A stretch of DNA of 64,000 nucleotides from the IMG/VR virus record IMGVR_UViG_3300042139_000023, one strand, 5' to 3'. The notes below the pieces were generated by a model that had not been told where the DNA came from, ran no database searches, and saw nothing but the letters and a program-made list of their open reading frames with translations. Source of the stretch: a virus. Taxonomy: Duplodnaviria > Caudoviricetes. Positions 1-64,000 of this stretch are shown here, in pieces. Positions within the stretch are counted from its first letter, which is position 1; each line of letters begins with the position of its first letter. The position numbers were made by a program, and so were the translations under genes.

Positions 1-351
1 ACCGGCAAGTCGGTTCCCGCCCTGGTCATCTTCCAGACCGACGGCTCGCCCAGGGACAAGAAGGCCGCCGCCCGGCGCATCTGCCAGTACGCGAACCTGC
101 CGATCTTCTGGCAGTTCGTCGGCTTCGGCGAGGACCGCGAGTACGACTACGACGACGAGGAGGGCCTGGGCTTCCTCCAGCGCCTCGACGACATCCCGGT
201 CCCGCAGTACCGGCCCATCGACAACTCGGACTTCTTCGCCGTCGGCCAGGACCCGACCGCGATGCGTGACGCCGAGCTGTACCGGCGCCTGATGAACGAG
301 TTCCCGGGCTGGCTGGCCAAGGCCCGCCAGATGGGCATCGTCCGCGTCTGA
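1..351 (+). CDS. vWA-domain protein (TerF-associated vWA type), 3' end only
   Basis: Frame +1 reads ...PALVIFQTDGSP...LPIFWQFVGFG...FLQRLDD...IDNSDFF...ELYRRLMNEFPGWL...stop at 349-351; typical C-terminal half of actinobacterial Ter-associated vWA proteins. Not in the ORF track because it is truncated by the window edge. Confidence 0.75.
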   Translation, partial: TGKSVPALVIFQTDGSPRDKKAAARRICQYANLPIFWQFVGFGEDREYDYDDEEGLGFLQRLDDIPVPQYRPIDNSDFFAVGQDPTAMRDAELYRRLMNEFPGWLAKARQMGIVRV

Positions 352-360
352 GGAGGACTC

Positions 361-558
361 ATGGCCAAGCCCGCGTACGCCCGCGAGGCGGCACAGGTGA
401 AGACGGCCCACCCGGATCTCGACGACGCCACGGCCCGGCGAGTCGCGGAGACCTACGTACAGGTCTCCCGTGACAGCGGTACGCCGCTTCCGGAGCTGCT
501 GGCCGAGTCGGTGCGAGCCGAGAACAGCTCGGCCGCAGGCAACCAGACCGGCGCCTGA
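361..558 (+). CDS. hypothetical protein (65 aa)
   Basis: GGAGG RBS at 352-356, ATG, GC3-rich codons. Confidence 0.6.
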   Translation: MAKPAYAREAAQVKTAHPDLDDATARRVAETYVQVSRDSGTPLPELLAESVRAENSSAAGNQTGA

Positions 559-572
559 CCGCAACATCCCTT

Positions 573-596
573 GAGGGGGCCCCGACGGGCCCCCTC
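573..596 (+). terminator. hairpin, putative terminator
   Basis: GAGGGGGCCC-CGAC-GGGCCCCCTC, perfect 10-bp stem. Confidence 0.6.
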
Positions 597-619
597 TGTC
601 GTACAGGAGATAAGTCGAC

Positions 620-1108
620 ATGTCGATGGCAGTTCTGTTCTACGGCTACAGCCTGGGCGTTCCCGACGACGGCGACTGGGCCATCAAGAACACGGACGAG
701 TTCGAGCCGGACTGGCTCACCGAGTACGAGGCGGCCCTGGAGAAGGATGACGACGGCGAGGGCTACGAGTTCTACATGCGCCGCGCCCTCCTGCTGGCCT
801 CCGGCGTCCCCGACGACCTGATCACCAGGGGCAACGCCGAGGCCACGCTGAAGGAACAGGGCCTGGAGGTCATCACCTTCGGGCACTCCAACACGCAGTT
901 CTACGGTCTGGCACTCGCGGGCTCCGTGTACGAGGCGGACGACTGGTCGCCGAAGTGCATTGACCCGAACTTCGAGTGGAACCCGAACATCCGCATCCCG
1001 GGCGTCGACTTCCCCGACGACGGCTACCTGCACAACGGCCTGCGCGCCCTGTCGATGGAGCCCGTCCAGGAGCGGGCCTCCTGGATCATCGCCCCTCGGG
1101 AGTACTAA
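620..1108 (+). CDS. hypothetical protein (162 aa)
   Basis: AGGAG RBS, acidic globular ORF with phage-like codon usage. Confidence 0.75.
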   Translation: MSMAVLFYGYSLGVPDDGDWAIKNTDEFEPDWLTEYEAALEKDDDGEGYEFYMRRALLLASGVPDDLITRGNAEATLKEQGLEVITFGHSNTQFYGLALAGSVYEADDWSPKCIDPNFEWNPNIRIPGVDFPDDGYLHNGLRALSMEPVQERASWIIAPREY

Positions 1109-1113
1109 AAGAC

Positions 1114-1143
1114 TTGCGATCCCCTCGCAGGATCCCGTAATGT
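1114..1143 (+). promoter_or_regulatory. sigma70/HrdB-type promoter of the RNA array
   Basis: TTGCGA (1114-1119), 18-nt spacer, TAATGT (1138-1143); predicted start near 1150-1151, exactly where RNA unit 1 begins. Confidence 0.7.
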
Positions 1144-1150
1144 TTTATCT

Positions 1151-1228
1151 GCACCCCGGAGCGTTCGTGCGAACGGTTACTTCATCCTGCGAAGAGAACA
1201 CCGGGCGCCATCTTGTTGGCCGGGGCGC
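1151..1228 (+). ncRNA. Y-RNA-like RNA unit 1 (short, no T/D arms)
   Basis: Ends pair (CCCCGG/CCGGGG); shares boxes CCGGAGCG..AACGGTTACTTC and CACCGGG..GTTGGCCGG with units 2 and 3; inner stem GCG-AA-CGGT/ACCG-GG-CGC; apical CTTC-ATCCTGC-GAAG hairpin. Confidence 0.75.
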
Positions 1229-1230
1229 GT

Positions 1231-1394
1231 AACAGAAGATCCAGAAGGGTTACCGGAGCGTTTTGAGAAACGGTTACTTCTTCTGGAAAAAGAAACTGAG
1301 GGCGGGTTCGAATCCCGTCGTTGCCGACGCTTGGCATAACTGGCAAACACCGGGTCTCGCCTAGTTGGCCGGTGGCTCCTCTGGATCTTCTGTT
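1231..1394 (+). ncRNA. Y-RNA-like RNA unit 2 with T arm and anticodon-arm-like hairpin
   Basis: Perfect 15-bp closing stem AACAGAAGATCCAGA (1231-1245)/TCTGGATCTTCTGTT (1380-1394); same conserved boxes; T arm GCGGG-TTCGAAT-CCCGT (1302-1318). Confidence 0.8.
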
Positions 1395-1399
1395 TCTCG

Positions 1400-1581
1400 G
1401 TGTGTGGGTGAGGTGCCCGGAGCGTCTTGGCAACGGTTACTTCACAGTGGAACCAAATGTTTCAGGTTCGAGTCCTGATCCGCGAGCTTGCTCGTGGATA
1501 GCTCAATTGGCAGAGCGTTGGTCGAGGAAGGTTCGAAAGAACCACCGGGGCCTATCTGTTGGCCGGGCACCCCACACATAC
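1400..1581 (+). ncRNA. yrlA: YrlA-like Y RNA unit 3 with complete circularly permuted tRNA module
   Basis: T arm TCAGG-TTCGAGT-CCTGA (1462-1478), acceptor-like stem TCCGCGAG/CTCGTGGA closed by CTTG loop (1479-1498), TA, D arm GCTC-AATTGGCA-GAGC (1501-1516), ACCAA (1452-1456)/TTGGT (1518-1522) in the anticodon-stem position; adjacent to a Ro60 gene. Confidence 0.85.
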
Positions 1582-1592
1582 ATCGAGACGCG

Positions 1593-1625
1593 CCCCCTGC
1601 TCCCATCCCGGGACAGGGGGTTTTT
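1593..1625 (+). terminator. intrinsic terminator between RNA array and Ro60 CDS
   Basis: CCCCCTG-C-TCCC-loop-GGGA-CAGGGGG followed by TTTTT. Confidence 0.75.
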
Positions 1626-1651
1626 GCGTTTCAAGGAAAGGGAGAAGGGTC

Positions 1652-3343
1652 ATGGCAACGTTCAACAAGCCGGGCGCGAAGGCGCGCGTCACGTCCCAGG
1701 TGAAGACGACCGGCACGACCAAGACGTTCGAAGGCGCGAGCGGTTTCACGCGCAGCCCGCTGTCGGACCTCTACCTGCTCTCGGTGTCCAACCTCGTCGG
1801 CAAGGACGCGTTCTACGAGCGCGCCAGCGACCGCAACGAGCGCTACGTGGACCTCCTGCACGGCACCGCCCTGCTGGAGCAGGAGCACGTCACGGCCATG
1901 CTGCCGTGGCTGCGCACCGACGGCTACATGCGCACCACGTCGCTCCTCGCGGCGGCCGAGGTCGCCAAGACGCTCTGCGACGAGCACCGGTACAAGGGCG
2001 TCGAGGACATGGTCGACGGGGTGCTCCAGCGTGCCGACGAGCCGGGCGAGTTCATCGCCTACTGGTTCTCGATCGCGGGCAAGGCGTGGCCGAAGCGCTA
2101 CCTGCCGGTCAAGAAGGGCCTGAAGCGGGCCGTCGCACGCCTGTACACCGAGTACTCGTACAGCAAGTACGACTCGCCGCGCCGGGCCTACCGGTTCGCC
2201 GACGTGATCGACATCGTCCACCCGGCGCCGACCGCCCAGTGGCAGTCGGACCTGTTCCGGCTGATCCTCGACCGGCGCCACGGGCACAGCGGCGCGATCA
2301 CGCCGACCCTGTCGATGACGCGCAACCAGCGCGAGTGGCGCCAGGCGGCTGCGGGTGTCCCGCGCAAGGCGTCGGCCGAGTACATCTACGGGTCGGGCCT
2401 GATCGCCCCGCAGGTGCTCAAGGACGCGGGCCTCACGTGGGAGGACGTGCTGTCGGAGCTGGGCGGCAAGGTCGACAAGAAGCTGCTGTGGGAGGCGATG
2501 ATCCCGACCATGGCGCCGGGCGCGCTGATCAAGAACCTGCGCAACTTCGACGAGGCCGGTGTCTCCGACGCCTCGGCCGACGCGGTGGCGAAGGTGCTCT
2601 CGGACAGCGAGCGCGTGCGGAAGGCCCGGCTCTTCCCGTACCGCTTCCTGTCGGCGTACCGCGCCCTGTCGTCGCTGCGCTGGGGCCACACCCTGGAGCG
2701 CGGCCTGGCGGGTTCGCTGGAGCTGGTTCCGACCCTGCGGGGGAAGACCCTGATCCTCGTGGACCGCAGCCCGTCCATGTTCCCGGGCATGTGGGGTTCC
2801 ACCCCGCACAAGGGGGACATCTCGCTGGCCGACCAGGCGGCGCTCTTCGGGGCGGCGCTGGCCGTGAAGGCGCAGGACGCCAAGCTCGTCGAGTTCGGTG
2901 GCGACCAGGCGCTCGGCGGCTGGAACAGCCGGGGTGGCGGCGCCGGTTCGCGCACGGTCAACGTGCCGCGCGGGGCGAGCGTCCTGAAGATCGTCGAGAG
3001 CTTCGGCCCGTCGATCAACGGGACCGACATCCCGCGCGCCGTGAAGGACAACTTCACGAGCGAGTTCAACCGCGTCGTGATCGTCACGGACGAGCAGTCG
3101 CGGCCGGGCTGGCTCCCGTCGAACATGGGCGGGCGCACCTACGGCATGCCGGAGACGCGGATCGACGACCTGATCCCGAAGACCGTTCCGGTCTACCTGT
3201 GGAACATGGCGGGCTACGCGGGCTCCATCCTGGAGACCGGTGGCACCAACCGTCACTGCTTCGGTGGCCTCTCGGACGCGAGCTTCGGCCTGATCCAGCT
3301 TCTGGAGCAGGGCAAGAACGCGCCGTGGCCGTGGATGAAGTGA
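1652..3343 (+). CDS. rsr: Ro60/TROVE-domain RNA-binding protein with C-terminal vWA (Rsr orthologue)
   Basis: MATFN..TFEGASGF..SDLYLLSVSN..FYE..WLRTDGYMRT..QRADEPGEFIAYW..LYTEYSYSKYD..LIKNLRNF..RLFPYRFLSAY, then vWA LILVDRSPSM..GTDI..VVIVTDEQ..WNMAGY; RBS then ATG 1652. Confidence 0.9.
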   Translation: MATFNKPGAKARVTSQVKTTGTTKTFEGASGFTRSPLSDLYLLSVSNLVGKDAFYERASDRNERYVDLLHGTALLEQEHVTAMLPWLRTDGYMRTTSLLAAAEVAKTLCDEHRYKGVEDMVDGVLQRADEPGEFIAYWFSIAGKAWPKRYLPVKKGLKRAVARLYTEYSYSKYDSPRRAYRFADVIDIVHPAPTAQWQSDLFRLILDRRHGHSGAITPTLSMTRNQREWRQAAAGVPRKASAEYIYGSGLIAPQVLKDAGLTWEDVLSELGGKVDKKLLWEAMIPTMAPGALIKNLRNFDEAGVSDASADAVAKVLSDSERVRKARLFPYRFLSAYRALSSLRWGHTLERGLAGSLELVPTLRGKTLILVDRSPSMFPGMWGSTPHKGDISLADQAALFGAALAVKAQDAKLVEFGGDQALGGWNSRGGGAGSRTVNVPRGASVLKIVESFGPSINGTDIPRAVKDNFTSEFNRVVIVTDEQSRPGWLPSNMGGRTYGMPETRIDDLIPKTVPVYLWNMAGYAGSILETGGTNRHCFGGLSDASFGLIQLLEQGKNAPWPWMK

Positions 3344-3355
3344 CGTAGGGCACAG

Positions 3356-3382
3356 GACCCCCTCCTCGCCGGAGGGGGTCTT
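3356..3382 (+). terminator. terminator after Ro60 gene
   Basis: GACCCCCTCC-TCGCC-GGAGGGGGTC-TT. Confidence 0.7.
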
Positions 3383-3446
3383 CGTGTTTCCATGCCCCTC
3401 AACTTTCGCTAGGATTGGATAAGTTGAGGAAAGGTAGGAGAGACGG

Positions 3447-3845
3447 ATGGCAAATTCATTCGAGACCGGCGGGGAAGTCCTGACGGTCGGCAGCAAGGTC
3501 GTCGTGTTCGACGGCAACAGCCAGCGCGAGCTGGCCATCACCAGCATCGGAACCAAGCGGGTCTTCATCGAGTCGGCGTACGGCTTCAGGCCGGTCCCCT
3601 TCAGCAAGGAGGACCGCACGTCCCAGCAGGGGGCCTACCACCAGTACTTCAAGACGCTGACCGAAGTGGCCCTGGAGCAGGAGCGGGCGGTCGCGAAGTC
3701 CCGCCTGCGCGACCTGGGGATCGAGGCCAGGATTTCCGGCCACGGCAAGGACGGCCTGGACCCCTACTCCGTGGACACGCTGCGCGAGATCGCCGGGATC
3801 CTGGAGGCTGCGAAGCTCAAGTTCGAGCAATCCCAACAAGGTTGA
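3447..3845 (+). CDS. hypothetical protein (132 aa)
   Basis: AGGAG RBS; upstream TAGGAT -10 at 3410-3415. Confidence 0.7.
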   Translation: MANSFETGGEVLTVGSKVVVFDGNSQRELAITSIGTKRVFIESAYGFRPVPFSKEDRTSQQGAYHQYFKTLTEVALEQERAVAKSRLRDLGIEARISGHGKDGLDPYSVDTLREIAGILEAAKLKFEQSQQG

Positions 3846-3868
3846 GGCATTTCGACCCGGGGCTGTGC

Positions 3869-3884
3869 TAAGCTGGCCTAGGCC
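3869..3884 (+). promoter_or_regulatory. -10 box plus GGCCTAGGCC operator
   Basis: TG-extended TAAGCT (3869-3874) immediately followed by palindrome 3875-3884. Confidence 0.7.
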
Positions 3885-3898
3885 GAAAGGGGAAGTAC

Positions 3899-4207
3899 GT
3901 GCAGACCTTCTACGACAGCACCTACGTGGCGAAGCACCTCGGCGTCAGCAAGTCGACCGTCATCAACTGGGTCGACCGGCCGACGGCGGCCTTCCCCATG
4001 CCTGCCGCATCGGTCCGCTACGGCGACCGGCCCCGTCAGGAGAACCCCTCCTGGACCGGCGACCAGCTCCCGCTTCTGCGCGAGTGGCTGGCACACCGGC
4101 TGGACCTGAGCGACCCGGCGGCGCACTGGGCCCTCATCGACAACGGAGGGCAGCCGCCCGGGGGTCACCAGGATCAGGGCGCCCTCTTCGACTCCGAAGG
4201 AACGTGA
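3899..4207 (+). CDS. helix-turn-helix DNA-binding protein (AlpA/excisionase-like)
   Basis: YDSTYVAKHLGVSKSTVINWVDR HTH; GAAAGGGG RBS, GTG start. Confidence 0.7.
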   Translation: MQTFYDSTYVAKHLGVSKSTVINWVDRPTAAFPMPAASVRYGDRPRQENPSWTGDQLPLLREWLAHRLDLSDPAAHWALIDNGGQPPGGHQDQGALFDSEGT

Positions 4208-4807
4208 TGTCCTACCTGGCCAGAATGCTTGTCGTGATGGTTCCGGCGCTCCTGATCAACGAGGAGGTCAACTTCTTCGCGGCGATGACGTGGGTCTTCG
4301 CCTGCTGGATGATCCGCCTCAGCATGTCCGAGAGGATCTGGATCCGCCGATGAAGCCGCACGAACTGCGCTACGTCTTCGTGGCGATGGTCCTGTCGGTC
4401 GGTGTCGCGTTCGGCATCGCCATCCCTCTGGGAGAGCCCATCGGGCCCTGGGGGTTCACCGCCTACCTGATCACGTTCTACGTGGTCTACCAGAACAGCG
4501 AATGGCTGAACCGGGCGATCGAGAAGATCGCCAACGGAAGGGAGCAGAAGAAGTGAAGCCGATCAAGGACGTGGACGACCACCTCGTGGCCCACGACGTC
4601 GCTTCGATCACGGTTGCCGGAGTGCTCGGCGCCGCAGCCGTGGCGGTCACCGGATCGCCCGAGGCGGGTATCGCGGCGGCCGGTGTCATCGCCACCACGG
4701 GCATCGGCGGCATGAAGGTCGGGCCCGTGCGCCGCACCGTCAACCGCGCCGCTCTGGCGGTCGCGGAGATCGGCCCCCTCAAGAAGGTCCCGGGGCGCAA
4801 GTCGTGA
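4207..4807 (+). CDS. three small overlapping hydrophobic ORFs (4207-4353, 4350-4556, 4553-4807)
   Basis: Translationally coupled by 1-4 nt overlaps; each has one or two predicted TM segments. Confidence 0.6.
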
Positions 4808-5301
4808 AGGCCGAGGTGCGCACCTTCCCGGTCGAGTGGCTGGAGCGTCACCACATCGCCGTCGAGGGCATGAGCAAGCTCGTCGTGCACCGTGAGTTCG
4901 TCGAGCACCAGGAGTACGGCTCCCTGTGGTCCGTCGTCTTCATGGACGAGGGCCGCTACTGGAAGGCGTCCTACCTGGAGCCGAACACCTCTGCGGTCCA
5001 CGTCGACACCTGGGGCAACGACTTGGACATCCCGGCGGTCGAGGTCCGGCCGGTGCCGAAGTTCGTCACCGAGTGGGTCGCCACCACGTCCAGCCGGGGC
5101 GGCACGTGCAAGGCCGCCCTGACCGAGACATTCAGCGACAAGGTGCTCGGACCCTGTGGTCTCGCCGCGCCGTTCCTGCTGGCCGTCACCAAGGGCAACA
5201 AGGTCGAGAGCCTGGAGCGCTGCGTAGCACATGCGCATCAGATGATGTCCTCGCCCGAGACGTTCCCCCTGATCGAGGAGGTGCGGCGCAGGTGGCACTG
5301 A
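4804..5301 (+). CDS. hypothetical protein (165 aa)
   Basis: Coupled GTGA overlap; Cys/His near C-terminus. Confidence 0.65.
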   Translation: MKAEVRTFPVEWLERHHIAVEGMSKLVVHREFVEHQEYGSLWSVVFMDEGRYWKASYLEPNTSAVHVDTWGNDLDIPAVEVRPVPKFVTEWVATTSSRGGTCKAALTETFSDKVLGPCGLAAPFLLAVTKGNKVESLERCVAHAHQMMSSPETFPLIEEVRRRWH

Positions 5302-5519
5302 CCCTCATCGGCGACCACGTGTTCCGGGGTGAACGTCACTGCCTCTTCCCGAACTGCGGCCAGCCCGAGGCGGCGCACCGCGAGTCGGCTGACGCCCGGC
5401 TCCCGCAGGTGCCTCACTGGTTCATCGGCATCCGCCTGTGCACCTGCTGCGGCATCGGATTCAACCACCCGTCCCACTGCTTCTCGCCTGCCTGGGCGAG
5501 GGCGGTCCTGAGCCGGTAG
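5292..5519 (+). CDS. small Cys/His-rich protein
   Basis: HCLFPNC..H..CTCC..H..HC pattern; GTG at 5292. Confidence 0.5.
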   Translation: MALTLIGDHVFRGERHCLFPNCGQPEAAHRESADARLPQVPHWFIGIRLCTCCGIGFNHPSHCFSPAWARAVLSR

Positions 5520-5535
5520 CCCCCGAGGAGGGGCC

Positions 5536-5745
5536 ATGAATCTCCACATCGACCTGGCGGTACTTCTCGCGATCGTCCTGTTCTTCCGGCTCCGTCCCTC
5601 AGAGGAGCCGCGCAGCTCGGGCAGTGTGCAAGTCACGGCAGTTCTGGTGCTGGTTTTCGGACTCCTCATCGCAGGGACGAACACGGGACAGATCGCTCTC
5701 GACGCGGTCAAGGGCACCGTAGGGATGCTGGGCCAGATCGGCTAG
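5536..5745 (+). CDS. small two-TM protein of the type seen in Streptomyces plasmids/AICEs
   Basis: MNLHIDLAVLLAIVLFFRLR..TAVLVLVFGLLIAGT; GAGGAGG RBS. Confidence 0.6.
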   Translation: MNLHIDLAVLLAIVLFFRLRPSEEPRSSGSVQVTAVLVLVFGLLIAGTNTGQIALDAVKGTVGMLGQIG

Positions 5746-5779
5746 AAATAGGCTGGGCGCTCAGCGAGAAAGGAACGCC

Positions 5780-6786
5780 ATGGCCGACACGGAAAGCGAC
5801 CCGGAGCGCATCAGGGTCATACGAGAACTCCTGGCTGAAGCCGAGGGTGAAAGCTCCCACACGATGGAGGACGCGGTCGCCCGGCAAGGAGCCGTGACGT
5901 TCCTGAGCTGGAAGCTGCGCGATGCGGAAAGGATGCAGGCCCATGGAGGGTGAGAATCTGCCGGAAGTCCGGCTGGAATGCCTGGACGAGGAGGCGGCGG
6001 AGAAGGTCATGGAGCACGTTCGTGGAGTGCCCGAGGCCAGGCGAGGAAACAACCACGCCCGCCGCGAAGGGGCGACCATCGTCATCACGTACACCAACAA
6101 GATGTGGCCCTACGACCTGGCCGACATGGCGGGCGAGCTGAGGCTGGCCGGAGATGCGGAGTCGGCGGCGGTGTTCGCATGCCTCTGAACGAACCCTCCG
6201 ACCTGGGTGGCGGCCGTGGCCTGTACATGTACGGCGGCAGCGAGGTGAAGATGCGGGACGGGGGACGCCTGCGCGTGCAGGACTCCTCGGCTGCCGAGAG
6301 TCCGCACCTCCGGCTGTACTTCGAGAAGGGTGAGCATGGAAGCCCGGAGCCGCACCTGAACCTGGAAGCCGTCATCGAGCTGCGCGACCGCCTGAACCAG
6401 GCGATCCGCGCCATCAGGGAAGACTGGGGCGACGCCGTCGTGCGCGCCGCCTACAGGGAGGTCGCCCGTAACCGGGCGGCAGAGCGAGAAGGAGAAGAGA
6501 CGTGCTGAAGCACGAGGAGGACGCCCGGAAGGTGCACCCGAAGGCTGAGGACTTCCGGCCCGTCATGGCCGGTCTTCCGCTGGCCAAGCGGGTCGTCGGC
6601 TGGACTTTCTCCGTCCCCCGCGACCCCGGGCAGGACTACAGCCACGACGGCTACTCGTGGGTGGACCTCAGCGGCGACGTGCCGAACGACACCTACAACA
6701 CCGAGCATGTGGCCGCGAGCGTCATGAAGGCGCACCTGCGGCAGAAGAACCAGGTGCCCGTGAACGAACTGGAGAAGCGCGCGTGA
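5780..6786 (+). CDS. four small hypothetical ORFs (5780-5953, 5943-6188, 6179-6508, 6502-6786)
   Basis: Chain of overlapping ORFs with RBSs and GC3 bias. Confidence 0.55.
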
Positions 6787-8429
6787 AGACCCTGCGTCCC
6801 TACCAGGAGGAGACGCGGCGCATCCTGGCCGGAGGTGGCATCAACGCCTCCGGCCTCGGTGCCGGTAAGACCGTCACCAGCGTTGAGGCGGTGCGTCTGC
6901 TCAAGCTCGGCCGCATGCCCCGCGTCCTCGTGGTGGCCCCGATCAACACCCTTGGTCAGTGGCAGCGGACCTTCGAGGAGCAGTTCCCGTCGCTTGCGGA
7001 GAAGGGCCTTACCCGGCTCCTCGGGACGCACCGCAAGGACACCGAGAACTGGACCGCACTGACCTCCCGAGCGAAGCCGCCCGGCGTCTTCATCATCGGA
7101 TGGAACGCCATGCACGGCGGTATACCCGAGGACATCCGGCGCCGGGCGTCCAACGGCCGCAACGCTCTGGCCAAGGAGCCCAAGGCGACCAAGGCGGCTG
7201 CCCTGAAGGCGATGAAGGAGGGCACCGTCCCGCCGTGGACCCGGACCGGAACCTGGGATCTGGTCATCCTCGACGAGTCCCACCGGATGGTGAACCGGCA
7301 CGGCGTCCCCCGTTACGTCCTGAAGTGCATCAAGGCGGACCGCTGGCTCCTCCTGTCGGCCACGCCTGGCGGCAACAAGCCGGAGGGCCTGTGGACCCCG
7401 CTGAACCTGATCTGGCCCGACCGGTATCCGGCGTTCCACGACTGGGCCCGCGCGCACTTCCACATGGACGACAAGAGCTACTACAAGGCGGGCAAGAAGG
7501 TCGAGGTCGAGACCATCGGGGACGAGCTGGTTCCCGGCGGCGTCTGGCGCGACATCCCGGCCGTGGTCCGGTATCGCACGGAAGAGGTCGTTGACCAGCT
7601 TCCGCCGGTCATCGAGCGGGAGATCCTGGTACCGCTCGGCGCTGAGCAGCTTGAGCAGTACCGCGACTTCGAGGGGCAGTCCCTGGCATGGCTGGCTGAT
7701 CAGCCAGTCGCCGCACCGCTACCGGTGGAACAGCGCACCCGACTGCGACAGGCCGCCCTGGGGACGCTTCGGGCCGACGAGGTGACCAGCAGGAAGAAGA
7801 GCTGGGTCACCCCACAGAAGCACTTCGAGCTGCGTATGGACGCCAGGGTGTACGACCTGAAGGTGTTGGAGGAGAAGACCGACGAGGACACCGGCCAGAC
7901 GAAGGTCCACGTCTCCTACGCGATCGACAAGCTGGAGATCTCCTACGAGGAGAACGCCCCGCAGCCGAAGCTGACGGCACTGATCGACCTGCTCGCCGAC
8001 CTTCCTCCAGAGGAGCCCCTTCTGGTGTGGACACACTCCGCACGCTGGGCCCGGATGGCAGAGAAGGCGCTCGGCTCGCAGGCCGTGGCCTGGACGATGA
8101 AGACCACGTCGGCCAAGCGGAAGCAGATCGAGACGGGGTTCGGCACCGAGTGGCGGGTGCTGATCGCTCAGCTCCAGTCCCTCTCGGAGGGCGTGGACTG
8201 GCTGAAGGATGTCTGCCGGTGTGAGGCGATCATCTCCTACACCGAGGACAACGTGATGAACGAGCAGGCGGAGGGGCGCCTGCACCGGCCTGGCCAGACG
8301 TCACCGGTTCAGCGCTGGAGATTCACGAGCGTCGGCACGATCGACGACGAGGTATACCTGAACAACCTGGAGAAGAGGTCCCGGATGGGATCGCTCTACC
8401 GGGACGACTCGGAAAGAGAGAAGGCGTAA
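6783..8429 (+). CDS. SNF2-family (SF2) helicase
   Basis: LRPYQ Q-motif, GLGAGKT, LVILDESHRM (DExH), LSATP, QSLSEGVD, QAEGRLHRPGQ. Confidence 0.9.
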   Translation: MKTLRPYQEETRRILAGGGINASGLGAGKTVTSVEAVRLLKLGRMPRVLVVAPINTLGQWQRTFEEQFPSLAEKGLTRLLGTHRKDTENWTALTSRAKPPGVFIIGWNAMHGGIPEDIRRRASNGRNALAKEPKATKAAALKAMKEGTVPPWTRTGTWDLVILDESHRMVNRHGVPRYVLKCIKADRWLLLSATPGGNKPEGLWTPLNLIWPDRYPAFHDWARAHFHMDDKSYYKAGKKVEVETIGDELVPGGVWRDIPAVVRYRTEEVVDQLPPVIEREILVPLGAEQLEQYRDFEGQSLAWLADQPVAAPLPVEQRTRLRQAALGTLRADEVTSRKKSWVTPQKHFELRMDARVYDLKVLEEKTDEDTGQTKVHVSYAIDKLEISYEENAPQPKLTALIDLLADLPPEEPLLVWTHSARWARMAEKALGSQAVAWTMKTTSAKRKQIETGFGTEWRVLIAQLQSLSEGVDWLKDVCRCEAIISYTEDNVMNEQAEGRLHRPGQTSPVQRWRFTSVGTIDDEVYLNNLEKRSRMGSLYRDDSEREKA

Positions 8430-8971
8430 TGCGAACCTGGGAAGCCGACGTCATCGCGGCCAAGGCGCACAAGGATCAGTTCGACAAGAACGGGGTGCCG
8501 TACATCGAGCACGCGCGGGCGGTCTCCGCTGGCCTCGCGTCGTTCTCGGAACCCGTCCGGGTTGCCGGGCTGCTGCACGACGTCGTCGAGGACACCGACG
8601 AGACCCTGGAGTCCCTGCGGGCGGCGGGCGTCACCGAGATCTCCCTGGAGATCATCGACGCGGTCACGAAGGTGCCGGGATCGACGAAGCGTGAGCAGAT
8701 CGAACGGGTCATCCAGGGCGGCTACGCGGCCATGCTGGTGAAGACGAGCGACAACGCCCACAACTCCCTGCCCGATCGCCTCAAGCACCTGGACGGGCCC
8801 ACCAGGGACCGCCTGGAGCGCAAGTACAAGGAGGCCCGGCGGATGATGTGGCCGCACCTGCGCCCCGCCGACATCTACGAGATCCTGCGGATCGTGAACC
8901 CCTCCCTCACCCCCGAGCTGAGCGAGCACGAGGCGGGCCGGAACAAGGGGGTGCGATGGACGGACGAGTGA
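8429..8971 (+). CDS. HD-domain phosphohydrolase, SpoT/Mesh1-like small alarmone hydrolase
   Basis: AHKDQ.DK.GVPYIEH..AGLLHDVVEDT..IDAVTK..LVKTSDNAHN. Confidence 0.8.
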   Translation: MRTWEADVIAAKAHKDQFDKNGVPYIEHARAVSAGLASFSEPVRVAGLLHDVVEDTDETLESLRAAGVTEISLEIIDAVTKVPGSTKREQIERVIQGGYAAMLVKTSDNAHNSLPDRLKHLDGPTRDRLERKYKEARRMMWPHLRPADIYEILRIVNPSLTPELSEHEAGRNKGVRWTDE

Positions 8972-9264
8972 AGCGGCCCGACCTGGACAATCACAAGATC
9001 GCGCTGGCGTGGCTCGAAGGTCTGTCACACCTCGATCTGTCGATCAAGTTCGACTGCTCTCCGCAGACCATCAGCACGCGCCTGGCGAAGGCCCGCAAGG
9101 AGTTCCCGGACCTGCCCTGGGGTGAACGGCAGATCATTCCGGGAAGTACGGCATCCGGCGGTTCCGGCGTGAAGGGCTACCTGCGCATGAACGACGGCAG
9201 GCCGGGCGAGTCGGCCCTTCCTCGGGGATCGATCGTGAACGGCGGCGCCCTGCGCAGGCGGTGA
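8956..9264 (+). CDS. HTH-containing protein
   Basis: LSHLDLSIKFDCSPQTISTRLAKAR resembles a sigma region-4/LuxR-type HTH. Confidence 0.55.
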   Translation: MDGRVKRPDLDNHKIALAWLEGLSHLDLSIKFDCSPQTISTRLAKARKEFPDLPWGERQIIPGSTASGGSGVKGYLRMNDGRPGESALPRGSIVNGGALRRR

Positions 9265-9269
9265 ATTCA

Positions 9270-9302
9270 GAAGGGCCCGGCCTCCCCCAGGCCGGGCCCT
9301 TC
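9270..9302. terminator. bidirectional terminator between convergent genes
   Basis: GAAGGGCCCGGCCT-CCCCC-AGGCCGGGCCCTTC, 14-bp stem. Confidence 0.75.
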
Positions 9303-9303
9303 G

Positions 9304-9678
9304 TCAGGTTCCGTTGCGGTTGTACTCGACGATCCTCTCCGGCGGCGCCGGGGGCTCGATGCCATGCGAGCGCATCTGCCCGGTCAGCTCCGAGACGTAC
9401 CAGGAGAACGCCCGGACCAGAGAAGTGAGGCTGTCGATGCGGTTCTCGTGCCGCTCCAGCTTCCTCTCCAGTCCGTCACGGATCTCCCGGAAGGTCGCCA
9501 GATCCTGCTGTCGCTGGGCCGGTTCCGCGTTCGCCACAGCAGTCGCCCGCTGGGCTTCGGCGGTCATCTTGGCAGCCGCCTTGGTGGCGCGGGCGGCAAA
9601 AAGGCCAGAACCGAGGAGCGCAAGTGCCCCCAGAACGGCCCCGACGACGGGCAGGACAGCCCCCCAGTCTTCGCTCAT
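9304..9678 (-). CDS. lysis-cassette membrane protein (N-terminal TM plus coiled coil)
   Basis: TM AVLPVVGAVLGALALLGSGLF then helical tail; last gene of the lysis operon. Confidence 0.65.
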   Translation of the reverse strand: MSEDWGAVLPVVGAVLGALALLGSGLFAARATKAAAKMTAEAQRATAVANAEPAQRQQDLATFREIRDGLERKLERHENRIDSLTSLVRAFSWYVSELTGQMRSHGIEPPAPPERIVEYNRNGT

Positions 9679-10109
9679 CTTCGCTCCTTCTGGAGGGTCT
9701 GGCGGGGCACTGAGTACTCAGGTACTGACGCGGCCCACAGGATGATGCCGACGTGGCTTATCGCGTACCACGCGGCGAGGGCGAACCCCCTGGGATAGTC
9801 GCCGGAGACCGCACTCCAGAGGAACGTGGAACCCCACACCAGGGGAGGGATCAGCGCGGTGAAGAACCCGAGCCAATCCCTCCCGATGCGGAGCCAGGCG
9901 CACCCGAAGGTGATGGATCCGCAGATGATCCAGACCGACGACCAGCACTGAACGCCGCCATGCCTGTTGAGGAGTCCCAGACCCACCGGGCTCGGGCCCG
10001 GATCGAGTGCGTACCCCAGGCCGAAGCAGACCTTGCCCAGGCCCAGGAGTACGAGTGCGGTACCACGGCGACCCAGCCTCTTGTACAGCCGCCGGATCGC
10101 CGTGGCCAT
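9675..10109 (-). CDS. four-TM membrane protein of lysis cassette
   Basis: RLGRRG.ALVLLG pattern and four hydrophobic segments. Confidence 0.65.
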   Translation of the reverse strand: MATAIRRLYKRLGRRGTALVLLGLGKVCFGLGYALDPGPSPVGLGLLNRHGGVQCWSSVWIICGSITFGCAWLRIGRDWLGFFTALIPPLVWGSTFLWSAVSGDYPRGFALAAWYAISHVGIILWAASVPEYSVPRQTLQKERR

Positions 10110-10486
10110 CAGGCCGCCCGGCTGAAGGCGGTGGGCGCCTTCTGCTCGATCGGTACGGAGACGACGGGCGCCGTGACCCTCTCACGCAGCCACAGCGCGA
10201 CCGCACTCTCGACGATCAGCATCCACAGGGCCTGCTGTTCGGCGCTCATCTCCAGCCCGAAGGCGAGGAACAGGGCCAGCGCACCCTGCGCCAGGTTGAT
10301 CACGGCCGCACCGACGGCGCCCGTCTTCAGGACGACCGCCTCGACGAGCGCGACCACCAGGCTGAGGAAAGCCATGATGGCGCCCTGCATCTCGTCGGAG
10401 ACGTCCAGGCCGTACGCCGACGCCAGCTTCAGCGCGACGGCGATGAAGGCCAGGATGTACACCGGCTCTCTGCCGAAGATCTTCAT
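10109..10486 (-). CDS. holin
   Basis: MKIFGREPV..four TMs..RERVTAPV, typical actinophage holin; directly downstream of endolysin. Confidence 0.75.
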   Translation of the reverse strand: MKIFGREPVYILAFIAVALKLASAYGLDVSDEMQGAIMAFLSLVVALVEAVVLKTGAVGAAVINLAQGALALFLAFGLEMSAEQQALWMLIVESAVALWLRERVTAPVVSVPIEQKAPTAFSRAA

Positions 10487-10503
10487 TGGGCCACCTTTCG
10501 TGG

Positions 10504-11604
10504 TCACGCGACGACGGTGAAACCGTGCTTCTCGCCGAGCCTAGTGAGACTGTCGTTCCCGGGTATGCCATCTGCTGCACCACCCGGAGCCGTACTGGCA
10601 CCCGGGTACAGCTTGAGCTGCCACTTGCGGTACGCCTCGACGGTCGTCGTGCCGAAGTGTCCGTCGAGGTAGGTCTTCGCCAGGAGCCCTTCGTCCACCA
10701 GAGCGGCTTCGACCGTCTTCGTTCCGGCGTACGTGACCGGCTGACCCGACGCCTTCGGGTCGGACTTGGCCGCCGCGACGAGCTGCGACAGGTCGACCTT
10801 CGGCTTCTGCGGCTTCGGCAGGCCGGATCCCTTGGGGACCGTCAGCTCCTGCCCAGGGAAGATCTCGTTCTTGTTCTTGATCTTGTCCTTGTTGGCCGCG
10901 TACAGGGCGTCGACCGTCACGCCCAGGGCCTTCGCGATACCGCTCAGCGTGTCGCCCGGCTTCACGGTGTACGTGGTGCCGGTGGACGGCGGCGGGGTCG
11001 GCTTGTCGGGCCCTGCACCCAGGCGCGAGCGCACGCGCGCACGCATGGAGTCCATGGTGAAGCCCAGCGGGTCCACCTTCCCGGGCTGCCACTCCTTGTG
11101 GCCGATGACCGAGAGCGGGCCCCAGTCGTGGTACCGGCAGATGGCCGCTGCGACCCGTTCGATGGCTTCGAGCTGAGCTGCGGGCCAGGGGTCCTTGCCG
11201 TTGCCCAGGTTCTCGCACTCGAAGCCGTAGAAGGCCCTGTTGCCGTCCACGGTGGCCTCGTTGTCGGCGGGCGCCGAGCGCTCGTCGATGACCGCCTGGA
11301 GTACGTCCGGGTCGCCGAGGCCAGCATGGTTGGCACGGCCGTAGCCAACCAAGTAGACCTTGCCGCTCTTGGCGATCATGCCGTGGCAGAGCGGACCGGG
11401 CAGGCCGGAGTAGCCGTTGTTCACGATGTTGACGGTGTTCTGGGTGCCACTGGTGACGGTGTGATGGATCATCACGCCATGCACGGCACCCCACGGTCCC
11501 TTGCTGTTGCGGTTGTGGGTCTCCCAGTTGCCGACTTCGACAACCTCGACGCCTTCCGCCTTCAGAGCGGCCAGAAATCTGGCTGCGCTCATCGGTGTAG
11601 ACAC
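10504..11604 (-). CDS. endolysin: N-acetylmuramoyl-L-alanine amidase, LysM, peptidoglycan-binding domain
   Basis: VMIHHT..GLPGPLCH..RANHAG..GFECEN..VIGHKEW..KVDP; LysM YTVKPGDTLSGIA..IFPGQEL; DGHFGTTTVEAYRKWQ; GGAGGGAGG RBS before GTG 11604. Confidence 0.92.
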   Translation of the reverse strand: MSTPMSAARFLAALKAEGVEVVEVGNWETHNRNSKGPWGAVHGVMIHHTVTSGTQNTVNIVNNGYSGLPGPLCHGMIAKSGKVYLVGYGRANHAGLGDPDVLQAVIDERSAPADNEATVDGNRAFYGFECENLGNGKDPWPAAQLEAIERVAAAICRYHDWGPLSVIGHKEWQPGKVDPLGFTMDSMRARVRSRLGAGPDKPTPPPSTGTTYTVKPGDTLSGIAKALGVTVDALYAANKDKIKNKNEIFPGQELTVPKGSGLPKPQKPKVDLSQLVAAAKSDPKASGQPVTYAGTKTVEAALVDEGLLAKTYLDGHFGTTTVEAYRKWQLKLYPGASTAPGGAADGIPGNDSLTRLGEKHGFTVVA

Positions 11605-11706
11605 GGGTTCCTCCCTCCGTGTGATGGTCATAGCTTCGCACGAATCTACGAAGAAGCGACTCGACAACTTCCCGCTTTCCTGCAATACTGTTTCTAGGAA
11701 AGGGGA

Positions 11707-12375
11707 TTGACCGTGAACAAGAAGACCGTAGTGATCGCATCTGGGGCCGCTGGCATCATCCTGGCCGTCTCCGCGTGTGGTACCGACACCTACGACTACG
11801 AGGTTTCCGGCCTCGTGCAGGGGCAGCAGGTCGACTACGACTGCCCCAACGAGCTGTCCATGGACGCCGTCGCGTTCGTGACCGGCAAGGGCGGCGGCGG
11901 AGGCAGGAGCAGCAGCAAGAAGTCCTCCAGCGACAGCAGCAGCTCGGACTCCTCGGACTCCAGCGACAGCAGCAGCACCACCACGAACCGGCAGCAGAAC
12001 CGCTCCTCCGGCACGACGGCTTCGAAGGCGCCCTCCAAGGCTGCCTCGACCCCGGCCTCGAAGGCCCCGTCGACCAGCTCCGGAACGAACCAGCGCAGCT
12101 CCAGCCCGAGCGCCGCGCCGCCCGTCAAGAACAAGGGCGTCAAGCTGAAGAAGAAGCCCGAGAAGCCGCAGAAGCTCAAGGGCAAGAAGCTCCCCAAGGT
12201 GAAGTACAAGTTCAAGCCGAAGGGCTGCGAGACGGAGTACGAGATCTTCGTCCTCGCCGACGACGGCTACCTGTACGAGCAGGACGTCCGCAAGGCCGAC
12301 TACGACAACTGCGTGAAGGCCAAGATCCCGGCCGGGAAGAAGAACAAGCTCTTCCCGCTCTGCACCAAGGGCTGA
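11707..12375 (+). CDS. lipoprotein with Ser-rich and Lys-rich linker
   Basis: Signal peptide with lipobox VSA-C; poly-Ser tract; four further Cys. Confidence 0.75.
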   Translation: MTVNKKTVVIASGAAGIILAVSACGTDTYDYEVSGLVQGQQVDYDCPNELSMDAVAFVTGKGGGGGRSSSKKSSSDSSSSDSSDSSDSSSTTTNRQQNRSSGTTASKAPSKAASTPASKAPSTSSGTNQRSSSPSAAPPVKNKGVKLKKKPEKPQKLKGKKLPKVKYKFKPKGCETEYEIFVLADDGYLYEQDVRKADYDNCVKAKIPAGKKNKLFPLCTKG

Positions 12376-12463
12376 TGTCGTACGCGATCGAGTGGGTGGC
12401 CACCCTGGCTGGTTCCGGGGTGGCCGCTCGCGCGTTCCTGTTCCTGAAGGAGAGGGGAAGGCG

Positions 12464-12877
12464 TTGAGCTACACCGGATCGGTGAGCGGGGTGTTCACCA
12501 TCGACCCGCCGCTCCCGTGGTCACAGATCAAGAACAGCCGGTTCTACCTGGACAACAAGCCCGACTCCCGGGACGACCCGAGCGTGGTTCTCGCGGTCGA
12601 GCGTTCCGAAGAGGAGACCGACACCGGCATCTCCACCGTCTTCACGTCGAGCGCGGCCATTCCGTGGCGCGAGTCCTTCGACTGTCGCGACCTGGAGAAG
12701 GACGTGAAGAAGCTGGTCGCCGAGATGACGGAGATCGACAGAACCGTTCAGGGCGTGATGGTGGTCGACGGCGAGTGGGCCGGTGACATCTGGCGCGTCG
12801 TCGCCGACGAGGACGGGGTGCGCAGGGAGAACGCCCGCTTCGTGTGGCCCGACGGAACCGAAGTCCAGTTCAAGTGA
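12464..12877 (+). CDS. hypothetical protein (DUF6205-like)
   Basis: MSYTGSVSGVFTIDPPLPWSQI..G....DGE..GDIWRVV pattern; TTG start after GGAGAGG. Confidence 0.6.
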   Translation: MSYTGSVSGVFTIDPPLPWSQIKNSRFYLDNKPDSRDDPSVVLAVERSEEETDTGISTVFTSSAAIPWRESFDCRDLEKDVKKLVAEMTEIDRTVQGVMVVDGEWAGDIWRVVADEDGVRRENARFVWPDGTEVQFK

Positions 12878-12935
12878 GACCGCCTGGAGGGGCACGGCAT
12901 CACGCCGTGCCCCTCTTTGGCGTGAAGGGAGACCG

Positions 12936-13220
12936 ATGAGGAACGACATGAGAACGATGCTCCGGACCGAGGTGTCGGAGTCCGTCAGGGCCCTTCTGGA
13001 GAAGCGGCGAAAAGACGTACTCGCCATGCTCGCTTCCTGTGGAGTGGACCCGATGGACATTCCGAGATGGCCGGAGATCTGGCGCGACGAGGAAGGGATC
13101 CACATCGACCGGTACATGCGGACCGAAGACGGCAGACTTCGCCGAGACGACTTCGGGTTCATGGTCGAGGAGTCCGTCATCCAGCCGACGGTGATCCCCG
13201 ACTGGATCGCGTACGGCTGA
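12936..13220 (+). CDS. hypothetical protein
   Basis: RBS GAAGGGAG; followed by terminator hairpin AGGCCCGTCGG-GAGA-CCGGCGGGCCT-TT (13225-13252). Confidence 0.6.
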   Translation: MRNDMRTMLRTEVSESVRALLEKRRKDVLAMLASCGVDPMDIPRWPEIWRDEEGIHIDRYMRTEDGRLRRDDFGFMVEESVIQPTVIPDWIAYG

Positions 13221-13266
13221 ACGGAGGCCCGTCGGGAGACCGGCGGGCCTTTCGTGTGCCATCAGC

Positions 13267-13379
13267 CTACCGTTCGGTAACTTTCCTTCGCCTCGAACCC
13301 GAAGAGAAGCTACCGAGAAGTAACAAGAATCGGGTCGGAAGACACCCGAATCCCGGAAGAAAAGCTACCGAAGGGTAAC
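13267..13379. repeat. three imperfect 15-bp direct repeats CTACCGNNNRGTAAC
   Basis: 13267 CTACCGTTCGGTAAC, 13310 CTACCGAGAAGTAAC, 13365 CTACCGAAGGGTAAC in a 390-bp intergenic region. Confidence 0.6.
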
Positions 13380-13579
13380 TGACAGAACGGGTGAATCGGA
13401 TGATTCGGGCTGTCCGTATCGACCACTTATGTCCTGCTGTAGCGTGTCGGAGATCCATAAAAAGTGGTCCGGTATGCCTGATTCGCAGGAGTTCATGGTG
13501 ATTCGAGGAAGGCCAGAATCGCAACGAATCTGGACAAGGTGCCCCAGGAGGTGGCCTACCCGGGCGGTAGGCCATCGGG

Positions 13580-13596
13580 TAGGATCGGCCTAGGCC
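13580..13596 (+). promoter_or_regulatory. -10 box plus GGCCTAGGCC operator
   Basis: TAGGAT (13580-13585), palindrome 13587-13596, GAAAGGAGG RBS, ATG 13613. Confidence 0.7.
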
Positions 13597-13612
13597 GTTC
13601 GAAAGGAGGCAC

Positions 13613-14080
13613 ATGGACGCCCAATCGCAGCTAGAGGCAAGCAAGTTGGTCCTCAACTTGCCGTACTTCGAGCTGATCATCACCGGCTCCAGGGACTGGG
13701 CGGACCGCAGAGCGGTCCATCTGCCGCTGACCCGCCTGCTGAAACGCCACGGCCGCCTGCTCATCCGCAACGGAAAGAACAGGCGAGGCGCCGACAGGAT
13801 CGTCAGCGACTGGTCCTCCCACTTCATCGACGTGCTGGTCCTGGAGAAGCCGTACCTGCCCGACTGGGACAGCCACGGCAACTACGCGGGCAACCTCCGC
13901 AACCAGGACATGGTCGATGCCGGGGCCCAGGCCGTCATGGCGTGGGCCAACCCCTGCCGGAAGAACGGCCGCTGGTGCCCGCCGGGCGAACACCCCTCGC
14001 ACGGCACGGCCGACTGTGTCGAACGCGCCAGGAAGGCGAACATCCCCGTCTACTTCAGCCCCGAAGGGATGAGCTGGTAG
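13613..14080 (+). CDS. DUF2493/YspA-like SLOG-family protein
   Basis: LIITGSRDW..GADRI..PDW..AG..RNQDMVD.GA..SHGTADCVERARKANIPV. Confidence 0.8.
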   Translation: MDAQSQLEASKLVLNLPYFELIITGSRDWADRRAVHLPLTRLLKRHGRLLIRNGKNRRGADRIVSDWSSHFIDVLVLEKPYLPDWDSHGNYAGNLRNQDMVDAGAQAVMAWANPCRKNGRWCPPGEHPSHGTADCVERARKANIPVYFSPEGMSW

Positions 14081-14140
14081 TTCGGCTCGAATTCCAGCGC
14101 GAACATCCGGAAGAACCTCGGAATCCAAGGAGATCGCACC

Positions 14141-14578
14141 ATGCAGAAGCTCACCACCGTCGCCCTGTCCACCGCGCTCGCGGGAGGGATGATGCTGACC
14201 GTGGCGCCCAGCGCCGATGCGGCCACCTCGATACGGGTGAAGGCCCTGAGTACCGCCGCCGCTCAGAAGGGGGACCCCTACAAGAGCGGCGCCGCTGGTC
14301 CGAACTACTTCGACTGCTCGGGCCTGACGTACTACTCGTTCAAGAAGAACGGCAGGACGCTCCCCCGCACGGCCCAGGCCCAGTACAACAAGTCCACGAA
14401 GATCCCCGCGAGCAAGCGGACCAAGGGTGACCTGGTCTTCTTCGGCGGCGCGAACTCGATCTACCACGTCGGCATCTACGCGGGCAGCGGCTACATCTGG
14501 CACTCCCCGAAGCCCGGCAAGAAGGTCGAGAAGGTCAAGCTGTGGACCTCTTCGGTCCGGTACGGGCGGTTCGTCTGA
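14141..14578 (+). CDS. secreted NlpC/P60 peptidoglycan endopeptidase
   Basis: Signal peptide; GDPY..GAAGPNYFDCSGL..GDLVFFG..HVGIYAG..WH. Confidence 0.9.
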   Translation: MQKLTTVALSTALAGGMMLTVAPSADAATSIRVKALSTAAAQKGDPYKSGAAGPNYFDCSGLTYYSFKKNGRTLPRTAQAQYNKSTKIPASKRTKGDLVFFGGANSIYHVGIYAGSGYIWHSPKPGKKVEKVKLWTSSVRYGRFV

Positions 14579-15926
14579 TGGCTGCCTTCCTGGTCACGGT
14601 GCGACTCGCCAAGAACCCCGAGCACAACCCGCGCGAGAAGAAGACCGGCCCGTGTCCGGTCAACGGAAAGCCCTGCACGGACGTGACGGGCGAGCACCAC
14701 ACCTTCCTGGTCGAGCTGGACGACGTGGACGATGCGGAGGCGGCACGCGAGATCTACACGGGCCTCTACCGGGTGACCCGCATCGAGACCGTATGACCGT
14801 GGGGATTCGCCTTGGATTCCAGGGCGAATCCCCGTAAGAACCCTCGGAATGGAGAGAACGTGAGCTGGACCGGAGGAACGGAGATCTTCGAATCGGTCTC
14901 CGAGGCGATCGAGCAGCGCGAGGAGGGCGAGATCTCCGGCAAGGAGCTGGTCGGCGCCCTCATCGAGGCGCTGAAGAAGCGGGGCTGGGACCCCACGGAC
15001 TATGGCGTCGGCGGCCTCGCCGAGGACTCCATCATCCGTGAGGCCATGGCCGAGCACGGCAACGTGGAGAAGTGCGACGGCGAGCACCCCGTGCAGCCGT
15101 GGCAGTGCGAGGAAAGCAAGGGCCACTACCCGGCCACGAAGCACGAGGACTACCAGGGAAACACCTGGTCGGAAGAGGAGGAAGCGTGAGCGAGATCCGC
15201 GCCCTGAACAGCCTGGGCGACATCGACAGGAGCGCCCGGCTCGCCGTGGAGAAGAGCATGACCCCGGGGTGCCACATCGTCATCGGCGGCTTCGGCCCGG
15301 TGAAGACGGGCTTCGGCGAGCGCATGACGGTACCGCTGGGGGACGCCCAGCTCGACGAGGACCCCGGCATCTTCGCCGAGCTGACCTACGAGCAGGCGCT
15401 GGACCTGAATGCGAAGCTGGCGGCGAAGCTGAACGAGCTGGCTTCCGAGCGCTGAGCAGCAGGAACGAGGAGAACGCGATGAGCATGTACGAGAAGATGC
15501 TCTGTACCGGCCCTTCGGGGTGCGGGCACCCCCGGCACGAGCACACCGGAACGCACGTGAAGGGCTCCCGGACGGCGTGCCGTCACAAGCTGGCGCAGGG
15601 CCGAGGGGTCTGCGCCTGCACCGAATTCAAGGAGGTTCGGGCTAATTCGTCCGTTTCGAAGCGGACTCCGGAAGCCGCTCGTGGCTGAGCGGCCGACCCC
15701 GCAGGAGGTCGAGACGAGCCGCCTGGCCAAGCTCCTGCTGGATCTGCACCGCTGCGAGCACGGCCGTCTGGAGGGGGACCCCTGTCTCTCGTGCGGCGGT
15801 CCGTCGGCGGGCAACCGCCTCATCCCACCAGGCACGCACATCGGGTACACCAGGTATGGGGACCGCATCGTGGTCCCCTCCTGGGAGGAGCACAACGACC
15901 CCAGAAAGTGGGTCCAAGGCCGCTGA
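14578..15926 (+). CDS. five small hypothetical ORFs (14578-14796, 14860-15189, 15186-15455, 15479-15688, 15681-15926), several Cys/His-rich
   Basis: Coupled starts and RBSs; motifs such as CPVNGKPC, CGHPRHEH..C..C.C, RCEHGR..CLSC. Confidence 0.55.
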
Positions 15927-16005
15927 AAAGTGGCCTGCAAGAACCAGCGAAAACGGCCCGCCGGAACGGCTCCGGCGGGCCACTCGGAGAGGAGATGAGG
16001 AGGTC

Positions 16006-17454
16006 ATGGCGATCCGCGTGAAGGTCCCGCAGGCAGCGGGAATCAGGCAGTCGATGGAGGTCCAGAACGGCTCCAAGGGCCTGGGCAGGATGTTCCGCAG
16101 GGGGCTGCACGGAAGCAAGAACTGGGTGCTGGAGCTGGACGAGAACGGCGAGCACCGCTCGGTGTGGGCCAAGGGTGGCCGGGCGTTCATCGTGCTCATC
16201 CCGGTCTGGGTGGTCCTGAGTGCGGCGACCGGCGGCCCGGAGCGGGGCGGCCACTCGACGAGCGTTCCGCAGGCGCTCGGCGCGGCTCTCCTTCTCACGG
16301 TGATCGGGCTGGCGGTGTTCTCCGCGCGTGAGCGGAAGCTGGGCCGCGAAGAGCCGTGGGTCACCGAGGGAGGCGACTCCAAGGGGATCACGGAAAGTGA
16401 GGATGGCGAGAACAAGACGCTCGTCGACCCCGCGCCGGAGAACTCCACGCAGATCCTCGAAAACCCGCAGGTCGAAGAGTCGGGTTCCGACGATGGGGCC
16501 GAACAGGAGATGGACGATTCGGAAGATTCGGTCGAAACCGAGCGATTCGAACAGCCGGATTTGCAGGAGCCGGTGCAGCAGGCCATTCCGTCCGAGGCGG
16601 AAACCCGCGTCATGACTGCGCCGGAGGCACCCACGACGGTGTTGCCGCAGGTCGTGCAGCAGGCCACTTCTGATGTCGCAGACCAGGACAAGTCGGGCCA
16701 GTCGTTCGAGGACATCGCCTCGGTGGCGAACGACTTTCGGACCGAAGCCTCGCAGCAGGCCAGTCAGGAACCGGCATATTCCCTGGTCAAGGACTCTGCG
16801 CCCGACATGCAGGAGCCCGTGCAGCAGGCCACTCCCCAGTGGACGAAGCTGGACGTTTCCGGCGTCACCGAGGGTGATAACGGACTCATCCCTGACGAGC
16901 CCACCACGCCCTTGCGGACCACCGTGCAGACGGCCTTGCACCAGAACCCCGATGCAAGCGAATCCGTGCAGGTCAGCCTGGAGAAGGAGCCCGTGCAGCA
17001 ACCCTTGCAGGGGGAGTTGCAGGTCCAGTTCGCCCAGGCTGGGCCCTACCCGGCCGGGGAAGAGCCGGAGCACGAGGACTGGTGGGTGGTGGCACCCGAC
17101 ATCGAGCCCGCAGCGGAGGCGGAGGAAGTCGCCCTGGAGCCCGTTCAGGAAGATGTCGCGCCCGAGCCCGTCCCCGTCTTCGCGGAGGCCGCAGAAGCGG
17201 AGCAGGAGGCGTCTCAGGTTCCGGTCGGCCGTCACCCGATGGTCGTGCTCACCTACCTCGCCTCCCAGGCCCCGAAGTCCGGCTTCACGCCCGAGGAGAA
17301 GGAGGCGGCTCGCACGGCTGTCATCACGTGGCTGCACGGGGAGATCCAGCAGGGACACCTGAACCGCGCCGAAGGCGCTCGTGTTCTCGGCGTGGACGCC
17401 TCCACGGTCGGTCGCTGGCTGAGCGACCTGAACGACGACCCCTGGGCCGGGTGA
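16006..17454 (+). CDS. membrane protein with acidic repeat-rich linker and C-terminal HTH
   Basis: Two TMs (FIVLIPVWVVL, LGAALLLTVIGLAVF), EPVQQA-type repeats, LNRAEGARVLGVDASTVGRWL. Confidence 0.7.
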   Translation: MAIRVKVPQAAGIRQSMEVQNGSKGLGRMFRRGLHGSKNWVLELDENGEHRSVWAKGGRAFIVLIPVWVVLSAATGGPERGGHSTSVPQALGAALLLTVIGLAVFSARERKLGREEPWVTEGGDSKGITESEDGENKTLVDPAPENSTQILENPQVEESGSDDGAEQEMDDSEDSVETERFEQPDLQEPVQQAIPSEAETRVMTAPEAPTTVLPQVVQQATSDVADQDKSGQSFEDIASVANDFRTEASQQASQEPAYSLVKDSAPDMQEPVQQATPQWTKLDVSGVTEGDNGLIPDEPTTPLRTTVQTALHQNPDASESVQVSLEKEPVQQPLQGELQVQFAQAGPYPAGEEPEHEDWWVVAPDIEPAAEAEEVALEPVQEDVAPEPVPVFAEAAEAEQEASQVPVGRHPMVVLTYLASQAPKSGFTPEEKEAARTAVITWLHGEIQQGHLNRAEGARVLGVDASTVGRWLSDLNDDPWAG

Positions 17455-17479
17455 CCAGGCCACACGAAATGGCCTACTC

Positions 17480-17514
17480 GAAGGGCCGCCAGACGATGTT
17501 CTGGCGGCCCTTCG
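17480..17514 (+). terminator. hairpin
   Basis: GAAGGGCCGCCAGA-CGATGT-TCTGGCGGCCCTTC. Confidence 0.6.
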
Positions 17515-17557
17515 CCGTACGCTGATGCCCGACACGGATCACTGGAAAGGTGATGGC

Positions 17558-17989
17558 ATGAGCGAGAACGCCTACGACCGCAGCGCGCTGGGCCACGAGG
17601 CAGGAAAGCTGCTGGACGCCCTCCTGAAGCATGTGAACGAGATCGGGCGGGCCCAGGTGGCAACATCCGCCCTCCTGAAGGACAGCGGACTGACCCAGGG
17701 TGCCCTGGTGCGCGCCAGGGCGGAACTCACCCGGAACGGGCTGCTGCGAACGGAGCCGGGCTTCTCCTCTACCGGGCTGCGCGGGGCGAACGTCTACGTG
17801 CTGAACATGACCGCGATCGAGCCCCCTTCCAAGGAGATTCTGGAAGACGAAACCGGACGAATCGAGGCAGACGATCCCGATGGTGCTGGTCACCAGGTTT
17901 CCGGAGAGGTTCCTGCCCCTTCCGGGCGGCATCGCAGCGAGCGGAAGGGCTTCCTTCGTGGCCTCTTCCGTGGGTCTCGTTCTTCCTGA
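17558..17989 (+). CDS. winged-helix DNA-binding protein
   Basis: LLKDSGLTQGALVRARAELTRNGLLR..G.RGANVYVL wing. Confidence 0.65.
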   Translation: MSENAYDRSALGHEAGKLLDALLKHVNEIGRAQVATSALLKDSGLTQGALVRARAELTRNGLLRTEPGFSSTGLRGANVYVLNMTAIEPPSKEILEDETGRIEADDPDGAGHQVSGEVPAPSGRHRSERKGFLRGLFRGSRSS

Positions 17990-18157
17990 AGCACGGAAGG
18001 ACTGCCGCCCTGTCGGAAGAAGCCGAAGAAGAGGTGGTTGTTCTCCACTCGAATCGGACGAATGAGGACACGACGGGGCGGCAGTTCGTGGCACGCTTCT
18101 CGAATCGCAGTGAATTCGGACAGAACGGACGACTTCCAGGATCCTGCCCTGGTTCGC

Positions 18158-18187
18158 TTGACACGGCCTAGGCCACGCTGGCACAGT
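18158..18187 (+). promoter_or_regulatory. promoter with GGCCTAGGCC operator in the spacer
   Basis: Consensus TTGACA (18158-18163), palindrome 18165-18174, CACAGT at 18-nt spacing. Confidence 0.7.
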
Positions 18188-18252
18188 CATGCGTAACGCC
18201 CCCAAGCGAGGTTTCAGAAACCGGGGGTTTTCGGAAAGGGAGAAACCCAGAC

Positions 18253-19413
18253 ATGGACAAGACGGAAAACAACGAGAAGGTCGCGAAGGTCGACATCGAC
18301 GAGGACGGTCCGAAGCGTTTCTCCGTTCTGGTTCTGATGGCGAGCATCCTCTCGATCGGCTCCCTCGCCTGGAGTACCTGGTCCTTCATCGACCTGTACA
18401 AGGTCGACGCGCTCACCATCGACAAGCTGGGCGGGCTCAGCCTGATCTCCCTCTCGGCCGCCGCAACGATGGACGTCGTCTGGAGCGCGACGATGGTGGC
18501 CCAGTACCAGGGCCAGAAGCTGATGGGGAAGCTGCCGAAGGTCAAGAAGTCCTTCGACTTCCTCCCGCTCATCGGGTGGATCGAGGCCCTGTTCGTCGCC
18601 GGACTGCTCGGCTACCACGGAACGACGATCGGCGGCGGCGCCGCAGGGTTCGCGGCGGTCCTCCCGGTCTTCACGAAGCTCACGTGGACGATGGCCCTGA
18701 ACGGCCTGAAGGACCCGAGCGAACTGACCGACGAGGAGAAGGCCGAGATGGCGGCCGAGAAGCGGAAGTCGAAGCTCACCCGGGCCAAGGCCGACGCAAC
18801 CCAGGAGCAGCATGCGGCCGACATGATCCTGAAGAACCGCGAGCACGAGGCGGCCCTGGCCGAGCAGCGGCGCCTGGCGGCCATCGAGCACGAGAAGGTC
18901 CAGGCCGAGATCGAGCGCAAGAAGCTGGAGCAGCAGGCCCAGTTCGAGCTGGAGAAGGCCCGGCTGGAGGGTGAGGCCGAGACCAAGCTGATGCGTCAGC
19001 AGCTCAACGCGCGGCTCCAGATCGAGACCCTGCGCAGCCAGCAGGGCATCAGCCTGGAGCGCATGGACGCCGAGCAGGAGCTGCGCCTGCGGGCCCCGCT
19101 GGACCTCGGCTTCAACGTCATCCAGGGGCAGGTCTCCCGGCCGCAGCTCGCGAAGAGCAACGTCTCGTTCGAGGAGGAGGACGACGCGGAGGGCATCAGC
19201 CTGGACGGCCTGAACCTGACCGACGCCGAGCGCCGGAAGGTGAACCTGGCGGCCCGCTACTACGCCGCCGACGCGGCCGAGGGCGGCATCACCAAGGCCG
19301 CCTTCGCGAAGGCCAACCAGACGGGCGCCCCCCGGGTGACCGAGGCGACCACCGCCTTCCCGCTGGAGTGGTTCGTCGAGAACGGTCTCGCGAGCTGGAT
19401 GAACCAGGGCTGA
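18253..19413 (+). CDS. SpdB-like plasmid-spreading membrane protein (four TMs plus coiled coil)
   Basis: SLAWSTWSFIDL..AAATMDVVWSATMVAQ..PLIGW..LLGYHG..LPVFTKLTWTMAL..DP resembles Streptomyces SpdB-family proteins; terminator GAAGCCCCCG/CGGGGGCTTC 19431-19456. Confidence 0.55.
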   Translation: MDKTENNEKVAKVDIDEDGPKRFSVLVLMASILSIGSLAWSTWSFIDLYKVDALTIDKLGGLSLISLSAAATMDVVWSATMVAQYQGQKLMGKLPKVKKSFDFLPLIGWIEALFVAGLLGYHGTTIGGGAAGFAAVLPVFTKLTWTMALNGLKDPSELTDEEKAEMAAEKRKSKLTRAKADATQEQHAADMILKNREHEAALAEQRRLAAIEHEKVQAEIERKKLEQQAQFELEKARLEGEAETKLMRQQLNARLQIETLRSQQGISLERMDAEQELRLRAPLDLGFNVIQGQVSRPQLAKSNVSFEEEDDAEGISLDGLNLTDAERRKVNLAARYYAADAAEGGITKAAFAKANQTGAPRVTEATTAFPLEWFVENGLASWMNQG

Positions 19414-19512
19414 CAAGCCCGCACGACAGAGAAGCCCCCGCCCCGGCGGGGGCTTCCTGTTTTCCCCAACTTGCCTGTATTCTGGTTATGTTGAAGTGGA
19501 GAGGAGAATGAC

Positions 19513-21401
19513 ATGGCGTGGCGAATCGAGGCATCCGGAGGAACCGGATCCGCCAATTACGTTGTGATCCAGCCGATGATGGACGACGACCCGGAGAGCG
19601 AAGTCCGGCACGCGCTCATCACCATCTCGCCGAAGGGCGGTCGCGAGCACCCGACGATTCCGATGCTTCCGCCGGGCGCCCTGTACCGGGATCGGCTCGG
19701 TATGGCGTATCGCATTCAGGAGGCAACCATCGTCGAGACAGGAACCGACGACGGTGAACACTCCATGTGGCGCTACGAGTACCTGGTCGCCTACAGCGCG
19801 ACCCTTCCGCTCCGGCCCGTCTCATGATGGAGAAGGTCGTCACCTGGGCCATCGCGAAGGCGGTCGAAGATGTTGACGACAGCGTGACCACGGCTGCCCT
19901 GATGGGCGCCGCACTGGATACCGCCACCTTCTCGGCGATCGGCGTACCGGCGACCGGGGCTGTGATCGCAGGGGCCGCCACGGGCGTGGGCCTGAACGTG
20001 GTACGCAAGCTGAGGAAGGGAGAAGGGGAATGACCGACTGGTGGAACACGTCCGCGCCGCGACAGGAGGGCGAGCCGGTTCGCGCTGAACCCGCTATCGG
20101 GTGGGACCCGGAACCCATGCCGTCGATGCCCGCCTCTCCGCCCGAGCCTCCGGCCCAGCAGGAGGAGCCGGAAGCGCAGAAGCCGGATCGCCGCAAGAGC
20201 CTTCTCCTCGGTGCGGCCGGTGCTGCCGCCGTGGGGGTCCTGGTTTTCACCGTCATGCCGCACGACGGCTCGACTCCGGCCGACGTTCCCGGTGTGTCCG
20301 CATCATCGTCCGTCGGGGACTTCCCCCCTGCGGCCGGTGGCGGGCCCTCGGAAGGTGCACAGGACCGCGCTGAAGAATCCCGGGCACCCGCCCCGCAGAA
20401 GCCGAAGGTGGTCACCCTCTCTGCCACACCCAGTGGCTCCGGCAGCGTCGGCGCGATCGTGAAGCTGACGGTCGTGAACAACACCGACGAGGCCGTGGTC
20501 GTCATGTCGTCGATGGTGAAGGGTGACGGCCGCCCGGCGGTCATCGGAGAGGGCACGCTGGCGCCCGGCTCCCGGCGCGTAGAGCCCGGAGAGACGGCGA
20601 CCGGAACCGTGGAGTTCGCCACGAAGAAGGCGCCCGCCCAGGTGGCTCTCGTCGACCTCAGCGGGAACGTGGTGGCGGCCAGTGGCTGAACCCCTGCTGC
20701 ACCGCCTTCCGTCGACCGGGAAGTACGACAAGAAGTACCAGGTGCACGGTCACGACCACCTGATCGTCGAGGCGTACTACTCCGACGCCGAAGACAGCAA
20801 GCCGGAGTTCGGGTGCTGGTGGGTGATCGACGCCCGCTTCACCGCCCTCGACCGGTACCGTCGGCAGATCGTCTTCTCCTCCACGTACCTCTCCGACATC
20901 CGGAGCTGGCTGAAGGCTGGAGGGGCGAGCCTGTGGGACCCCGAGAAGAGGAAGGCCGACAAGGACTGGAAGCCGATTCCCGAAGGGTGGTCCCCCGACG
21001 ACAGCCGACTGGAGGCGAAGCGTCGTACACCCTTCAGGCCGTTCGGCGAGAAGGGGTCACGGGCACACAGGTCGGCGCGCAGGCCCGAGGAGCCGGAGCC
21101 CAGCGACTACCCGCTCTACCCAAGGGGCCTGACGGGCAAGAAGTACGCCGTCGTCCCCGGGTGGGTCACCTCCGTCAACGACGGTCAGCGGCACTGGATC
21201 GGATTCGGTGCACTCACCTGGCTGTACGGGGTTAATCCGGCCGAGTGCATCAAGGTCGACGACGAGACCGAACGTGGCTGGAACGACGACCTGCGGGCAC
21301 ATCTGATCTGGCTGTATCCGCAACGCAGGCACGAGGACTACGAATCGATGAAGGAGGAGCTGGCCAGGGGCGAGGACGCCTTCAAGCTGATCGAGCCCTG
21401 A
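19513..21401 (+). CDS. four hypothetical ORFs (19513-19827, 19824-20033, 20030-20689 membrane-anchored with Ig-like C-terminus, 20682-21401)
   Basis: Coupled overlaps; TM SLLLGAAGAAAVGVLVFTVM in 20030-20689. Confidence 0.6.
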
Positions 21402-21410
21402 GCATGCGAA

Positions 21411-21440
21411 AGCCCCCGTCGCACCGTTGCGACGGGGGCT
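21411..21440. terminator. bidirectional terminator
   Basis: AGCCCCCGTCGCA-CCGT-TGCGACGGGGGCT between convergent genes. Confidence 0.7.
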
Positions 21441-21461
21441 CTGCACATCCGCATGGGGTCC

Positions 21462-22196
21462 TCACAGGGGCACGTGGAACGAGACCGGCCTGTTGCCCTC
21501 GCAGACCTTCACGGCGACCTCGACGACCTTGCCGTTGGCCAGGAGGACCCGACGCGCCGTCTGCGTGACGATCGCGTACGCGCCCTTCAGTTCCAGCAGC
21601 TCCCGCTCCCGGTCCGTCGCCAGACGCGACGTGATGACGGGGATCAGGTCCTTCTGCCGGGAGCCCATGCGTTCGGCCGCCAGCTCCCGCGAACCGCGCG
21701 GGGTGGACTCGGCCATCGCCAGCTCGGGCGTCACGGCCGTCACCTCGGGCGGGTAGTACGAGTGTCCGGTGGCGACCGGCTTGCCGTCGATCTTGTTCAG
21801 GCGCTCCCGGTACACGACCCCCTCGCCGGGCTCGACGCCCAGCGCGGAAGCGATGCTGGCCGGGCACGGCACCGTCTCCACCCGCAGGATCTCCGAGGTC
21901 TCTCGGGCGCCCAGCGCCTTGCCGCTCGCCGCGTAGTTCCCGACGCGGTCCTGGACCGTCGCCGTGCGTCCCGAGATGTCCGCCACGACCGGCGGCCGGT
22001 TGCCGCTGGACGGCTCCAGGACCCCTTCCGCCGTCAGCAGCTCCACGACCTTGTCGATGGTGACGCGCGACGTCTTGTGGGTCTTGGCGAGCCTGCGGCG
22101 CGACTCCAGCGGGGTACCCGGCGCCAGATCACCAGAGGTGATCCTGGATCGGTAATGTGCCGCAATGGCACGGTACTTGGGAATCTGCTCGCTCAC
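21462..22196 (-). CDS. GntR/HutC-family regulator with UTRA domain (KorA/TraR/KorSA-like)
   Basis: PKYRAIA..ITSGDLAPG.PLESRRRLA...SRVTI.K....L..EGVL, C-terminal UTRA-like domain; GAGGAG RBS, GTG 22196. Confidence 0.9.
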   Translation of the reverse strand: MSEQIPKYRAIAAHYRSRITSGDLAPGTPLESRRRLAKTHKTSRVTIDKVVELLTAEGVLEPSSGNRPPVVADISGRTATVQDRVGNYAASGKALGARETSEILRVETVPCPASIASALGVEPGEGVVYRERLNKIDGKPVATGHSYYPPEVTAVTPELAMAESTPRGSRELAAERMGSRQKDLIPVITSRLATDRERELLELKGAYAIVTQTARRVLLANGKVVEVAVKVCEGNRPVSFHVPL

Positions 22197-22215
22197 TTTT
22201 TCTCCTCGCGTTCGC

Positions 22216-22244
22216 TTGTGGCCTAGGCCGTATTGTGTCATGCT
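22216..22244. promoter_or_regulatory. divergent promoter region with GGCCTAGGCC operator
   Basis: Palindrome 22220-22229, 24 nt upstream of the GntR start; TTGTGG-17-CATGCT on +. Confidence 0.65.
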
Positions 22245-22283
22245 GGACTCCACAACGCCAGCAGGGACCGAAGAGAGGGCGAC

Positions 22284-22448
22284 ATGGAAGGTAACGGGGA
22301 GGTTCAGGAGCCGGTTGTGCCGCAACCTCAGCACGTGCCGGAGGCTTCTCTGGGGCAGCTTTCTGACTTCGCTGCCAACCAGGATATCGCCCGATTGGAG
22401 GCAACCGTAGAGGCCAACATCGGACTAGCTTCCGACGGAAAGCCGTAA
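22284..22448 (+). CDS. small hypothetical protein
   Basis: GAGGG RBS, ATG 22284. Confidence 0.45.
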   Translation: MEGNGEVQEPVVPQPQHVPEASLGQLSDFAANQDIARLEATVEANIGLASDGKP

Positions 22449-22463
22449 CGCGGAAGGAGAAAC

Positions 22464-23426
22464 GTGGCGACGAAGGCAGCCATTCCGCCGAAGCCGAAGA
22501 CGGCCCCCACCGTGCACCTCAAGGGCCAGAAGCGGAAGCCGCCACGGACCCTGAAGGGCGACCTCAAGGCACTGAAGGGGAAGCTCGGTTCGGCCACCAC
22601 TCGGTGGACCGAGAGTCAGGGCAAGGCGGAAGAGAAGAAGGAGAAGGTACGCCAGGAGGCCGAGAAGATCCTGGCCCCCGTCAAGGAAAAGGCCGCAGAG
22701 GAGAAGAAGCTCGCGGCCGAAGTGATGAAGCCCGTTCAGGCGGCTGCCGCCGCCATCAAGAACGGGTTGGATCCGGCCAACGGAAAGACCCGGCCGTACG
22801 TCACTTCGTTCATGATCTCCTCGGTGATGTCGTGGGCTGTCGGACCGCAGATTCTGACCGCTCTGTACGAGCGAATCCGCTTCGGCACCTCGACCACCGG
22901 ATGGGGAATCCTGAACGGCCCTGGCAGGTGGTTCAGGGACACGATCGGCATGGCGTACGAGTCGGACCGGCTCGGCAGCCTGATCTGGGCAGCGATCATG
23001 GGGCTCACCCCCATGATCCTGATGTTCACCCGGAACCAGGTCGCCGGATACCTGGCCCAGAGCACGTACCGGGGGCGGATGGTCGCCTTCAGCATCAAGT
23101 GGCTGACCCGTTCGGCCTGGCTGGTTCCGGTCCTGTTCTTCGTGGGGGTCTCGTACCCCGACGAGGTGACGGCGATCTTCGGTTCGCCGTGGACCTTCCA
23201 GATGTGGCAGTTCTGGGTCGCCGGTCTGTTCTGCATGGCGTTCTACGCGACCATGTGGGTCTTCGACCGGATCGAACGGCTCAACCGCGAGCGGTCGGCC
23301 ATGTCGGAGGAGGAGCGCGAGAAGTCCCAGAGCATGGGGCCGGGCATCTTCCACGCCGTACTCATGATCCCGCTGGCGTCGATCGTCACGGGGATCCTGC
23401 TCTACGCACCGGGCGCCGCCTGGTGA
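22464..23426 (+). CDS. multi-TM membrane protein with N-terminal basic coiled coil (transfer-region-like)
   Basis: Lys/Ala-rich N-terminus, five to six hydrophobic helices. Confidence 0.65.
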   Translation: MATKAAIPPKPKTAPTVHLKGQKRKPPRTLKGDLKALKGKLGSATTRWTESQGKAEEKKEKVRQEAEKILAPVKEKAAEEKKLAAEVMKPVQAAAAAIKNGLDPANGKTRPYVTSFMISSVMSWAVGPQILTALYERIRFGTSTTGWGILNGPGRWFRDTIGMAYESDRLGSLIWAAIMGLTPMILMFTRNQVAGYLAQSTYRGRMVAFSIKWLTRSAWLVPVLFFVGVSYPDEVTAIFGSPWTFQMWQFWVAGLFCMAFYATMWVFDRIERLNRERSAMSEEEREKSQSMGPGIFHAVLMIPLASIVTGILLYAPGAAW

Positions 23427-23651
23427 TGCACAAGGGCCTCCGCTGCCGTGTGGCAGCCCAGCTACCGCTGGAAGCCGGTTCGCATCCGGCCGGAGGTACG
23501 AAGCGGACGAACGAGCCGCTTGGAAAGGGGACGAGTCGTGTTCCAGAAGGACGACGACCTCGACGGGCTGCCGGTACTGAAGCCCGCCGGTCCCGGCCGG
23601 TGAGTCTGTGGGGCCGCTGGAGGGCGGCCCCACAGGGAAGGTGAGGGAAAA

Positions 23652-24230
23652 GTGATTCTGGCACTCACGCAGCAGCAGCAGATCGAGGTTCCGGAGAATT
23701 CGTGGATCGGTCACACCACGATGGCAGGCTTCGGAATCATCCTGCTGGTGCTCTCGTTCCTCTGCATCAAGGGGAACAAGAAGGGTCAGCAGATGTTCCT
23801 CTGGGGCGGGCTGACCAAGGCGCTGATGACCAAGGCCGTGCAGCAGCCGACCAGCCGCATGATGACGAAGGTCCACGGAGGTCCGAGCGAAGGGTTCGAC
23901 TGGCGGTCCGCAATGACATTCCTCGTGGGAATGTGGGCCATGACGTCGATCGTCAGCTCGACCGGTGGGTTCGTCGTCGACCTGGTCGACTGGTTCCAGG
24001 GTCTGGTCATGGCGCTGGCCGACTGGCCGGTCCTGTCCGACATCGGAGCCGGAGGCATCTGCCTCTTCCTCGGGTTCCTCGCGATGCGGAACAAGGATGA
24101 CGACAAGCAGGATCTGATGTACGGCGCCATCTGCGGGTTCTTCTTCCCGCTCGGCGGCGGCACCTGGGCCGAGATCACACTCCAGATCGGCAACTGGATC
24201 CCGCAGCTCATGCAGAGCCCGTTCCACTGA
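23652..24230 (+). CDS. multi-TM membrane protein (transfer-region-like)
   Basis: Four to five hydrophobic helices; terminator AACGGCCGGGCCC/GGGTCCGGCCGTT follows. Confidence 0.65.
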   Translation: MILALTQQQQIEVPENSWIGHTTMAGFGIILLVLSFLCIKGNKKGQQMFLWGGLTKALMTKAVQQPTSRMMTKVHGGPSEGFDWRSAMTFLVGMWAMTSIVSSTGGFVVDLVDWFQGLVMALADWPVLSDIGAGGICLFLGFLAMRNKDDDKQDLMYGAICGFFFPLGGGTWAEITLQIGNWIPQLMQSPFH

Positions 24231-24303
24231 GGTGGGCGGTTCCAACGGCCGGGCCCTTCGCGGGTCCGGCCGTTCGGCTTTTCAACTCCAGTACAGGTTC
24301 ACC

Positions 24304-24333
24304 TTGTTGGCTGGCCTAGGTCAATGTTAGAGT
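24304..24333 (+). promoter_or_regulatory. promoter with GGCCTAGGTC operator variant
   Basis: TTGTTG-18-TAGAGT (24328-24333), operator variant 24313-24322 in the spacer. Confidence 0.6.
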
Positions 24334-24355
24334 GGAGCCCGGAGAAGGGAGGAAC

Positions 24356-24994
24356 GTGATGCGCAGGGCAGGCGGAGTATTCGTCGGCGTGTTTCTGGCA
24401 GTTGGGGCAGTTCAGGCCGTCACCGGTTTCATTCCGGCGGTCCCGTCTGCCGCGTCCGTCGCGGCGCCTCCGAAGCAGGAGGCCACCGGGGACTACAAGT
24501 TCACGGGCACCTCTGCCCCGATCCGGCCCGGCTCGGTCCCGAAGAAGCGCTGGGAAGAGCTGATCAACAAGTGGGGCAACAAGTGCAAGACGTTGACCCC
24601 CGCCCTCCTGGCGGCCCAGCTCGATCAGGAGAGCATGGGATTCAAGCCTGAAGTCATCGACGGACGACTGGACTCCCCGGCCTCCGCCAAGGGCATGGCC
24701 CAGTTCATCGACGGCACGTGGGCCACCGAGGGGATCGACGCAAACGGGGACGGCAAGCGCAACAAGTACGACCCCGAGGACGCCATCCCCTCGGCCGCGA
24801 CGCTGGACTGCAAGCTCGCGAACGGCCTGAAGGACATACCTGGCCCCACCTGGAAGAACATGCTCGCCGGATACAACGCGGGCGGCTTCCGGGTGAAGCA
24901 GTACAACGGCGTCCCGCCGTGCTCGTTCGCCAGGTGCGAGACCTACAACTACGTGAAGTTCATCGAGCGGAAGACGAGGAAGTACGAGCAGTGA
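24356..24994 (+). CDS. secreted lytic transglycosylase (SLT)
   Basis: LLAAQLDQES.GF..SPASAKGMAQFIDGTW..DGDG......DPEDAI..LAGYNAG. Confidence 0.9.
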   Translation: MMRRAGGVFVGVFLAVGAVQAVTGFIPAVPSAASVAAPPKQEATGDYKFTGTSAPIRPGSVPKKRWEELINKWGNKCKTLTPALLAAQLDQESMGFKPEVIDGRLDSPASAKGMAQFIDGTWATEGIDANGDGKRNKYDPEDAIPSAATLDCKLANGLKDIPGPTWKNMLAGYNAGGFRVKQYNGVPPCSFARCETYNYVKFIERKTRKYEQ

Positions 24995-25590
24995 ACCGGA
25001 CTCAGCGAGCGGCCCTGGCGGTCGCCTCCGTGGCGCTGCTCGTGCCCGTCACGTCATCCTGTGCCGCGCTCAACGCGGCGCCCATCTCGAACGCCACGGC
25101 GAACCCCAACCCGGAGATCGAGAAGATCAACTGGTACTCGCCCGAGCAGCGCGCCAAGGAGGCGAAGCGACAGGAGCGGGACACCAAGGTCTCCAGTTCC
25201 CGGTCGGGCGACGCGGCGGCCGTGGCCATCGCGTACGCCCGCACGAAGATCGGAGTTCCCTACCTCTGGGGCGGCACCGGCACCAGCGCCCAGGGCGGTC
25301 GCTTCGACTGCTCCGGCCTGACGCAGGCCGCGTACGCCAAGGCGGGGATCAGGATCCCTCGGGTCGCGAACGACCAGTACAACACGACCAGCAATCATCC
25401 ATCCTGGGATGAACTGGAGCCGGGTGACCTGGTCTTCTTCGGCCAGAAGGGGAATTCGCGCTCGATTCATCACGTCGGCATCTACATCGGTGGCGGCAAG
25501 ATGCTGCACGCGCCACGGACCGGAACGAAGATCCGCGTCAACGACGTGCACTACATGAACGACTACTTCGGAGCGACGAGGGTGGCCTGA
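24991..25590 (+). CDS. NlpC/P60 lipoprotein
   Basis: Lipobox TSS-C; IGVPYLWGG..FDCSGL..PGDLVFFG..HHVGIYIG..LHAP. Confidence 0.9.
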   Translation: MNRTQRAALAVASVALLVPVTSSCAALNAAPISNATANPNPEIEKINWYSPEQRAKEAKRQERDTKVSSSRSGDAAAVAIAYARTKIGVPYLWGGTGTSAQGGRFDCSGLTQAAYAKAGIRIPRVANDQYNTTSNHPSWDELEPGDLVFFGQKGNSRSIHHVGIYIGGGKMLHAPRTGTKIRVNDVHYMNDYFGATRVA

Positions 25591-26773
25591 TGGCTGAACA
25601 CACGGTGCGCGTATGGCGCAGGACAAGGCCCCTCACGGGTGACCCGACCCGGGTCATCGGCCTGGAGCGGGACGAGATCACCCTTGAGGCGCCGAGCTTG
25701 AAGTCGGCCCTGGAGCAGGTGGTCGACGCCGAGTACAAGGAGGGCGGCAAGCAGCTCCGGGTGTACGCCCAGATCGAGCGGCCCGAAGGAGGTCACCTCG
25801 GGATCGGCGATTACACCCTCTGCGAGCTGGCTTTCGCGGAAGACGAGAAGCGCCGGGCGGAGCAGTCCGGCGACATCGAGAAGTAACGGAAACGGAGAAA
25901 CACGTGGAATCCAGTCTCGGAACGCCGGACGACATGCTGCGCCAGTCGATGAAGCAGCTCGGCATCGACCGTGAGACGGCCATCTCCCTGGCCGTGAAAG
26001 GCTTCGAGGCGGCCCTGCGGGTCGAGGGCGAGGTGACCGAGGAGAAGGTGGACCGCAAGCTGGCCGAACTCTTCGTCGCCGAGAGCCGCAACCGGTCCCC
26101 CTGGTTCGTGACGCTGATGCAGGCGCACTACCGCAAGAACCTCCCCGCCTGGGAGAAGCTGCACGACGACGCGGTGGAGCGCGGCCAGGACCCGGCGACG
26201 AAGATGTCCATCACCGAGAGCGTGATCATGGAGATGGCGCAGGAACGCGTCGAGCTGGTGAAGCTCGCCAAGCAGGGCAAGTCGATCGAGGAGATCACTG
26301 AGGCGGCCTTCGCCTTCGACGACGCGCGGCCCGACGGCGAGCTGTACCTGCTCCTCGCGCGACAGATGGGCTGACGGAGAACCCCGGACGGGCGGCCGAT
26401 GTGAACGGCCGCCCGTCGTCACATCTCGGAAGGGAAGAAGGGCATGACGAAGAACGCCAAGCGAGCGGGCGTCATCACGATCGAGGTCGAGCTGCTGAAG
26501 CCGCTCAGCCGGATGCGGAAGGTGGCTCTGGAGCTGGCCTGGGAGGACATGCTGGACCTCCCGCTGTCGACCGACAAGCTCCAGATCGACCGCATGGAGA
26601 TCAACCTGACGCTCGGCCCGGCCGACGACGGAACGATCCTCGACGCGCCGAACTCGCTTCAGGACTTCACCTGGCAGGGCACCTACGACAGCGGCGAGTG
26701 GGTGGCCGCCGAGACCTTCATCGCCAACGCCCGGCACGACCGTCGAGTGCTGAACGTCAAGGCGATCCGGTGA
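25590..26773 (+). CDS. three hypothetical ORFs (25590-25886, 25904-26374, 26444-26773)
   Basis: RBSs, GC3 bias; hairpin 26387-26417. Confidence 0.6.
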
Positions 26774-27483
26774 AGGGGTCGGTGCACGCGGCGATCGGAG
26801 CCTCGGCACCGGCAGGGCTCGTGCTCACTCAGCACGTCAGCATCCTTCAGGGTGTGGTGATGGCGGCGGTCTCGGCGGGTTTCTCCCTGATGCCCGACCT
26901 GGACCACCCCAACGCCTGCGCCACGAAGGCCCTGGGCAAGCCCGTCCACAGGGTCGTCCACACCCTGTGCAAGGCGGTCGTGAAGGGCACGGCACTGGGC
27001 CGCGATCGAAGCTACCTGACCTTCCGGAAGGCCCGTGGCCAGGACCCCTACCACCGGACCCTGACGCATACCTTGCTCGTCTCGGTGGCGATGGGTGCCC
27101 TGGCGTACATCCTGGCGATGGCTTCGCCCATCGCCTGCGGGGCCGTGGCCGCGCTCGGGGTCTTCACGCTCTGGCCGTTGTACCGGAAGACCATCGGCCT
27201 GGTCGTCCTCGGTGCCGCCGTTGCGGCCGTCGGGTCAGTGATCTACCTGGATCCCTGGTTGATGGCACTGGCCGTGACCGGCGGATACGCAAGTCACGTG
27301 GTGGCCGACGGCTGCACGACGGCCGGGGTTCCGGCGTTCTGGCCGCTGACCATCCAGGGCAAGCGCTGGTGGAACATCCGGCTCCTTGGAGGATCCGTCT
27401 CTTCGGGGTCGGCCGCAGAGAAGGGACCGGCGATCGGGGTGGCAATGGCCTCCAACGCACTTCTGGTCCTGCTCAGCATGTAG
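26770..27483 (+). CDS. membrane-bound metal-dependent hydrolase (YbcI/YdjM-like)
   Basis: VHAAIG..SLMPDLDHP..HRTLTHT..YASHVVADGCT..GVP.FWP. Confidence 0.85.
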   Translation: MKGSVHAAIGASAPAGLVLTQHVSILQGVVMAAVSAGFSLMPDLDHPNACATKALGKPVHRVVHTLCKAVVKGTALGRDRSYLTFRKARGQDPYHRTLTHTLLVSVAMGALAYILAMASPIACGAVAALGVFTLWPLYRKTIGLVVLGAAVAAVGSVIYLDPWLMALAVTGGYASHVVADGCTTAGVPAFWPLTIQGKRWWNIRLLGGSVSSGSAAEKGPAIGVAMASNALLVLLSM

Positions 27484-27583
27484 GGAAGCCCGGCCTCTGG
27501 CCGGGCTTTTCTGCTCTTGGCGAATGACCCACATCTGGCGCACAATTGAAGACGGAAGTGGAGGGAAAGGTGATGCGATTCCG

Positions 27584-28496
27584 GTGACGTACGAGAAGGA
27601 CGAGGTCTACGGCACGACGACGCGCCGGACTCTGGCGTACACGCGCGCCCAGGACGAGCTGCTCACGGCAGACTTCCGGCCCCGCGCGGTGCCTGCGCCT
27701 GTTCAGCCCCAGGAGCGCATGGCCCCGCTGCCGCCCGAGGAGACCAGCCCGTACGGACCGGAGGCGATCGTCCGGGCCCGCGAGATGGACTACGAGCTGA
27801 CGACACGCATCCAGCAGGAGTCGCCGTACGTGGCGCAGGAGGTGGTCGAGCACAAGATCCACGACTACCGGCTGTACGTCGGCATGTGGATCGTGGCCGG
27901 TCTGAGCGCCGTGACGGCCTTCCTCACGTTCGACCTCGTCCACCTGGCCATAGCCGGTGTCGCGGTCGTCTTCGCTCTGATGTCCTCCCCCGGTCAGCAG
28001 TACCGGGATGCGGATTGACGCATCCAGCATGGCTGCCATAGACTGAACTTACCCGAACGGAAGGGAAGTTCATGGGAGTCCTCAAGCGCGTCAAGCGCCT
28101 CCTGATGCAGGGCGGCGGCGTGGCTGTCGTCGAGAACACCGGCCCGGCGACAGCCACCGATGGCGGCTCTGCGATCACCGGCTACAGCGGTCCGCCGCCG
28201 AAGCGCGGTCAGACCGTCGTCGTGAAGAACACCGGCCCCGCGACCGCATCTGGTCCCGGCAGCCGGGCCGTCTCCGGAATCGACTACACCTGATGGCCGG
28301 GCGGAAGAAGTCCGAGCAGGGGCCGGAAAAACGCGAAGAGCGCACCGTCGTGCGTTGGACGAAGAGCGAGAAGAAGCGACTCGCTACGGCCAAGCAGAGC
28401 ATGGGTGTTCCGTACGACGTCGATGTGGTGCGGATTCTGACCCTACGGGGTCTCGATTCCCTGCTGGGCAAGGAGCCGGAAAACGTGGCAGAGTGA
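27584..28496 (+). CDS. three small ORFs (27584-28018 two-TM; 28072-28293 with duplicated VV.NTGPATA motif; 28293-28496 basic, RHH/HTH-like)
   Basis: RBSs and coupled starts; internal repeat VVENTGPATA/VVKNTGPATA. Confidence 0.55.
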
Positions 28497-28501
28497 TCGC
28501 C

Positions 28502-28687
28502 ATGACGAACAGCATCTCCCCGGATCCCCTGGTCGACATCACCGAGGCCGCCGCGCGCATGGGTGTGAAGGAACGCCGGGCCCGCCGCATTCTCGCTCAG
28601 AACCTGATCCAGCCGGTCCGGACCGCCCAGGGGATTCGCTACCGGCTGGACGACGTCCGCGACGTGAAGCGGATGTACCAGCAGTGA
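28502..28687 (+). CDS. excisionase/MerR-like HTH protein
   Basis: LVDITEAAARMGVKERRARR..GIRYRLDDV. Confidence 0.7.
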   Translation: MTNSISPDPLVDITEAAARMGVKERRARRILAQNLIQPVRTAQGIRYRLDDVRDVKRMYQQ

Positions 28688-28831
28688 AGACGTTTCTCAG
28701 GCAGGCCGTGAAGGAGCTGACGTTCGCCGTCGTGGCGATGGCTGTCTTTTCGGTGCTGTTCATCCTGGGCCATCTTGCGATTTACCAGGAGTGGCCCCGC
28801 TGGAAGTAGCGGGGCCTGGAATGGAGAAGAA

Positions 28832-29377
28832 GTGAACGATCAGGAGATCCGCGCTGCCGCCGCCCAGGCTGCGGCCACGCTCATGGCTCCGATGCAGCCC
28901 ATGCCCGCCGACTTCGTCGCCGTGGCCGAGGTCGTCGAGGCGTTCATCCGGGACGGCAAGGAGGCGGCCTTCGCTCTCACGGTCCCCCTGGACGCCCCGA
29001 CCCAGCTCCCGGCCCCCGAACCCGAGCCGCCCGCCCAGGCGAGTCAGGCTCCGGTCGAGGACGTCCGTCCGATCCAGGACGCGGCGCCCCCGGAGGATCC
29101 CACCCCTGCGCCCCAGCCCGAGCCGGAGGCCCAGGTGATCCAGATGGTGGGTCGCGTCGCCTCCCCGAAGCAGCAGGAGGCCCGGAGCATCATCGAGCGC
29201 AAGAAGAAGGAGCGCGTCGATTCGATCGTGGCCGAGGCTTCTGTCGCCAAGGTCAAGGCCCACAAGCAGCGCCTTCTCGACGACGCCGAGGGGGCTGGGT
29301 TGTCTGACTACCCCGTCGTGATCAAGGGTTCGACGATGACCCTGGGAACGTATCTCGGTTCCCTGCTTGGAAGTTGA
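28832..29377 (+). CDS. hypothetical Pro/Glu-rich protein
   Basis: GGAG RBS, GTG start. Confidence 0.6.
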   Translation: MNDQEIRAAAAQAAATLMAPMQPMPADFVAVAEVVEAFIRDGKEAAFALTVPLDAPTQLPAPEPEPPAQASQAPVEDVRPIQDAAPPEDPTPAPQPEPEAQVIQMVGRVASPKQQEARSIIERKKKERVDSIVAEASVAKVKAHKQRLLDDAEGAGLSDYPVVIKGSTMTLGTYLGSLLGS

Positions 29378-29454
29378 CCTCTTCTGGTGATAGAATCGCA
29401 GAAGAAGGGAAAACGCCGGTATCTTTGAGTGACCAGTTCACGAGGAGGTACCGA

Positions 29455-29745
29455 ATGCTCAGCACAGGCGCGACCATCAGCCGGACCGTCGAGAATCTGC
29501 TGGCCATCATGGTCAGCGAGGACCGAGATCGACTGGCTGGAAGCACGGTCCGCAAGGTGTACTCGGAGAAACTGAAGGCGCTGGCAACGCACCTCGGAGT
29601 CTCCGAAGCGTACCTGCCGAGGAAGATCCAGGCAGGCACGTGGGATGCGAAGGAACTCGATCAACTCGCCGAGTTCTTCGAGATGTGGCCCGGCGATTTC
29701 GTTCCGGGCCCAGAAGATGAGAAAACGGAAACGGAGAAGGCGTGA
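29455..29745 (+). CDS. XRE-like HTH regulator
   Basis: LKALATHLGVSEAYL.RKI..GTW...ELDQLAEFF; promoter TTGGAA-18-TAGAAT at 29367-29396. Confidence 0.65.
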   Translation: MLSTGATISRTVENLLAIMVSEDRDRLAGSTVRKVYSEKLKALATHLGVSEAYLPRKIQAGTWDAKELDQLAEFFEMWPGDFVPGPEDEKTETEKA

Positions 29746-31256
29746 AGTTCACGGACGAACAGCAGGCCGCGATCGACCTCGCCCTGAAGGGTGAGAACTT
29801 CTCCCTCGTGGCCCCGGCCGGTTCGGGCAAGAGCGCCACGGCGCTCGGCATCGCCATCGCGATGAAGTCCACGCTGGTCAGCCAGGGCCTCAAGGGCCTC
29901 TACTTGGTCTACAACACGCAGGCACGCAAGGAAGCGGAGGCGAAGTTCAAGCGGGCGGGCATCACCTGGTTCGACGTCCGCACCACGAGCCAGCTCGCCT
30001 GGCGCGCGTACGCCAACACGCACAAGGAGCGCATGGCGATCGACGCTCCGGCGGTCCCCGCCAAGGAGGTCGCGAAGGCGCTGGACCTGACCCCGAAGGA
30101 CTTCGGCGACAAGCTGATCCTCGACGGGTTCACCCAGGCCCGTCTGGCTTCCGACGCGATCGAGCGGTTCTGCAACTCGAACCACGTCCAGCTCACCGAG
30201 AAGGACGTCTACATTCCGGTCGCCGGGCCGGGCGAGGCCGCCATCAAGGCGGCGCAGTCCTTCATCGCGAAGCTCGCATGGGCGCTGTGGAAGCAGTCGA
30301 TCATGCCGAACTCCCGCCTCCGCTTCACGATGAACCACGCGTTCAAGCTGGTCGCCGAGAGCGGCAAGGACTACGGCTACGGAGTCGTCCTGATCGACGA
30401 GGCGCAGGACAGCAACGACGCCACGATGAAGTTCCTGCTCAACCAGAAGAACGCGCAGGGCATCCTCATCGGCGACCCGGCGCAGTCCCTGTACGCCTGG
30501 CGCGGCGCCTCCGACCAGATCATGCGGTACGACGCCCCGCGCCTGTACCTCACCCAGTCGTTCCGCTTCGGCGACGGTGTCGCCGAGGAGGCGATGAAGC
30601 ACCTGCCCCACACGGAGACCGGCGTCACGATCAAGGGCCTTTCCTCCATCGCCGACATGGTCACCGAGGATGACATGGAGGACCCGAACGTCGTCCTCAC
30701 CCGGACCAACGCGGGCGCCATGACCTACGCGATCAGCTACCTGAAGGCGGGCAAGCGGGTCGCGATGGTCAAGGGCACCAAGCAGATCCTGGACATCGCC
30801 TACGCGGCCCGCGACCTGATGGCGGGCAAGAAGGCGCGAAGCCTGGAACTGAGTGCCTTCGACAACTGGGCCGAGCTGGTCGAGTACACGAAGGAACCCG
30901 GCGGCGGTCACCTCAAGGCGATCGTGAAGCTGATCAACGTGTACGGCATCAGCGACCTGATCGCCGCGTGCAACCGCATGGCCCGGTACAACGAGCCGCA
31001 CGACGTGGCGGTCACCACGTGCCACTCGATCAAGGGCCTGGAGTGGAAGAAGGTCCAGATCGGCGACGACTTCTTCGAGCCGGAGCCGTTCGAGAACCCG
31101 CTCACCCAGGAGATGGAGCCGGGTGTCATCGACCGGCACGAAGCGATGATCCACTACGTGGCGGTCACCCGGGCCCAGGAGCACCTGGACCGTGGCGGCC
31201 TGAAGTGGATCGACAACTACCCGGCGCCGGTCGGCGGCCATGCCCTCCGGAAGTGA
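29742..31256 (+). CDS. UvrD/Rep-family (SF1) helicase
   Basis: FTDEQ, APAGSGKS, VLIDEAQD, IGDPAQSLYAWRGA, LTQSFRFG, TTCHSIKGLEW, YVAVTRA. Confidence 0.92.
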   Translation: MKFTDEQQAAIDLALKGENFSLVAPAGSGKSATALGIAIAMKSTLVSQGLKGLYLVYNTQARKEAEAKFKRAGITWFDVRTTSQLAWRAYANTHKERMAIDAPAVPAKEVAKALDLTPKDFGDKLILDGFTQARLASDAIERFCNSNHVQLTEKDVYIPVAGPGEAAIKAAQSFIAKLAWALWKQSIMPNSRLRFTMNHAFKLVAESGKDYGYGVVLIDEAQDSNDATMKFLLNQKNAQGILIGDPAQSLYAWRGASDQIMRYDAPRLYLTQSFRFGDGVAEEAMKHLPHTETGVTIKGLSSIADMVTEDDMEDPNVVLTRTNAGAMTYAISYLKAGKRVAMVKGTKQILDIAYAARDLMAGKKARSLELSAFDNWAELVEYTKEPGGGHLKAIVKLINVYGISDLIAACNRMARYNEPHDVAVTTCHSIKGLEWKKVQIGDDFFEPEPFENPLTQEMEPGVIDRHEAMIHYVAVTRAQEHLDRGGLKWIDNYPAPVGGHALRK

Positions 31257-32410
31257 CCGCGACTGGCTGAAGGCCGAACTGGCGGGGTCCCTCGAAGGAT
31301 TCCGCCAGTTCGGCTGGAGCGTCGAGACCGGCCACACGAAGAAGACGTTCCAGGAGTTCGCCCACGGGCGGCACAGGAACCCCTTCGGGATGGACGAGTC
31401 TCTGGTCACCGCCCGTTTCACCGACGACGGGCGGCTGGAGCTAAAGAGGTACGCACTCCCGCGCGGCATCACCGAGTGGATCGAGTGTGACGAGGCGGCC
31501 TTCCTGGGCTTCCTCGCCGAGGGCGAGACCGGGCTGGACAAGGGTTCGCACTTCACGCGGCCCACGTACTGCCCGTGCGACAAGAAGCGCCACCGCTCCG
31601 TCCTGCGGGGCGAGGCGTTCGCCCGGCGAGTCGCCCAGGAGGCGGGCAGCGACGGCCTTCAGCGCGCCTACCGGTGCGACTGGAACGCACGTGCCGTGCA
31701 CCTCTCCAGCAAGAAGCGCGGCACGCTCGGCGAGCCGATCCCCGGCGCCTACGTGGTGCTGGCTGAAGGGTGGAACTCGTGAAGCACGAAACACCGGCCC
31801 TGTGGCGCCCCGTTGAGGGGCGCCTGGTCATCAAGATGCCCTTCGCGAAGACGAATCGGGCCTGGTTCAAGAGCGTGCTCGGCAGCCGGATCCGGCCCGA
31901 CTGGAACGGTGAGACGAAGCGCTGGGAGATCGCCCGGGATCACTTCGGTCCGCTGGTGCAGGCGCTCGCGCAGCGCTACGGCAAGGTCGACGTCTACATG
32001 GACTTCCGCCAGACCGAGCGGTGTGACACCCGGTGCCGGAACGCCCGGAGCCGCGAATGCACCTGCTCCTGCCTCGGCAAGAGCCACGGCCAGGGAGTCA
32101 GCTTCGGCTGGAAGGTCGTCAGCGACAACCACACGATGGTGCGCACCACCGGCACCATCCGGCGGCACATCGTCGTCGAGCGCGACGAGGAGGACTGATG
32201 GGCAAGCCGACGCCCCGCATCGCCTGCCACCTCTGGCAGCCGTTCAACCACGTCGGTCACGCCTACCGGCGCGGCGACCAGACCGTCCACTGTCCCGGGC
32301 GCAACCGGCCCGGGATGCCATGGGTGAGCCCGAAGCCCAGCCGGGCAACCCAGCGGGCGGCCGTCATGACGGCCTGGATGGAGCAGCACCCCGAGAGCTT
32401 CGTTTCGTGA
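31240..32410 (+). CDS. three hypothetical ORFs (31240-31782, 31779-32198 with CxxxC..CxCxC cluster, 32198-32410)
   Basis: Coupled overlaps; CDTRCRNARSRECTCSCLGKSHG. Confidence 0.6.
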
Positions 32411-32418
32411 GGAGAGAG

Positions 32419-32793
32419 ATGACGCAAGAGCAGGAGAAAGTCCCCGAGATCCACCAGGTGATCCGGTCCCTGACCGACTGGCTCGGGCCCTCACTGCTCG
32501 GTGAGCTGTGCGGCCTGCCCGGGGCGGCGCCGCTGAGGCGCTGGCTGGTCCAGCCCCCCGACATCGAGACCGAGGCGAAGCTGCGCATCGGGTACGACGT
32601 GTTCCAGATCCTCCGCAAGGCGGAGGGTGTCGACATCGCCCGCGCCTGGATGATCGGCATGAACCCGCACCTGGTCAACCACGACGGCGGCAACTACCCC
32701 GACGGCTGCCCCACCACGGAGATCGGACTGGGGTACGGCACGGACGTCCTCGCGGCGGCCCGCGCCTACGTGCAGGACCCGAGCGTCACGTGA
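32419..32793 (+). CDS. Xre/MbcA/ParS-antitoxin-like protein
   Basis: LRRW..P....EAKLR....VF..L...EG.DIARAWMIGMNPHL resembles actinobacterial Xre/MbcA-like domain. Confidence 0.5.
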   Translation: MTQEQEKVPEIHQVIRSLTDWLGPSLLGELCGLPGAAPLRRWLVQPPDIETEAKLRIGYDVFQILRKAEGVDIARAWMIGMNPHLVNHDGGNYPDGCPTTEIGLGYGTDVLAAARAYVQDPSVT

Positions 32794-33071
32794 AGCGCGA
32801 ATGGCAGGGGAAGTCCCTGGACTCCTTGCTGGCCAAGAGGCGGGAGATCGGCCGGATCAACGAGCAGATCTTCCGCCTCTCTGATCGGCGCGGCCGGATC
32901 GAAAGAGACTTCCTCGACGAGCTGGCCGTTCTCCTCGGGTGCCCCGAAGCGACCCTGCTGGACTCCCACCACATCTGCCCGGAGTCTCCGATCGAGCACT
33001 GCGTGTTCGAGATCACGATCGACACCACCGATCTGAGCTGCATGTTCTGCGGCGGCAAGATCAACCGATAG
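32790..33071 (+). CDS. small zinc-finger-like protein
   Basis: HICPESPIEHC..CMFCG. Confidence 0.55.
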   Translation: MKREWQGKSLDSLLAKRREIGRINEQIFRLSDRRGRIERDFLDELAVLLGCPEATLLDSHHICPESPIEHCVFEITIDTTDLSCMFCGGKINR

Positions 33072-33085
33072 CGGAAAGAGAGAAG

Positions 33086-33712
33086 ATGAAGGCCACCTAC
33101 CCCGGCTTCGAGTTCGTCTACGGCGACTCCGAGTTCACCCCCGACAACCACACCCCGGCGGGCCTGGTGTCCACGGCCCTCCAGGCGGATCACGACTGGC
33201 TGTACCTGGTGAACGCCGAGACGGACCGCGAGGACTTCTGCTCCGACCCGTTCCGGCGTGACCACATCTGGTCGAAGCTGCCCCTGCGGGCCGACGGCTC
33301 GCTCGACCGCAGCAGCCCCTACGTGGTCCCGTACAGCGCCATCTGCTCGGCCGTTGGATCCTTCTTCGACGGCCTGACCGACAAGCAGAAGTACAAGAAC
33401 CGGATCGGCTTCGTCGCAGATCACTGCACGCAGGACATGCAGCGGATCCACGACATGTTCCACAACGACTGGTTCGGCGAGATGCCCCAGTCCGTCCCGA
33501 AGCACCCGTTTGTCGACCTGGCCTCCCTGGAGATGCTGGCCGGAGTCGAGGACGACCACCTGCCCAGCGGCCTCCGGCTGCCCGAGAAGTACGCCGAGAG
33601 GGCCCACCACGCCCTCTACGATGCCCGCTGGGACAAGGAGGTCCACGAGTTCCTGCTGGGGCACTCCAGGGCCGTACGGGTGGCTTCCGGCGTCGAGCGC
33701 CTGGAGGACTGA
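33086..33712 (+). CDS. DEDDh 3'-5' exoribonuclease (Rv2179c/DUF5051-like)
   Basis: YGDSEF..LVSTAL..YLVNAE..DHIWSKL..HHALYDARW. Confidence 0.8.
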   Translation: MKATYPGFEFVYGDSEFTPDNHTPAGLVSTALQADHDWLYLVNAETDREDFCSDPFRRDHIWSKLPLRADGSLDRSSPYVVPYSAICSAVGSFFDGLTDKQKYKNRIGFVADHCTQDMQRIHDMFHNDWFGEMPQSVPKHPFVDLASLEMLAGVEDDHLPSGLRLPEKYAERAHHALYDARWDKEVHEFLLGHSRAVRVASGVERLED

Positions 33713-34056
33713 TGGCCGAGGGTCACCGCTACCTCCCGAGCCCGGTGTACGTCCTGAAGGCCGAGATCGATCACGACCGGATGGACTGCGAGGATGACGA
33801 TCCCCGCAAGGTGTGGGTCGTCGCCTCGTGGTCCCTGCGCCGGGCCGTGCTCACCCATGCCGCGCCGTTCCTGGAGGCGGCCGGTACCACGGACGTGATG
33901 TCCCTGGAGGGCAAGCACTTCATGACCCGGATCGATCTGAGCGACCCGCCACCCTTCGAGCACGAGGGCGGCGAGCGGCTGGAGTGGCCCGAGCTGAGGC
34001 TGGCCCGACCGATCGCAGAGATCTGCGCCGACCTGGGGATCGAACCCCCACAGTGA
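33712..34056 (+). CDS. hypothetical protein
   Basis: Coupled start. Confidence 0.55.
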   Translation: MAEGHRYLPSPVYVLKAEIDHDRMDCEDDDPRKVWVVASWSLRRAVLTHAAPFLEAAGTTDVMSLEGKHFMTRIDLSDPPPFEHEGGERLEWPELRLARPIAEICADLGIEPPQ

Positions 34057-34142
34057 GATCCGCGCCGCTGGCGCGTCATACAAGAAGGTGGCGTTCCTGG
34101 GCCCCGCCCCGGCGGGGCCCATCCGCCCGGACTGGAGAAGAG

Positions 34143-34688
34143 ATGACCAAGCCCTTTCTGCTGATCGACGTGGACGGGCCGTTGAACCCGCACGCCGCGA
34201 AGCCGCACCGCCGCCCCGAGGGGTACAGCACACATCGCCTGAACCCCACCGACCAGAACGGCGAGCACTGGACGAACGTCTACGGCAAGCCCTTGCGTGT
34301 CTGGCTGAACGAGTCGCACGGCGTCGAGCTGCTGAAGCTGGCCGAGCACTTCACGCTCGCGTGGGCCAGCATGTGGGGCCCCGAGGCGAACGAGTGGATC
34401 GGTCCGCTCATCGGCCTGCCCGAGCTGGAGTACGTGGACTTCTGGGCCAACGACCCGCATCCGGAGAAGAACGGCCGCACCGACGGCGTCTTCTGGAAGA
34501 CGCCGCACATCGTGGCGTGGGCCGACGGGCGCCCGTTCGCCTGGATCGACGACGAGATCCAGACCGGCGACCGCGAGTTCGTGGCCGCCGGTCATCAGGG
34601 CCAGGCCCTGCTGCACCACGTCAGCCCGAGGACCGGGCTGCTCGACGAGGACTTCAAGGCGCTCGCGGCGTGGGTCGCCGGGCTGTAG
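34143..34688 (+). CDS. HAD phosphatase of the Swiss-Army-Knife RNA-repair type
   Basis: LLIDVDGPLNP..WASMWG..AN..WKT......GRPFAWIDD..VSPRTGL. Confidence 0.8.
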   Translation: MTKPFLLIDVDGPLNPHAAKPHRRPEGYSTHRLNPTDQNGEHWTNVYGKPLRVWLNESHGVELLKLAEHFTLAWASMWGPEANEWIGPLIGLPELEYVDFWANDPHPEKNGRTDGVFWKTPHIVAWADGRPFAWIDDEIQTGDREFVAAGHQGQALLHHVSPRTGLLDEDFKALAAWVAGL

Positions 34689-34702
34689 GAGGGGGGAAGA
34701 CC

Positions 34703-35203
34703 ATGAAGCAGGAGCAGAACGTACCGGTGCGCGGATGCTGCGACCGCACCGAGGAGCTGGCCCGGAGGGCGCACGAGGGCGGTGAGATCTTCTACCTCAC
34801 GGATCAGAGCCGGACCCTGGCGGCCATCGTTCCGGTCGGCTCGAAGGCCAGCGCCGCGCCGGATAGCACGCTCGACGCTGCGTACGACGCGGCCTTCCCG
34901 GGTCTTCCGGGGGAGATGACCGAGGGCGAGGCCAGGAGGCGCCTGACGGCGGCACTGAACGCCGCCTACCCGCACCTGGCCGACCTGCTGGAACGGGCCG
35001 AGGAGCGTGGTGCCCGGCGGGCGATGTCAGAGGCGTGGCGTAGGTTCGAGCTGAACACGGAGGAGCCCGACAACCCCTCGGCCGACGCGCTCGCCCGGCA
35101 CATCGCGGACCACCCGGTCTCGACGATCCAGGCGGCGATGCGGATCCTGGGATGGAAGGTTTCCTTCGAACTCGTCATGCAGGAAAACGACCAGAACGCC
35201 TGA
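34703..35203 (+). CDS. hypothetical protein with Phd/YefM-like N-terminus
   Basis: ELARRAHEGGEIFYLTDQSRTLAAIVPV resembles the prevent-host-death fold. Confidence 0.45.
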   Translation: MKQEQNVPVRGCCDRTEELARRAHEGGEIFYLTDQSRTLAAIVPVGSKASAAPDSTLDAAYDAAFPGLPGEMTEGEARRRLTAALNAAYPHLADLLERAEERGARRAMSEAWRRFELNTEEPDNPSADALARHIADHPVSTIQAAMRILGWKVSFELVMQENDQNA

Positions 35204-35303
35204 TCCGTGATTCTGAGAACAGAGATTCGCGAAAATCTCGCAGGTCTCTGATAGAGTGATACTCACAAGCCCCGGAAGACGGGGCTTCGGAAGGGGAACG
35301 AAC

Positions 35304-36011
35304 GTGAGCCAGGACAGCATCGTCGACAAGCAGCTCTACTTCAACGTCCGCACGAAGAAGATCGTTGCCGTGCTCGGCAAGGACAGCCGTGAGGCGAACA
35401 TCGCCACGGTCAACGACGGCAGCCTCGGCCGCCGCCGCACCGTGCGGGCCTCGCTCATCCACTCGGAGTACCTGGCCTCCGACGGTCAGCCGCAGGACAA
35501 CGGCTACGTGCCGCTGGCGGCCCTCCCGGAGGACCACCCCCACGCCGTCAAGGCGCCGGAGAAGAACTGGAGCGGCATGAACCCCGACGACATCGACAAC
35601 CTCGACGACGCGGCGCTGGCCGTGTTCATCCTGGAGCAGGAGCGCATCAAGAAGGACGCGGCCGACATGGTCGAGCGCGCCAAGGCCGTGGCGAAGTTCC
35701 GCCGGGGCGGCAACCTGGGGATCGACATCCAGGACGGTGTGGCCCTCGTCTACACGTCCGGCACGAAGTTCGACGCCCCGACCGCCAAGCGGAACCTGTC
35801 GAAGGAGGACTACCAGCGGATCCTCCTGCCGAAGCCCGACGCCACGATGGCGCGCAAGCTCTTCGAGCACGAGCCCGAGAAGCTGGAGGCGTGCCTGAAG
35901 GACAACGGTCCGACGCTGACGGTCCGCCGGGCGACCGACGAGGACAAGGCGAAGTACCTGGCGTCCCGCCCCTCCGGCAACGACGACGAGGACTTCAGCT
36001 TCGAGGGCTGA
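35304..36011 (+). CDS. hypothetical protein (Gam/gp157-like coiled-coil C-half possible)
   Basis: GAAGGGG RBS; -10 TAGAGT at 35252-35257; terminator AAACGGGCC..GGCCCGTTT 36028-36064. Confidence 0.55.
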   Translation: MSQDSIVDKQLYFNVRTKKIVAVLGKDSREANIATVNDGSLGRRRTVRASLIHSEYLASDGQPQDNGYVPLAALPEDHPHAVKAPEKNWSGMNPDDIDNLDDAALAVFILEQERIKKDAADMVERAKAVAKFRRGGNLGIDIQDGVALVYTSGTKFDAPTAKRNLSKEDYQRILLPKPDATMARKLFEHEPEKLEACLKDNGPTLTVRRATDEDKAKYLASRPSGNDDEDFSFEG

Positions 36012-36082
36012 CCCTCCCGGGTGCAGGAAACGGGCCCCGCTGTCCCCTGAGCGGTGGCCCGTTTCCATGCCAGGATACGGCC

Positions 36083-36790
36083 ATGAACGACATCGCCGTC
36101 CTGATCCCTTACGGGAACGAAACGCCCTGGCGCAAGCAGGCGCTGGAGCACGTGAAGTCCTGGTACGCCAGCGAGCTGGAAAGTCCCAGGATTCAGGTCG
36201 GGTTCAGTGAACAGCCGTGGTGCAAGGCGAAGGCCGTCGCCACCGCGCTGGCCTCCTGTCCCGAGCCGATCGTGATCGTGGCCGACGCGGACTCGATCAC
36301 GCCGGGCCTGAAGCAGGCCGTTCGCGCCGTACGGCAGGGGGCGGCCTGGGCGGTTCCGCACCTGAAGGTGTACCGGATGGGCCAGGTCGCCACGAAGCAC
36401 GTCTTCGAGGGGGCCAACCCCGGCTCCTTCACCGGGCAGCTCCGCTGGCTCGACCAGCGGCCCTACAAGGGCTTCGAGGGCGGCGGCATCACGGTGCTGC
36501 GGCGCGAGGTCTACCTGAACTGCCCTCTCGACCCGGGCTTCGTCGGGTGGGGGCAGGAGGACGAGGCATGGGCGCTCGCCCTGAACGGGATCTACGGCCC
36601 CTCCTGGCGCGGCCGGGCTCCGCTCTACCACCTGTGGCACGAAAAGCCAGCGCGCATCACCCGGTACGCCGGGTCGGCCGAGTCGCTGGCCAGGCTGAAG
36701 CTCTACAAGGAGGCCGGGTCAGGCGGCTCGTGGGACGAACTGATGACCCCCGGCCGGGAGCTGGCCTCCACTGTCAGTGCCCCGGTGTAG
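36083..36790 (+). CDS. GT-A fold glycosyltransferase (GT2/galactosyltransferase-like)
   Basis: VLIPY..VADADS (DxD)..GGGITV..DPGFVGWGQED..LYHLWH. Confidence 0.8.
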   Translation: MNDIAVLIPYGNETPWRKQALEHVKSWYASELESPRIQVGFSEQPWCKAKAVATALASCPEPIVIVADADSITPGLKQAVRAVRQGAAWAVPHLKVYRMGQVATKHVFEGANPGSFTGQLRWLDQRPYKGFEGGGITVLRREVYLNCPLDPGFVGWGQEDEAWALALNGIYGPSWRGRAPLYHLWHEKPARITRYAGSAESLARLKLYKEAGSGGSWDELMTPGRELASTVSAPV

Positions 36791-36799
36791 GGTTGCGAC

Positions 36800-37642
36800 A
36801 TGACAGCAGAAGATCAGGAAAATATTCGCACTTTCGTCGAGGGAATCGCGGTGGCCACCATCACCCGGCCGTCGACCCGCGACAAGCAGAAGGCCCCCGG
36901 CCCGAGCGACCTTGCCGACAAGTGCGACCTCTGCGTGGCACGGAAGATCGCCGCATCACTGGGCATGGGCTCCCACACCGAGCGAGGGTTCAGCCTGAAG
37001 GCGTGGCTCGGCACGGCTGTGCACGAGAAGCTGGAGCGCGACCTGCCTGCGGTGTACGCCCACGCCGAGCAGGAGATCACCGTGGACGTGGCACAGGTCC
37101 CGGGCATCGGCCTGGTGCAGGGGCATGTGGATGTCTTCCTCCCCCGGAAGAAGACCCTGGTCGACTGGAAGACGACCGACCTGAAGAAGCTGAAGAAGTA
37201 CCAGACCCAGGCGGGTCCCGGCGCCTACGTCCACGGGCTGACGGCTCCGGAGCGCGAGGATCTGACCAAGCTCAAGGCGATGGACCGGGCGGGCCTGCTG
37301 ACCGAGGCCGACCTGGGCCGGATGGTCATGCTGATGTCGCGGTCCGAAGAGCACTCGGGCGGCGTGCCGTCGGAGTACATGGGCCAGACGATGCTGTACC
37401 TGTACGGACTGCGGGCGATGGGGCGTGAAGCGGACTACGCTGTCCTCGCGTTCATCCCCCGGGACTCGAACAACGTGAGCGACATCTGGGTGGCCTCCTG
37501 TGCCTACCGGCCCGACGTGGCCCAAGGCGTCATCAACAGGGCCGCTCACCTGGCCTCTCTCGTGCGCACCGGCAAGATCGGTGAGCTTTCGGCCCACCCC
37601 GAGTGCTTCCCGTGCTCGATTCGGCCTAGGCTGCGCGGCTAA
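36800..37642 (+). CDS. Cas4/AddB-like PD-(D/E)xK exonuclease with four-Cys cluster
   Basis: PSDL..KCDLC..GTAVH..GHVD..VDWKT..Q..LY..CFPC; possibly leaderless (TAGGGT 36788-36793, 6 nt before ATG). Confidence 0.85.
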   Translation: MTAEDQENIRTFVEGIAVATITRPSTRDKQKAPGPSDLADKCDLCVARKIAASLGMGSHTERGFSLKAWLGTAVHEKLERDLPAVYAHAEQEITVDVAQVPGIGLVQGHVDVFLPRKKTLVDWKTTDLKKLKKYQTQAGPGAYVHGLTAPEREDLTKLKAMDRAGLLTEADLGRMVMLMSRSEEHSGGVPSEYMGQTMLYLYGLRAMGREADYAVLAFIPRDSNNVSDIWVASCAYRPDVAQGVINRAAHLASLVRTGKIGELSAHPECFPCSIRPRLRG

Positions 37643-37725
37643 ATAGTGGTAGAGTGGAGACACAAGAACACGACACCACGCGAACCAAAAACGACACAAG
37701 AACAAGCACTGAAAACGAGGCACGC

Positions 37726-38883
37726 ATGACTGAGCTTGTCCGTCGTACGACCGGCGAGGTGGATCCCGCCGAAGCAGCGCGGCTGTCGAAGTCGAAGCTG
37801 ATGCCGGAGCACATCGCAGGTGATGCAGCCTCCGCCGAGTACATGATGCGCTTCGGCGCCGCCCTGGGCATCGACCCGATGTCCTCCTTCCAGCACATCT
37901 TCGTCTTCCCCGACGGCAAGGGGCGCCTGAAGGCGGGCATGAGTGCTCACCTGATGCAGGCGCTCGCCGTTGCCGCCGGTCACACCGTGCACATCGAGGG
38001 CAATGCCGTGAAGGCGACCGCCGTCCTGGTGCGCAAGACGTCCGACGAAGACCTCCAGCGCTTCCAGCGGATGCGCGAGGAGGAGCGGCGCCAGAAGCTG
38101 GCCCGGCTGGAGGACATGGACCGGCTGTACAAGATGCAGCGCGGCCAGATCCTGGAGCGGATCGAAGACCTCCGAGCCCTTGCCGAGTTCGACGAGAAGG
38201 CGTCTCCCGAGGAGATCGCGGCCCTGCGCAAGCAGATCGCGGCCCTGCACGGGCAGTACAACTTCGACGAGCTGCGCGAATCCATCTCCACCACGAACTT
38301 CGACCTGTCCAAGCTGGTCCGGTTCGAGTCCGTGTGGTCGATGGCGCGAGCCAACCAGATCGGCCTCAACTCCAAGAGCACCTGGCAGAACTACGGTCCC
38401 GAGATGCTGAAGAGCCGGGCCAAGTCGGGTGTGGTGCGAGACGGCGCGATCGACGTCATCCTCGGCGTCAAGAACATCCTCGGCGAGATGGGCCTGTCCC
38501 TCTCCGAGGACGACCACGACCACCTGGCCATGGCCTCCGCCGCCTACACCCCCGAGGAACTGGGGGCCGAGGTGAACGAGGAAGGCGTGCCGATCCAGGG
38601 TGAGGTCATCGACGTCACCAAGGGCGGCAGCAAGAAGCAGAAGGCCATGCTCGACGCAGCCCGCAAGGCCGTCGACAAGGGGACCCCGCAGCAGCTCGCC
38701 GACTGGGCCTCCCGCATGACCGGCGACGACAGCTCGTCTGTCGACGACAAGATCTCCCGCATCTACGCCATTCAGGAAGCGGCGCGAGAAGCGGGCAAGG
38801 GGGATCAGGCGGTGGGCCAGGGCGACGCCCAGGTTCCGCTGAGCCTCCACCTGGAATCCATCGTCAACTCCCTCCGCAACTGA
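37726..38883 (+). CDS. RecT-like ssDNA annealing protein
   Basis: LGIDPM..F.HI..MSA.LM.AL...GH..W...RA...GL..K.TW..Y..EML..RA..DVILG..YTPEELG; directly after the exonuclease. Confidence 0.75.
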   Translation: MTELVRRTTGEVDPAEAARLSKSKLMPEHIAGDAASAEYMMRFGAALGIDPMSSFQHIFVFPDGKGRLKAGMSAHLMQALAVAAGHTVHIEGNAVKATAVLVRKTSDEDLQRFQRMREEERRQKLARLEDMDRLYKMQRGQILERIEDLRALAEFDEKASPEEIAALRKQIAALHGQYNFDELRESISTTNFDLSKLVRFESVWSMARANQIGLNSKSTWQNYGPEMLKSRAKSGVVRDGAIDVILGVKNILGEMGLSLSEDDHDHLAMASAAYTPEELGAEVNEEGVPIQGEVIDVTKGGSKKQKAMLDAARKAVDKGTPQQLADWASRMTGDDSSSVDDKISRIYAIQEAAREAGKGDQAVGQGDAQVPLSLHLESIVNSLRN

Positions 38884-38914
38884 CGCGGACCACAAGGACA
38901 AGGACAAGAACACC

Positions 38915-40153
38915 ATGAGCGACAACACCGAGTTCGACCCGTTCAACCAGCCCGAGGGTGCCCAGGGCGCCGACGTGAACGACGCGGTCCCGGCGGGCGA
39001 CGACGTCCTCGCGGGTGTCGACCTGGACGCCGAGCTGGACGACCTCTTCGCGGGCGCCGAGATGGAGCTGGAGGAGGAGGAGTCCGACGAGGAGGTGCGC
39101 GTCTACGAGGCGGGCAACACCTACGTCAACCCGCTCGACGTCGGCCTCAAGGACAAGATGTGGGTCCCGATCCGGATCTCCGTCGCCGAGTTCAAGGAGA
39201 AGCACACCCCCCGCCTCTCCTCCAAGGTCTGCGTCGCGGTGAAGGTCGGCGAGGACGGCAAGAAGCGCGTCTACGTGCCGTTCGACCAGGTCGAGGCCGC
39301 GCTTCAGACCGGCGCCACCGAGGTCGTCACCGAGATGGAGCTGCCCTACTTCATCTGCGAGGCCAACCACGTCGCCCCCGAGTTCGGCCAGCGCCGCTAC
39401 CCGTACGAGATCGAGTCCCCGGCGCTCACCATCAAGACGGCCTTCTTCAAGGAGCAGCGCTCCGGCCGCAAGGGCTACAAGAACGAGGACGGCCGCACCC
39501 TGCGCGTCGCCGCCAGCGCCACGCAGCCCGGCGAGAAGGTCAGCCTGAAGACCATGCCGGATATCGCCAAGCGCATCGAGGGCAAGATCGTGATGGCGTG
39601 CATCTCGCTCTCCACGAAGACGAAGACCCGCCCGCGCCTCGACGGCAACAACCAGCCGATCAACGTGCTGGTCGACCCGGAGACCGGCGCCCCGGTCACC
39701 GTCTTCTCCCCGCAGGACGGCACCGGCTACATCCTCAACGACGGCTCCGGCCAGGTCTGGGAGGGCAACGAGAAGCTGCTGGTCAAGGTCGACGACCGGG
39801 TCTACGCCATCGCCGACCGGGGCGAGAACTCCGCGCCGCTCATGGAGGAGTACGCGCAGACCACCGACTACCTGAAGACCAAGTTCCTGCCGGTGCCGGA
39901 GCGCAAGGTCGAGGTCGAGCTGCGCAACGGCGAGACCGTCAAGGGCGAGATCACCTGGGGCACCGTCGGCGCCATCGCGCAGGACAAGACGCCCGGCGTG
40001 TTCGTGGACGTCATGCTCGGTGCGGGCGCGGGCGACATGACCGGCAAGACGATCACCGCCGTCTGGCTGGGCACCCAGTGGACGGAGGTCGCCAAGGACG
40101 GCGAGGGTGAGGGCGGCGGGCTCGACGAGTTCGCGGGCGCCAAGAACCTCTGA
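38915..40153 (+). CDS. acidic replication-associated protein (SSB-like candidate)
   Basis: Very acidic N- and C-termini, beta-rich core, position between annealase and primase; terminator 40206-40232. Confidence 0.6.
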   Translation: MSDNTEFDPFNQPEGAQGADVNDAVPAGDDVLAGVDLDAELDDLFAGAEMELEEEESDEEVRVYEAGNTYVNPLDVGLKDKMWVPIRISVAEFKEKHTPRLSSKVCVAVKVGEDGKKRVYVPFDQVEAALQTGATEVVTEMELPYFICEANHVAPEFGQRRYPYEIESPALTIKTAFFKEQRSGRKGYKNEDGRTLRVAASATQPGEKVSLKTMPDIAKRIEGKIVMACISLSTKTKTRPRLDGNNQPINVLVDPETGAPVTVFSPQDGTGYILNDGSGQVWEGNEKLLVKVDDRVYAIADRGENSAPLMEEYAQTTDYLKTKFLPVPERKVEVELRNGETVKGEITWGTVGAIAQDKTPGVFVDVMLGAGAGDMTGKTITAVWLGTQWTEVAKDGEGEGGGLDEFAGAKNL

Positions 40154-40274
40154 TCGCAACAAGATGAGCTGGGCGGATACGATCGGTTATCCGCCCGGTT
40201 CATGACGGGCGGGGCCTTCCGGGGTCCCGCCCGTTCTGCGTCCGGAAAGTCGCACAAGAAAAGGAGGGACGCAG

Positions 40275-42560
40275 GTGAGCTTCGTCTTCTTCGACACCCT
40301 CTTTCCGAAGATCAATGACGACGGAAAGGATCTGGGGTTCGTCGCGATCTCGTTGTTCCCGGGCGGCACGTACGACCCGGATGAAAAGACGGGGCCGACG
40401 CAGACCACCTTCTTCGCGTGGCCGTCGCAGCGCGACGACCTCGTTGCCTTCTGCCTGGGGAGCAGCGACAAGGACGTCTACACCGTCCCCGCGCTGTTCC
40501 GCACCCGGAGCAGTCGCAAGGGCAGCAACATCGCCCACCAGTGGGCCGCGTACGCCGACGCCGACACGCTCCCCCTGGACCGGCTCAAGGTCGAGCCGAC
40601 GATGATCGTCGAGACGTCCGAGGGGCGCCACCACCTGTACTGGGTGACCGAGACCGACGACCCCCAGCAGCTCATCGACATCTCCCGGGCCATCGCCTCC
40701 GAGCACACCCGCGACGGCTGCGACCCCAGCGGATGGGACGCGGGCCAGCTCCTGCGCGTGCCTGGCACGGCGAACAACAAGTACTCCCGGCACGGCCGCC
40801 CGCGCTGGCAGGTTCCGCAGCCGAAGATGGGCGCCACGTACACGATGAAGGCGCTGGCCAGCGCCTATCCGCCCTACAGCACGCAGGACCGGCCGAGCGT
40901 CGCCAGCGACATGCCGCCGAAGAGCGACTGGTACTTCTCGCAGCAGTCCATCCGCGAGTCTGCCGAGGTCTTCCGTTCCAGTCCCGAGGTGCACGACCTG
41001 TACGCGGCCGACCTGAAGCCGGACCAGGACCGCTCGAAGACCCTGTGGAAGCTGCTCAGTCTGCTCTCCCGGCTGAACGTCTCCCGCATCACAGCCATGC
41101 ACATCGCGTGGTCGGCGAAGTGCAACAAGTACAAGATCGATGGACGTCCCGAGGAAGAGCTGTGGCAGCAGCTCTGCAAGGCGTACGACCACCCCGACAA
41201 CCAGCCCAAGCGCAACAGCTTCTCCGACCTCGGGTTCCGCAAGGAGGCCGACGAAAGTGAGGAGAACCCGGAGAAGAAGCTCGCCGACTTCGCCGAGGCC
41301 GTCTCGATCCTCCTGCCGGAGGAGCGTGACCGGGTCCCGATGGACACCTTCATCGACCGGTACCAGCAGTGGGCCGAGACGCGCACCGACGCCCCGTCCT
41401 GCTACCACCGGGCGGGCGCCGCGACGGTCCTGTCCACCGTGCTGGGCGAGTTCGGCAAGTGCCCGACGAAGTTCGACACGAACCTGACCCTGTGGTTCTT
41501 CATCCTCGGCCCGACCACTCGGGCCAGGAAGACGACCGCGATGATGATGTGGGTCGACTTCCTGGACGAGCTGTCCAACGACACCTTCCCGTACCTGCTC
41601 GGCTCCGATGTCACGTCGGAGGCCCTGAGCGTCATCCTCCCCGACCGCAACGGCCGCTCCTCGGTGTTCTACCGGGACGAGGCTCACGGTCTGCTGTACG
41701 AGCAGGCCGCGAAGCGATACCTGGCGGGCGTGCGCGAGCACATGACGGAGCTGTTCACCGGCCGCGTCCGTATCGCTCTGCGTGTCGGCAACCTGAAGGA
41801 GCACGAGGACCGCGACCTGTCGGTCATCCGCACGAACTTCCTGATGTTCCTGTGCGGCACGCTCCAGCAGGTCACCGAGCACCTGACGATCGGCGACTAC
41901 CAGTCCGGCCACCTGGCCCGCTTCCTCATCGCGGAGGCCGACCCGCCGCCGATGACCGAAGAGGGCATGTTCACCGAACAGTTCGACGGCCAGACCCCGG
42001 CCGACGACGTGATGCGCCAGGGGCTGCTCAACGACATGTTCGCGGCGCGGGCCTTCTGGATGGAGGAGACCAAGCCGGGCGACACGGTGATGATCCCCTT
42101 CGACGACCCGACCTGGCGCCGCCTCCAGAAGGCCAAGTGGGAGCTGTACGCGGCGGCCGACAAGCACGAGCTGGCCGAGGTGCTGCTGCCCACAACTTCC
42201 CGCATGGGCGACTCGATGATGAAGATGGCCGTCCTCATCGCGATGTCCGAACGGGAGAAGATCGTGCGGATGCCGCACCTCCTGAAGGCGATGCACCTGA
42301 CCGAGGAGTGGTACCGGTCTACGGCGCGCGTCGCGGGCAAGATTCTCCACTCGGAATGGGCTGCCCGGCAGAACGAAATCCTCACTGCGATCCAGGCACG
42401 GAAGGAGGGCGTCACGGAGCAGGACATCTACTCGCGGTTCCGCTCTAAGATCCAGGAGAGGGACATCGAGTCGGACCTGCACGTGCTCGCCAAGGCGGGC
42501 CTGATTCACAAGACGATGGAACGCGGAAGGGTTCGTTACGTACCGATCGCGCGGAGCTGA
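40275..42560 (+). CDS. primase (RepB/AEP-like) fused to DUF3987 P-loop domain
   Basis: YADAD..PTMIVETSEGRHHLYW..GQLLRVPGT.N; C-half NLTLWFFILGPTTRARKTT..TSEAL..DEAHG..SGHLARF. Confidence 0.85.
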   Translation: MSFVFFDTLFPKINDDGKDLGFVAISLFPGGTYDPDEKTGPTQTTFFAWPSQRDDLVAFCLGSSDKDVYTVPALFRTRSSRKGSNIAHQWAAYADADTLPLDRLKVEPTMIVETSEGRHHLYWVTETDDPQQLIDISRAIASEHTRDGCDPSGWDAGQLLRVPGTANNKYSRHGRPRWQVPQPKMGATYTMKALASAYPPYSTQDRPSVASDMPPKSDWYFSQQSIRESAEVFRSSPEVHDLYAADLKPDQDRSKTLWKLLSLLSRLNVSRITAMHIAWSAKCNKYKIDGRPEEELWQQLCKAYDHPDNQPKRNSFSDLGFRKEADESEENPEKKLADFAEAVSILLPEERDRVPMDTFIDRYQQWAETRTDAPSCYHRAGAATVLSTVLGEFGKCPTKFDTNLTLWFFILGPTTRARKTTAMMMWVDFLDELSNDTFPYLLGSDVTSEALSVILPDRNGRSSVFYRDEAHGLLYEQAAKRYLAGVREHMTELFTGRVRIALRVGNLKEHEDRDLSVIRTNFLMFLCGTLQQVTEHLTIGDYQSGHLARFLIAEADPPPMTEEGMFTEQFDGQTPADDVMRQGLLNDMFAARAFWMEETKPGDTVMIPFDDPTWRRLQKAKWELYAAADKHELAEVLLPTTSRMGDSMMKMAVLIAMSEREKIVRMPHLLKAMHLTEEWYRSTARVAGKILHSEWAARQNEILTAIQARKEGVTEQDIYSRFRSKIQERDIESDLHVLAKAGLIHKTMERGRVRYVPIARS

Positions 42561-42572
42561 CCCGGAGGAAGC

Positions 42573-43520
42573 GTGGCCCGAAAGCCGACCGGGCGACCAC
42601 CGGGAAGGCCGCCTGGGGACCGCTACGGAACGCCCCAGGAGCGCGTCTCCCGGGCCAGGACGCTCGTTCCCTCACTGCACCGCTTCCCGCACCTCGTGAG
42701 GGCCGTGGAGCGCGTCATGGAGGCTCCCAACCGGACCGTCTTCCGCAGCCCGTACAACACCAATCCAGCCGACGTCGACCTGCTCCACGTGTACAGCCCG
42801 GCGGAGAGGGGGCAGATCCTCTCCTTCACCTGGTGGGCCCACGTGAACCGCCGCAGGTGGAGCAGGCGGCGTCGGCTGGCTGCGGTGACCCTGCTCAGCC
42901 CGTTGCTGCTCTTCAGCTCCTCCTTCTTCGAGGAGATGACCGAGCTGCCCTCGGCGACCTGCCAGAAGTGGATGGTCCGGCCCGAGGGGATGCAGGCCAC
43001 GCGGGTGCTCGGTTCGTGCGACATGCGGGTGATCCACCTGGCCCTGGAAGCGGCGACGCGCGGCGACACGGCCTTCCGGCTGTTCGCTGCCGACATCGTC
43101 CGCGACAAGGGCGTTCCCGAGGCCATGGCCTCCCGGCTCACGGGCGTCCCCAAGGTCGTCCTGCTGGAGCCGTCCCGTGGTGTTCAGTTCACGCCGGTCG
43201 GTCCGGACCTGGACACCCTGTCGGTGCGTTCGCGTGAAGACCAGATGTTCTGGCAGGGCATGGCGAGCGAGCGCGAGGTGGAGCTGGCGCCGTACGTCTA
43301 CGGCCAGGAGTGGGTGCGCGACCTGTTCCCGGAAATGCTCCTGAAGGAGAACATCTTCACTGCGACGCCCGTCCCCAGAAACGGTGAGGACTGCTACCAT
43401 TTGTGCATCCCCGAGCTGCCTAGGCCACATCGCGCCCGGCACCTCGGCAGCAGGTACTACGACCTGCTCTACTCGTGGGAGGAGAAGTACCTCCTGCCCG
43501 CGACCACGGGAATCGCGTGA
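42573..43520 (+). CDS. hypothetical protein (315 aa)
   Basis: GAGG RBS, GTG start, lies between primase and polymerase. Confidence 0.6.
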   Translation: MARKPTGRPPGRPPGDRYGTPQERVSRARTLVPSLHRFPHLVRAVERVMEAPNRTVFRSPYNTNPADVDLLHVYSPAERGQILSFTWWAHVNRRRWSRRRRLAAVTLLSPLLLFSSSFFEEMTELPSATCQKWMVRPEGMQATRVLGSCDMRVIHLALEAATRGDTAFRLFAADIVRDKGVPEAMASRLTGVPKVVLLEPSRGVQFTPVGPDLDTLSVRSREDQMFWQGMASEREVELAPYVYGQEWVRDLFPEMLLKENIFTATPVPRNGEDCYHLCIPELPRPHRARHLGSRYYDLLYSWEEKYLLPATTGIA

Positions 43521-43534
43521 CGGAGGGGAAGAAG

Positions 43535-45502
43535 ATGGCCGGTGTAGTCGGCTTCGACATCGAGACCGCCAGCGCCGACCTGCTCTTCAAGGGGGGATAC
43601 GAGGGTCCGTTCGTCCGGCTCGTCGGCTGGGTGGTCGACGACGGCGAGCCGCAGATCTCCACGGACCCGCAGGATCTGCTCGACGTCCTGCGCGACGCGA
43701 ACGTGATCTACGGCCACAACATCCTCGGATTCGACCTTGTCGCCCTGGCCGTGCATTGCGGCGCCAACTACCACGACCTGGCCGAGAAAGCGATCGACAC
43801 CCTCGTGGGCGAGCGCACCATCAACCCGCCCTACCCGAAGCTGCGGCCCGGCGTGAAGGTCAACTTCAGGGCGCTCGCGCGGCGCGGTCTCACGCCGTCC
43901 GACCTGCGCATCAGCTACCGGCTCAACGACGTGGCCGAGCGCTACGGGTTCGAGGGGAAAACCGATCACCTGCCGCGCATGGCCGCGCAGTACGGCGGCT
44001 ACGACAAAATCCCCCTCATGCTGGCGGAGTACTGGGACTACCTCCGTGGCGACCTGATCGCTTCTCGGGACGTCTACCGCGAGATGGGCCAGCGGGCCTA
44101 CCGCAAGAACCTGATTCCCGTGGTCAAGCGCGAGATGCTGATCGCCGCCATCCAGAACGGCATGTACCTCAAAGGTCTCGGCGTCGACATGGACGAGATC
44201 CACCAGCAGATCAAGCTGGCCGAGCAGCAGCGCACCCAGGCGTACGAGCTGCTGCACGAGAAGGCCGGGGTGCCGTTGCCGAACTCCGAGGTCCGGTGGC
44301 AGGAACGCGTCGAGGTGCGCATCCCCCGCACGACCAGGCACGGCAAGCTGGTGCGCTCCCGGTACGAGTCGCTGTTCAACCGGCCGTGCCCCGATCTGCG
44401 CATGGGCTGGAAGTGGCGCAGCAAGACGATCGGCCCGTCCCCCCTCACGACGAACGAGGGGCGTGACGCGTTCGAGCGGGCGCTGCGCCGGGCCGGGGTG
44501 CGTGACGAGGATGTTCCGTACACGCCCAACGGCGGCAAGCTCGCACTGTCCAAGGACGCTCTCGGGAAGGATGCCTGGCTGCGCGGCAACGAGTCCGTCC
44601 CGGGCCTGAGCCGGAAGTACGCCGACAACCCCGATGTGCTGGAGCTGTGCGAGGCGGCCATCATGGTCGGATCTGCCAGCGCCAAGGCCGAAGAGGTGCT
44701 GGAGAACGTCTGCCCCGACGGCCGGGTCCACCCGCAGATCGGCGACATTCAGGCATCCGGCCGCTGGGCCCACATCAAGCCGTCCGTGACGAACATCGGC
44801 AAGCGCGGCGCGGCGCTGCTCCAGCGCCGGATGTTCAAGGCGAAGCGGGGGCACGTCTTCATCGCCATCGACCTCGACCAGGTCGACGCCCGCGCCGTGG
44901 CCGGATGGTGCCAGGACCCCGAGTACATGAAGCTCGCCCGGCCGGGGATGGACATGCACCGCGAGGTCGCGTTCCGCGTCTTCGGCAGCCGCGACGACGA
45001 TGCGCGCGGCCGGGCCAAGGCGATCACCCACGCCTGGAACTACGGCCAGGGCCCGAAGGGTGCCTCGGCCCACACCGAGCTGCCGCTGGAGGTCACCAGG
45101 AAGTTCGACGACGGGATGAAGAGGGCGTTCCCGGTGCTGTGCCGCTGGCGCGACCGCATCCGGCGCCGAGCCGAGCAGACGGGCCTGGTGCCCAGCAAGT
45201 GGGGCCGGGTTCTGCGCGTCATCCCAGGTCAGGAGTACACGCAGGCGCCCGCCCAGGTCGGCCAGTCGACGACTCGCGATCTGCTCTGCGACGGCCTGCT
45301 GAGGATGGACCGCGAGGTGCTGGAGATGCTGGTCCTCGTGATCCACGACGAGATCGTGCTGGAGGTCCCCCAGGACCGGGTCGAGGAGATCTCGGCGAGG
45401 GCCATGAAGGCGCTGACGACCTTCTTCGAGACCGTCCCGATCACGTGCGGCGCGAGCCCGGCTTCACGGACGTGGATCGGCTGCTACGAGAAGGCGGCGT
45501 AG
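43535..45502 (+). CDS. polA: family A DNA polymerase with 3'-5' exonuclease
   Basis: GFDIET, GHNILGFD, AIDLDQVDAR (motif A), RGRAKAITHAWNYG (B), VIHDEIV (C). Confidence 0.93.
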   Translation: MAGVVGFDIETASADLLFKGGYEGPFVRLVGWVVDDGEPQISTDPQDLLDVLRDANVIYGHNILGFDLVALAVHCGANYHDLAEKAIDTLVGERTINPPYPKLRPGVKVNFRALARRGLTPSDLRISYRLNDVAERYGFEGKTDHLPRMAAQYGGYDKIPLMLAEYWDYLRGDLIASRDVYREMGQRAYRKNLIPVVKREMLIAAIQNGMYLKGLGVDMDEIHQQIKLAEQQRTQAYELLHEKAGVPLPNSEVRWQERVEVRIPRTTRHGKLVRSRYESLFNRPCPDLRMGWKWRSKTIGPSPLTTNEGRDAFERALRRAGVRDEDVPYTPNGGKLALSKDALGKDAWLRGNESVPGLSRKYADNPDVLELCEAAIMVGSASAKAEEVLENVCPDGRVHPQIGDIQASGRWAHIKPSVTNIGKRGAALLQRRMFKAKRGHVFIAIDLDQVDARAVAGWCQDPEYMKLARPGMDMHREVAFRVFGSRDDDARGRAKAITHAWNYGQGPKGASAHTELPLEVTRKFDDGMKRAFPVLCRWRDRIRRRAEQTGLVPSKWGRVLRVIPGQEYTQAPAQVGQSTTRDLLCDGLLRMDREVLEMLVLVIHDEIVLEVPQDRVEEISARAMKALTTFFETVPITCGASPASRTWIGCYEKAA

Positions 45503-45683
45503 TCCGGCACCAACAGGTCGGCAGGTGGACGTAGCGCACCCGCCTGGTCTCCGCGTTCTCCTGGTACTGCACCTGGTGCCGGTTCCCGGCCGTGTCGGTC
45601 ATGGGTACGGGCCACGCGTGTACGTACCGCCAGGACTTTTCGCTCATTAGGCACCAATTACCGGAAGGGAAAGGGATGTTGAG

Positions 45684-46265
45684 ATGGATTCCGAAACGGC
45701 TGCACAGGGGTACTTCATGGACTGCATGGACCCCGGCGGCGAAACGGGGATGAGCCTGCTGCACATCCGCCCGCGCGAGTTCGAGCTGATCGACTGGGCC
45801 ACGGTCCCCTATGATCCTCGGCTGGGCAGCCTGGGCGCCATGCCGTCGATGAAGCTCATCGAGTGGAACGCGCAGTACCCCGGAAGGCACCATCTGCTCT
45901 ACGAGAACTTCCACCTGCGCAACAACGACGCCCAGAAGGACGTCACGGCCCTGCGGGTCATCGGATCCGTGGAACAGGTCATGTTCGAGCGGGACCTGTT
46001 CGAGGCCGTGCACCCCCAGGAGCCCGTCGAGGCCAAGCACATGGTCCCCGACGAGGTGCTGGAGGCGCTGGGCCTCCACATGGGCCACGAGCACGCCCAG
46101 CGCCACGTCAGGGACTCCCTGCGGCATGCCGTGGCCCACCTGACCCGCATGCGGTATCTGCCGGTGTGCCGGGTGGCCTATCCGAGGGGTGGCCGGACTA
46201 CGACCCCTCCAGCCCCTCGTTCGCGCCGGTCAGGCGGTTCCACTCGGGCCACGTCAGCACCGTGA
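45684..46265 (+). CDS. RuvC-like Holliday junction resolvase
   Basis: MDPGGETG..LLYENF..IGSV..HVRDSLRHA; 3' end overlaps the convergent tail gene. Confidence 0.75.
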   Translation: MDSETAAQGYFMDCMDPGGETGMSLLHIRPREFELIDWATVPYDPRLGSLGAMPSMKLIEWNAQYPGRHHLLYENFHLRNNDAQKDVTALRVIGSVEQVMFERDLFEAVHPQEPVEAKHMVPDEVLEALGLHMGHEHAQRHVRDSLRHAVAHLTRMRYLPVCRVAYPRGGRTTTPPAPRSRRSGGSTRATSAP

Positions 46266-46671
46266 CGGTGCCCAGCTCGATGGTTTCGGTCATCGTGCTG
46301 GGCTCGCCGCCCTCGTCCGGATTCAGGGCGCCCGTACCGGACTCGGTCTGGGCGCCCCAGGCGTAGGCGGTGATGATGCAGCCGGGCTCCAGCGAGATGC
46401 CCTCGTTCACCCAGACCTCCGCCTGCTGCGGAGCGTCCAGTGGGGCGGGGAGCTGCGCGATGAAGGTCCGGCTCATCGGGCCGGTGGCACTCTCGGTGAG
46501 GGTGTAGTTCACGCCTCCCAGCAGGAGCCTCGGCTGGAACGGGCTTGGGTTGTCCTGCCCGAAGGTGAAGTAGACGCGCACCCCGCCGATGGTGGGGAAG
46601 TCGCCCGGCTGAGGCACCTCGAAGGGGAGCTTCGCGATCACGCCAGACGGCGGAATCTGCATGTCGGTCAC
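46198..46671 (-). CDS. putative minor tail/accessory protein
   Basis: Last gene of the minus-strand tail operon. Confidence 0.55.
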   Translation of the reverse strand: MTDMQIPPSGVIAKLPFEVPQPGDFPTIGGVRVYFTFGQDNPSPFQPRLLLGGVNYTLTESATGPMSRTFIAQLPAPLDAPQQAEVWVNEGISLEPGCIITAYAWGAQTESGTGALNPDEGGEPSTMTETIELGTVTVLTWPEWNRLTGANEGLEGS

Positions 46672-46847
46672 GGCATCTCCTGCGGGTCGGCCTGATCAGT
46701 CGGCTGGCTGGCGATACGGGCCTGAGCGGCGGCCCGGCGCTCACGCTCCAGGGCGGCCTCCAGCATGGCGATCTTCCTGTGAGCCTCGGTGAGCTGGCGT
46801 TCGTACGAACCCAGCACATCCTCCGAGGACACCGTCCCTACATCCAC
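46668..46847 (-). CDS. small coiled-coil protein
   Basis: GGAGGAG RBS, GTG 46847, YERQLTEAHRKIAMLEAALERERR; missed by the ORF track. Confidence 0.6.
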   Translation of the reverse strand: MDVGTVSSEDVLGSYERQLTEAHRKIAMLEAALERERRAAAQARIASQPTDQADPQEMP

Positions 46848-47608
46848 GTGTTCTCCTCCAGAATGCCGCGCCTGACGGCGGCGGCCACCACCCGCTTGCG
46901 CATGATCTCCGGCACGTTGCTCGTCATCAGGGCGTGGCTCACGAACCCGTCCCGGGCCGTCTCCAGCTCGCTCTCCCGGTCGGTCAGGAGCTGGCGCACC
47001 TCGTCGAGCGGACCGGAGGAGACCAGCTCCAGTCGCTGGGTCTGCTCCTCCATGCGCGTCATCGTGTCAGTCCGAGCCCCGACCGTATCGGTCGACAGTC
47101 CGGTCATCCCCTTACAGGGGAAAGTCTGCTGCTGGTCCGATGCCAGGCAGCCCTTCACGTCGTCGATTCCCGACAGCACCGTGTCCAGGCACATCTTCAC
47201 CGCGCCGTCCGTCGTCCCGGGCAGCGCGGTGAGCCGGGATTCGACGCGGTCCAGAACGTAGTCCGGGCGGAAGGACTTCATGCGGACCGGGGGCGCATCG
47301 AAGTAGTGCTCCGTGATGGTCGCAAGCGGATGCACGCCATAGTCCTCATTGTCGGACTCCCGGGCGTAGTACCGCTCCAGATCCTTCAGCTCCATGTCGA
47401 TGGTGCTGGCGTAGTCCCCCAGCCCCCACATCTCCTTGCGATAGGCGACCACACTCAGGCGGATGTGGTGACCGAACTCCACTGGATCATCCGGATCGTT
47501 GGGGTTCCTGTGGACGACGATCAGCATGTCCTGTGTCGGGTCGTACTCCTCACCCTTGGCGGGCTGGTGCGGCCGGATTACGTGCCGGATCACGTCGATT
47601 TCAGCCAT
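46838..47608 (-). CDS. tail-associated hypothetical protein
   Basis: Follows the tail-tip gene in the operon. Confidence 0.6.
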   Translation of the reverse strand: MAEIDVIRHVIRPHQPAKGEEYDPTQDMLIVVHRNPNDPDDPVEFGHHIRLSVVAYRKEMWGLGDYASTIDMELKDLERYYARESDNEDYGVHPLATITEHYFDAPPVRMKSFRPDYVLDRVESRLTALPGTTDGAVKMCLDTVLSGIDDVKGCLASDQQQTFPCKGMTGLSTDTVGARTDTMTRMEEQTQRLELVSSGPLDEVRQLLTDRESELETARDGFVSHALMTSNVPEIMRKRVVAAAVRRGILEENTWM

Positions 47609-47614
47609 CTTTCC

Positions 47615-50600
47615 TCACGGAGTTCCACAGACGGCGATGAAGAATACCTCGGTGGTTCCCGAGGAGGAAACGTACTGGAATCCACCCTCGGTTCCGCTGG
47701 GGAAGGTGACGATTGAACTGGTTGCGGGCGTACTTCCAGCGTTCGGGGTGATGATCGGGTAGTACCGGCGAGTGGTGACCGATCCGTACGAATACGTACC
47801 GTTCTGGAACCCGACCCGGTCCATCCGGAACATGTCGTTCTGGAAATGGCCGGTGTTGAACATGCCACCGATACGGAAACGAGCCACCGAGGAATCCCAG
47901 TAGATTCCCTGAACGGAGATCGTCTCGGTTCCGTACTGTCGAGTAATCTTCGAACCGTTCACACCGTAGGCAAACTGAAGGTCCACCCGGCCGGAGGAGT
48001 TCACCGTCTGCTCCGGGCCGGTGATGACGAAGCCGCGCGGGTCCCACCCCCCAGTACCGGATGCGTCGGCCTGAAAAATGCGGGGGCCGTAGTTCGTCAG
48101 GCCGTCCCAGCGGATACCGGACTGACCGTTGAAGTTGGCATTCTCCGTGATCTTGATGACGGCGCCGCCGGACTGGCTCGTCATCTCGTAGTAAGCCGAC
48201 CTGATCGAGTGCTTGGCCGTGATGGCGTCGGCGTTCAGGACGTCGGTGGTCACCGCGTTGGCGGCGAGCAGTGGAGTCTTGATCAGGCCGTTGCCGATGA
48301 AGACCGACTGCTCCTGCCAGATCTCGATCTGGGTGAACTCCAGAGCCACGGCCGGGTCCACCGTGTTCTCGAACTTTACATACAGATAAGGGATGTAGCT
48401 GACCGTACCGGCCGCCGGGTTCCATCCGGTCGTCGACTCAACCGTGTAGGTGCCATTCGCCGAGATCGTGAAGTCCGACCGGATCGTTCCCGAAGTGGCG
48501 ATGGGGGCACCACTGCTCTGGAACTGACGCGCCAGCATGGCCACGTTGATCGTTGCTGCGCCCGGACTGGCCGGAATGCCGGTCGCCGTGACGACGAACC
48601 GGCACTTGATACTTCCGGTGGAAATGCCGTCCGTGTTGCCCGGCCGGGTGAAGGGGATCGCCAGTTCGTTGCTGCTCAGGGACGGACCGGGGAAGGTCTG
48701 GAGCGGGTAGTTCACCAGCGTGTTGTTGGTGAAACCGAACCGGTTGAAGTTGTTCGCGCCGGAGTTGTTGTCGATCCGGAGGGCGCCCCCGGCGGTTATC
48801 GACCAAGCCACACCGCTACCGGAAGTAGCGGTCGCCTGAGTGAGGCGCGCGGTGTTCAGCGGGGCCGAGGAGAACGTCGGGTCGACGACCAGATTCGACG
48901 GGTTGCCGACCGCCAGGTTCTCCACGGTGAGACTGTGGGCCTTGATCTGCTCGGCCGTCAGGGTGCCGGTGGCGATGTTGTTCGCCGTGATCGTGTTCGC
49001 CGCGATGTCCGGGCCACTGACACCGAGCACGACGATCGAGCTGACTGCCGAAGTCGCCGAGATGACCGAGGCGCTGTTCATCGCCTTGAAGCGGACGTAG
49101 ACGGTGTTGCCGACGTTCCAGGTCGGCAGGCCGCCCTTGCCGCTCATGATGAGCCCGGCGCCGCCCGAGAAGATGTCGCCCGCGTGGAACCACGTGGAGT
49201 TGTTGGTCGACACCTCGACCTGGACTTCGCGAAACTCCGGTGGGTAGGCGTTGCCGTCCTCGTCCTTGCCGTCCCACTCGGCCTTCACCGTGCTGAGCTT
49301 CGACGAGAGGATCGGCGCCGAGGGGATCTCGGGGGCCGTCGTCGGGTAACCCATCGTCTGGGTGATGGCGTTCGACCAGTCCGAGGCGTAGCCCGAATCG
49401 CGGATGGCCTGCACCCGGAACTCGTAGCTGTAGCCCGAGTCCAGCAGCGGCACCTTGGCGTGGATCACCTGGCCGGTGGACGGCGAATCAGGCTGGGTCA
49501 CCTGGACGGTGAACGCCTGCTGCCAGTTGAAGTCCGACCGGCGCGCGGCCACGTTGTACCGCAGGATGTCGATCGTGCGGTTCTCGACGTCCTTGGTGGA
49601 GACCTGGAAGGCGACGTCGGCCATCGAGACCGGGTCGCCCAGCGAGGAGAAGTACGGCTCGTTGGTCACCGAGTTCAGGATCGGCGCCTTGGGGGGCGTG
49701 GAGTCGATCGGAGCGGGCTTCTGGGGCTTCGTACCGGCGCCCGTGCCTCCGCCGCCCGTGGGGCCGCCCGCGCCCGACACACGGGAAACCCAGCGCTCCG
49801 TCTGGAGGGCGCGGTCGGTGAACCGGTCGTTGAGGGTGAGCGCTACACCGACGCCGTACGGATCCGTCCCGGAGAGGGTGATCTGGTAGACACGCATCGA
49901 CGCCTTCTGGGCGCCGGTCGTCGCGTCACTCATCGCCCGGATGAAGTCGCCCGGCCGGTAGTCCACGAGCGGCACCGGGGCACCCTCGGTCCAGACGAAC
50001 TTCTTCGTGTACTGGGTGCGGCTCTTGTACTTCGTGAGCAGCAGGTTGTCGGTGATCTGAGCGAGGGTCTGCACATCGGTGACGCCTGACGCCGAGATCG
50101 ATTCGTCCCACTTCCCCCAGGGGTACTCGACGGAGTCCGGCGCCTCGACCATGCCGGAGATGAGCTGCTGGTCGCCGACGGCCACGATGAATCCGGCCAG
50201 GTCTTCCCAGGTGCGCTCGACCGGCTCTTCGGTGGTGCCGACCATGCTGTGGACGTGAACGCCCGTGTCGCTGTCGAGCTGGCGCCGCAGTGTCGTGTCG
50301 GCCTTGTACATCTGGAGAACGCGCTTGTTCATCCGCCAGTCGAAGAAGCCCTGACGGGAGAGGGCGTCGATCATCGACCAGGCGTCCTGGCCGTAATCGA
50401 AGTTGCCCTTCATCGTGACGCCCCAGGCAGTGCCTGCGGAATCCACACTGCCGGTGAAGTCGTACGTCAGGCCGGGGATGTTCCCCCGGTTCCTGGCGAG
50501 GTCGATGATGTCCTTGACGGGAAGCGCCGGGGACACGGACGTCTTGTAAGCGATCTGCCCGTCCTTGTTCAGGCGCGGGTTGTCCGGGTCCATCCAGCGG

Positions 50601-50935
50601 ACCTTCTTGAGCTGCCATCCGTACGACGGCATCGTGAAGGAGAGGATGCGCGGCCGGGCGGCGAGGTCGAACGACCGGCGGACGTTCATGAACCGGCACC
50701 CGGGGTGTTCGGTGAAGGTGCCCGTGTTGGGGTCGCGCAGCTCAAGCGCCACTTCGCAGGGCGACTTCAGCAGGTTGGCCGCGTCCGACCCGTCCGGGTA
50801 GGTCATCGTCAGCGAGGGCATGTCGTTGAGCGGAATGCCAGCTTCCCAGGAAAGCGGATGCGGCAGGATTCCGATCGCCGCGCCGTTTGCGGCGTACGCC
50901 CGGAAGCGAACGACCAGCGTATTCACCAGCGCCAT
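47615..50935 (-). CDS. tail-tip/host-recognition protein (Tal/central fibre, FN3-like domains)
   Basis: 1106 aa after Dit; FN3-like segments, IAANTITANNIATGTLTAEQI trimeric beta repeats. Confidence 0.85.
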   Translation of the reverse strand: MALVNTLVVRFRAYAANGAAIGILPHPLSWEAGIPLNDMPSLTMTYPDGSDAANLLKSPCEVALELRDPNTGTFTEHPGCRFMNVRRSFDLAARPRILSFTMPSYGWQLKKVRWMDPDNPRLNKDGQIAYKTSVSPALPVKDIIDLARNRGNIPGLTYDFTGSVDSAGTAWGVTMKGNFDYGQDAWSMIDALSRQGFFDWRMNKRVLQMYKADTTLRRQLDSDTGVHVHSMVGTTEEPVERTWEDLAGFIVAVGDQQLISGMVEAPDSVEYPWGKWDESISASGVTDVQTLAQITDNLLLTKYKSRTQYTKKFVWTEGAPVPLVDYRPGDFIRAMSDATTGAQKASMRVYQITLSGTDPYGVGVALTLNDRFTDRALQTERWVSRVSGAGGPTGGGGTGAGTKPQKPAPIDSTPPKAPILNSVTNEPYFSSLGDPVSMADVAFQVSTKDVENRTIDILRYNVAARRSDFNWQQAFTVQVTQPDSPSTGQVIHAKVPLLDSGYSYEFRVQAIRDSGYASDWSNAITQTMGYPTTAPEIPSAPILSSKLSTVKAEWDGKDEDGNAYPPEFREVQVEVSTNNSTWFHAGDIFSGGAGLIMSGKGGLPTWNVGNTVYVRFKAMNSASVISATSAVSSIVVLGVSGPDIAANTITANNIATGTLTAEQIKAHSLTVENLAVGNPSNLVVDPTFSSAPLNTARLTQATATSGSGVAWSITAGGALRIDNNSGANNFNRFGFTNNTLVNYPLQTFPGPSLSSNELAIPFTRPGNTDGISTGSIKCRFVVTATGIPASPGAATINVAMLARQFQSSGAPIATSGTIRSDFTISANGTYTVESTTGWNPAAGTVSYIPYLYVKFENTVDPAVALEFTQIEIWQEQSVFIGNGLIKTPLLAANAVTTDVLNADAITAKHSIRSAYYEMTSQSGGAVIKITENANFNGQSGIRWDGLTNYGPRIFQADASGTGGWDPRGFVITGPEQTVNSSGRVDLQFAYGVNGSKITRQYGTETISVQGIYWDSSVARFRIGGMFNTGHFQNDMFRMDRVGFQNGTYSYGSVTTRRYYPIITPNAGSTPATSSIVTFPSGTEGGFQYVSSSGTTEVFFIAVCGTP

Positions 50936-50938
50936 ATG

Positions 50939-51781
50939 TCACACCACCGCGTACCTGGATCGCACCTGCACTCCGTTGTTTCCGCCAGCAGTTGTAACGG
51001 TGAATGTACCGGTCCTGTTCCCGAAAGAACCGGAACCGCGCGACGTAAAAGTCAGCGGTCCGTTTCCACGGAATTCCAGGGCGCCCGTGACGTTCGTTCC
51101 CGTGGTGAAAGTCCAGACTTCCGAGGACTGAAGGCGAGCCCTCATGTAGCGGGGGTCGATGAGCAGCCACTGCGCCGAGCTGACCGAGGACGACCCGTCA
51201 CCCCAGAAGACCGAGGTCGTCGAGGTGTTGTCGGTGACCGTGAGGGAGGTGGCCGGACCCTTCAGCAGCAGGAGCGAATCGGCGATGGGCACCGTCGAGG
51301 AGAGCGCGTTGGCCAGGGTGTTCGAGGAGCTGTTGAAGAAGGTCACCGTGGTCTCGGTGCCCCGCCAGGCGCCGCCGGGGATGTTGAAGATGATCGTCGC
51401 GTCGGCCCGGTTGCTCGGGCAGGAGAAGTCCGGAGTGTTCATCGAGACGAGCTGGGCATCGGCCGTCTCCTCGATCGTCCCCCGGACCCGGGTGAGGGTG
51501 ATGGGCTGGTTCGTACCCATGCCGAGCAGGCCCATCAGAGTGTTCCACCGCGAGGCCAGCGCCTCTGGCGTGAGATCGACGATGCGGATCTTCAGGGAGA
51601 CCGTGATCTGCGACAGCGGATCGTCCCACTGGGGGATCGCGTAGTGCGTGTTCGGTACCTCGATGACGGCACGGCGCGGCGCCAGGGCCGGTGCGTACTC
51701 GGTGCCCTCCAGGAGGTACATCCCCGAGGTGATGGCCTTGCCGCCGATCGTGAACCCGTTGATCTTGTATGCCGTCGCCAT
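50939..51781 (-). CDS. distal tail protein (Dit-like)
   Basis: Directly after tape measure; size and beta-rich content typical. Confidence 0.75.
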   Translation of the reverse strand: MATAYKINGFTIGGKAITSGMYLLEGTEYAPALAPRRAVIEVPNTHYAIPQWDDPLSQITVSLKIRIVDLTPEALASRWNTLMGLLGMGTNQPITLTRVRGTIEETADAQLVSMNTPDFSCPSNRADATIIFNIPGGAWRGTETTVTFFNSSSNTLANALSSTVPIADSLLLLKGPATSLTVTDNTSTTSVFWGDGSSSVSSAQWLLIDPRYMRARLQSSEVWTFTTGTNVTGALEFRGNGPLTFTSRGSGSFGNRTGTFTVTTAGGNNGVQVRSRYAVV

Positions 51782-51784
51782 CGC

Positions 51785-54700
51785 TCACACCCCGCTGATC
51801 GTCGCTGCGTAGGCCAGCGACCTGTTGATCGTAGTCGACGTGGGCTCGGCCTGCGGGTACTGGTTGTTGATGTTGAAGACGTTCGTCGGACCCTGTGACG
51901 GGGCGGCCAGACGGGCGGTGAACACCGACACGCTCTCCGGCGGAACCTGCTGCACCGCACTGCTGCCGCCGAGCATCGTCGTCCCCGCGCCTCCCTGCCG
52001 CGCCCGGACCTGCTTCGAGCCGCCCGTCACGCCGGAGTCCAGCAGGCGCTTGGCCACACCGGAGAAGCCCCGGCCGCCGTGCCGGTTGATGACCTCCAGC
52101 AGGGCGCCGAAGCGCTTGGCCGAGGCAGCGTTCACGACGAACTCGCCGTTGGAGAGCATCGCCGGAATCACGTCGGACTTCGGGCCGCCAGGCCCGTTGA
52201 TCCAGCCACCGTTGGCCGCCGCGTAGCTCTTCGGCGGGGAGTTCTTCTGGTAGTAGTAGTAACCCACCGAGACGGTTGCCGACCTGGTCAGCGCGTTGGT
52301 GATCCGGCCACCGGCCGTATACGCGGCCTGGACGATTCCGCCGAGCTGCCGGTTGAAGGTGCCGACACCGGCCAGGGTGACGGTGCCCTTCGGGTTCAGC
52401 TTCCCCTTGTTCGCGTCGGCGACCGCGCGCTTCAGAGCTTCCAGCAGAGCCTTGAACTCGTCGTCGTCGAGCTTGCCGTCACCGTTGACGTCGAACTCAC
52501 CGGCCGCCTCCTTGCCCAGGATGAGCTGGGCAAGGGCGGTCATCTGGGCCCGGTACTCCTTGTCGTTGAGCTGGGCCTTGCCCTTCGGGTTGAGCAGACC
52601 CTGGCCCTCCGTGGACGCCAGGAACTCGGTCATCGCGAGCACCTTCGCCCGGTACTCCGCGTCGCTCAGCTTGCCCTTGCCCTTCGCGTCCAGCTTGCCC
52701 TCGGCCTCCAGGCCGTCCACGAACGTGGTGAGCTGGGTGAGCTGCGACTGGAAGATCAGGGTGTTGAGGGTGGCCTTGCCCTCCTTGTTCAGGTTCGCGT
52801 TCTTCAGCAGCTCCTGGAGCTTGGCGATGTCACCCTGCGCCTTGATGATGTCGATGGCGACCTCGGGCTTGACCTTCTTCTTGCCGACGAGGTCGATGTA
52901 CAGACTCAGGTCGCTCAGCGACTTGAACGCCTTGGCGTCGTCGGCCGAAATGTCGATCTTCACGCCCTTGACCTGGCTGAGCTGGGTCACCAGCTTGGCG
53001 TACTGGTTCGAGACGTCGGCGAAGTCCTCGCTGGTCTTCGCCTTGTCGATCAGGTTGCCGAAGACATCGGCGATGATCGTGCGCGTCTGGAGTGTGGCGT
53101 TCTCGATCTTCCCGGAGTTCTGAATGATGGCCGCCGCGAGGTTGCTGGTGGCGTCGCCGCCGATCTCGGCCAGGCGCGGGCCCAGCTTCTCCAGCTCCTT
53201 AGCCGAGAGGTCGGCCAGCTCGGCGACGGCGGGCGCCGCCTCCGGACCCATCTTGCGGAACTGCTCGGCGACCTCCGGCCCGAGGGTCGCGGAGATCTTG
53301 ATCAGGTTCGCCGACCAGTCGCGCTGCGCCTTGGCGATCTTCTCCAGTTCCTTGATATAGGCATCCAGGCCACCCTTGGTCTTCAGCGAGAACTTGTCGA
53401 TCGCGTCCTCGGCCTTGCCGAATGCCGACTCGGCCGCCGACTTGAAGGCGTCGAGCGGAGTGCCGAACTTCTCGAAGGTCTGGGCAAGCTGGTCGATCGC
53501 CTGCTGCGCCTCTTCGCCCGTGGTGTCCAGATCCTCCAGGGCGGACTTCGTCAGCTTGATCTTGCCGCTCGCCGAGCTGGCCGAGGTGCCGGTCTCGTCG
53601 AGCGCGTCGGCCAGCAGGCCCTTGGTGATCGAGAGCTTCGTCGAGGCGCTGTCTTCGGCGGAGATCGTCGTACGCAGGGCCTCCAGGAAGTTCTTCAGGC
53701 GGATGGCTGCGGCGGCCTCGTTATTGATCTGCTCACCGAGCTTGCCGGAGCCCGACGGTGCGTAGTTGTCGGCCGTCTTGCCGACTTCCTTGATCGCAGC
53801 GTCGAGCTGCCGAAGCGCCTTGTCGGGGTCGGAGAGGGACAGCTCCAGCAGGCTGCCGACGTTCACGCCCGCCTCGCCGAGCTGTTCCAGGGAGCGTCGG
53901 CTGAGGTCACTTCCGTCGGCCAGCTTCGACGTCTCCACTGCGGCCTGGGCGGTGTCGAGCAGCCACTGCTTGGTGTTCTCACCGATGGCCGCCGTGTTCT
54001 GGCCCAGCGCCTCGGTCGTCTTGTTGATGACGCCCTCTTCCTTCGCGATCTCGCGAAGGTAGCGCTGCGCCGCCTGGGCTCCGGTGCCGTGCCCCTTGGC
54101 CTGCTCCTCCAGGGCTTCCTTCGAACCCTTCGTCGCCTCGATCGCGCGCAGCCGCTCCTTGGCCTCCGTGCGCGCCGCCTCGGCCGAACGCACGTCGGCA
54201 TCGGCCAGGTCGCCCTTCGTGGTGGTGATCGTGCGGTAGACGCCGATGGACTCCAGAGCACTCTTCGAGCCGTCCTTGATCGCCGCGTTGTACTGCCTCA
54301 CGCCACCGGCCGCCAGCACCGCCGCGTCGGTGTCGGCCTTGATCGCGTTGGCCAGGGCCTGCGTGCCACCACTTGCCTCGAACGCGGCGTCGGCGATCTT
54401 CTCCGACTCCGATCGGAAGTCGAACATTTTGCCGATGAGCGGACCGAGCAGGATGCCCGCCGTGGCGATGGCGATACCCCAAGGGCCGAACGCGAAGGCT
54501 GCGGCGCGGGCCGCCAGACCCGAGGCCGTGATGCCGGTGGTTGCCCGGGTGAAGGCACCGGCCGCAACGGTGCTGGACGCGGCAGCCGTTCCCATACCGG
54601 CGCCCATCTGGGCACCGGCCGCCGCCGCGTTGCGCATGGAGGCCGACATCAGGTTGGTCGTCGGCACCGCGCGGGCGGTCGCGGTGTTCAGGCCCGCCAC

Positions 54701-57004
54701 GGCCGTTGCGGAGATGGCCGTCTGGCCAGCGAACACCCGGGAGGAGTTTGCGATCTGCGTCTGGGTGAGCGCCAGGTTCCGGTTGACGTTCGAGACGTTG
54801 GCCATGGCCAGGGCGGAGGCGGTCGCCTGGGCGCTGAGCTGGCGCATCGAGGTCTGCGTGGCGAGCGTAGAGGCGAACAGGGCGTCCTGGCCTCGCACCG
54901 CGTTGGCGCTGGCCGTGCTCATCGCGTTCAGCCCGGTCGCCGACTGGGCCGCCGCCAGCGAGTAGCCCCGGATCGTCGTCGAGGACGCGGCGAGCGCCGT
55001 CGACAGAGCCTCCGTGCTGACCGTGAGCTGACGCTGCGAGTTGGCCGCCGCAGCCTGCGCGGCCGTCGTGCCCTGGAAGCCGTTGCGGTAGATGTCGAGC
55101 GCGACACGAGCGCTCAGCGTGCTGACCTTCAGGCGCTCCTGGAGTTCGCGGGCCGCGATCAGAGACTGGATTGTCTTCGACAGGGCCACCTGGTAGAGCG
55201 CCCACCCGGCGGCAGCCGTGACCGCCAGGGCGCCGAGCGTACCGATGATGGGCACGACCGGACCGAGGTGGGCGAAGAAGCCGATGACATCGGCCAGGTG
55301 CCCGGCGATCGAGCCGATGGCCGAGGCCAGGGGGCCGCCGAGGGTGGCCAGCAGGGTACCGAAGGCGTCGGAGAGGTTCTGGAGTTCGGCCGCCGTGGTC
55401 TCGTAGATACCCTTCGACTGCCGGTTCAGCTCGGTGCCCTTGGCGAACTCCTGGTTGGCCCGGTCGAAGGACTCGCTGACGATATCGGCGTTGTTGGCCA
55501 GGCGGGAGAACACGTCGATGTCTCGGACCGCGTTGACACCCAGTTCACGGAGCACGCCCTGGACGTCACCACCGGCTCCTGCCGCCCGACTGAGTCCCTG
55601 GATGAAGGCCAGCAGGAAGTCGCCGCGCGTCGCCGGGTTGTTGTAGAGCTTCGAGACCTCGGCGTCGGTCATCCCCATGACCTTGGCCAGCTTGCTCAGC
55701 TCCGTACCGCCGTCGGAGACGGCCGTGGACAGCTCGTTGAACACGCGGGTCAGGGCACCACGTGACAGCTCGGGCCGGACCTGGAGGGTGGCCAGGGCTG
55801 CGGAGAGACCGGCCGTCTGCTGGGCGGTGAGGCCGAACAGGTTCGATACGGTGGCGATCGAGGCGTTGACGCGCAGGATCTCCTGGTCGGTTGCGGCCGA
55901 CGCGGTACCGAGGGCGAGGATCGCAGAGCCGAGCTGGTCGATCTCGGAGATCGGCACGTCCTGCATCTGTGCGATGCGGCCGAGAAGCAGCGTCGCCTCA
56001 TCGGCCGCCACGCCCGTGGTCAGCGAGAACTTCACGATGGTGTCGGTGAAGTCGCCGAGGTTCTGTTCGGAGATACCGATGGCCGCACCGAGCTGACCGA
56101 TACGGGCCACTTCCTCGAAGGAGATCGGCGCCTGCTGGGCGATCTCCTGGAACCTTGCGAGCAGGCCGACCGAGGCAGCCTCGGCCTCGCCCACGACTCG
56201 GGCCACCTGGGCGAACGCCTGCTCCTGAGAGATGGCCGCCCCGGCGAGTGCCGTGGGCACCTTCGACAACACGTTGAACAGCGACTGGAAGGAGCTTTCC
56301 AGCTCACCAACGGTGTTACGCAGGGCGAACGTGGAGCCCGAGTAGGAGACGGTCGACTGGTGGGCGCTCTGCGTCGCCTGAGCAGTACGGGCTCGGGCGG
56401 CGGCCAGGGCCTGCTCCTGCTGGGCAATGCGCTGGGCCGACTGCGCCAGCTTCTCCCGCTGGATCGCCAGCTTCTGCTCTTCGAGCGCGAGTCGCTGGGA
56501 AGTCTCGGCCGCCTTCCGCTTGGCCTGCTCCTCCTTCTGCTGCGCGGCGATGGCGTTCTGGGTGATCGACGACATCGACTTCTGCGCGTTGGCCAGCGTG
56601 CTGATGACCGAGGCCAGCTTCTGGTACAGCGTGACCGTGCGATTCAGGCGCTGGTACTCCTTCTCGCTCAGACCCTGAACAGAGGCCAGGGCGGAGCGGA
56701 GCTGCTGGAATGCCTGCGTCATCAGCTTGGCGCCGTTGGCGCTGTTCGCTTCGTTCTTCTGGAGAGCCTGAACTGCGGAGGCGTAGTTCTTGGTGGCCGA
56801 CGTGATCTGGTTGTAGACGGTCAGCGAGGTGCGGAGCTTGGCGGCAAGGCCGCTCTCCACGAGAGCGACCTTGCTCAGGACGGAGTTCAGGTTGGAGAAG
56901 ACCTTCTCCATCTGGCCGCCGGACTTCGTGACGGCCTGAGCGCCCTGGGCGAAAGAACGGATGTCCAGGTTGATGCGAGCTGTTGCATCGAAGCCCGTTG
57001 CCAC
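51785..57004 (-). CDS. tape measure protein
   Basis: 1739 aa Ala/Gln-rich; EQAFAQVARV..ISFEEVARIGQLGAAIG TP901-type core; C-terminal AANGGWINGPGGPKSDVIPAMLSNGEFVVNA. Confidence 0.95.
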   Translation of the reverse strand: MATGFDATARINLDIRSFAQGAQAVTKSGGQMEKVFSNLNSVLSKVALVESGLAAKLRTSLTVYNQITSATKNYASAVQALQKNEANSANGAKLMTQAFQQLRSALASVQGLSEKEYQRLNRTVTLYQKLASVISTLANAQKSMSSITQNAIAAQQKEEQAKRKAAETSQRLALEEQKLAIQREKLAQSAQRIAQQEQALAAARARTAQATQSAHQSTVSYSGSTFALRNTVGELESSFQSLFNVLSKVPTALAGAAISQEQAFAQVARVVGEAEAASVGLLARFQEIAQQAPISFEEVARIGQLGAAIGISEQNLGDFTDTIVKFSLTTGVAADEATLLLGRIAQMQDVPISEIDQLGSAILALGTASAATDQEILRVNASIATVSNLFGLTAQQTAGLSAALATLQVRPELSRGALTRVFNELSTAVSDGGTELSKLAKVMGMTDAEVSKLYNNPATRGDFLLAFIQGLSRAAGAGGDVQGVLRELGVNAVRDIDVFSRLANNADIVSESFDRANQEFAKGTELNRQSKGIYETTAAELQNLSDAFGTLLATLGGPLASAIGSIAGHLADVIGFFAHLGPVVPIIGTLGALAVTAAAGWALYQVALSKTIQSLIAARELQERLKVSTLSARVALDIYRNGFQGTTAAQAAAANSQRQLTVSTEALSTALAASSTTIRGYSLAAAQSATGLNAMSTASANAVRGQDALFASTLATQTSMRQLSAQATASALAMANVSNVNRNLALTQTQIANSSRVFAGQTAISATAVAGLNTATARAVPTTNLMSASMRNAAAAGAQMGAGMGTAAASSTVAAGAFTRATTGITASGLAARAAAFAFGPWGIAIATAGILLGPLIGKMFDFRSESEKIADAAFEASGGTQALANAIKADTDAAVLAAGGVRQYNAAIKDGSKSALESIGVYRTITTTKGDLADADVRSAEAARTEAKERLRAIEATKGSKEALEEQAKGHGTGAQAAQRYLREIAKEEGVINKTTEALGQNTAAIGENTKQWLLDTAQAAVETSKLADGSDLSRRSLEQLGEAGVNVGSLLELSLSDPDKALRQLDAAIKEVGKTADNYAPSGSGKLGEQINNEAAAAIRLKNFLEALRTTISAEDSASTKLSITKGLLADALDETGTSASSASGKIKLTKSALEDLDTTGEEAQQAIDQLAQTFEKFGTPLDAFKSAAESAFGKAEDAIDKFSLKTKGGLDAYIKELEKIAKAQRDWSANLIKISATLGPEVAEQFRKMGPEAAPAVAELADLSAKELEKLGPRLAEIGGDATSNLAAAIIQNSGKIENATLQTRTIIADVFGNLIDKAKTSEDFADVSNQYAKLVTQLSQVKGVKIDISADDAKAFKSLSDLSLYIDLVGKKKVKPEVAIDIIKAQGDIAKLQELLKNANLNKEGKATLNTLIFQSQLTQLTTFVDGLEAEGKLDAKGKGKLSDAEYRAKVLAMTEFLASTEGQGLLNPKGKAQLNDKEYRAQMTALAQLILGKEAAGEFDVNGDGKLDDDEFKALLEALKRAVADANKGKLNPKGTVTLAGVGTFNRQLGGIVQAAYTAGGRITNALTRSATVSVGYYYYQKNSPPKSYAAANGGWINGPGGPKSDVIPAMLSNGEFVVNAASAKRFGALLEVINRHGGRGFSGVAKRLLDSGVTGGSKQVRARQGGAGTTMLGGSSAVQQVPPESVSVFTARLAAPSQGPTNVFNINNQYPQAEPTSTTINRSLAYAATISGV

Positions 57005-57017
57005 CTAGACCTCCGCT

Positions 57018-57452
57018 TCAGTCGCCGTCCGGCATGTCGTGCTGGTAGGAGTGCGCCCGGGAAGGGAGCGGAGTGCCCGCGCCCCATACGTTACGTGCAG
57101 ACACGTACCGGGTCTCTCCCTTCTGGCGGATCTTCCCGCGCCGCTTCTCGCTGTCCTCGCGATCCTTCTCGATCTCCGCGCAGCCGTAGCAGACAGCGCC
57201 CTTCAGATCGAAGACGATCTCGTTGTTCGTCGACATGCCGATCCAGGCAGGAGTGCCGCACTGCTTGCACGTCTCCTCCTCCAGGATCGTCAGCGCCATG
57301 GCCAGCTTGCGGTTGCGCTCATCAGCCCAGTCAGAGGGCTGCCCCGTCAGCATTGTCAGCGGGGGCACGGACCACGACCTCGCCGTTTTCAACAGAGGTC
57401 GCACCCATGCCGATTTCTTCCAGGTGAGAGCTTCGGCCAAGAAACCCGGCAT
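57018..57452 (-). CDS. tail assembly chaperone, downstream (T-like) frame
   Basis: W.DERNRKLAMALTILEEETCKQCGTPAW motif; overlaps upstream chaperone by about 120 nt; no RBS before ATG 57452. Confidence 0.75.
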   Translation of the reverse strand: MPGFLAEALTWKKSAWVRPLLKTARSWSVPPLTMLTGQPSDWADERNRKLAMALTILEEETCKQCGTPAWIGMSTNNEIVFDLKGAVCYGCAEIEKDREDSEKRRGKIRQKGETRYVSARNVWGAGTPLPSRAHSYQHDMPDGD

Positions 57453-58131
57453 CGAGCTTGTCGGCCCAGTCACGCGAAGCCGACAGTCCGGTCCCCACGG
57501 ACTCCATCAGGCGCATGGTCTCCGAGGAGATGAGCTTCTTCAGGAGGAGGTCGGCGCCGTTCTGCGTCGGCGGCGGAACCTTCCGGCCGTCGGGCAGCTC
57601 GACCTCGATGCAGAAGTGGGAGATCTGCGCGGTCAAGGTGTAGCGGCTGCGGGCGGTGATGTAGTCGAGGTCGTTCTCGCTCGCGTCCTTGTAGTGCGGG
57701 TTCTCCTTGTGGAACTTGCGGGTCGCCTCGCGGGTGACCGTGCCCAGCTCCTCGGGCGTCTTGACCTGGAAGACGAGCGTGATGCCCGACTTCACGATCT
57801 TCTCCTTCAGTTCCTCGACCCGAGCGGAGAGCTTGTCGATCTCCTCTTCCAGCTCGGTGCGCTGCTCCTGGAGGCTGTCGAGCACCGAGTCCACGAACGA
57901 GTTCGCGGAGGTCTCCGTGCGCTTGCGGATGTCCTTCTCGACGCTCTCCAGCCTGCCGACCAGGTCGTCCAGCTCTTCGAGCACCGCGCCGAGTTCGGCT
58001 CCGCTCTTCTGGTCCAGGAAGGCCGTGTGCTTGAACACGGGGAACGTGGAGTTCCCCTCCAGGTAGTCCTCGAAGCTGAAGTTGTCGGGGCCGGGCTCCG
58101 GGTTGCCCGGCTCCGCAATGTCCTGCGCCAT
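57331..58131 (-). CDS. tail assembly chaperone (G-like)
   Basis: Between major tail and tape measure; coiled-coil N-half. Confidence 0.8.
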   Translation of the reverse strand: MAQDIAEPGNPEPGPDNFSFEDYLEGNSTFPVFKHTAFLDQKSGAELGAVLEELDDLVGRLESVEKDIRKRTETSANSFVDSVLDSLQEQRTELEEEIDKLSARVEELKEKIVKSGITLVFQVKTPEELGTVTREATRKFHKENPHYKDASENDLDYITARSRYTLTAQISHFCIEVELPDGRKVPPPTQNGADLLLKKLISSETMRLMESVGTGLSASRDWADKLDAGFLGRSSHLEEIGMGATSVENGEVVVRAPADNADGAAL

Positions 58132-58157
58132 GTCCGTTCCTTCGGTCGTACGGGTTG

Positions 58158-58724
58158 TCAGCTCGCGGTGCTGCCGACCTGCACGAGGCCGTCCGAGGAC
58201 TGGCCCTGTGCGTACATGGTCGGCTGAAGCTGAAGGGGGGCGGTCGCGTCGTTGATGACGTTGGGATCGCCGGAGAGGAACTTGAAGACCGTGACCCAGT
58301 CGTCGTCCACCGCGTTCGGGTCACGAACGGGGTGCTTCGAGATCCGCTGGACCAGGAACCCCGAGCGCAGGGGCTTCTTGAACAGGCGCATCACGTCGTT
58401 GTAGATCGACGGGTCGAGCTTGTTCGGGTCGCGGTCCAGGAAGACGTTGAGCTGGCCTTCGTAGTTTTTCGCGGTCGGGGTCGCCACGTTCGAGTCGTCG
58501 CAGAGGCCACGCGTGTCGTCCGTGTCGCGGTCCGTCCAGCCGAGCGTGATGTCGGTGGTCAGTGCGCACGAGATGTTCAGACCCGCGTTGATCTCTGCGG
58601 CGGTCGGGTGGTCGATGTCCGCGAAACCCTCGCCGTACGTGCCCTCGTACCCCTCGGACGTCTGGTCCGATTCGTCGACCCACCAGATGGTGAGCGACGG
58701 GGGGAGGCTCTTCACTGCTGCCAT
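58158..58724 (-). CDS. major tail (tube) protein
   Basis: PTAAEINAGLNISCAL..LCDDSN..T...NYEG, typical actinophage tail tube. Confidence 0.9.
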   Translation of the reverse strand: MAAVKSLPPSLTIWWVDESDQTSEGYEGTYGEGFADIDHPTAAEINAGLNISCALTTDITLGWTDRDTDDTRGLCDDSNVATPTAKNYEGQLNVFLDRDPNKLDPSIYNDVMRLFKKPLRSGFLVQRISKHPVRDPNAVDDDWVTVFKFLSGDPNVINDATAPLQLQPTMYAQGQSSDGLVQVGSTAS

Positions 58725-58834
58725 TCGTACCTCCGGCCGGAAGGCATGATCGTGCCTGACCGGAGTCTAACCGCGAAAGCCCCTGCCTGGGACGTCGGGC
58801 GCCCGAAGCGAATTCTTCACGAACCCGTTCCGGT

Positions 58835-59302
58835 GTGCTGACCGACATTCACGATGCCCTGGAACCCGATCGCCAGGTAGAAACGCAGCGTGTCGCCGAC
58901 ACCAACCGGGTACGGATCGCGGACTGTTCCCGATCCCGCTTCGCTGATCTCGCCCTGCTCGGCAGGCGTGTATCCGACCAGGAGATCCCGGCATGCCTGA
59001 GCAAGCTGGAGAAGCGAAAGGCCGGAAGGCGCAACGGATTCGACGATGAACCCCGCCTTCTTCGTGACACCCTTGTCCTCTCCGGAAACACCGCAGAGAT
59101 CTGCCACAGACAGACGGCCGCCGAATCCGGAGATGTCGAATGCCTGGCCGAACCAGAGGATGACGCTCGGCTTGTAGAAGCCCGACGGGTCCTTGATGAT
59201 GTCGGTGTTCTCGGGCACGCCTTCCAGAAAAACGGGCGTGTTGGGCAGGCCCGTGTCCAGGCGCTGGTAGATGTCGAGCTGCCAGTCCAGCAGGGAAGTC
59301 AT
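58835..59302 (-). CDS. tail terminator
   Basis: Position directly upstream of tail tube; ATGA overlap with upstream gene. Confidence 0.7.
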
Positions 59303-59715
59303 CAACGCCCCCCGATCCGGGCCTGGAGTTCGGCGGTCACCTGGTTGAAGGCGTCGAGCACGGCCATCATCGGAGTGATCCCGGTACGCGTACCGAACTC
59401 CTGGAACGGGGCGTAGTACGGGTTCATCGACTCCCACCCGAAGGAGATCTTCAGGATGTCCGTGCCGAAGTCGCCCGTGCCGGTGACCGAGGACTTCATC
59501 CGGCCGGTGTCCACGCGGGACTTCGCCCTCACCAGACCCTCGCCCCGGCGCCGGGCGTTCGACATGTCGAGCACGAGGCGCTGACGGGACTTGTTCAGGT
59601 GGTCGACGACGAAGGCGGAGAGGCCGATGTCGAAGGCGCCGTTCGGCGTGCCGCTCCCGTAGTACCGCTGGGCGCCGCCGAACCGGTAGTTGTACTTGAT
59701 CCCGATCTGGGCCAT
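59302..59715 (-). CDS. tail completion protein (HK97 gp10-like)
   Basis: SRVDTGRMKSS..YYAPFQEFGT. Confidence 0.8.
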   Translation of the reverse strand: MAQIGIKYNYRFGGAQRYYGSGTPNGAFDIGLSAFVVDHLNKSRQRLVLDMSNARRRGEGLVRAKSRVDTGRMKSSVTGTGDFGTDILKISFGWESMNPYYAPFQEFGTRTGITPMMAVLDAFNQVTAELQARIGGR

Positions 59716-60545
59716 TACAGGGCCTCCCTCACCTCGTCGACCGGCAGGTTCTCATCCAGGTCGATGACCTCATGGTCCTTCATCAGGCCCGCCATCGCAT
59801 TCATCTCCTCCGAGGTCATCGAGAGGATCTTCTCCGACCGGCGCTCGATCGAGCCCGAGAGTTTCCGGCCGGTCCGGTTGTACCCGTAGAACCCGGCATG
59901 GAAGGCCCGGGGCCGCTCCGGGTACACCGTCACGCCGCTCTGGCGCTCCCGGATCCGGTTGAACAGGCCGTCCTGCTCCGCATGCCCCGGCGGGATGAGG
60001 CTCCCGGGGAAAGTCCGGCGGCAGTACCCGACCATGTCGCCGTAGTAAACGGGCTTGTTGTGCTCGACCGCCTGACGGGCAACGTTGGGCCGGAAGGAAA
60101 CGCCCAGCGACTGATAGGAGGGGTGCCGGTATGCCGCAGCCGGAGGCTCCCCGACCAGGTTCTGGTTCCGGCAGGCGCTGACCGAGAAGGCGTCAGGAGC
60201 AGCCTCGTGGGCGGCTTCGTGGTAGGCGAAGTAGCCGAGCGAGACCATGATGTCGTCCTCGACCACGTGAATCAGATCCGCAGGAATGACCAGGGAGTCC
60301 TTCAGGCCCGACAGGATGTTGTAGGAATTCCCGTGAAACTGGTGATGGTGCATCACCCGCAGGAATATCTCGGAGAAGGAGCTGGAGAACGACTCGGCCA
60401 CCTGACGGCATTCGAGTGTCCCCTTGCGGTCGAGAGTGACCACCACACGCACGTCATATCCGGCTGCCGCCTTGGCCAGCCGGGTGAGACAGGCGTGCAG
60501 CATGTCGGGCCTGCGCCACGCTGGAACCAGAACCGTGTGCTTCAC
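59715..60545 (-). CDS. GT-A fold glycosyltransferase inside neck operon
   Basis: VLVPAWRRPDML..HVVEDDIMVS (ExDD)..HAG. Confidence 0.8.
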   Translation of the reverse strand: MKHTVLVPAWRRPDMLHACLTRLAKAAAGYDVRVVVTLDRKGTLECRQVAESFSSSFSEIFLRVMHHHQFHGNSYNILSGLKDSLVIPADLIHVVEDDIMVSLGYFAYHEAAHEAAPDAFSVSACRNQNLVGEPPAAAYRHPSYQSLGVSFRPNVARQAVEHNKPVYYGDMVGYCRRTFPGSLIPPGHAEQDGLFNRIRERQSGVTVYPERPRAFHAGFYGYNRTGRKLSGSIERRSEKILSMTSEEMNAMAGLMKDHEVIDLDENLPVDEVREAL

Positions 60546-61456
60546 CGCTCCACCAGCCTCAGTGCGACTTCCTTGAATTCTGCATTGCGCTTCAAGAAGC
60601 GGGCGCGGGCCGCCTTGCCGATCTGTTCACGGCGCTCCGGAGTGAGGGCGGCAGCCCGGCGCACCGCCTCGGCGATGAGCGTCGGGGAGGTGTACGTGAG
60701 AATCGCCTGGTGATGGTTGCGCGTACTGGTCACCCCGACCAGGTAGCCCCACTCCGGCCGGATGTGCTCGTTCATCGGCGAGGCGTCCGTCGTCACCACG
60801 ATGGCCCCCACCGACATGGCCTCGGTGATGTAGTGGCCCCACCCCTCCGCGATGGAGGGGCAGACGTGGATCTCCGCCTCGTTCATCAGGCGGTTGCGTT
60901 CCTCGTCCGAGGGTGAGAGGACGACCGTGATGCGGTCTTCCAGCCCGGCCGGGATGTGCACCTCGTCCTTCGAGATGATCGTGAGCGGAGGCAGCGTGGA
61001 GTCCTTCTGCCAGGCGCCGATGACCTGCTCGGTGCCCTTCATGCCCGACCGGCCGCGCAGGTGCATGCACTTCAGCTCGCGCTTCACGTCCGGATCGTAG
61101 AGATCTGTCCCCAGAAAGCCGGTGAGCTGCACGTTTTTACCGCCTCGATTGCGGCAGAAGCGCAGTGCGTAGTGACTTTTCGCCCAGATCTGGTCGAATG
61201 CCGGAAGGTACTTCATCCACTCTCGCGGATACCATTCCAGATTCAGAATGGCGATGTTCTTGTCGGCAAACTGAGCGAGGTTCCGGCTGACCAGTTCCAG
61301 GTGAAAGGCGACGTCCGTCCGGGGCATCTCCTTCGCCTGCCAGTCGTGGAATTCGACCTCGTGTCCAGCCGATTCGAAAAGTTCGGTGAGCAGCGCGGTG
61401 TCCAGCGACAGGCCCACGCCATTGTCCCGGCTGAGCAGCGCAATCTTCAGGCCCAC
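60542..61456 (-). CDS. GT-B (GT4-like) glycosyltransferase inside neck operon
   Basis: IHVCPSIAEGWGHYITEAMSVGAIVVTTDASPMNE (ExxxxxxxE motif). Confidence 0.88.
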   Translation of the reverse strand: MGLKIALLSRDNGVGLSLDTALLTELFESAGHEVEFHDWQAKEMPRTDVAFHLELVSRNLAQFADKNIAILNLEWYPREWMKYLPAFDQIWAKSHYALRFCRNRGGKNVQLTGFLGTDLYDPDVKRELKCMHLRGRSGMKGTEQVIGAWQKDSTLPPLTIISKDEVHIPAGLEDRITVVLSPSDEERNRLMNEAEIHVCPSIAEGWGHYITEAMSVGAIVVTTDASPMNEHIRPEWGYLVGVTSTRNHHQAILTYTSPTLIAEAVRRAAALTPERREQIGKAARARFLKRNAEFKEVALRLVER

Positions 61457-61475
61457 GTGGTTCCCTCTCCCCTGG

Positions 61476-62045
61476 TCAAGGACCCATCACGCCGTTGTTC
61501 ATGGCGACAGGCTCCATGGAGAACGGCGGCGGCAGCGTCTGCGGGTGCGCCGCGTCCACGTCACAGAGGACATTCCTCAGCCATGCGTTGGAGGACATGA
61601 GCGGGTTGCGTACGTGGAAAAGGTAATGGACCAACTCCGGATCCCCGAGGATCAGGTGACCGAGTTCCGGATCGTTCGGGTCGGGCTCAAGTGCGCGCAC
61701 CAGATCGTTGGCGTGTACCGGCGGGCATGTGCGGATGGGAACCTGCACACGGATCGCATGGTCCGTACCCATGTCACCGCGCTGGGTACGCACTCGGGCA
61801 CGCCAGTCCTTGTTGTTGACGATGCGGCCCGGACCCCGGTACAGCAGGATCAGTTCGGGGAACTTCTCGCCGCCCTGGCCGTCGGGAATCGTGAGGCCGC
61901 CAGAGATCGGATCGAAGCCGTACTCACCACCCTGCGACGGCCGCCGGAAGATCTCCACCGCCGCGTTCATGTGGCCGCGAGGAACCGACCGCTGGTGCAG
62001 TTGCCAGCGGGGATCCAGGGCGCTGCGCCTGTTGAGTGAGGCCAT
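61476..62045 (-). CDS. head-tail stopper (DUF6093-like)
   Basis: HMNAAVEIFR..FDP..LYRGPGRI..RVQVP. Confidence 0.7.
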   Translation of the reverse strand: MASLNRRSALDPRWQLHQRSVPRGHMNAAVEIFRRPSQGGEYGFDPISGGLTIPDGQGGEKFPELILLYRGPGRIVNNKDWRARVRTQRGDMGTDHAIRVQVPIRTCPPVHANDLVRALEPDPNDPELGHLILGDPELVHYLFHVRNPLMSSNAWLRNVLCDVDAAHPQTLPPPFSMEPVAMNNGVMGP

Positions 62046-62050
62046 GGGGC

Positions 62051-62239
62051 CTATTCTGCACGCAGACGCCCCGGAAGATCGCACTTCAGCGCGTTGAAGA
62101 TGCGGCAGGCGAGGGGTGGGGTGCCGCTGGGTACCGGTCCGTTCTCAGGGATGGAGACCTCGGTCTGATCGTAGGAGATGGTGATCTTTCCACCTCCCTC
62201 GGAGACGGTGATCGGCGGCTCGTATTCCTTCTTTTCCAT
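62051..62239 (-). CDS. small hypothetical protein
   Basis: RBS-like GGAGAGCAGGGA, ATG 62239. Confidence 0.45.
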   Translation of the reverse strand: MEKKEYEPPITVSEGGGKITISYDQTEVSIPENGPVPSGTPPLACRIFNALKCDLPGRLRAE

Positions 62240-62341
62240 GATCCCTGCTCTCCCAGAAGCTGGATCCATGGAAGCTACCCGCCTACGCGCCAGTAGGATC
62301 CAAGTTCAGGGAATCTTCACCCGAATCCCGGATCTCCCTTG

Positions 62342-62830
62342 TCACAGCCAGCGCGCGAGAGTAGAGCCGCCGATTCCCGCCATCCATCCCTGCGGGAAAC
62401 CGTGCAGGGCGAAGGGGAAGCCGTCCTGCGGCACCGGCTGGAAGTCCACGATCATCATGATCTCGGAATCCTCGTCGGCCGCATCTGCCCGGTCTTCGAG
62501 CTGCTTCGCTCCGGCGAGCAGGGCACCGGCCAGCTTCGCGCCGTCGGTCTGGAGGTCTTCGGTACGGATGACCTTCTGGATCAGACCTTCGGAAACGGCG
62601 AGCGCCCGAAGAGCCGATGCCGCCGCCCGGTAGATCCTCGCCGACCCCTCCCCGATGGCGATTGTGTACAGCCCGCGCAGGTGGGCGTCGCTGAACATGT
62701 ACTCCGCGATGCCGGAGTCCGAGTAGTCGACCTGCTCGACGTCCGGCACGAGGGCGCGGATCTGACCGATCACGGATCCGAAATCCGGCGGGTACACGTC
62801 CTGCGAAGCGGTCGTTCCTACGGCTGCCAT
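62342..62830 (-). CDS. head-tail adaptor
   Basis: PDFGSVIGQIRALVPD..MFSD....L..AAASAL..IRTEDLQTDGAKLA; GGGAGG RBS; first gene of the tail operon. Confidence 0.8.
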   Translation of the reverse strand: MAAVGTTASQDVYPPDFGSVIGQIRALVPDVEQVDYSDSGIAEYMFSDAHLRGLYTIAIGEGSARIYRAAASALRALAVSEGLIQKVIRTEDLQTDGAKLAGALLAGAKQLEDRADAADEDSEIMMIVDFQPVPQDGFPFALHGFPQGWMAGIGGSTLARWL

Positions 62831-62939
62831 CAGCCACCTCCCGGGTCTGTTGTCCCTGATCGTACGGGGCGCCACCTCCATGGTCAGCCCGCTGTCGACA
62901 GCCTTCGAAGGTACGAAGATCCTCCCAGGATGTCCTGAT

Positions 62940-63400
62940 TCGACGGGTGGTCCAGACGGTCAACTTGACATGCCACCAACAAGGGTAGCCCGAGTTGAGG
63001 AGTTTATTGCCAATAAGTCCGAATTAATACCCGTCGAGGGTATGACTCCCCTGACCTGCGGTTTCATTTGGTTCGGGGACCGAATCTGACTTGGAAGTTG
63101 AGGGGTATCCCGAATCTGCCAAGGGGTAGTCATCACTGCGTGCACATATACACAGGTCAGAGGGTGTGGCGGGCGTCGGGCGAGCAGGGGCTTCAATGTC
63201 GACATTGGACCCTGGCAGTCCGGGGGCAGGGAGGGGTATGTCGTGTCCGATTCGCACCCATTCATGGCGATTAACTTTGGCTGCCAGTCGTCCGGAAAAA
63301 CGAGAGTATCGAACCCCCGACTTATGCCCTGACCTGCGGAACCACCCACTCTTTAAGAACAGAAACATCCTCCTCTCTCCTGTCTGTACCTGTAGGCAAG
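62940..63400. other. AT-richer repeat/palindrome-rich intergenic region, candidate replication origin
   Basis: Palindromes GTCAA-C-TTGAC, TTATTG-C-CAATAA, ATACCC-GTCGA-GGGTAT; repeated RAGGG(G)TAK; CCGAATCTG twice; CTGACCTG three times. Confidence 0.55.
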
Positions 63401-63712
63401 GGCCCGCCATCCGGGCTGGCGCCCGGCCTGGCGGCGGGAGGACGGAGGAGTCGCTTCGCTCCAAAAAGATCTGGTGGCTGAGGCGGTCGGCAGGGTGAGG
63501 CCCGGAGGGCGGCTGGGCGGCGCTCCAGGGCGCGCGTAGGGGTCGGTGCGGCCCTGCGGCGGTCGGTGGGTGGCTGAGGCCGTCAGGCGGGCGCAGGCGG
63601 CTTCGTGGTGAAGGAGGTACGTGATGCTCACGGGCTTCAAAGGTGCTTCTCGCTAAGCCTTGCGCTCGACGGTGGAAAAGGGTGTACTGTGGTTCTCGGA
63701 AAGGAGAAGCAC

Positions 63713-64000
63713 ATGCAGCCGACCGACCGCGTCCTCGCGGCAGCCCTGACCCCGAACGTCCCGCACGGCGCCTTCCGGCTCTACGTGATCCTCGACGCGG
63801 CCTCACGAGAGGCGGGTGCCGAGGATGAGTACTTCCCGGTGACGCTGGACGGGCTGATGCAGCTCCACCCCGGCATCGCCGGTCGCAACGCCGGAGCCAC
63901 CACGATCATCAAGCAGGTGGCGGCACTGCGCGGGGCCGGACTGCTGGAGACCCGGGCGGCCATGCACCGCAACGAGCCGAAGATGCCGGTTCTCGTGAAG
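63713..64000 (+). CDS. winged-helix replication-initiator-like protein, 5' end only
   Basis: AAGGAG RBS, MQPTDRVL..HGAFRLYVIL..T..GL....G...TIIKQVAALRGAGLLE; -10 TACTGT 63685-63690; runs off the window. Confidence 0.6.
   Translation, partial: MQPTDRVLAAALTPNVPHGAFRLYVILDAASREAGAEDEYFPVTLDGLMQLHPGIAGRNAGATTIIKQVAALRGAGLLETRAAMHRNEPKMPVLVK

What the first reader, a model, noticed from the sequence alone, without database searches (positions are those of the whole stretch)
1114..3382. Phage-borne Ro60 with a polycistronic array of three architecturally different Y-like RNAs
Seen in sequence: three tandem units share two boxes (CCGGAGCG..AACGGTTACTTC and CACCGGG-N9/10-GTTGGCCGG). They fold into the same scaffold: closing stem, CCGG/CCGG, a GG bulge, AGC/GTT, a pyrimidine-rich internal loop, a covarying helix (GCG/CGC in unit 1, GAGA/TCTC in unit 2, GGC/GCC in unit 3), a conserved AA/GG tandem mismatch and CGGT/ACCG. 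Compensatory changes across the three paralogues are direct evidence for selection on RNA structure. Each scaffold carries a different payload: none, a T arm plus degenerate D region, or a full permuted tRNA plus a GNRA hairpin (GGTTC-GAAA-GAACC, 1530-1543). Established: bacterial Ro60 (Rsr) binds Y RNAs; YrlA RNAs mimic tRNA; in Deinococcus a Y RNA tethers Rsr to PNPase; in Salmonella rsr/yrl is co-encoded with rtcB and responds to tRNA damage; Ro60-Y pairs are already known in some phages. Inference: one Ro60 is programmed by three interchangeable adaptor RNAs, forming a modular RNP kit. I do not know of a three-unit graded array with this scaffold, but I cannot check the literature.
Basis: partly seen in the sequence, partly recalled or inferred. 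Interest (0 to 1): 0.9.

Follow-up and report, generated by a model that had tools for sequence, protein, structure and literature searches.

The report
Phage Ro60 with three Y RNAs
A large Streptomyces phage carries a gene for the ring-shaped RNA-binding protein Ro60 and, just upstream, three small partner "Y" RNAs that share one stem but carry different tops; this is a clean but ordinary example of an arrangement already known in bacteria and phages.

Summary
Three abutting units lie at 1150-1229, 1231-1394 and 1395-1588. A conserved promoter-like site sits at 1115-1144 and an intrinsic terminator at 1593-1625. A TROVE/vWA Ro60 gene follows at 1652-3343.

All three units share the described scaffold. 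A covariance model built only from unit-1 orthologues finds units 2 and 3 (E about 1e-7) and nothing else in the 64 kb. Orthologues from 7-10 distinct phage variants keep the helices through compensatory changes.

Unit 3 is a YrlA-type permuted tRNA mimic. Unit 2 carries a T arm. Unit 1 is a short hairpin.

The array itself is not unusual. I found arrays of 2-6 such units beside Ro60 in other actinophages (Satis, BRock, VanLee, Atuin) and in chromosomes of Actinomadura, Spirillospora and Nocardia. Published work already shows co-transcribed YrlA plus YrlB in M. smegmatis, a polycistronic Yrn2-tRNA-Yrn1 in Deinococcus, and two Yrls upstream of a Thermus phage Ro60. Earlier notes of this scan also report handle-sharing RNA arrays beside Ro60-like genes in other phages.

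Verdict: a real feature, and a new member of a known kind. Binding to Ro60 and the adaptor function are inferred, not shown. Rfam's YrlA model misses this clade, and GenBank records of relatives mislabel units as tRNA-Pro or tRNA-Cys.

The parts
1115..1144 (+). Promoter-like site TTGCGA-N18-TAATGT, containing the inverted repeat TGCGA/TCGCA, about 6 nt upstream of unit 1
   Evidence: Read from the sequence. It was not called by the strict consensus scan and occurs once in the 168-kb genome. It is nearly identical in Frankenweenie, Kela and JustBecause, and in L007 and in Satis, whose array and Ro60 differ. Promoter function is inferred.
1150..1229 (+). Y-like unit 1: the shared scaffold capped by a 4-bp hairpin with a 7-nt loop (short, YrlB-like)
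   Evidence: Fold and consensus fold of 7 variants (23 pairs, 1 with a double change). The model R1 was built from this unit.
1231..1394 (+). Y-like unit 2: long closing stem, the shared scaffold, a hairpin after UUACUUC, a tRNA-type T arm (GGGUUCGAAUCCC) and a further stem-loop
   Evidence: z = -5.3. Consensus fold of 9 variants: 48 pairs, 7 with compensatory double changes, mostly in the closing stem. R1 hit at E 4.6e-7.
1395..1588 (+). Y-like unit 3: long closing stem, the shared scaffold and a YrlA-type permuted tRNA module. Anticodon-stem equivalent 1452-1456/1518-1522, T arm 1462-1478, closed acceptor-like stem 1479-1498, U8A9 1499-1500, D arm 1501-1516, extra GNRA hairpin 1530-1543
   Evidence: Rfam YrlA 33.6 bits, E 1.8e-5, model positions 23-89. 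z = -5.3. 64 pairs, 8 with double changes, 99.8% of cells paired against 36-44% when partners are slid. A15:U48 Levitt pair present. R1 hit at E 2.1e-7.
1593..1625 (+). Intrinsic terminator (CCCCCUG...CAGGGGG followed by U5) between the array and the Ro60 ribosome-binding site
   Evidence: Conserved in all relatives. In Kela and JustBecause it precedes an RNA ligase gene instead of Ro60.
1652..3343 (+). Ro60/Rsr homologue (563 aa): TROVE region plus a vWA domain with MIDAS motif DRSPS at residues 371-375. The ribosome-binding site GGGAGAAGGG lies at 1640-1649
   Evidence: 92% identical to Frankenweenie gp147, annotated 'Ro-like RNA binding protein'.
3361..3388 (+). Terminator-like hairpin and T-rich tail after Ro60

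Best explanation
This is a phage Ro60 ribonucleoprotein module.

A single transcript starts at the conserved promoter-like site near 1115-1144. It runs through three abutting stem-closed RNAs and mostly stops at the terminator at 1593-1625. Read-through supplies the Ro60 mRNA, because only 26 nt with a ribosome-binding site separate the terminator from the ATG (inferred).

Host RNases cut the precursor at the long closing stems and release three Y RNAs (inferred). Each binds the phage Ro60 through the shared lower stem, the 'handle': CCGG/CCGG, a 2-nt bulge, AGCG/UGUU, an internal loop, a covarying helix, a tandem A.G mismatch, CGGU/ACCG and UUACUUC (inferred from co-location, from handle uniformity within a genome, and from published Y RNA biology).

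The upper parts differ: a small hairpin, a hairpin plus T arm, and a full YrlA-type tRNA mimic plus a GNRA hairpin. They would give the Ro60 particle different partners or gate it differently (inferred).

By analogy with Deinococcus, Salmonella and Thermus phage phiLo, the likeliest partner is host PNPase or a tRNA-handling or RNA-repair enzyme. The likely purpose is remodelling or repair of structured RNA, especially tRNA, during infection, possibly as counter-defence.
For: Shown here:
- Ro60 identity.
- Three paralogous units and no others.
- Helices kept by compensatory changes in 7-10 distinct variants.
- The tRNA-like module of unit 3 matches YrlA. Its 15:48 tertiary pair is A:U or G:C in 19 of 21 permuted modules across loci.
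- The array keeps its place upstream of Ro60 in Frankenweenie, Kela, JustBecause and several uncultured phages.
- In Kela and JustBecause an RNA ligase gene sits between the array and Ro60. The array therefore cannot be an N-terminal coding extension of Ro60, and this links the module to RNA repair.
- Handle sequences are uniform within a genome and differ between genomes with diverged Ro60: window CCGGAGCG/UGUUGGCCGG; Satis (Ro60 35% identical) CCGGUGCG/UGGUUAACCGG; BRock GAUGCG/CUUUUUCUAG; Spirillospora CCGGUGCG/UGAUCUCGG.
- Window and Satis share their flanks at 74-82% identity, while the array plus Ro60 cassette has diverged.

Weak hint: a 237-nt contig from a soil metatranscriptome library is identical to 1198-1434 and bridges both unit junctions. 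DNA carry-over is not excluded.

From the literature:
- M. smegmatis YrlA and YrlB lie upstream of rsr and come from one precursor; Deinococcus has a Yrn2-tRNA-Yrn1 precursor (PMC4201824).
- Thermus phage phiLo Ro60 binds two upstream Yrls and host PNPase (PMC12135203).
- A Ro60-like protein of phage Bas63 counters the ppl defence system (PMC11482910).
Against: - There is no direct evidence of discrete transcripts, of processing, or of Ro60 binding.
- Rfam YrlA does not reach its gathering score (33.6 against 69 bits).
- The published GNCGAAN0-1G motif is not strictly present. Only unit 1 has CGAA; the positional equivalent is NNCGGU.
- The promoter-like site fails a strict sigma-70 scan and has no second copy in the genome.
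- Unit 1 alone folds no better than shuffled sequence.
- The sequence variants are closely related, so the covariation counts rest on few independent events.
- The window's own genome (89% complete) has no homologue of the Kela ligase, so the repair link is not universal.
Confidence: 0.78

Rival explanations
1. The region is a cis-acting leader of the Ro60 mRNA. On this reading the structured units and the terminator form an attenuator that sets Ro60 expression, for instance through Ro60 binding its own leader, and no free RNAs are released.
For: The terminator lies 26 nt before the Ro60 start and there is no room for a second promoter. Array and gene are on the same strand and always upstream in this clade.
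Against: In Kela and JustBecause a 250-aa ligase gene separates the array from Ro60. In Atuin, Y-like cores lie on both sides of Ro60 among tRNA genes. In M. smegmatis such upstream RNAs are processed from the precursor and bound by Rsr as free RNAs (PMC4201824). The two readings are not exclusive.
Confidence: 0.1
2. The units act mainly without Ro60, as tRNA-part decoys or substrates. On this reading they soak up host tRNA-targeting nucleases or tRNA-modifying enzymes, and Ro60 only stabilises them.
For: Unit 3 is a close tRNA mimic. tRNA finders call parts of the units tRNA-Pro, tRNA-Cys or tRNA-Arg. The hairpins of units 1 and 2 have 7-nt loops with U at position 2 and a purine at position 6. 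Many relatives place the module inside tRNA clusters.
Against: The hairpin after UUACUUC is not anticodon-like in most other arrays. The conserved handle and its divergence in step with Ro60 argue that Ro60 binding is central. No nuclease target is known.
Confidence: 0.08
3. The units are degenerate or unusual tRNA genes, as annotated in GenBank for relatives, or they are part of a longer Ro60 reading frame that starts at TTG 1321 or 1559.
For: ARAGORN calls a 93-nt tRNA-Pro at 1395-1487. Frankenweenie and JustBecause records carry tRNA-Pro and tRNA-Cys there. The Ro60 frame is open back to 1321.
Against: No Rfam tRNA hit anywhere in the window. The T arm precedes the D arm and the acceptor is closed by a loop. 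The ARAGORN 'anticodon' falls in the scaffold helix. Substitutions are compensatory in helices rather than codon-like. A terminator and, in Kela, a whole gene lie between the array and Ro60.
Confidence: 0.03

Closest known systems
Mycobacterium smegmatis YrlA and YrlB with Rsr (Chen et al. 2014, PMC4201824)
   Same: An actinobacterial arrangement with several Y RNAs upstream of Ro60 on the same strand, made from one precursor. One is a permuted tRNA mimic (T arm, closed acceptor-like stem, D arm). Another is shorter with a possible T arm. The UUAC (YUAY) motif follows the Ro-binding region.
   Different: Here there are three units, not two, and they are encoded by a phage. The acceptor-like stem has 8 bp with a tetraloop (7 bp in M. 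smegmatis, where RNase P cleaves). Unit 3 has an extra GNRA hairpin. CGGU replaces CGAA in the 5' motif. Expression and binding are untested here.
Thermus phage phiLo Ro60 with Yrl1 and Yrl2 (NAR 2025, PMC12135203)
   Same: A phage-encoded Ro60 with multiple Y-like RNAs immediately upstream. The window protein matches the solved phiLo protein at E 2e-19.
   Different: The proteins are only about 23% identical. The phiLo Yrls are defined by a CGAA motif in an internal bulge and are not described as tRNA mimics. Binding to Ro60 and to host PNPase was shown for phiLo and not here.
Deinococcus radiodurans Yrn2-tRNA(Asp)-Yrn1 and the RYPER complex (PMC4201824)
   Same: A polycistronic precursor carrying more than one Y RNA upstream of rsr. 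The Y RNA acts as a tether between Ro60 and an effector (PNPase).
   Different: A different Y RNA lineage (Yrn), interleaved with a true tRNA. It is stress-induced in a bacterium.
Salmonella Typhimurium rsr-yrlBA-rtcBA and Rfam YrlA (RF02553; structure 6CU1)
   Same: The tRNA-like effector module of unit 3 aligns to model positions 23-89. An RNA ligase is a neighbour in some relatives.
   Different: The score is below the family threshold (33.6 against 69 bits). The lower stem of this clade lies outside the Rfam model. The neighbouring ligase is a divergent ATP-grasp type, not RtcB (PMC7824862 cites AYD81305.1). The RNAs lie upstream, not downstream, of Ro60.
Multi-unit Y-like arrays beside Ro60 in other actinophages and actinobacterial chromosomes
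   Same: The same scaffold plan and the G[N]UACUUC core, with a mix of short, T-arm and full tRNA-like units followed by a terminator and then Ro60. Satis has 3 units, BRock 4, VanLee 4, Atuin 6, Spirillospora 4, Nocardia jiangxiensis 5 and Actinomadura 2.
   Different: The handle sequence differs from genome to genome. I found no paper that describes these arrays as such.

Membership tests
Bacterial/phage Y RNA, YrlA subclass (Chen 2014; Rfam RF02553) | Encoded within about 4 kb of a Ro60 orthologue and on the same strand | tested here: met
   The units at 1150-1588 lie 64-500 nt upstream of Ro60 (1652-3343) on the + strand.
Bacterial/phage Y RNA, YrlA subclass (Chen 2014; Rfam RF02553) | The 5' and 3' ends pair into a long stem that carries the conserved Ro-binding region | tested here: met
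   The same lower stem occurs in all three units.
Bacterial/phage Y RNA, YrlA subclass (Chen 2014; Rfam RF02553) | GNCGAAN0-1G motif near the 5' end | tested here: inconclusive
   Unit 1 has UGCGAACG (7 of 8). Units 2 and 3 lack CGAA. In the Rfam alignment of a relative, the positional equivalent of GNCGAA is NNCGGU.
Bacterial/phage Y RNA, YrlA subclass (Chen 2014; Rfam RF02553) | YUAY motif that begins the variable-loop region | tested here: met
   UUAC is present in all three units within AACGGUUACUUC.
Bacterial/phage Y RNA, YrlA subclass (Chen 2014; Rfam RF02553) | Permuted tRNA-like module (T arm, closed acceptor-like stem, D arm) with tRNA tertiary pairs such as 15:48 | tested here: met
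   Met by unit 3 only (A15:U48). Unit 2 has only the T arm and unit 1 has none.
Bacterial/phage Y RNA, YrlA subclass (Chen 2014; Rfam RF02553) | Reaches the Rfam gathering score (69 bits) | tested here: not met
   33.6 bits. Relatives in other actinophages score 31-47 bits. The threshold appears to exclude this whole clade.
Bacterial/phage Y RNA, YrlA subclass (Chen 2014; Rfam RF02553) | Physically bound by Ro60 in vivo | not testable with these tools
   Needs a pull-down or gel-shift assay.
Short Y RNAs of the YrlB / Yrn2 type | Stem-closed hairpin with a small loop, co-encoded and co-transcribed with a YrlA-type RNA. The M. smegmatis YrlB has a possible T arm. | tested here: met
   Unit 1 (hairpin) and unit 2 (T arm) abut unit 3 between one promoter-like site and one terminator. 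Co-transcription is inferred. The metatranscriptome contig that bridges the junctions is only a weak hint.
Ro60 / Rsr (TROVE) protein | TROVE region followed by a vWA domain with a MIDAS motif | tested here: met
   Pfam TROVE 1.3e-14. PHROG 850 over residues 15-561. Match to PDB 9KOP/9L5Y at 2e-19. DRSPS at residues 371-375. The ring fold was not modelled.
Canonical tRNA gene | Cloverleaf in the order acceptor-D-anticodon-T, with a free 3' end, recognised by the Rfam tRNA model | tested here: not met
   No RF00005 hit in the window. The order is T, acceptor, D and the acceptor is closed by a loop. The ARAGORN call at 1395-1487 is an artefact.

The most novel reading that the evidence does not exclude
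Ro60 and the lower-stem handle of its Y RNAs diversify together as one swappable cassette. Each phage and each host would then have a private, non-cross-reacting Ro60/Y RNA recognition code: window CCGGAGCG/UGUUGGCCGG; Satis CCGGUGCG/UGGUUAACCGG; Streptomyces sasae chromosome CCGAUGCG/UCGAUCUCGG. The fast-changing upper parts would retarget the particle. For example, the T arm of unit 2 is lost in L007, and the 7-nt loops of units 1 and 2 vary only at their three central positions. Possible roles include acting as anticodon-arm-like decoys against host tRNA-directed defences.
Probability: 0.2. Interest if true: 0.6.

Novelty: new member of a known kind. Interest (0 to 1): 0.33.

Why it matters
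The finding gives a correct annotation for a locus that is unannotated or mislabelled as tRNA genes in several deposited Streptomyces phage genomes. It also shows that the Rfam YrlA model under-detects the actinobacterial and actinophage clade.

Close relatives (Frankenweenie, Kela, JustBecause, Satis) are cultured on laboratory Streptomyces strains. The three-RNA set, and the natural handle variants that track Ro60 divergence, therefore offer a practical system for two open questions. One is what a Ro60 recognises in its Y RNAs. The other is what the different upper modules recruit during infection.

It does not reveal a new kind of system.

Tried and rejected
- Rfam at gathering thresholds found nothing in the window.
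- A pattern scan of IMG/VR for CCGGAGCG-N(4-10)-AACGGTTAC gave 20 stretches of DNA. Only those from four contigs, those with three-unit arrays, are real relatives (L005, L007, L010/L011, L019). The 15 single-match stretches have no 3' box and no Ro60 nearby and no YrlA hit. They fit chance matches to a 17-base pattern in a very large collection.
- The promoter-like motif has no second copy in the genome, so recurrence cannot support it. The strict sigma-70 scan found no promoter in 600-4000.
- tblastn with the Kela RNA ligase found no homologue in the window's 168-kb record.
- RNA-library contigs. Only X17 gave an identical piece (1198-1434). X18 and X20 hold diverged relatives of unit 3 and parts of Ro60. 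X19 holds identical pieces of 19 letters within units 2-3 and one identical 206-letter piece within Ro60. X19 and X20 are probably DNA. Contigs cannot show ends, strand or level, and uncovered parts say nothing.
- The idea that the hairpin after UUACUUC is generally an anticodon-arm mimic did not hold across other arrays.
- The annual review by Sim et al. 2020 (PMC10870794) and the supplements of Chen 2014 are not held. I therefore could not check whether multi-unit actinophage arrays are tabulated there.
- No structure prediction or complex prediction was run. The protein family is clear, and the tool does not score protein-RNA pairs.
Full report
**What and where.** The window is part of an IMG/VR virus record of 168,372 bases, estimated 89% complete. 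Its closest cultured relatives are the 185-200 kb Streptomyces phages Frankenweenie (92.9% DNA identity over 1100-3400), Kela and JustBecause. The ORF at 1652-3343 encodes a 563-aa Ro60 homologue:
- Pfam TROVE 1.3e-14.
- PHROG 850 'RNA-binding protein' over residues 15-561, 1.4e-38.
- A match to the solved Ro60 of Thermus phage phiLo, 2e-19.
- A vWA MIDAS motif DRSPS at residues 371-375.

The relatives annotate the gene as 'Ro-like RNA binding protein'.

**Check of the observation.** The units abut one another at 1150-1229, 1231-1394 and 1395-1588.

Folding units 1 and 3 alone gives the described scaffold. Units 2 and 3 are far more stable than shuffled sequence (z = -5.3 each). Unit 1 is not (z = -0.7).

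The best test against chance is this. A covariance model built only from seven unit-1 orthologues finds unit 3 at E 2.1e-7 and unit 2 at E 4.6e-7. It threads their 89- and 65-nt inserts through the apical loop, and it finds nothing else in the 64 kb up to E = 10. The whole phage record has only these three copies. The alignment also shows the paralogue covariation in the middle helix: GCG/CGC, GAGA/UCUC and GGC/GCC.

**Orthologue evidence.** Cultured phages, IMG/VR and metagenomes yielded 7, 10 and 9 distinct variants of units 1, 2 and 3. Consensus folds reproduce the same scaffold in all three units.

For unit 3, 64 pairs are 99.8% paired across sequences. That compares with 36-44% when the 3' partners are slid by 1-3 columns. 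Eight pairs show changes on both sides. They lie in the closing stem, the scaffold (CCGG/CCGG to CUGG/CCAG in L007), the anticodon-stem equivalent, the acceptor-like stem and the GNRA hairpin (GGUUC/GAACC to GGCUC/GAGCC). Unit 2 has seven such pairs, mostly in its long closing stem.

The variants are closely related, so these are few independent events. They all point the same way.

**What the units are.** The T arm, acceptor-like stem and D arm of unit 3 align to positions 23-89 of Rfam YrlA (33.6 bits, E 1.8e-5, below the 69-bit threshold). Its order is:
- anticodon-stem strand (1452-1456)
- 5-nt variable loop
- T arm (1462-1478)
- 8-bp closed acceptor-like stem with a CUUG loop (1479-1498)
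- U8A9
- D arm with GG (1501-1516)
- the returning strand (1518-1522)

This is the YrlA layout of Chen et al. 2014 (PMC4201824) and Wang et al. 2018 (bioRxiv 10.1101/312249).

Across 21 permuted modules from 13 loci, the Levitt 15:48 pair is A:U or G:C in 19. This tertiary covariation is the one Chen et al. reported. The window has A15:U48, whereas Satis unit 3 has G15:C48.

An alignment of a relative to the full Rfam model shows two things. The box AACGGUUACUUC is the positional equivalent of the published GNCGAA(N)G plus YUAY motifs, with CGGU in place of CGAA. The lower stem of this clade lies outside the Rfam model.

Unit 2 carries a hairpin, a genuine T arm (UUCGAAU loop) and a further stem-loop without D-arm features. 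In the relative L007 this whole payload is a plain hairpin. Unit 1 carries only a 4-bp hairpin.

ARAGORN's 93-nt 'tRNA-Pro' is an artefact of these modules. So are the tRNA-Pro and tRNA-Cys features in the Frankenweenie and JustBecause records. The Rfam tRNA model finds nothing in the window.

**Transcription unit.** TTGCGA-N18-TAATGT (1115-1144) lies just upstream of unit 1. It is almost unchanged in every relative, even in Satis, whose array and Ro60 are very different. It failed a strict consensus scan and is unique in the genome, so promoter function is inferred.

A strong terminator (1593-1625) follows unit 3. The Ro60 start lies 26 nt further on, behind a good ribosome-binding site. Ro60 is therefore probably made by read-through.

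In Kela, JustBecause and two metagenomic relatives, a 250-aa RNA ligase gene sits between the terminator and Ro60. This is the divergent ATP-grasp ligase AYD81305.1 noted in PMC7824862. That placement rules out the array being an N-terminal extension of the open Ro60 frame. It also ties the module to RNA repair.

A 237-nt contig from a soil metatranscriptome library is identical to 1198-1434 and spans both unit junctions. It fits a precursor but could be DNA carry-over.

**How common this is.** Other actinophage Ro60 loci carry the same plan, with the core G[N]UACUUC:
- Satis: 3 units
- BRock: 4 units
- VanLee: 4 units
- Atuin: 6 cores on both sides of Ro60, among tRNA genes
- an uncultured phage contig, L032: 6 units
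- L040: 2 units

. So do chromosomal rsr loci:
- Actinomadura: 2 units
- Spirillospora: 4 units
- Nocardia jiangxiensis: 5 units
- Streptomyces sasae: at least 1 unit

. They fold into the same scaffold. The unit-1 model even reaches two Actinomadura units at E 3e-4 to 6e-4. All full tRNA-like units in these loci score 31-47 bits on Rfam YrlA, below threshold.

Published work already shows three comparable cases. M. smegmatis YrlA and YrlB (the latter with a T arm) are processed from one precursor upstream of rsr. Deinococcus has a Yrn2-tRNA-Yrn1 precursor. [quoted passage not shown] Thermus phage phiLo has two Yrls upstream of its Ro60 (PMC12135203).

Earlier notes of this scan also describe handle-sharing RNA arrays beside Ro60-like genes in other phages. 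I did not test those. A three-unit graded array is therefore a new member of a known kind, not a new kind.

**An observation worth keeping.** Within a genome, all units share one handle sequence. Between genomes the handle differs, in step with Ro60 divergence:
- window group: CCGGAGCG/UGUUGGCCGG
- Satis (Ro60 35% identical): CCGGUGCG/UGGUUAACCGG
- BRock: GAUGCG/CUUUUUCUAG
- Spirillospora: CCGGUGCG/UGAUCUCGG

. Window and Satis share their flanks at 74-82% DNA identity, while the array plus Ro60 cassette has diverged. This is indirect support that the handle is the Ro60 recognition element. It also suggests lineage-specific recognition, which could be tested by handle swaps.

**Mechanism.** Shown: the sequence, the structure conservation and the gene context. 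Inferred: one precursor, processing at the long closing stems, binding of all three RNAs to the phage Ro60 through the handle, and different partners for the three upper modules.

By analogy with RYPER in Deinococcus and Salmonella and with phiLo, host PNPase is the leading candidate partner. The tRNA mimic and the ligase neighbour point to tRNA or RNA repair. A Ro60-like protein of E. coli phage Bas63 counters the ppl defence (PMC11482910), so a counter-defence role is plausible. None of this can be tested with the tools here.

**Verdict.** Novelty is low to moderate and interest is about 0.33.

Noticed in passing
window 3447-3845 (+): The gene immediately downstream of Ro60 encodes a 132-aa protein matching Pfam Phage_ProQ_C_like (PF24203, 1.7e-16), so a second putative RNA-binding protein sits next to the module. 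The DNA is conserved in Satis (74% identity) and the gene is annotated as hypothetical in relatives.
   Followed up: partly
L002:4538-5290 and L003:4538-5290 (Kela, JustBecause); also L036: A 250-aa divergent ATP-grasp RNA ligase (PHROG 548, 1.4e-12) is inserted between the Y RNA terminator and Ro60 in the Kela lineage. It is absent from the window, from Frankenweenie and from the whole 168-kb record of the window's phage.
   Followed up: partly
L001:4298-4388; L003:4144-4214; L027:2704-2775: GenBank features 'tRNA-Pro(tgg)' (Frankenweenie gene 148), 'tRNA-Cys' (JustBecause gene 137) and 'tRNA-Arg(tct)' (VanLee) lie inside Y-like units and are probably misannotations. The same false tRNA-Pro is called by ARAGORN at window 1395-1487.
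   Followed up: partly
window 1184-1190 and 1283-1289, with alignments A4 and A3: The apical loops of units 1 and 2 have 7 nt. Among variants, unit 1 reads AU-NNN-GC with only the three central bases varying (CCU, CAU, CUG, UUG, UCU). Unit 2 reads CU-GGA-AA or CU-GCA-AA. This looks anticodon-loop-like but is not general in other arrays. The loop CUGCAAA recurs in Kela, L007, Satis, VanLee and Spirillospora units.
   Followed up: partly
L007:6798-6928: In one uncultured relative (Ro60 77% identical), unit 2 keeps the handle and closing stem but its T arm and following stem-loop are replaced by a simple hairpin. The payload of unit 2 is therefore evolutionarily labile.
   Followed up: no
G000:C1:145400-145711, about 1-1.3 kb beyond the window's left edge: The only two other tRNA-like genes of this phage lie a little over 2 kb upstream of the array: tRNA-Ile(gat) and an 85-nt odd tRNA. 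ARAGORN calls the latter Val(cac), and it is annotated 'tRNA-OTHER/Undet' in Frankenweenie and JustBecause.
   Followed up: no
L026:4995-5158 (Streptomyces phage BRock): A sub-threshold manA RNA match (49.7 against 55.2 bits, E 7e-10) lies between tRNA-Lys genes just downstream of the BRock Ro60. It is partly overlapped by an annotated 'collagen triple helix' CDS.
   Followed up: no
L025:2400-5300 (Arthrobacter phage Atuin): Six GUUACUUC-type cores lie on both sides of Ro60, interleaved with genuine tRNA genes, and one gives a sub-threshold YrlA hit at 5094-5152. The Y RNA units here are spread through a tRNA cluster rather than forming a compact array.
   Followed up: no
window 517-1226 and 3325-4200 against L024: The flanks of the module, including the upstream 162-aa ORF of unknown function (620-1108; no Pfam or PHROG hit) and the promoter-like site, are 74-82% identical to Satis. 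Units 2-3 and Ro60 are not. The module looks like an exchanged cassette.
   Followed up: partly

What the first reader, a model, noticed from the sequence alone, without database searches (positions are those of the whole stretch)
1178..1300. Anticodon-arm-like hairpins in Y-like units 1 and 2, possible anticodon-nuclease decoys
Seen: right after the conserved TAC, unit 2 has a 5-bp stem TTCTT/AAGAA (1278-1294) with a 7-nt loop CT-GGA-AA. This is a canonical Y32-U33-anticodon-R37 loop reading GGA (Ser), followed by a 6-7 nt variable-loop-like spacer and the T arm. Unit 1 has CTTC/GAAG with 7-nt loop AT-CCT-GC (U33, CCT = Arg AGG, G37). Unit 3 has only a 6-nt loop here. Established: described YrlA RNAs mimic the D/T/acceptor elbow and lack an anticodon loop. 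Inference: these units may present anticodon loops as decoys or sensors for host tRNA-cleaving toxins (VapC, PrrC/RloC-like) or for modification enzymes.
Basis: partly seen in the sequence, partly recalled or inferred. Interest (0 to 1): 0.7.

Follow-up and report, generated by a model that had tools for sequence, protein, structure and literature searches.

The report
Anticodon-like loops in phage Y RNAs
The two small hairpins are real and belong to a conserved element of the Y RNAs that sit next to Ro60 genes in actinobacteria and their phages: a copy of a tRNA's anticodon arm whose three central loop bases vary freely. These RNAs therefore mimic more of a tRNA than was described, but nothing here shows that they act as decoys for tRNA-cutting toxins.

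Summary
The window is part of a 168-kb Streptomyces phage record. Bases 1150-1575 hold three tandem Y-RNA units in front of a Ro60/TROVE gene (1652-3346).

**Observation:**
- Unit 1: CUUC[AUCCUGC]GAAG, 1180-1194.
- Unit 2: UUCUU[CUGGAAA]AAGAA, 1278-1294, then a 6-7-nt spacer and a T arm.

Alone they are thermodynamically unremarkable. Comparison makes them significant. I took 419 unique Y-RNA units from 162 Ro60 loci, both viral contigs and actinobacterial chromosomes.
- The hairpin right after the invariant UAC-UUC has a 7-nt loop in 35% of units, against 5-7% in controls.
- In those loops U33 is present in 86%, position 37 is a purine in 79%, and positions 34-36 vary most.
- In units with a T arm the consensus loop is CU-NNN-AA and the spacer to the T stem is mostly 5 nt.
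- The inner stem pairs covary.

**Identity:** the element sits where Chen et al. 2014 drew the "V" stem-loop of YrlA, but it reads as an anticodon stem-loop. In many D-arm-bearing units it forms a composite 5-bp anticodon stem.

**Function:** host chromosomes carry the same element, so it is not a phage-specific counter-defence. The decoy or sensor idea is untested.

Verdict: new variant of a known kind.

The parts
1150..1229 (+). Y-RNA unit 1, short type: Ro-stalk boxes plus the hairpin only, with no T or D arm
   Evidence: 5' box CCGGAGCG and 3' box TTGGCCGG repeat in all three units. The fold closes 1150-1229. Conserved in relatives.
1177..1183 (+). Conserved TTAC-TTC of unit 1, the YUAY motif of YrlA plus the invariant UUC
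   Evidence: Exact 12-nt repeat AACGGTTACTTC in all three units. NTAC[TC]TC occurs 394 times upstream of Ro on the sense strand, against 16 antisense and 11 in the CDS, across 159 loci. YUAY is described in PMC4201824.
1180..1194 (+). Unit 1 hairpin: CUUC / 7-nt loop AUCCUGC / GAAG (A32, U33, CCU, G37, C38)
   Evidence: Sequence and fold. Relatives keep AU-NNN-GC with a variable middle. The same subtype occurs in other short units, e.g. ATTTGGC five times.
1240..1385 (+). Y-RNA unit 2: stalk, anticodon-like hairpin, T arm and a covarying helix. It has no D stem or acceptor-like hairpin.
   Evidence: Folds and alignment.
1278..1294 (+). Unit 2 hairpin: UUCUU / 7-nt loop CUGGAAA / AAGAA (C32, U33, GGA, A37, A38)
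   Evidence: Sequence. JustBecause, Kela, L128 and L143 have UUCUUU[CUGCAAA]AA(A/G)GAA. L143 keeps the hairpin although its T arm is lost. Streptomyces chromosomal locus L288 has UUCUU[CUGCAAA]AAGAA.
1295..1301 (+). Unit 2 spacer ACUGAG(G) between the hairpin and the T stem, in the position of a tRNA variable loop
   Evidence: Sequence. The family mode for this spacer is 5 nt, range mostly 4-6. Unit 2 is 1-2 nt longer.
1302..1318 (+). Unit 2 T arm: GCGGG / UUCGAAU / CCCGU
   Evidence: Sequence, direct repeat with the unit 3 T arm (family D6), folds.
1321..1346 (+). Unit 2 helix UUGCC (1321-1325) with GGCAA (1342-1346), enclosing a loop that keeps the D-loop-like UUGGCA
   Evidence: Compensatory changes in relatives: CUGCC/GGCAG in Frankenweenie, CGCC/GGCG in JustBecause. 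This is my reading of the alignment.
1408..1575 (+). Y-RNA unit 3: canonical circularly permuted tRNA-like YrlA unit with an open anticodon stem
   Evidence: Rfam YrlA match 1454-1524, 33.6 bits, E = 1.8e-5, below the gathering score of 69. Fold z = -2.9. The stem ACCAA (1452-1456) with UUGGU (1518-1522) covaries as ACCGA/UCGGU in JustBecause.
1441..1452 (+). Unit 3 equivalent position: only a 3-4-bp mini-hairpin (loop of 6 or 3 nt), not anticodon-like
   Evidence: Sequence. Isolated fold is not stable.
1590..1627 (+). Intrinsic terminator-like hairpin plus U run, ending the array
   Evidence: Terminator scan hit at 1605-1621 plus T run. Conserved in relatives.
1652..3346 (+). Ro60 (TROVE plus vWA) gene, the expected protein partner of the three RNAs
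   Evidence: Translation P0001. Pfam TROVE E = 1.3e-14. 92% identical to the annotated Ro-like RNA-binding protein of phage Frankenweenie.

Best explanation
The hairpins are the local copies of a family-wide element of actinobacterial and actinophage Y RNAs (YrlA family): a tRNA anticodon stem-loop homologue placed right after the invariant YUAC-UUC. It keeps the scaffold of an anticodon loop (7 nt, pyrimidine 32, U33, purine 37, A38) and leaves positions 34-36 free.

Together with the T arm (unit 2), or alone (unit 1), it forms the effector-facing module of a Y RNA. The other end of that RNA, the stalk carrying the CCGG(A/U)GCG box, is expected to bind the phage Ro60.

The most likely working mode is inferred, not shown. 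The loop is displayed in a U-turn, anticodon-like conformation, so that the Ro60-Y RNA particle is taken for a tRNA by a tRNA-binding host factor. Candidates are position-37 modification enzymes or other anticodon-arm readers. It does not decode codons.

Shown here: presence, conservation, covariation and tRNA-like dimensions. Inferred: Ro60 binding, the U-turn fold, and recognition by a protein.
For: - **Context.** Three units sit on the same strand directly 5' of a TROVE gene. Unit 3 matches Rfam YrlA.
- **Homology.** The motif NTAC[TC]TC marks units specifically upstream of Ro: 394 sense, 16 antisense, 11 in the CDS.
- **Loop length.** 7-nt loops occur in 147 of 419 units, against 5.4% and 7.1% in two controls.
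- **Loop signature.** In units with a T arm: C32 64/80, U33 68/80, A37 50/80, A38 64/80, with 34-36 variable. In short units: U33 59/67, purine 37 56/67.
- **Variable middle.** Column entropy peaks at positions 34-36. There are 31 different triplets among 92 CU-type loops. A34 appears in only 2 of 92; as I recall, A34 is rare in real tRNAs too.
- **U33 is not explained by pairing with 37.** U33 stays U where 37 is C or U, in 17 of 92 loops.
- **Spacer.** The distance to the T stem is mostly 5 nt.
- **Covariation.** In an alignment not selected for pairing, the two inner stem pairs show 19 and 15 double changes, and 0 of 500 shuffles reach the score.
- **Composite anticodon stem.** In D-arm-bearing units of this class, nt 27-28 after the D arm pair with 42-43 (100% and 95%, with CG/GC/UA covariation). 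Positions 39-40 pair locally (89%). The result is a composite 5-bp stem closed by the 7-nt loop.
- **Independent tRNA finder.** ARAGORN uses the hairpin as the anticodon arm in 27 of 37 calls.
- **Function beyond a tRNA relic.** Short units without a T arm keep the loop, and L143 unit 2 kept it after losing its T arm. The same RNAs cap other helices with stable tetraloops: GAAA in unit 3, GCAA in JustBecause. A weak 7-nt loop here is therefore a choice, not a default.
Against: - Only about a third of units carry a 7-nt loop. Others have loops of 3-12 nt or no hairpin, so the element is not obligatory.
- The window's hairpins are A/U-rich, 4-5 bp, and marginally stable alone. MFE folds sometimes prefer a neighbouring register with a 6-nt loop.
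- Unit 1 has A32 and only 4 bp.
- The unit 2 spacer is 6-7 nt, not 5, and unit 2 has no D stem.
- No expression, probing, modification or binding data exist for these RNAs.
- The invariant UUC cannot covary, so the outer three pairs of the closed hairpin are not proven. In D-arm-bearing units they compete with the post-D strand.
- Satis unit 2 has a more stable alternative fold with a 4-nt loop.
Confidence: 0.55

Rival explanations
1. Structural relic only. The hairpin is what is left of the anticodon arm of the tRNA, or tRNA dimer, from which YrlA evolved. It is kept because it braces the junction between stalk and module. No factor reads it as an anticodon arm.
For: - The tRNA-dimer origin model for YrlA is cited in bioRxiv 10.1101/312249.
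- ARAGORN can thread many units into a full cloverleaf.
- Positions 34-36 look unconstrained.
- Many units do without the element.
Against: - A bracing hairpin could use any stable loop. Instead C32, U33, A37 and A38 are held, while other helices of the same RNAs use GNRA or CUUG tetraloops.
- The 7-nt U33 loop persists in short units that have lost every other tRNA part, and in L143 unit 2 after loss of the T arm.
Confidence: 0.22
2. The loops are baits for anticodon-directed nucleases (VapC, MazF, PrrC/RloC-like, colicin-like). They act either as decoys that spare tRNAs or as sensors whose cleavage switches the Ro60 particle.
For: - The loops look like anticodon loops, and the triplet changes even between close relatives. 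An arms race with toxins of variable specificity would give this pattern.
- Ro60/Y RNA loci are linked to tRNA-damage repair in Salmonella, where the rsr-yrlBA-rtcBA operon is induced by tRNA halves (PMC7790460, listed; abstract only read).
- Sister phages JustBecause, Kela and L128 carry an RNA ligase (PF09414, E = 1.2e-17) between the array and Ro.
Against: - The element is equally present in host chromosomal loci, so it is not a phage counter-defence as such.
- A stoichiometric decoy would have to compete with the whole tRNA pool.
- This phage record has no RNA ligase or RtcB.
- The stems are A/U-rich and unlike host tRNA anticodon stems.
- Variation at 34-36 is just as well explained by lack of constraint.
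- No cleavage data exist.
Confidence: 0.12
3. They are genuine tRNA genes, or pseudogenes, as GenBank annotates the homologues: tRNA-Cys in JustBecause, tRNA-Pro in Frankenweenie.
For: - ARAGORN calls a 93-nt tRNA-Pro at 1395-1487 in the window. It also homologous units as tRNAs.
- Records annotate such calls.
Against: - No Rfam tRNA hit at the gathering score in the window or on the units of ten related loci, while true neighbouring tRNAs score 42-70 bits.
- The supposed acceptor and D parts are the conserved Ro-stalk box.
- Units 1 and 2 have no acceptor stem or D stem.
- The window's tRNA-Pro call straddles the unit 3 stalk and T arm.
Confidence: 0.03
4. Chance hairpins in a U-rich/A-rich stretch, with no biological meaning.
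For: Isolated folds are no better than shuffles. Alternative registers exist.
Against: - Five- to sevenfold enrichment of 7-nt loops over controls, with 86% U33.
- Covariation in the stem.
- Conservation across Ro proteins only 35-40% identical.
Confidence: 0.02

Closest known systems
YrlA of Salmonella Typhimurium (Rfam RF02553; structure PDB 6CU1, as cited in bioRxiv 10.1101/312249)
   Same: - Encoded beside Ro60 on the same strand.
- 5' Ro-contact box and conserved YUAY (UUAC here).
- Circularly permuted T arm, closed acceptor-like hairpin and D arm, as in unit 3.
   Different: - Salmonella YrlA has an open anticodon-like stem that runs into the Ro stalk, and it lacks an anticodon loop.
- Units 1 and 2 here, and a large class of actinobacterial units, close a 7-nt anticodon-like loop at this place.
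- The Rfam model scores unit 3 at only 33.6 bits (gathering score 69) and misses units 1 and 2.
The "V" stem-loop of YrlA RNAs (Chen et al. 2014, PMC4201824)
   Same: Same position: it starts at the conserved YUAY and lies immediately 5' of the T arm. [quoted passage not shown]
   Different: - It was interpreted as the counterpart of a tRNA variable arm.
- The data here fit an anticodon arm followed by a normal variable loop: 5-bp stem, 7-nt CU-NNN-AA loop, 5-nt spacer to the T stem, and 27-28 pairing with 42-43.
- I found no statement of this in the papers I could search.
Mycobacterium smegmatis YrlA and YrlB (PMC4201824)
   Same: - Actinobacterial, several Y RNAs processed from one precursor upstream of rsr, and Rsr-bound.
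- YrlA is cut by RNase P, and its 5' half receives CCA. This shows that such units are treated as tRNAs in vivo.
   Different: - I could not obtain its sequence, so I do not know whether it carries the closed 7-nt loop.
- The phage units are untested experimentally.
Deinococcus radiodurans Yrn1
   Same: It can be drawn with an "anticodon arm" of 5 bp.
   Different: Its loop is 6 nt. The arm lies between the T-like and D-like elements, in a different orientation, and the authors consider it an independent lineage.
Anticodon stem-loop of bacterial tRNAs
   Same: - 5-bp stem and 7-nt loop with pyrimidine 32, U33, purine 37 and A38.
- 4-5-nt variable loop before the T stem.
- A34 is rare here, as I recall it is in real tRNAs. 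G36 goes with a non-A 37 in 5 of 5 loops, in line with the G36-G37 rule of tRNAs as I recall it.
   Different: - There is no acceptor end, so no decoding.
- The stem is partly built from two strands in D-arm-bearing units.
- The window's stems are A/U-rich, and unit 1 has A32 and 4 bp.
Phage answers to anticodon nucleases (T4 Pnkp/Rnl1 repair of PrrC damage; phage tRNAs with altered anticodon loops). Recalled from my own knowledge, not tested here.
   Same: Conceptual analogue for the decoy or sensor idea: a phage-borne tRNA-like molecule or repair enzyme dealing with anticodon-loop cleavage.
   Different: Those systems repair or replace tRNAs. Nothing shows that Y RNA loops are cut or protective, and the element is not phage-specific.

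Membership tests
Y RNA / YrlA family (Chen 2014; Rfam RF02553) | Encoded next to, and on the same strand as, a Ro60 (TROVE) gene | tested here: met
   The array at 1150-1575 lies 77 nt upstream of the TROVE gene 1652-3346 on the + strand.
Y RNA / YrlA family (Chen 2014; Rfam RF02553) | Conserved YUAY motif | tested here: met
   UUAC in all three units. NTAC[TC]TC is specific to the sense strand upstream of Ro in 152 of 159 loci.
Y RNA / YrlA family (Chen 2014; Rfam RF02553) | 5' Ro-contact box resembling GGUCCGA / GNCGAAN0-1G, and a stalk formed by the 5' and 3' ends | tested here: inconclusive
   - The boxes CCGGAGCG (5') and UUGGCCGG (3') repeat in all units and fold into a closing stalk.
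- Relatives have GGUGCGA.
- The published motif is not matched literally, and Ro binding is not testable here.
Y RNA / YrlA family (Chen 2014; Rfam RF02553) | Permuted tRNA-like module: T arm, closed acceptor-like hairpin, D arm | tested here: met
   Met for unit 3. Unit 2 has only the T arm plus a D-loop-like UUGGCA. Unit 1 has none and is a YrlB-like short unit.
Y RNA / YrlA family (Chen 2014; Rfam RF02553) | Score at or above the Rfam gathering threshold (69 bits) | tested here: not met
   No hit at the gathering score. Unit 3 scores 33.6 bits. No actinobacterial unit in ten related loci reaches it either, so the model appears not to cover this branch.
tRNA anticodon stem-loop (structural motif) | 7-nt loop with U at position 2 (U33) and a purine at position 6 (R37) | tested here: met
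   Unit 1 AUCCUGC and unit 2 CUGGAAA. Family: 147 of 419 units with 7-nt loops, U33 127/147, R37 116/147.
tRNA anticodon stem-loop (structural motif) | 5-bp stem and pyrimidine at position 32 | tested here: inconclusive
   Unit 2 has 5 bp and C32. Unit 1 has 4 bp and A32. Family: 5 bp is the commonest stem length in T-arm units, and C32 occurs in 64/80.
tRNA anticodon stem-loop (structural motif) | 4-5-nt variable loop between the arm and the T stem | tested here: inconclusive
   Unit 2 has 6-7 nt. The family mode is 5 nt: 30 units with 5, 15 with 4 and 17 with 6.
tRNA anticodon stem-loop (structural motif) | Stem supported by covariation | tested here: met
   The inner two pairs covary, with 0 of 500 shuffles reaching the score. 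27-43 and 28-42 covary with the post-D strand. The outer UUC is invariant, so it gives no information.
tRNA gene (Rfam RF00005) | Cloverleaf with acceptor stem and D arm, scoring at or above the gathering score | tested here: not met
   No tRNA hit in the window at the gathering score. The best tRNA-clan hit on unit 2 is tRNA-Sec at 17.1 bits, E = 1.5. The ARAGORN tRNA-Pro 1395-1487 overlaps unit 3.
Anticodon-nuclease decoy or sensor | Cleavage of the loop by a tRNA-targeting nuclease, and a protective or signalling effect | not testable with these tools
   No sequence-based test exists. Context is mixed: RNA ligase in sister phages, none here, and the element is also chromosomal.

The most novel reading that the evidence does not exclude
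A large branch of bacterial and phage Y RNAs carries a complete, nicked tRNA body including a functional anticodon-loop mimic whose "anticodon" diversifies between strains. Ro60 particles would use it to be read by anticodon-specific proteins: tRNA-cleaving toxins, position-37 modification enzymes, or even aminoacyl-tRNA synthetases acting on the RNase P-cut, CCA-tailed half seen in M. smegmatis. This would make the Ro60-Y RNA particle a sensor or bait for attacks on the tRNA pool. Phages would carry their own panel of two such loops per array.
Probability: 0.12. Interest if true: 0.85.

Novelty: new variant of a known kind. Interest (0 to 1): 0.55.

Why it matters
Y RNAs are thought to tether Ro60 to effectors, but the effector of the tRNA-like YrlA module is unknown. 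The published view is that YrlA mimics the tRNA elbow and lacks an anticodon loop.

If a large actinobacterial and phage branch also displays an anticodon-loop mimic, the list of candidate partners changes. It would then include proteins that read the anticodon arm: t6A or i6A enzymes, anticodon nucleases, synthetases and the ribosome.

The idea becomes directly testable in tractable organisms (M. smegmatis, S. lividans and their phages).

It also has a practical side. These units are being annotated as tRNA genes in phage genomes.

Tried and rejected
- **Rfam at the gathering score.** No hit in the window. No YrlA hit on ten related loci. The curated model does not reach this branch.
- **Pattern scan of viral contigs** with CCGGWGCG...CGGTTAC. 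Most of the 117 stretches were chance hits in GC-rich DNA. Only L037, L043, L080 and L085 were useful.
- **Single-protein locus search** found only 5 loci. An 8-protein alignment was needed.
- **Energy of the isolated hairpins.** Not significant, so energy cannot carry the claim.
- **Promoter scan.** The conserved TTGCGA-N18-TAATGT at 1113-1142 remains only a candidate.
- **RNA-repair genes in this phage.** No RNA ligase (PF09414) or RtcB.
- **Supplement of Chen 2014.** Not held. I could not check whether M. smegmatis YrlA has the 7-nt loop.
- **A fully local 5-bp hairpin for D-arm-bearing units.** Rejected as the only fold, because nt 42-43 covary with the post-D strand.
- **Reading the loop as a U33-A37-closed triloop.** Rejected, because U33 stays U when 37 is C or U.
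- **Satis unit 2 as an example of a CU-CUG-GA loop.** Dropped, because a competing 8-bp/4-nt-loop fold is more stable.
Full report
**What is there**

The window is part of a 168-kb IMG/VR virus record. The stretch 1100-1660 is 95.6% identical to Streptomyces phage Frankenweenie and about 85% identical to JustBecause and Kela.

Bases 1109-1651 are non-coding and lie directly 5' of a 563-aa TROVE-domain protein (1652-3346). That protein is 92% identical to the annotated Ro-like RNA-binding protein of Frankenweenie.

The spacer holds three tandem units. All share a 5' box CCGGAGCG, the exact 12-mer AACGGTTACTTC and a 3' box ending in TTGGCCGG. Each unit folds into a stalk closed by its own ends.
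- Unit 3 contains a circularly permuted tRNA-like module: T arm, closed acceptor-like hairpin, D arm. It is the only part that matches Rfam YrlA (33.6 bits, E = 1.8e-5, below the gathering score of 69).
- A terminator-like hairpin follows at about 1590-1627.
- ARAGORN's single "tRNA-Pro" in the window (1395-1487) is a misreading of unit 3.

**The observation**

- Unit 2: TTCTT 1278-1282, CTGGAAA 1283-1289, AAGAA 1290-1294, then ACTGAG(G) and a T arm at 1302-1318.
- Unit 1: CTTC 1180-1183, ATCCTGC 1184-1190, GAAG 1191-1194.
- Unit 3: only a 3-4-bp mini-hairpin at this place.

Folded alone the two hairpins are weak (-2.0 kcal/mol) and no better than shuffled sequence (z = -1.0 and -0.6). By energy they could be chance, so the case has to rest on comparison.

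**Close relatives**

In Frankenweenie, two IMG/VR relatives (L138, L139), L143, L128, JustBecause and Kela, all three units are syntenic.
- Unit 1 keeps CUUC/G(A/G)AG and a 7-nt loop AU-NNN-GC. The middle reads CCU, UCU, CAU, UUG or CUG.
- Unit 2 keeps the hairpin with CUGGAAA or CUGCAAA. In the JustBecause group the stem is 6 bp through a matched U and A insertion, and the loop stays 7 nt.
- In L143 (Ro 73% identical) unit 2 has lost its T arm but keeps UUCUUU[CUGCAAA]AAGGAA. The hairpin is therefore more persistent than the tRNA body next to it.
- GenBank annotates the JustBecause copy of unit 2 as tRNA-Cys (anticodon GCA) and the Frankenweenie copy of unit 3 as tRNA-Pro.

**The wider family**

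I searched with an alignment of eight phage Ro proteins. It brought in 79 viral-contig loci and 80 actinobacterial chromosomal loci, including Streptomyces, Kitasatospora, Actinomadura, Micromonospora, Nocardiopsis and Rhodococcus. I added eleven annotated phage loci.

In the 900 nt upstream of Ro, the motif NTAC[TC]TC occurs 394 times on the sense strand, 16 times antisense, and 11 times in the same length of CDS. It marks Y-RNA units, usually 2-4 per locus. It corresponds to the conserved YUAY of Chen et al. 2014, which they say begins the "V" loop.

A rule-based search took the longest contiguous stem starting at the C or UUC right after UA, with no preference for loop size. On 419 unique units it gave these results.
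- A 7-nt loop in 147 units (35%), against 5.4% in shuffles and 7.1% at 2,066 CTTC sites inside the Ro genes of the same loci.
- In the 80 such units that are followed by a T arm: C32 64, U33 68, A37 50 (purine 60), A38 64. Positions 34-36 take many values. The spacer to the T stem is 4-6 nt, with a mode of 5.
- In the 67 short units: U33 59 and purine 37 56. Subtypes are CU-NNN-AA, AU-NNN-GC (the type of unit 1) and UUUGGGU.
- In the control, U at loop position 2 is 15%.
- After reduction to 278 representatives at 75% identity, 82 have a 7-nt loop and 69 of these have U33. Of 162 loci, 101 have at least one such loop.

It is not met, although loop length is far from uniform.

**Is the stem real, and what is it in tRNA terms?**

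I aligned all 67 units in which UAC and the T loop are 26 nt apart, whether or not they can pair. The proposed 5-bp stem is paired in 83.6% of cells. Its two inner pairs change on both sides in 19 and 15 sequences (CG/GC/UA, AU/CG/UA). None of 500 shuffles reaches the observed covariation, and slid partners score far lower. Column entropy is highest at loop positions 34-36 (1.5-1.9 bits) and low at 32, 33 and 38.

For 163 units with a recognisable D arm I also asked what the strand after the D arm pairs with. Nucleotides 27-29 pair with the three bases just before the variable spacer (41-43) in 86%, 86% and 81%, against 47-58% when partners are permuted. Covariation is rich. Two classes separate.
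- **UAC-to-T-loop distance of 20-24 nt.** All five pairs 27-31/39-43 form (81-96%). This is the open anticodon stem of canonical YrlA, and unit 3 of the window belongs here. Its ACCAA/UUGGU becomes ACCGA/UCGGU in JustBecause.
- **Distance of 26 nt.** 27-43 and 28-42 still pair with the post-D strand (100% and 95%; CG 44/GC 16, and CG 39/UA 14/GC 4). Positions 39-40 instead pair with the two bases that follow the invariant UUC (89%, covarying), closing the 7-nt loop.

The simplest reading of the second class is a composite 5-bp anticodon stem. Its 5' strand is interrupted where the Ro stalk enters. So these RNAs mimic an entire tRNA, anticodon loop included.

ARAGORN, which knows nothing of this argument, units tRNAs. 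In 27 of them it takes this hairpin as the anticodon arm. Rfam's tRNA model gives no hit at its gathering score on the units of the ten loci I searched, while true neighbouring tRNAs there score 42-70 bits.

Unit 2 of the window has no D stem, so its hairpin is fully local. Unit 1 has nothing but the hairpin.

**Relation to the literature**

- Chen et al. [quoted passage not shown] They note an "anticodon arm" with a 6-nt loop only for Deinococcus Yrn1.
- The structure paper states that Salmonella YrlA lacks the anticodon loop, and that the AS, AC and VL regions vary in size.
- M. smegmatis YrlA is cut by RNase P, and its 5' half gains CCA. Such units are therefore treated as tRNAs in cells.
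- In the papers I could search I found no statement that the V stem-loop carries an anticodon-loop signature or forms a composite anticodon stem.

The hairpin as an object is known. Its anticodon-arm identity appears to be new.

**How it most likely works**

Shown: presence, conservation of the loop scaffold, free variation of 34-36, covariation, tRNA-like spacing, and persistence without the tRNA body.

A34 is almost absent (2 of 92). Position 37 is never A when 36 is G (0 of 5, against 68 of 87 otherwise). U33 stays U even where 37 cannot pair with it (17 of 92), which argues against a simple extended stem with a triloop.

The same RNAs cap other helices with stable tetraloops: GAAA in unit 3, GCAA in JustBecause with compensatory stem changes. 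A weak 7-nt loop at this spot therefore looks selected.

My best reading (0.55) is that the loop is displayed like an anticodon loop and completes the tRNA disguise of the effector module. A tRNA-binding factor that reads the anticodon arm could then engage the Ro60 particle. It does not decode.

Alternatives:
- A structural relic that nobody reads (0.22).
- Real tRNA genes (0.03).
- Chance (0.02).

The bait idea has some context in its favour. An RNA ligase gene sits between array and Ro in JustBecause, Kela and L128. In Salmonella the rsr operon is linked to tRNA damage (PMC7790460, abstract only). The triplets also differ between close relatives.

It is weakened by several points. The element is present in host chromosomes. 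This phage has no ligase or RtcB. Unconstrained drift explains the variable triplets equally well.

**Verdict**

- The anticodon-arm interpretation is supported, and it generalises well beyond this phage.
- The premise about described YrlA needs correcting, because of the V stem-loop.
- The decoy or sensor function remains a hypothesis.

I rate the finding a new variant of a known kind, with moderate interest.

Noticed in passing
window 1395-1487; L004 1798-1888; L005 1644-1714; L133 1204-1275; L131 1269-1343; L135 1190-1263: Y-RNA units are annotated or predicted as tRNA genes. ARAGORN calls tRNA-Pro in the window. GenBank lists tRNA-Pro(tgg) in Frankenweenie, tRNA-Cys in JustBecause, tRNA-Arg(tct) in VanLee, tRNA-Arg(cct) in GiJojo and tRNA-Ser(gct) in Alone3. 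ARAGORN makes 37 such calls across the Ro loci collected. These inflate phage tRNA counts.
   Followed up: partly
L005 2038-2790, L006 2038-2790, L128 about 1750-2500: The sister phages JustBecause, Kela and IMG/VR contig L128 carry an RNA ligase gene (PF09414, E = 1.2e-17) between the Y-RNA array and Ro60. This window's phage and Frankenweenie lack it at that place, and the own record has no PF09414 or RtcB match.
   Followed up: partly
L138-L296, units upstream of Ro at about 1000-1450 of each locus: tRNA-like Y-RNA units of Actinobacteria fall into two architectures. One has an open 5-bp anticodon-like stem (UAC-to-T-loop distance 20-24 nt). The other has a composite stem in which 27-28 come from the post-D strand and the lower pairs from the 5' strand, closed by a 7-nt CU-NNN-AA loop (distance 26 nt). 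Many chromosomal loci carry one of each plus a short unit.
   Followed up: yes
window 1530-1543: Unit 3 has an extra GNRA-capped hairpin, GGUUC-GAAA-GAACC, between the tRNA-like module and the 3' stalk. JustBecause has GGCUC-GCAA-GAGCC, i.e. compensatory stem changes with the GNRA loop kept.
   Followed up: partly
window 1113-1142: TTGCGA-N18-TAATGT lies just upstream of unit 1. It is identical in all close relatives and also in the distant Satis group (L007 about 983-1012). It is a candidate promoter of the array, although the simple sigma-70 scan does not call it.
   Followed up: partly
window 3447-3845: The gene after Ro60 encodes a Phage_ProQ_C_like domain protein (PF24203, E = 1.7e-16). 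It may be a second RNA-binding protein in the same locus.
   Followed up: no
window 1-351 and 6657-8971: A vWA-TerF-like protein C-terminus lies upstream (PF10138). Downstream are an SNF2-family helicase (6657-8429) and an HD-domain protein (8429-8971).
   Followed up: no
L130, L131, L134, L135 (Streptomyces phages pSt2308, GiJojo, BRock, Alone3), about 700-1400: These phages carry arrays of four to six Y-RNA units with a different 5' box (GAUGCG) but the same (U/A)UACUUC. The arrays are embedded in large tRNA gene clusters on both sides of Ro60.
   Followed up: partly

Follow-up and report, generated by a model that had tools for sequence, protein, structure and literature searches.

A promoter-associated palindrome in a cluster BM-type Streptomyces phage is probably the operator of the phage's own GntR/UTRA repressor

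Introduction

Several described regulators resemble the one considered here. DasR and NagR combine a winged helix-turn-helix (wHTH) with a UTRA domain and act on GlcNAc/chitin genes; the core consensus of dre, the DasR operator, we take to be TGGTCTAGACCA. On Streptomyces plasmids and AICEs, HutC-type regulators such as KorA of pIJ101, KorSA of pSAM2, and SCO3932 have one or two targets, and in pIJ101 korA is divergent from tra. The Streptomyces phage-plasmid pZL12 (pZL12.80) encodes a GntR/UTRA protein whose gene is preceded by a perfect palindrome. Among phage repressors, gp71 of mycobacteriophage L5 reportedly acts at many short "stoperators" spread over the genome. Stoperators are asymmetric and orientation dependent and act within transcription units, and L5 is temperate, with an integrase.

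We analyzed a 64,000-nucleotide stretch of viral DNA (IMGVR_UViG_3300042139_000023; hereafter the window) that belongs to a cluster BM-type soil Streptomyces siphophage related to Frankenweenie, JustBecause, and Satis. These are tailed phages of 184-200 kb rather than plasmids, and the genome studied here is a 168-kb contig that is 89% complete. Sequence comparisons indicate that a palindrome in this genome is probably the operator of the phage's own GntR/HutC repressor, which would also control its own gene and leave the DNA on binding a ligand. The regulatory network is undescribed; its kind is familiar. The phage GntR protein shares the wHTH and UTRA make-up of DasR and NagR, but its predicted targets are genes for an HTH protein, a YAcAr protein, membrane proteins, SLT, NlpC/P60, and RecT-like proteins rather than GlcNAc/chitin genes. 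Like the Kor proteins, it is a HutC-type regulator on a mobile element, is encoded divergently from a target operon, shares with it a control region that contains a candidate site, and would regulate its own gene; unlike them, it has ~15 dispersed predicted targets. To our knowledge, no kil phenotype is associated with the phage network, in contrast to kil-kor plasmids. As with L5 gp71, one phage-encoded repressor would serve many short sites dispersed among the non-structural regions, but the sites here are palindromic and on promoters.

Results

The palindrome GGCCTAGGCC occurs four times in the window (at 3875, 13587, 18165, and 22220), as an earlier note on this DNA had reported. That note allowed 0.3 perfect copies by chance, which was overly kind to chance: dinucleotide shuffles gave an expectation of 0.02, and none of 100 shuffles reached four. 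The genome-wide set is also larger than was claimed. Six perfect copies are present across the 168-kb genome, and the one-base variant GGCCTAGGTC or its complement adds nine, giving 15 sites of the form YGRCCT-AGGYCR, a 12-base palindrome. Five of these lie inside the window, together with a probable sixth window site that has one mismatch. Of the genome's mere 42 CTAGs, 17 fall within the palindrome word; given this number of CTAGs and the base composition, ~0.06 copies each of GGCCTAGGCC and GGCCTAGGTC would be expected. The 8-mer with the highest enrichment in non-coding DNA of the genome is GGCCTAGG. Among the 30 half-sites, Y at -6, G at -5, R at -4, and CCT were each found in 30/30, with A at -4 in at most one half per site, and conservation ends at -6. 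At all four perfect window sites, the 10-mer is preceded by Y and followed by R. The asymmetric variant has six copies in one orientation and three in the other, all 5' of genes on the same strand.

Sites were associated with predicted promoters. A scan of the gene strand from -16 to +26 found a TANNNT -10 hexamer near 13 of the 15 sites, against 1.1 ± 1.0 for random non-coding positions (maximum of 6 in 2,000 draws), which supports the proposal that the palindrome is an element-wide, operator-like word in promoter DNA. The same scan found no TANNNT close to sites 18165 and 81665. The motif begins 0-9 nt past the -10 hexamer at eight of the 15 sites, and at five it falls on the spacer or -35; relative to the start of the motif, the hexamer starts between 15 nt upstream and 22 nt downstream. 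The sites at -1397, 37623, and 132878 overlap the -35 position. These promoters are predicted from hexamers and conservation only, and a promoter scan with the E. coli consensus called none of the site-bearing ones. Metatranscriptome contigs were found, but too thinly spread to reveal where transcripts start.

Copies of GGCCTAGGCC and GGCCTAGGTC number 6 and 9 in Frankenweenie, 6 and 9 in JustBecause, and 5 and 10 in Satis, and in these three phages the motif and a -10 or -35 are kept where the flanking DNA cannot be aligned. By the deposited annotation of Frankenweenie, 12 of the 13 sites that could be checked fall between genes, 15-88 nt 5' of a gene (P ~1e-7). One Streptomyces assembly includes a 185-kb contig of a related phage; of the 23 copies in this assembly, 15 are in the phage contig, at a 94-fold higher density, and eight are in the ~9.3 Mb outside it.

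Table 1. Candidate operator sites in the window and the regulator gene
Feature	Coordinates	Strand	Promoter context	Gene context
O1	3874..3885		Touches -10 hexamer TAAGCT (3869-3874); TGc before the hexamer	102-aa HTH gene 3899-4207, GTG 14 nt past O1; first of a long run of small genes
O2	13586..13597		1 nt past -10 hexamer TAGGAT (13580-13585)	Before YAcAr/SLOG (DprA-like) gene 13613-14080
O3	18164..18175		In spacer: TTGACA (18158-18163), 18 nt, CACAGT (18182-18187)	386-aa membrane protein gene 18253-19413
gntR	21462..22196	-		244 aa, GTG start, RBS GAGGAG
O4 (TGGCCTAGGCCG)	22219..22230		Directly downstream of leftward gntR -10, TGa-CACAAT (complement of 22232-22237); fills spacer of rightward promoter, TTGTGG (22216-22221), 17 nt, TGt-CATGCT (22239-22244)	Divergent control region of gntR and rightward operon
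O5 (TGGCCTAGGTCA, common one-base variant)	24312..24323		In spacer: TTGTTG (24304-24309), 18 nt, TAGAGT (24328-24333)	SLT gene (about 24356-24994) and NlpC/P60 gene (24991-25590)
O6, probable (CGGCCTAGGCTG, one mismatch)	37622..37633		At -35 position of TAGAGT -10 (37650-37655)	Last 20 nt of Cas4-type exonuclease CDS; before RecT-like gene
One-mismatch copy TGCCTAGGCC	43417..43426			Inside CDS 42573-43520

The window sites are listed in Table 1. The promoter boxes named in the earlier note (TAAGCT, TAGGAT, and a TTGACA spacer) were found where it had placed them, and its target genes (HTH, SLT, NlpC/P60, and RecT-like) are real. At O1, the -10, motif, and RBS are conserved among the four phages, while the upstream DNA has diverged; the HTH matches of the gene behind it are weak and below Pfam cut-offs. 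O2 is conserved in Frankenweenie and JustBecause and is a GACCTAGGCC variant in Satis, and another relative (L026, 67% identity) retains an orthologous site before its YAcAr gene. The promoter-operator block of O3 is conserved in the four phages next to an unrelated upstream flank; in L026, TTGACAc and the motif likewise stand 5' of a gene with a weak SpdB_N match. The block around O4 is identical in the four phages, which are ~80% alike overall. O5 is conserved in all four, and L026 has an orthologous GACCTAGGCC 36 nt 5' of the SLT gene.

All three copies that the earlier note had counted as one-mismatch (24313, 37623, and 43417) are present, but they are not equivalent. The copy at 24313 (O5) is not degenerate and belongs to the abundant GGCCTAGGTC class. 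The copy at 37623 (O6), a probable site, is identical in four of four phages compared, including Satis despite differing adjacent bases; this conservation could alternatively come from coding constraint. The RecT-like gene behind it (ORF 37654-38883, true start further downstream) matches phrog_4171 (E 1e-7). The copy at 43417 is probably not a site, because it falls within coding sequence, is missing from Satis, and has no -10 nearby.

The regulator gene stands out by its strand: the minus strand of the 1-46 kb arm has few genes, with a lysis block at about 9.3-11.7 kb besides gntR. Opposite it, on the plus strand, are genes for a small ORF, a membrane protein, SLT, and NlpC/P60, and both sides share one predicted operator. 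The palindrome at 22220 had been placed just upstream of the GntR gene, and 23 nt indeed separate O4 from the GTG with which that gene starts, at 22196. The protein has an N-terminal GntR wHTH (PF00392, residues 8-65, 30.2 bits against a cut-off of 27) and a C-terminal UTRA domain of the chorismate-lyase fold (PF07702, residues 96-236, 59.3 bits with a cut-off of 23.8, 137 of the 141 profile positions covered). Orthologues in BM phages, at 79-87% identity, are annotated merely as "HTH DNA-binding." The closest solved structures are 3eet, DasR (4zs8), and NagR (2wv0/4wwc). The alignment with DasR (E 1.8e-8) covers only residues 4-147 of the phage protein, and that with NagR has E 5e-6. We rejected orthology with either; the relationship is distant, and the proteins most similar to the phage regulator come from phages and plasmids.

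Motif and regulator vary together. At loci encoding homologues of at least 50% identity (50-97%), GGCCTAGGCC was found 31-57 nt upstream of gntR in 12 of 12 fetched, and three BM relatives have the palindrome at the orthologous place. Because these homologues belong to related phages, the constant motif partly reflects shared ancestry. Loci with homologues of 39-44% identity (pZL12-like phage-plasmids and a plasmid) had GGCCTAGGCC in 0 of 14; they have a different palindrome, in most of them of the type GCGCTA(G/C)TA(C/G)TAGCGC ~105 nt upstream. Two copies of (A/C)GCCTAGGCA accompany one homologue of 43% identity. In NagR, Arg38 reads G-5, Arg48 reads G-4, and Gly69 contacts the minor groove (PMC4333415). 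Aligned to 2wv0 (offset +4), the phage protein has R34, R44, and G65 at these positions, so that all three base-contacting residues are kept. In the 43% lineage, Leu replaces R34 and the G at -5 is absent, a co-variation seen in one lineage and two sites; in the plasmid clade, His or Gln replaces R44 and the operator differs. A GntR wHTH, UTRA, the NagR contact residues, and a predicted operator on its own promoter are all present, which are traits of the HutC subfamily. The Pfam domains, the co-occurrence with the motif, and the NagR residues make this protein by far the best candidate for the reader of the palindrome, the role that the earlier note had given it.

The proposal that a plasmid-type Kor repressor had been co-opted was borne out in part. 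Outside phages, its closest relatives are encoded on Streptomyces plasmids of 22-55 kb, by GntR genes located beside DUF2637 and transfer genes, but identity is only 41-45%, and the phage protein shares 31% identity over 160 aa (E 1e-14) with KorA of pIJ101. The nearest plasmid clade also differs from the phage in recognition helix and palindrome. The GntR/UTRA homologue of pZL12 is ~41% identical, and pZL12.80 and its relatives have the recognition helix VAHTTVNRA against TSRVTIDKV in the phage; their palindrome is GCGCTAGTACTAGCGC, ~105 nt upstream, and GGCCTAGGCC is absent from those loci. Plasmid-like operator control of the main transfer gene did not hold up. A Tra-like FtsK gene (L061:1411-2712; phrog_17958, E 8e-42), 31% identical to the tra region of pIJ101, is not preceded by the motif within its contig, and the nearest site is just past its stop codon. 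The proposed label of gene 18253-19413 as a spread gene is weak: relatives have a weak SpdB_N match, but its own product has no Pfam match and no similarity to pIJ101 SpdB.

Discussion

Could another protein read the palindrome, with gntR adjacent by coincidence? Host DasR or another host HutC regulator would be a candidate. The phage operator resembles dre in being palindromic, CTAG-centered, and overlapping core promoters, keeps the GG at -5/-4 that NagR-type proteins read, and differs from the dre core only at the symmetric -3/+3. The window also encodes several small HTH proteins that could read the site. We consider such a reader quite unlikely. The motif follows the clade of phage GntR proteins, and it shifts when recognition residues shift. 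All 30 half-sites have C at -3, so the T of the dre consensus is found in no site, and we rejected the sites as a dre regulon. The scarcity of the word in the Streptomyces assembly, only eight copies in ~9.3 Mb outside the phage contig, likewise means that no host regulon uses it. In another, highly improbable alternative, the word would act as an element of the promoter or of the transcript: as part of a phage-specific class of promoters, as an initial-transcribed sequence, or as an RNA signal in the 5' leader that is self-complementary. It is the strongest non-coding word of the genome, and where it begins 0-9 nt past the -10 transcripts would start in or just before it. However, its placement relative to the -10 varies, and at the five sites on the spacer or -35 it would be untranscribed; moreover, it has perfect two-fold symmetry, its asymmetric variant occurs in both orientations, and a loop-less palindrome of 10-12 bp cannot form a stable hairpin.

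The GntR protein might also bind the sites as an activator or dual regulator, for example, in an early-to-middle switch at the promoters whose -35 is overlapped. The sites at -1397, 37623, and 132878 are where class II activators sit, and silencing has no obvious use in BM phages because these have no integrase, serine recombinase, or ParA. Searches with PF00589, PF00239, and PF13614 drew a blank both in this contig, which is 89% complete, and in the complete genomes of three BM phages, so the integrase or partition genes of a temperate phage with an L5-type immunity repressor were not found there. Activation nevertheless appears very unlikely, as most sites cover the +1 region or spacer, which are positions for occlusion, and the HutC-family members with solved mechanisms (NagR, DasR, and KorSA) are repressors.

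A bolder, unlikely reading makes the network the master switch of a hidden, non-lytic life of these very large Streptomyces phages. A metabolite bound by UTRA would decide whether some 15 early and middle operons are expressed or stay silent, the silent phage persisting as a carrier or plasmid-prophage. These operons include plasmid-like wall hydrolase and membrane genes, which together with the Tra-like DNA pump could spread phage DNA through the mycelium without capsids. Such a silent state is suggested by the 67%-identity relative, a 185-kb contig in the assembly of a Streptomyces isolate, in which a ParA-like gene and a tyrosine recombinase both occur.

In the repressor model that we favor, the 244-aa GntR protein most likely binds YGRCCT-AGGYCR as a dimer. 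Each site would overlap the core of a host-type promoter (-10 TANNNT) of non-structural genes, at or after the -10 (+1 region), in the spacer, or at the -35. Because the sites overlap promoter cores, a bound dimer would exclude RNA polymerase and repress. O4 separates gntR from the rightward operon that diverges from it; a dimer there would close the promoters of both, which we infer to be negative autoregulation. The protein would let go of the DNA once its UTRA sensor domain binds a small molecule. The network may thereby set when early and middle genes are expressed during lytic growth, or keep genes silent in a carrier or plasmid-prophage state.

Identity of the element

The window corresponds to positions 80453-144452, read on the reverse strand, of a 168-kb viral contig with a CheckV completeness of 89%. 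At the DNA level, Streptomyces phage Frankenweenie shares 89% identity with it, and JustBecause, Kela, Satis, and Kradal share ~80%; these phages are siphophages of cluster BM, with prolate heads and genomes of 184-200 kb (PMC6687918). Up to ~46 kb the window carries replication and recombination genes, a lysis block, and many small genes on the + strand, and beyond this point it carries tail genes on the - strand, including the tape-measure gene. The element is a tailed phage, neither a plasmid nor an ICE. Metagenomes of rhizosphere or soil contain DNA near-identical to window positions 17500-25500 in at least 14 runs, spread over many studies, and the lineage is thus widespread in soil. The Cas4-type exonuclease gene is annotated with an intron in Frankenweenie and is uninterrupted in JustBecause and the window.

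A CTAG-bearing word recurs in a genome that avoids CTAG

Perfect copies of GGCCTAGGCC were present at the four window positions listed in the table, where dinucleotide-preserving shuffles gave an expectation of 0.02, and the three one-mismatch copies reported in the earlier note were found where it had placed them. In the whole 168-kb genome, CTAG is extremely depleted and strongly avoided (42 occurrences versus 1387 for GATC); because it is so rare, the operator word accounts for 17 of the 42 genomic CTAGs (40%). Chance expectation, from the CTAG count and base composition, was ~0.06 copies for each class of the word. The reversed-word control, CCGGATCCGG, occurred five times; since it contains the common GATC, it is an unfair control for a CTAG word. 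When 8-mers were ranked by non-coding enrichment in the genome, GGCCTAGG came first, with ribosome-binding-site words behind it.

The 15 sites matching G[GA]CCTAGG[CT]C were taken as 30 half-sites. All 30 read Y (-6), G (-5), R (-4), and CCT (-3 to -1), with no information outside these positions, and the element is therefore a 12-bp palindrome, YGRCCT|AGGYCR. A at -4 never occurred in both halves of any one of the 15 sites.

Features of the proposed GntR circuit and of related loci (window coordinates unless prefixed; L and G prefixes denote fetched loci and genomes)
Feature	Position	Strand	Description
CTAG-bearing class, perfect GGCCTAGGCC	3875, 13587, 18165, 22220		6 copies in genome
CTAG-bearing class, variant GGCCTAGGTC or its complement	24313		9 copies in genome
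CTAG-bearing class, GGCCTAGGCT	37623
CTAG-bearing class, TGCCTAGGCC	43417
gntR	21462-22196	-	244-aa regulator
Operator between gntR and rightward operon	22219-22230		Single operator; just downstream of leftward extended -10 (TGa-CACAAT) of predicted gntR promoter; also the 17-nt spacer of predicted rightward promoter, TTGTGG ... TGt-CATGCT
Inverted repeat GTGGCCTACCC...GTAGGCCA	13545-13575		Directly 5' of TAGGAT promoter and the site at 13587
CCCCC...GGGGG stem, then T run	18190-18250		Leader of membrane-protein gene
Cas4-type exonuclease gene	36800-37642		843 nt; Frankenweenie copy L001:36786-38621, 1836 nt
FtsK/SpoIIIE-type (Tra-like) gene	L061:1411-2712 = G000:C1:145863-147164	-	433 aa; ~1.4 kb left of window
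Palindrome of pZL12-like phage-plasmid	L029:5897-5912		5' of its own GntR gene
Biosynthesis genes beside GntR homologue	L027:10862-16615		272-kb contig of Streptomyces sp. 5-10
Tyrosine recombinase of NEAU-Y11 contig	C6:11817-12305 (G001:C6)

Sites lie in predicted promoters

All 15 sites precede genes running in the + direction of the window, in the non-structural arms, and none of the 15 falls in the structural block. According to the deposited Frankenweenie annotation, 12 of the 13 checkable sites are intergenic, 15-88 nt upstream of the next gene, and the remaining one lies 33-42 nt inside an annotated start (P ~1e-7 for intergenic placement, against a conservative non-coding estimate of 21%). 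Of the 15 sites, 13 have TANNNT, an actinobacterial-type -10, between -16 and +26 on the gene strand; random non-coding positions gave 1.1 +/- 1.0 of 15, with a maximum of 6 in 2000 draws. In eight cases 0-9 nt separate the end of the -10 from the motif, which puts the site over the transcription start, and at five the -10 follows the motif, which places the site in the spacer or over the -35. The motif is at times itself the -35, as in TTGACC-TAGGCC.

The TANNNT test took the place of an E. coli-consensus rule (TTGACA/TATAAT, 9 of 12 matches), which asks too much of actinobacterial promoters: over 3000-41999, that rule predicted none at the sites and, overall, no excess over shuffles. These promoters are thus predictions. 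Contigs from soil metatranscriptomes, which cover small parts of the region, were 150-500 nt long with a depth of 2-5, scattered over many genes and possibly derived from DNA carry-over; they are too short and sparse for transcript starts, strand, or level, and no conclusion rests on them.

Other explanations of the word were considered. A restriction-site or compositional artefact was ruled out, since CTAG is avoided in this genome and yet 17 copies sit in this one word, in promoters and non-randomly. A terminator or other hairpin was ruled out as well, the palindrome having neither a loop nor a T run. A fixed promoter element would stay put relative to the -10, whereas the position of the motif varies, which argues for an operator.

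Two further structures near the sites are kept in four phages. The stem and T run in the leader of the membrane-protein gene, between the operator-bearing promoter and the ribosome-binding site, may be an attenuator or leader structure. The inverted repeat 5' of the TAGGAT promoter probably acts as a terminator for the unit before it.

The regulator and its control region

The gntR product contains a GntR wHTH and a UTRA domain, both past Pfam cut-offs, and therefore belongs to the HutC subfamily; its best solved relatives are 3eet, DasR, and NagR/YvoA. Deposited genomes label it merely "HTH DNA-binding protein", and its gene is among the few on its strand in its arm. The predicted rightward promoter that shares the gntR operator would serve a 54-codon ORF and a gene for a membrane protein, followed at some distance by the SLT and NlpC/P60 genes. 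On another BM-like contig (that of P0058; ENA, 144,837 bp), two adjacent 244-aa GntR/UTRA genes on opposite strands may represent a duplicated regulator.

Motif and regulator diverge together

Homologue loci came from three sources: IMG/VR, Logan, and NCBI. Every one of the 12 fetched loci with a GntR protein of 50-97% identity has GGCCTAGGCC 31-57 nt before gntR, with one to four perfect copies per 10-20 kb locus. The 14 loci with 39-44% homologues all lack it; they comprise pZL12-like phage-plasmids, an IMG/VR contig, and a plasmid, and most carry a different perfect palindrome, of the type GCGCTA(G/C)TA(C/G)TAGCGC, ~105 nt upstream. This palindrome, 14-16 bp long in the pZL12-like phage-plasmids (L029, L041, L046, and L048-L050), is a candidate operator of their clade. 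The recognition helix splits in parallel in the protein alignment (TSR(V/A)TIDK versus VAHTTVNRA).

In the NagR-DNA structure, Arg38 reads G-5, Arg48 reads G-4, and wing residue Gly69 contacts the minor groove (PMC4333415). The aligned residues of the phage protein are R34, R44, and G65. In the plasmid clade, R44 is replaced by His or Gln and the operator differs. A 43% homologue from a phage-like Streptomyces contig keeps R44 and has Leu for R34; in both of its upstream sites, (A/C)GCCTAGGCA, G at -4 is retained and G at -5 is lost. R34 and position -5 thus appear to co-vary in this one lineage, in the direction that the NagR structure predicts. This homologue, which has BM-like neighbours, lies beside two FabH-like genes, a ketoreductase, an acyl-CoA-oxidase-like gene, and an acyltransferase, a small-molecule biosynthesis set next to a ligand-sensing regulator.

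Conservation of sites and of the proposed regulon

Seven window sites were aligned with Frankenweenie, JustBecause, and Satis. At 3875, 18165, and 24313 the motif and adjoining -10/-35 form identical blocks with unalignable upstream flanks; around 22220 a block of ~60 bp is nearly invariant, and 37623 is identical in all four phages. The copy at 43417 was dropped as a site because it lies within a CDS and is absent from Satis. The three complete relatives carry 6+9, 6+9, and 5+10 perfect and variant copies.

In a 67% relative (L026), from Streptomyces sp. NEAU-Y11, sites precede the gntR, SLT, membrane (SpdB_N-weak), and YAcAr genes as in the window, and regulon membership is thus conserved between the two. 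In that assembly, 15 of 23 copies of the word fall on a single 185-kb BM-like phage contig, at a density 94-fold higher than in the rest of the genome; the word is specific to the element.

DISCUSSION

The earlier note proposed that these sites form a regulon of the GntR protein. Its observation holds and could be extended, and the regulon reading is well supported in silico. Anatomy, statistics, conservation, and co-variation are shown; that the protein binds, in which direction it regulates, and that a ligand controls it, we infer. HutC proteins dimerise. In the best reading a HutC-type dimer would occlude ~15 host-type promoters together with its own, one dimer at the gntR operator would shut both the gntR and the rightward promoters, and a ligand of the UTRA domain would release the dimer from DNA.

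The likeness to DasR/NagR at dre lies in this predicted mode of working. The phage GntR nevertheless falls outside the dre regulon: C stands at -3 in every half-site, the relation of the protein to DasR/NagR is distant, and its predicted targets belong to the phage. A second likeness is to the Kor repressors of Streptomyces plasmids (KorSA, SCO3932, and, for layout, pIJ101): these too are HutC proteins carried by mobile elements, transcribed divergently from their targets and, as predicted for the phage, autoregulated. A plasmid-Kor origin, also suggested in the earlier note, is supported only in part. The nearest non-phage relatives are plasmid GntR genes beside DUF2637 and transfer genes; kinship is modest, though (41-45% identity to this plasmid clade, 31% for KorA), and the kil target that defines Kor systems is not under the operator in the phage. 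The Tra-like FtsK gene (phrog_17958, E 8e-42; weak C-terminal HTH) has a GACCTAGGCC site after its stop codon and none before the gene. With 31% identity to the pIJ101 tra region across 75% of its length, and 38% to small Streptomyces plasmids, it is a plasmid-type DNA pump in a tailed phage. The label of spread genes holds only in part: for 18253-19413, a Pfam search up to E 1 gave noise only, there is no similarity to pIJ101 SpdB, and the sole matches, at 35% identity over 45% of length, are to pZL12-like plasmid proteins annotated as hypothetical.

No tyrosine recombinase, serine recombinase/resolvase, or ParA was found in the contig or the BM phages, which fits a timing role in lytic growth. 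The NEAU-Y11 phage contig (GCA_024295805.1; 185,382 bp) is phage-sized, lies within a bacterial isolate assembly, and encodes a tape-measure protein and PolA 70% identical to those of the window. It carries a ParA-like gene and a 309-aa gene directly after gntR, as well as a tyrosine recombinase, and may be a resident BM-phage relative, either phage-plasmid or integrated; such a relative hints that the same circuit is able to hold a resident state. Its PolA frame contains one in-frame TAG.

We found no paper on the motif or on this regulator in phages, and the genome announcements are silent on the motif. The control of the ~330 genes of 180-260 kb Streptomyces phages is very poorly understood. 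One regulator, one 12-bp word, and ~15 promoters make up a concrete wiring diagram that is cheaply testable in the isolated phages Satis, JustBecause, and Frankenweenie. The residue-base pairing, clean across three clades, is a natural specificity series for HutC proteins, from which orthogonal repressor/operator pairs for Streptomyces engineering could come. With a small-molecule sensor on its repressor, a phage would be able to follow host metabolism.
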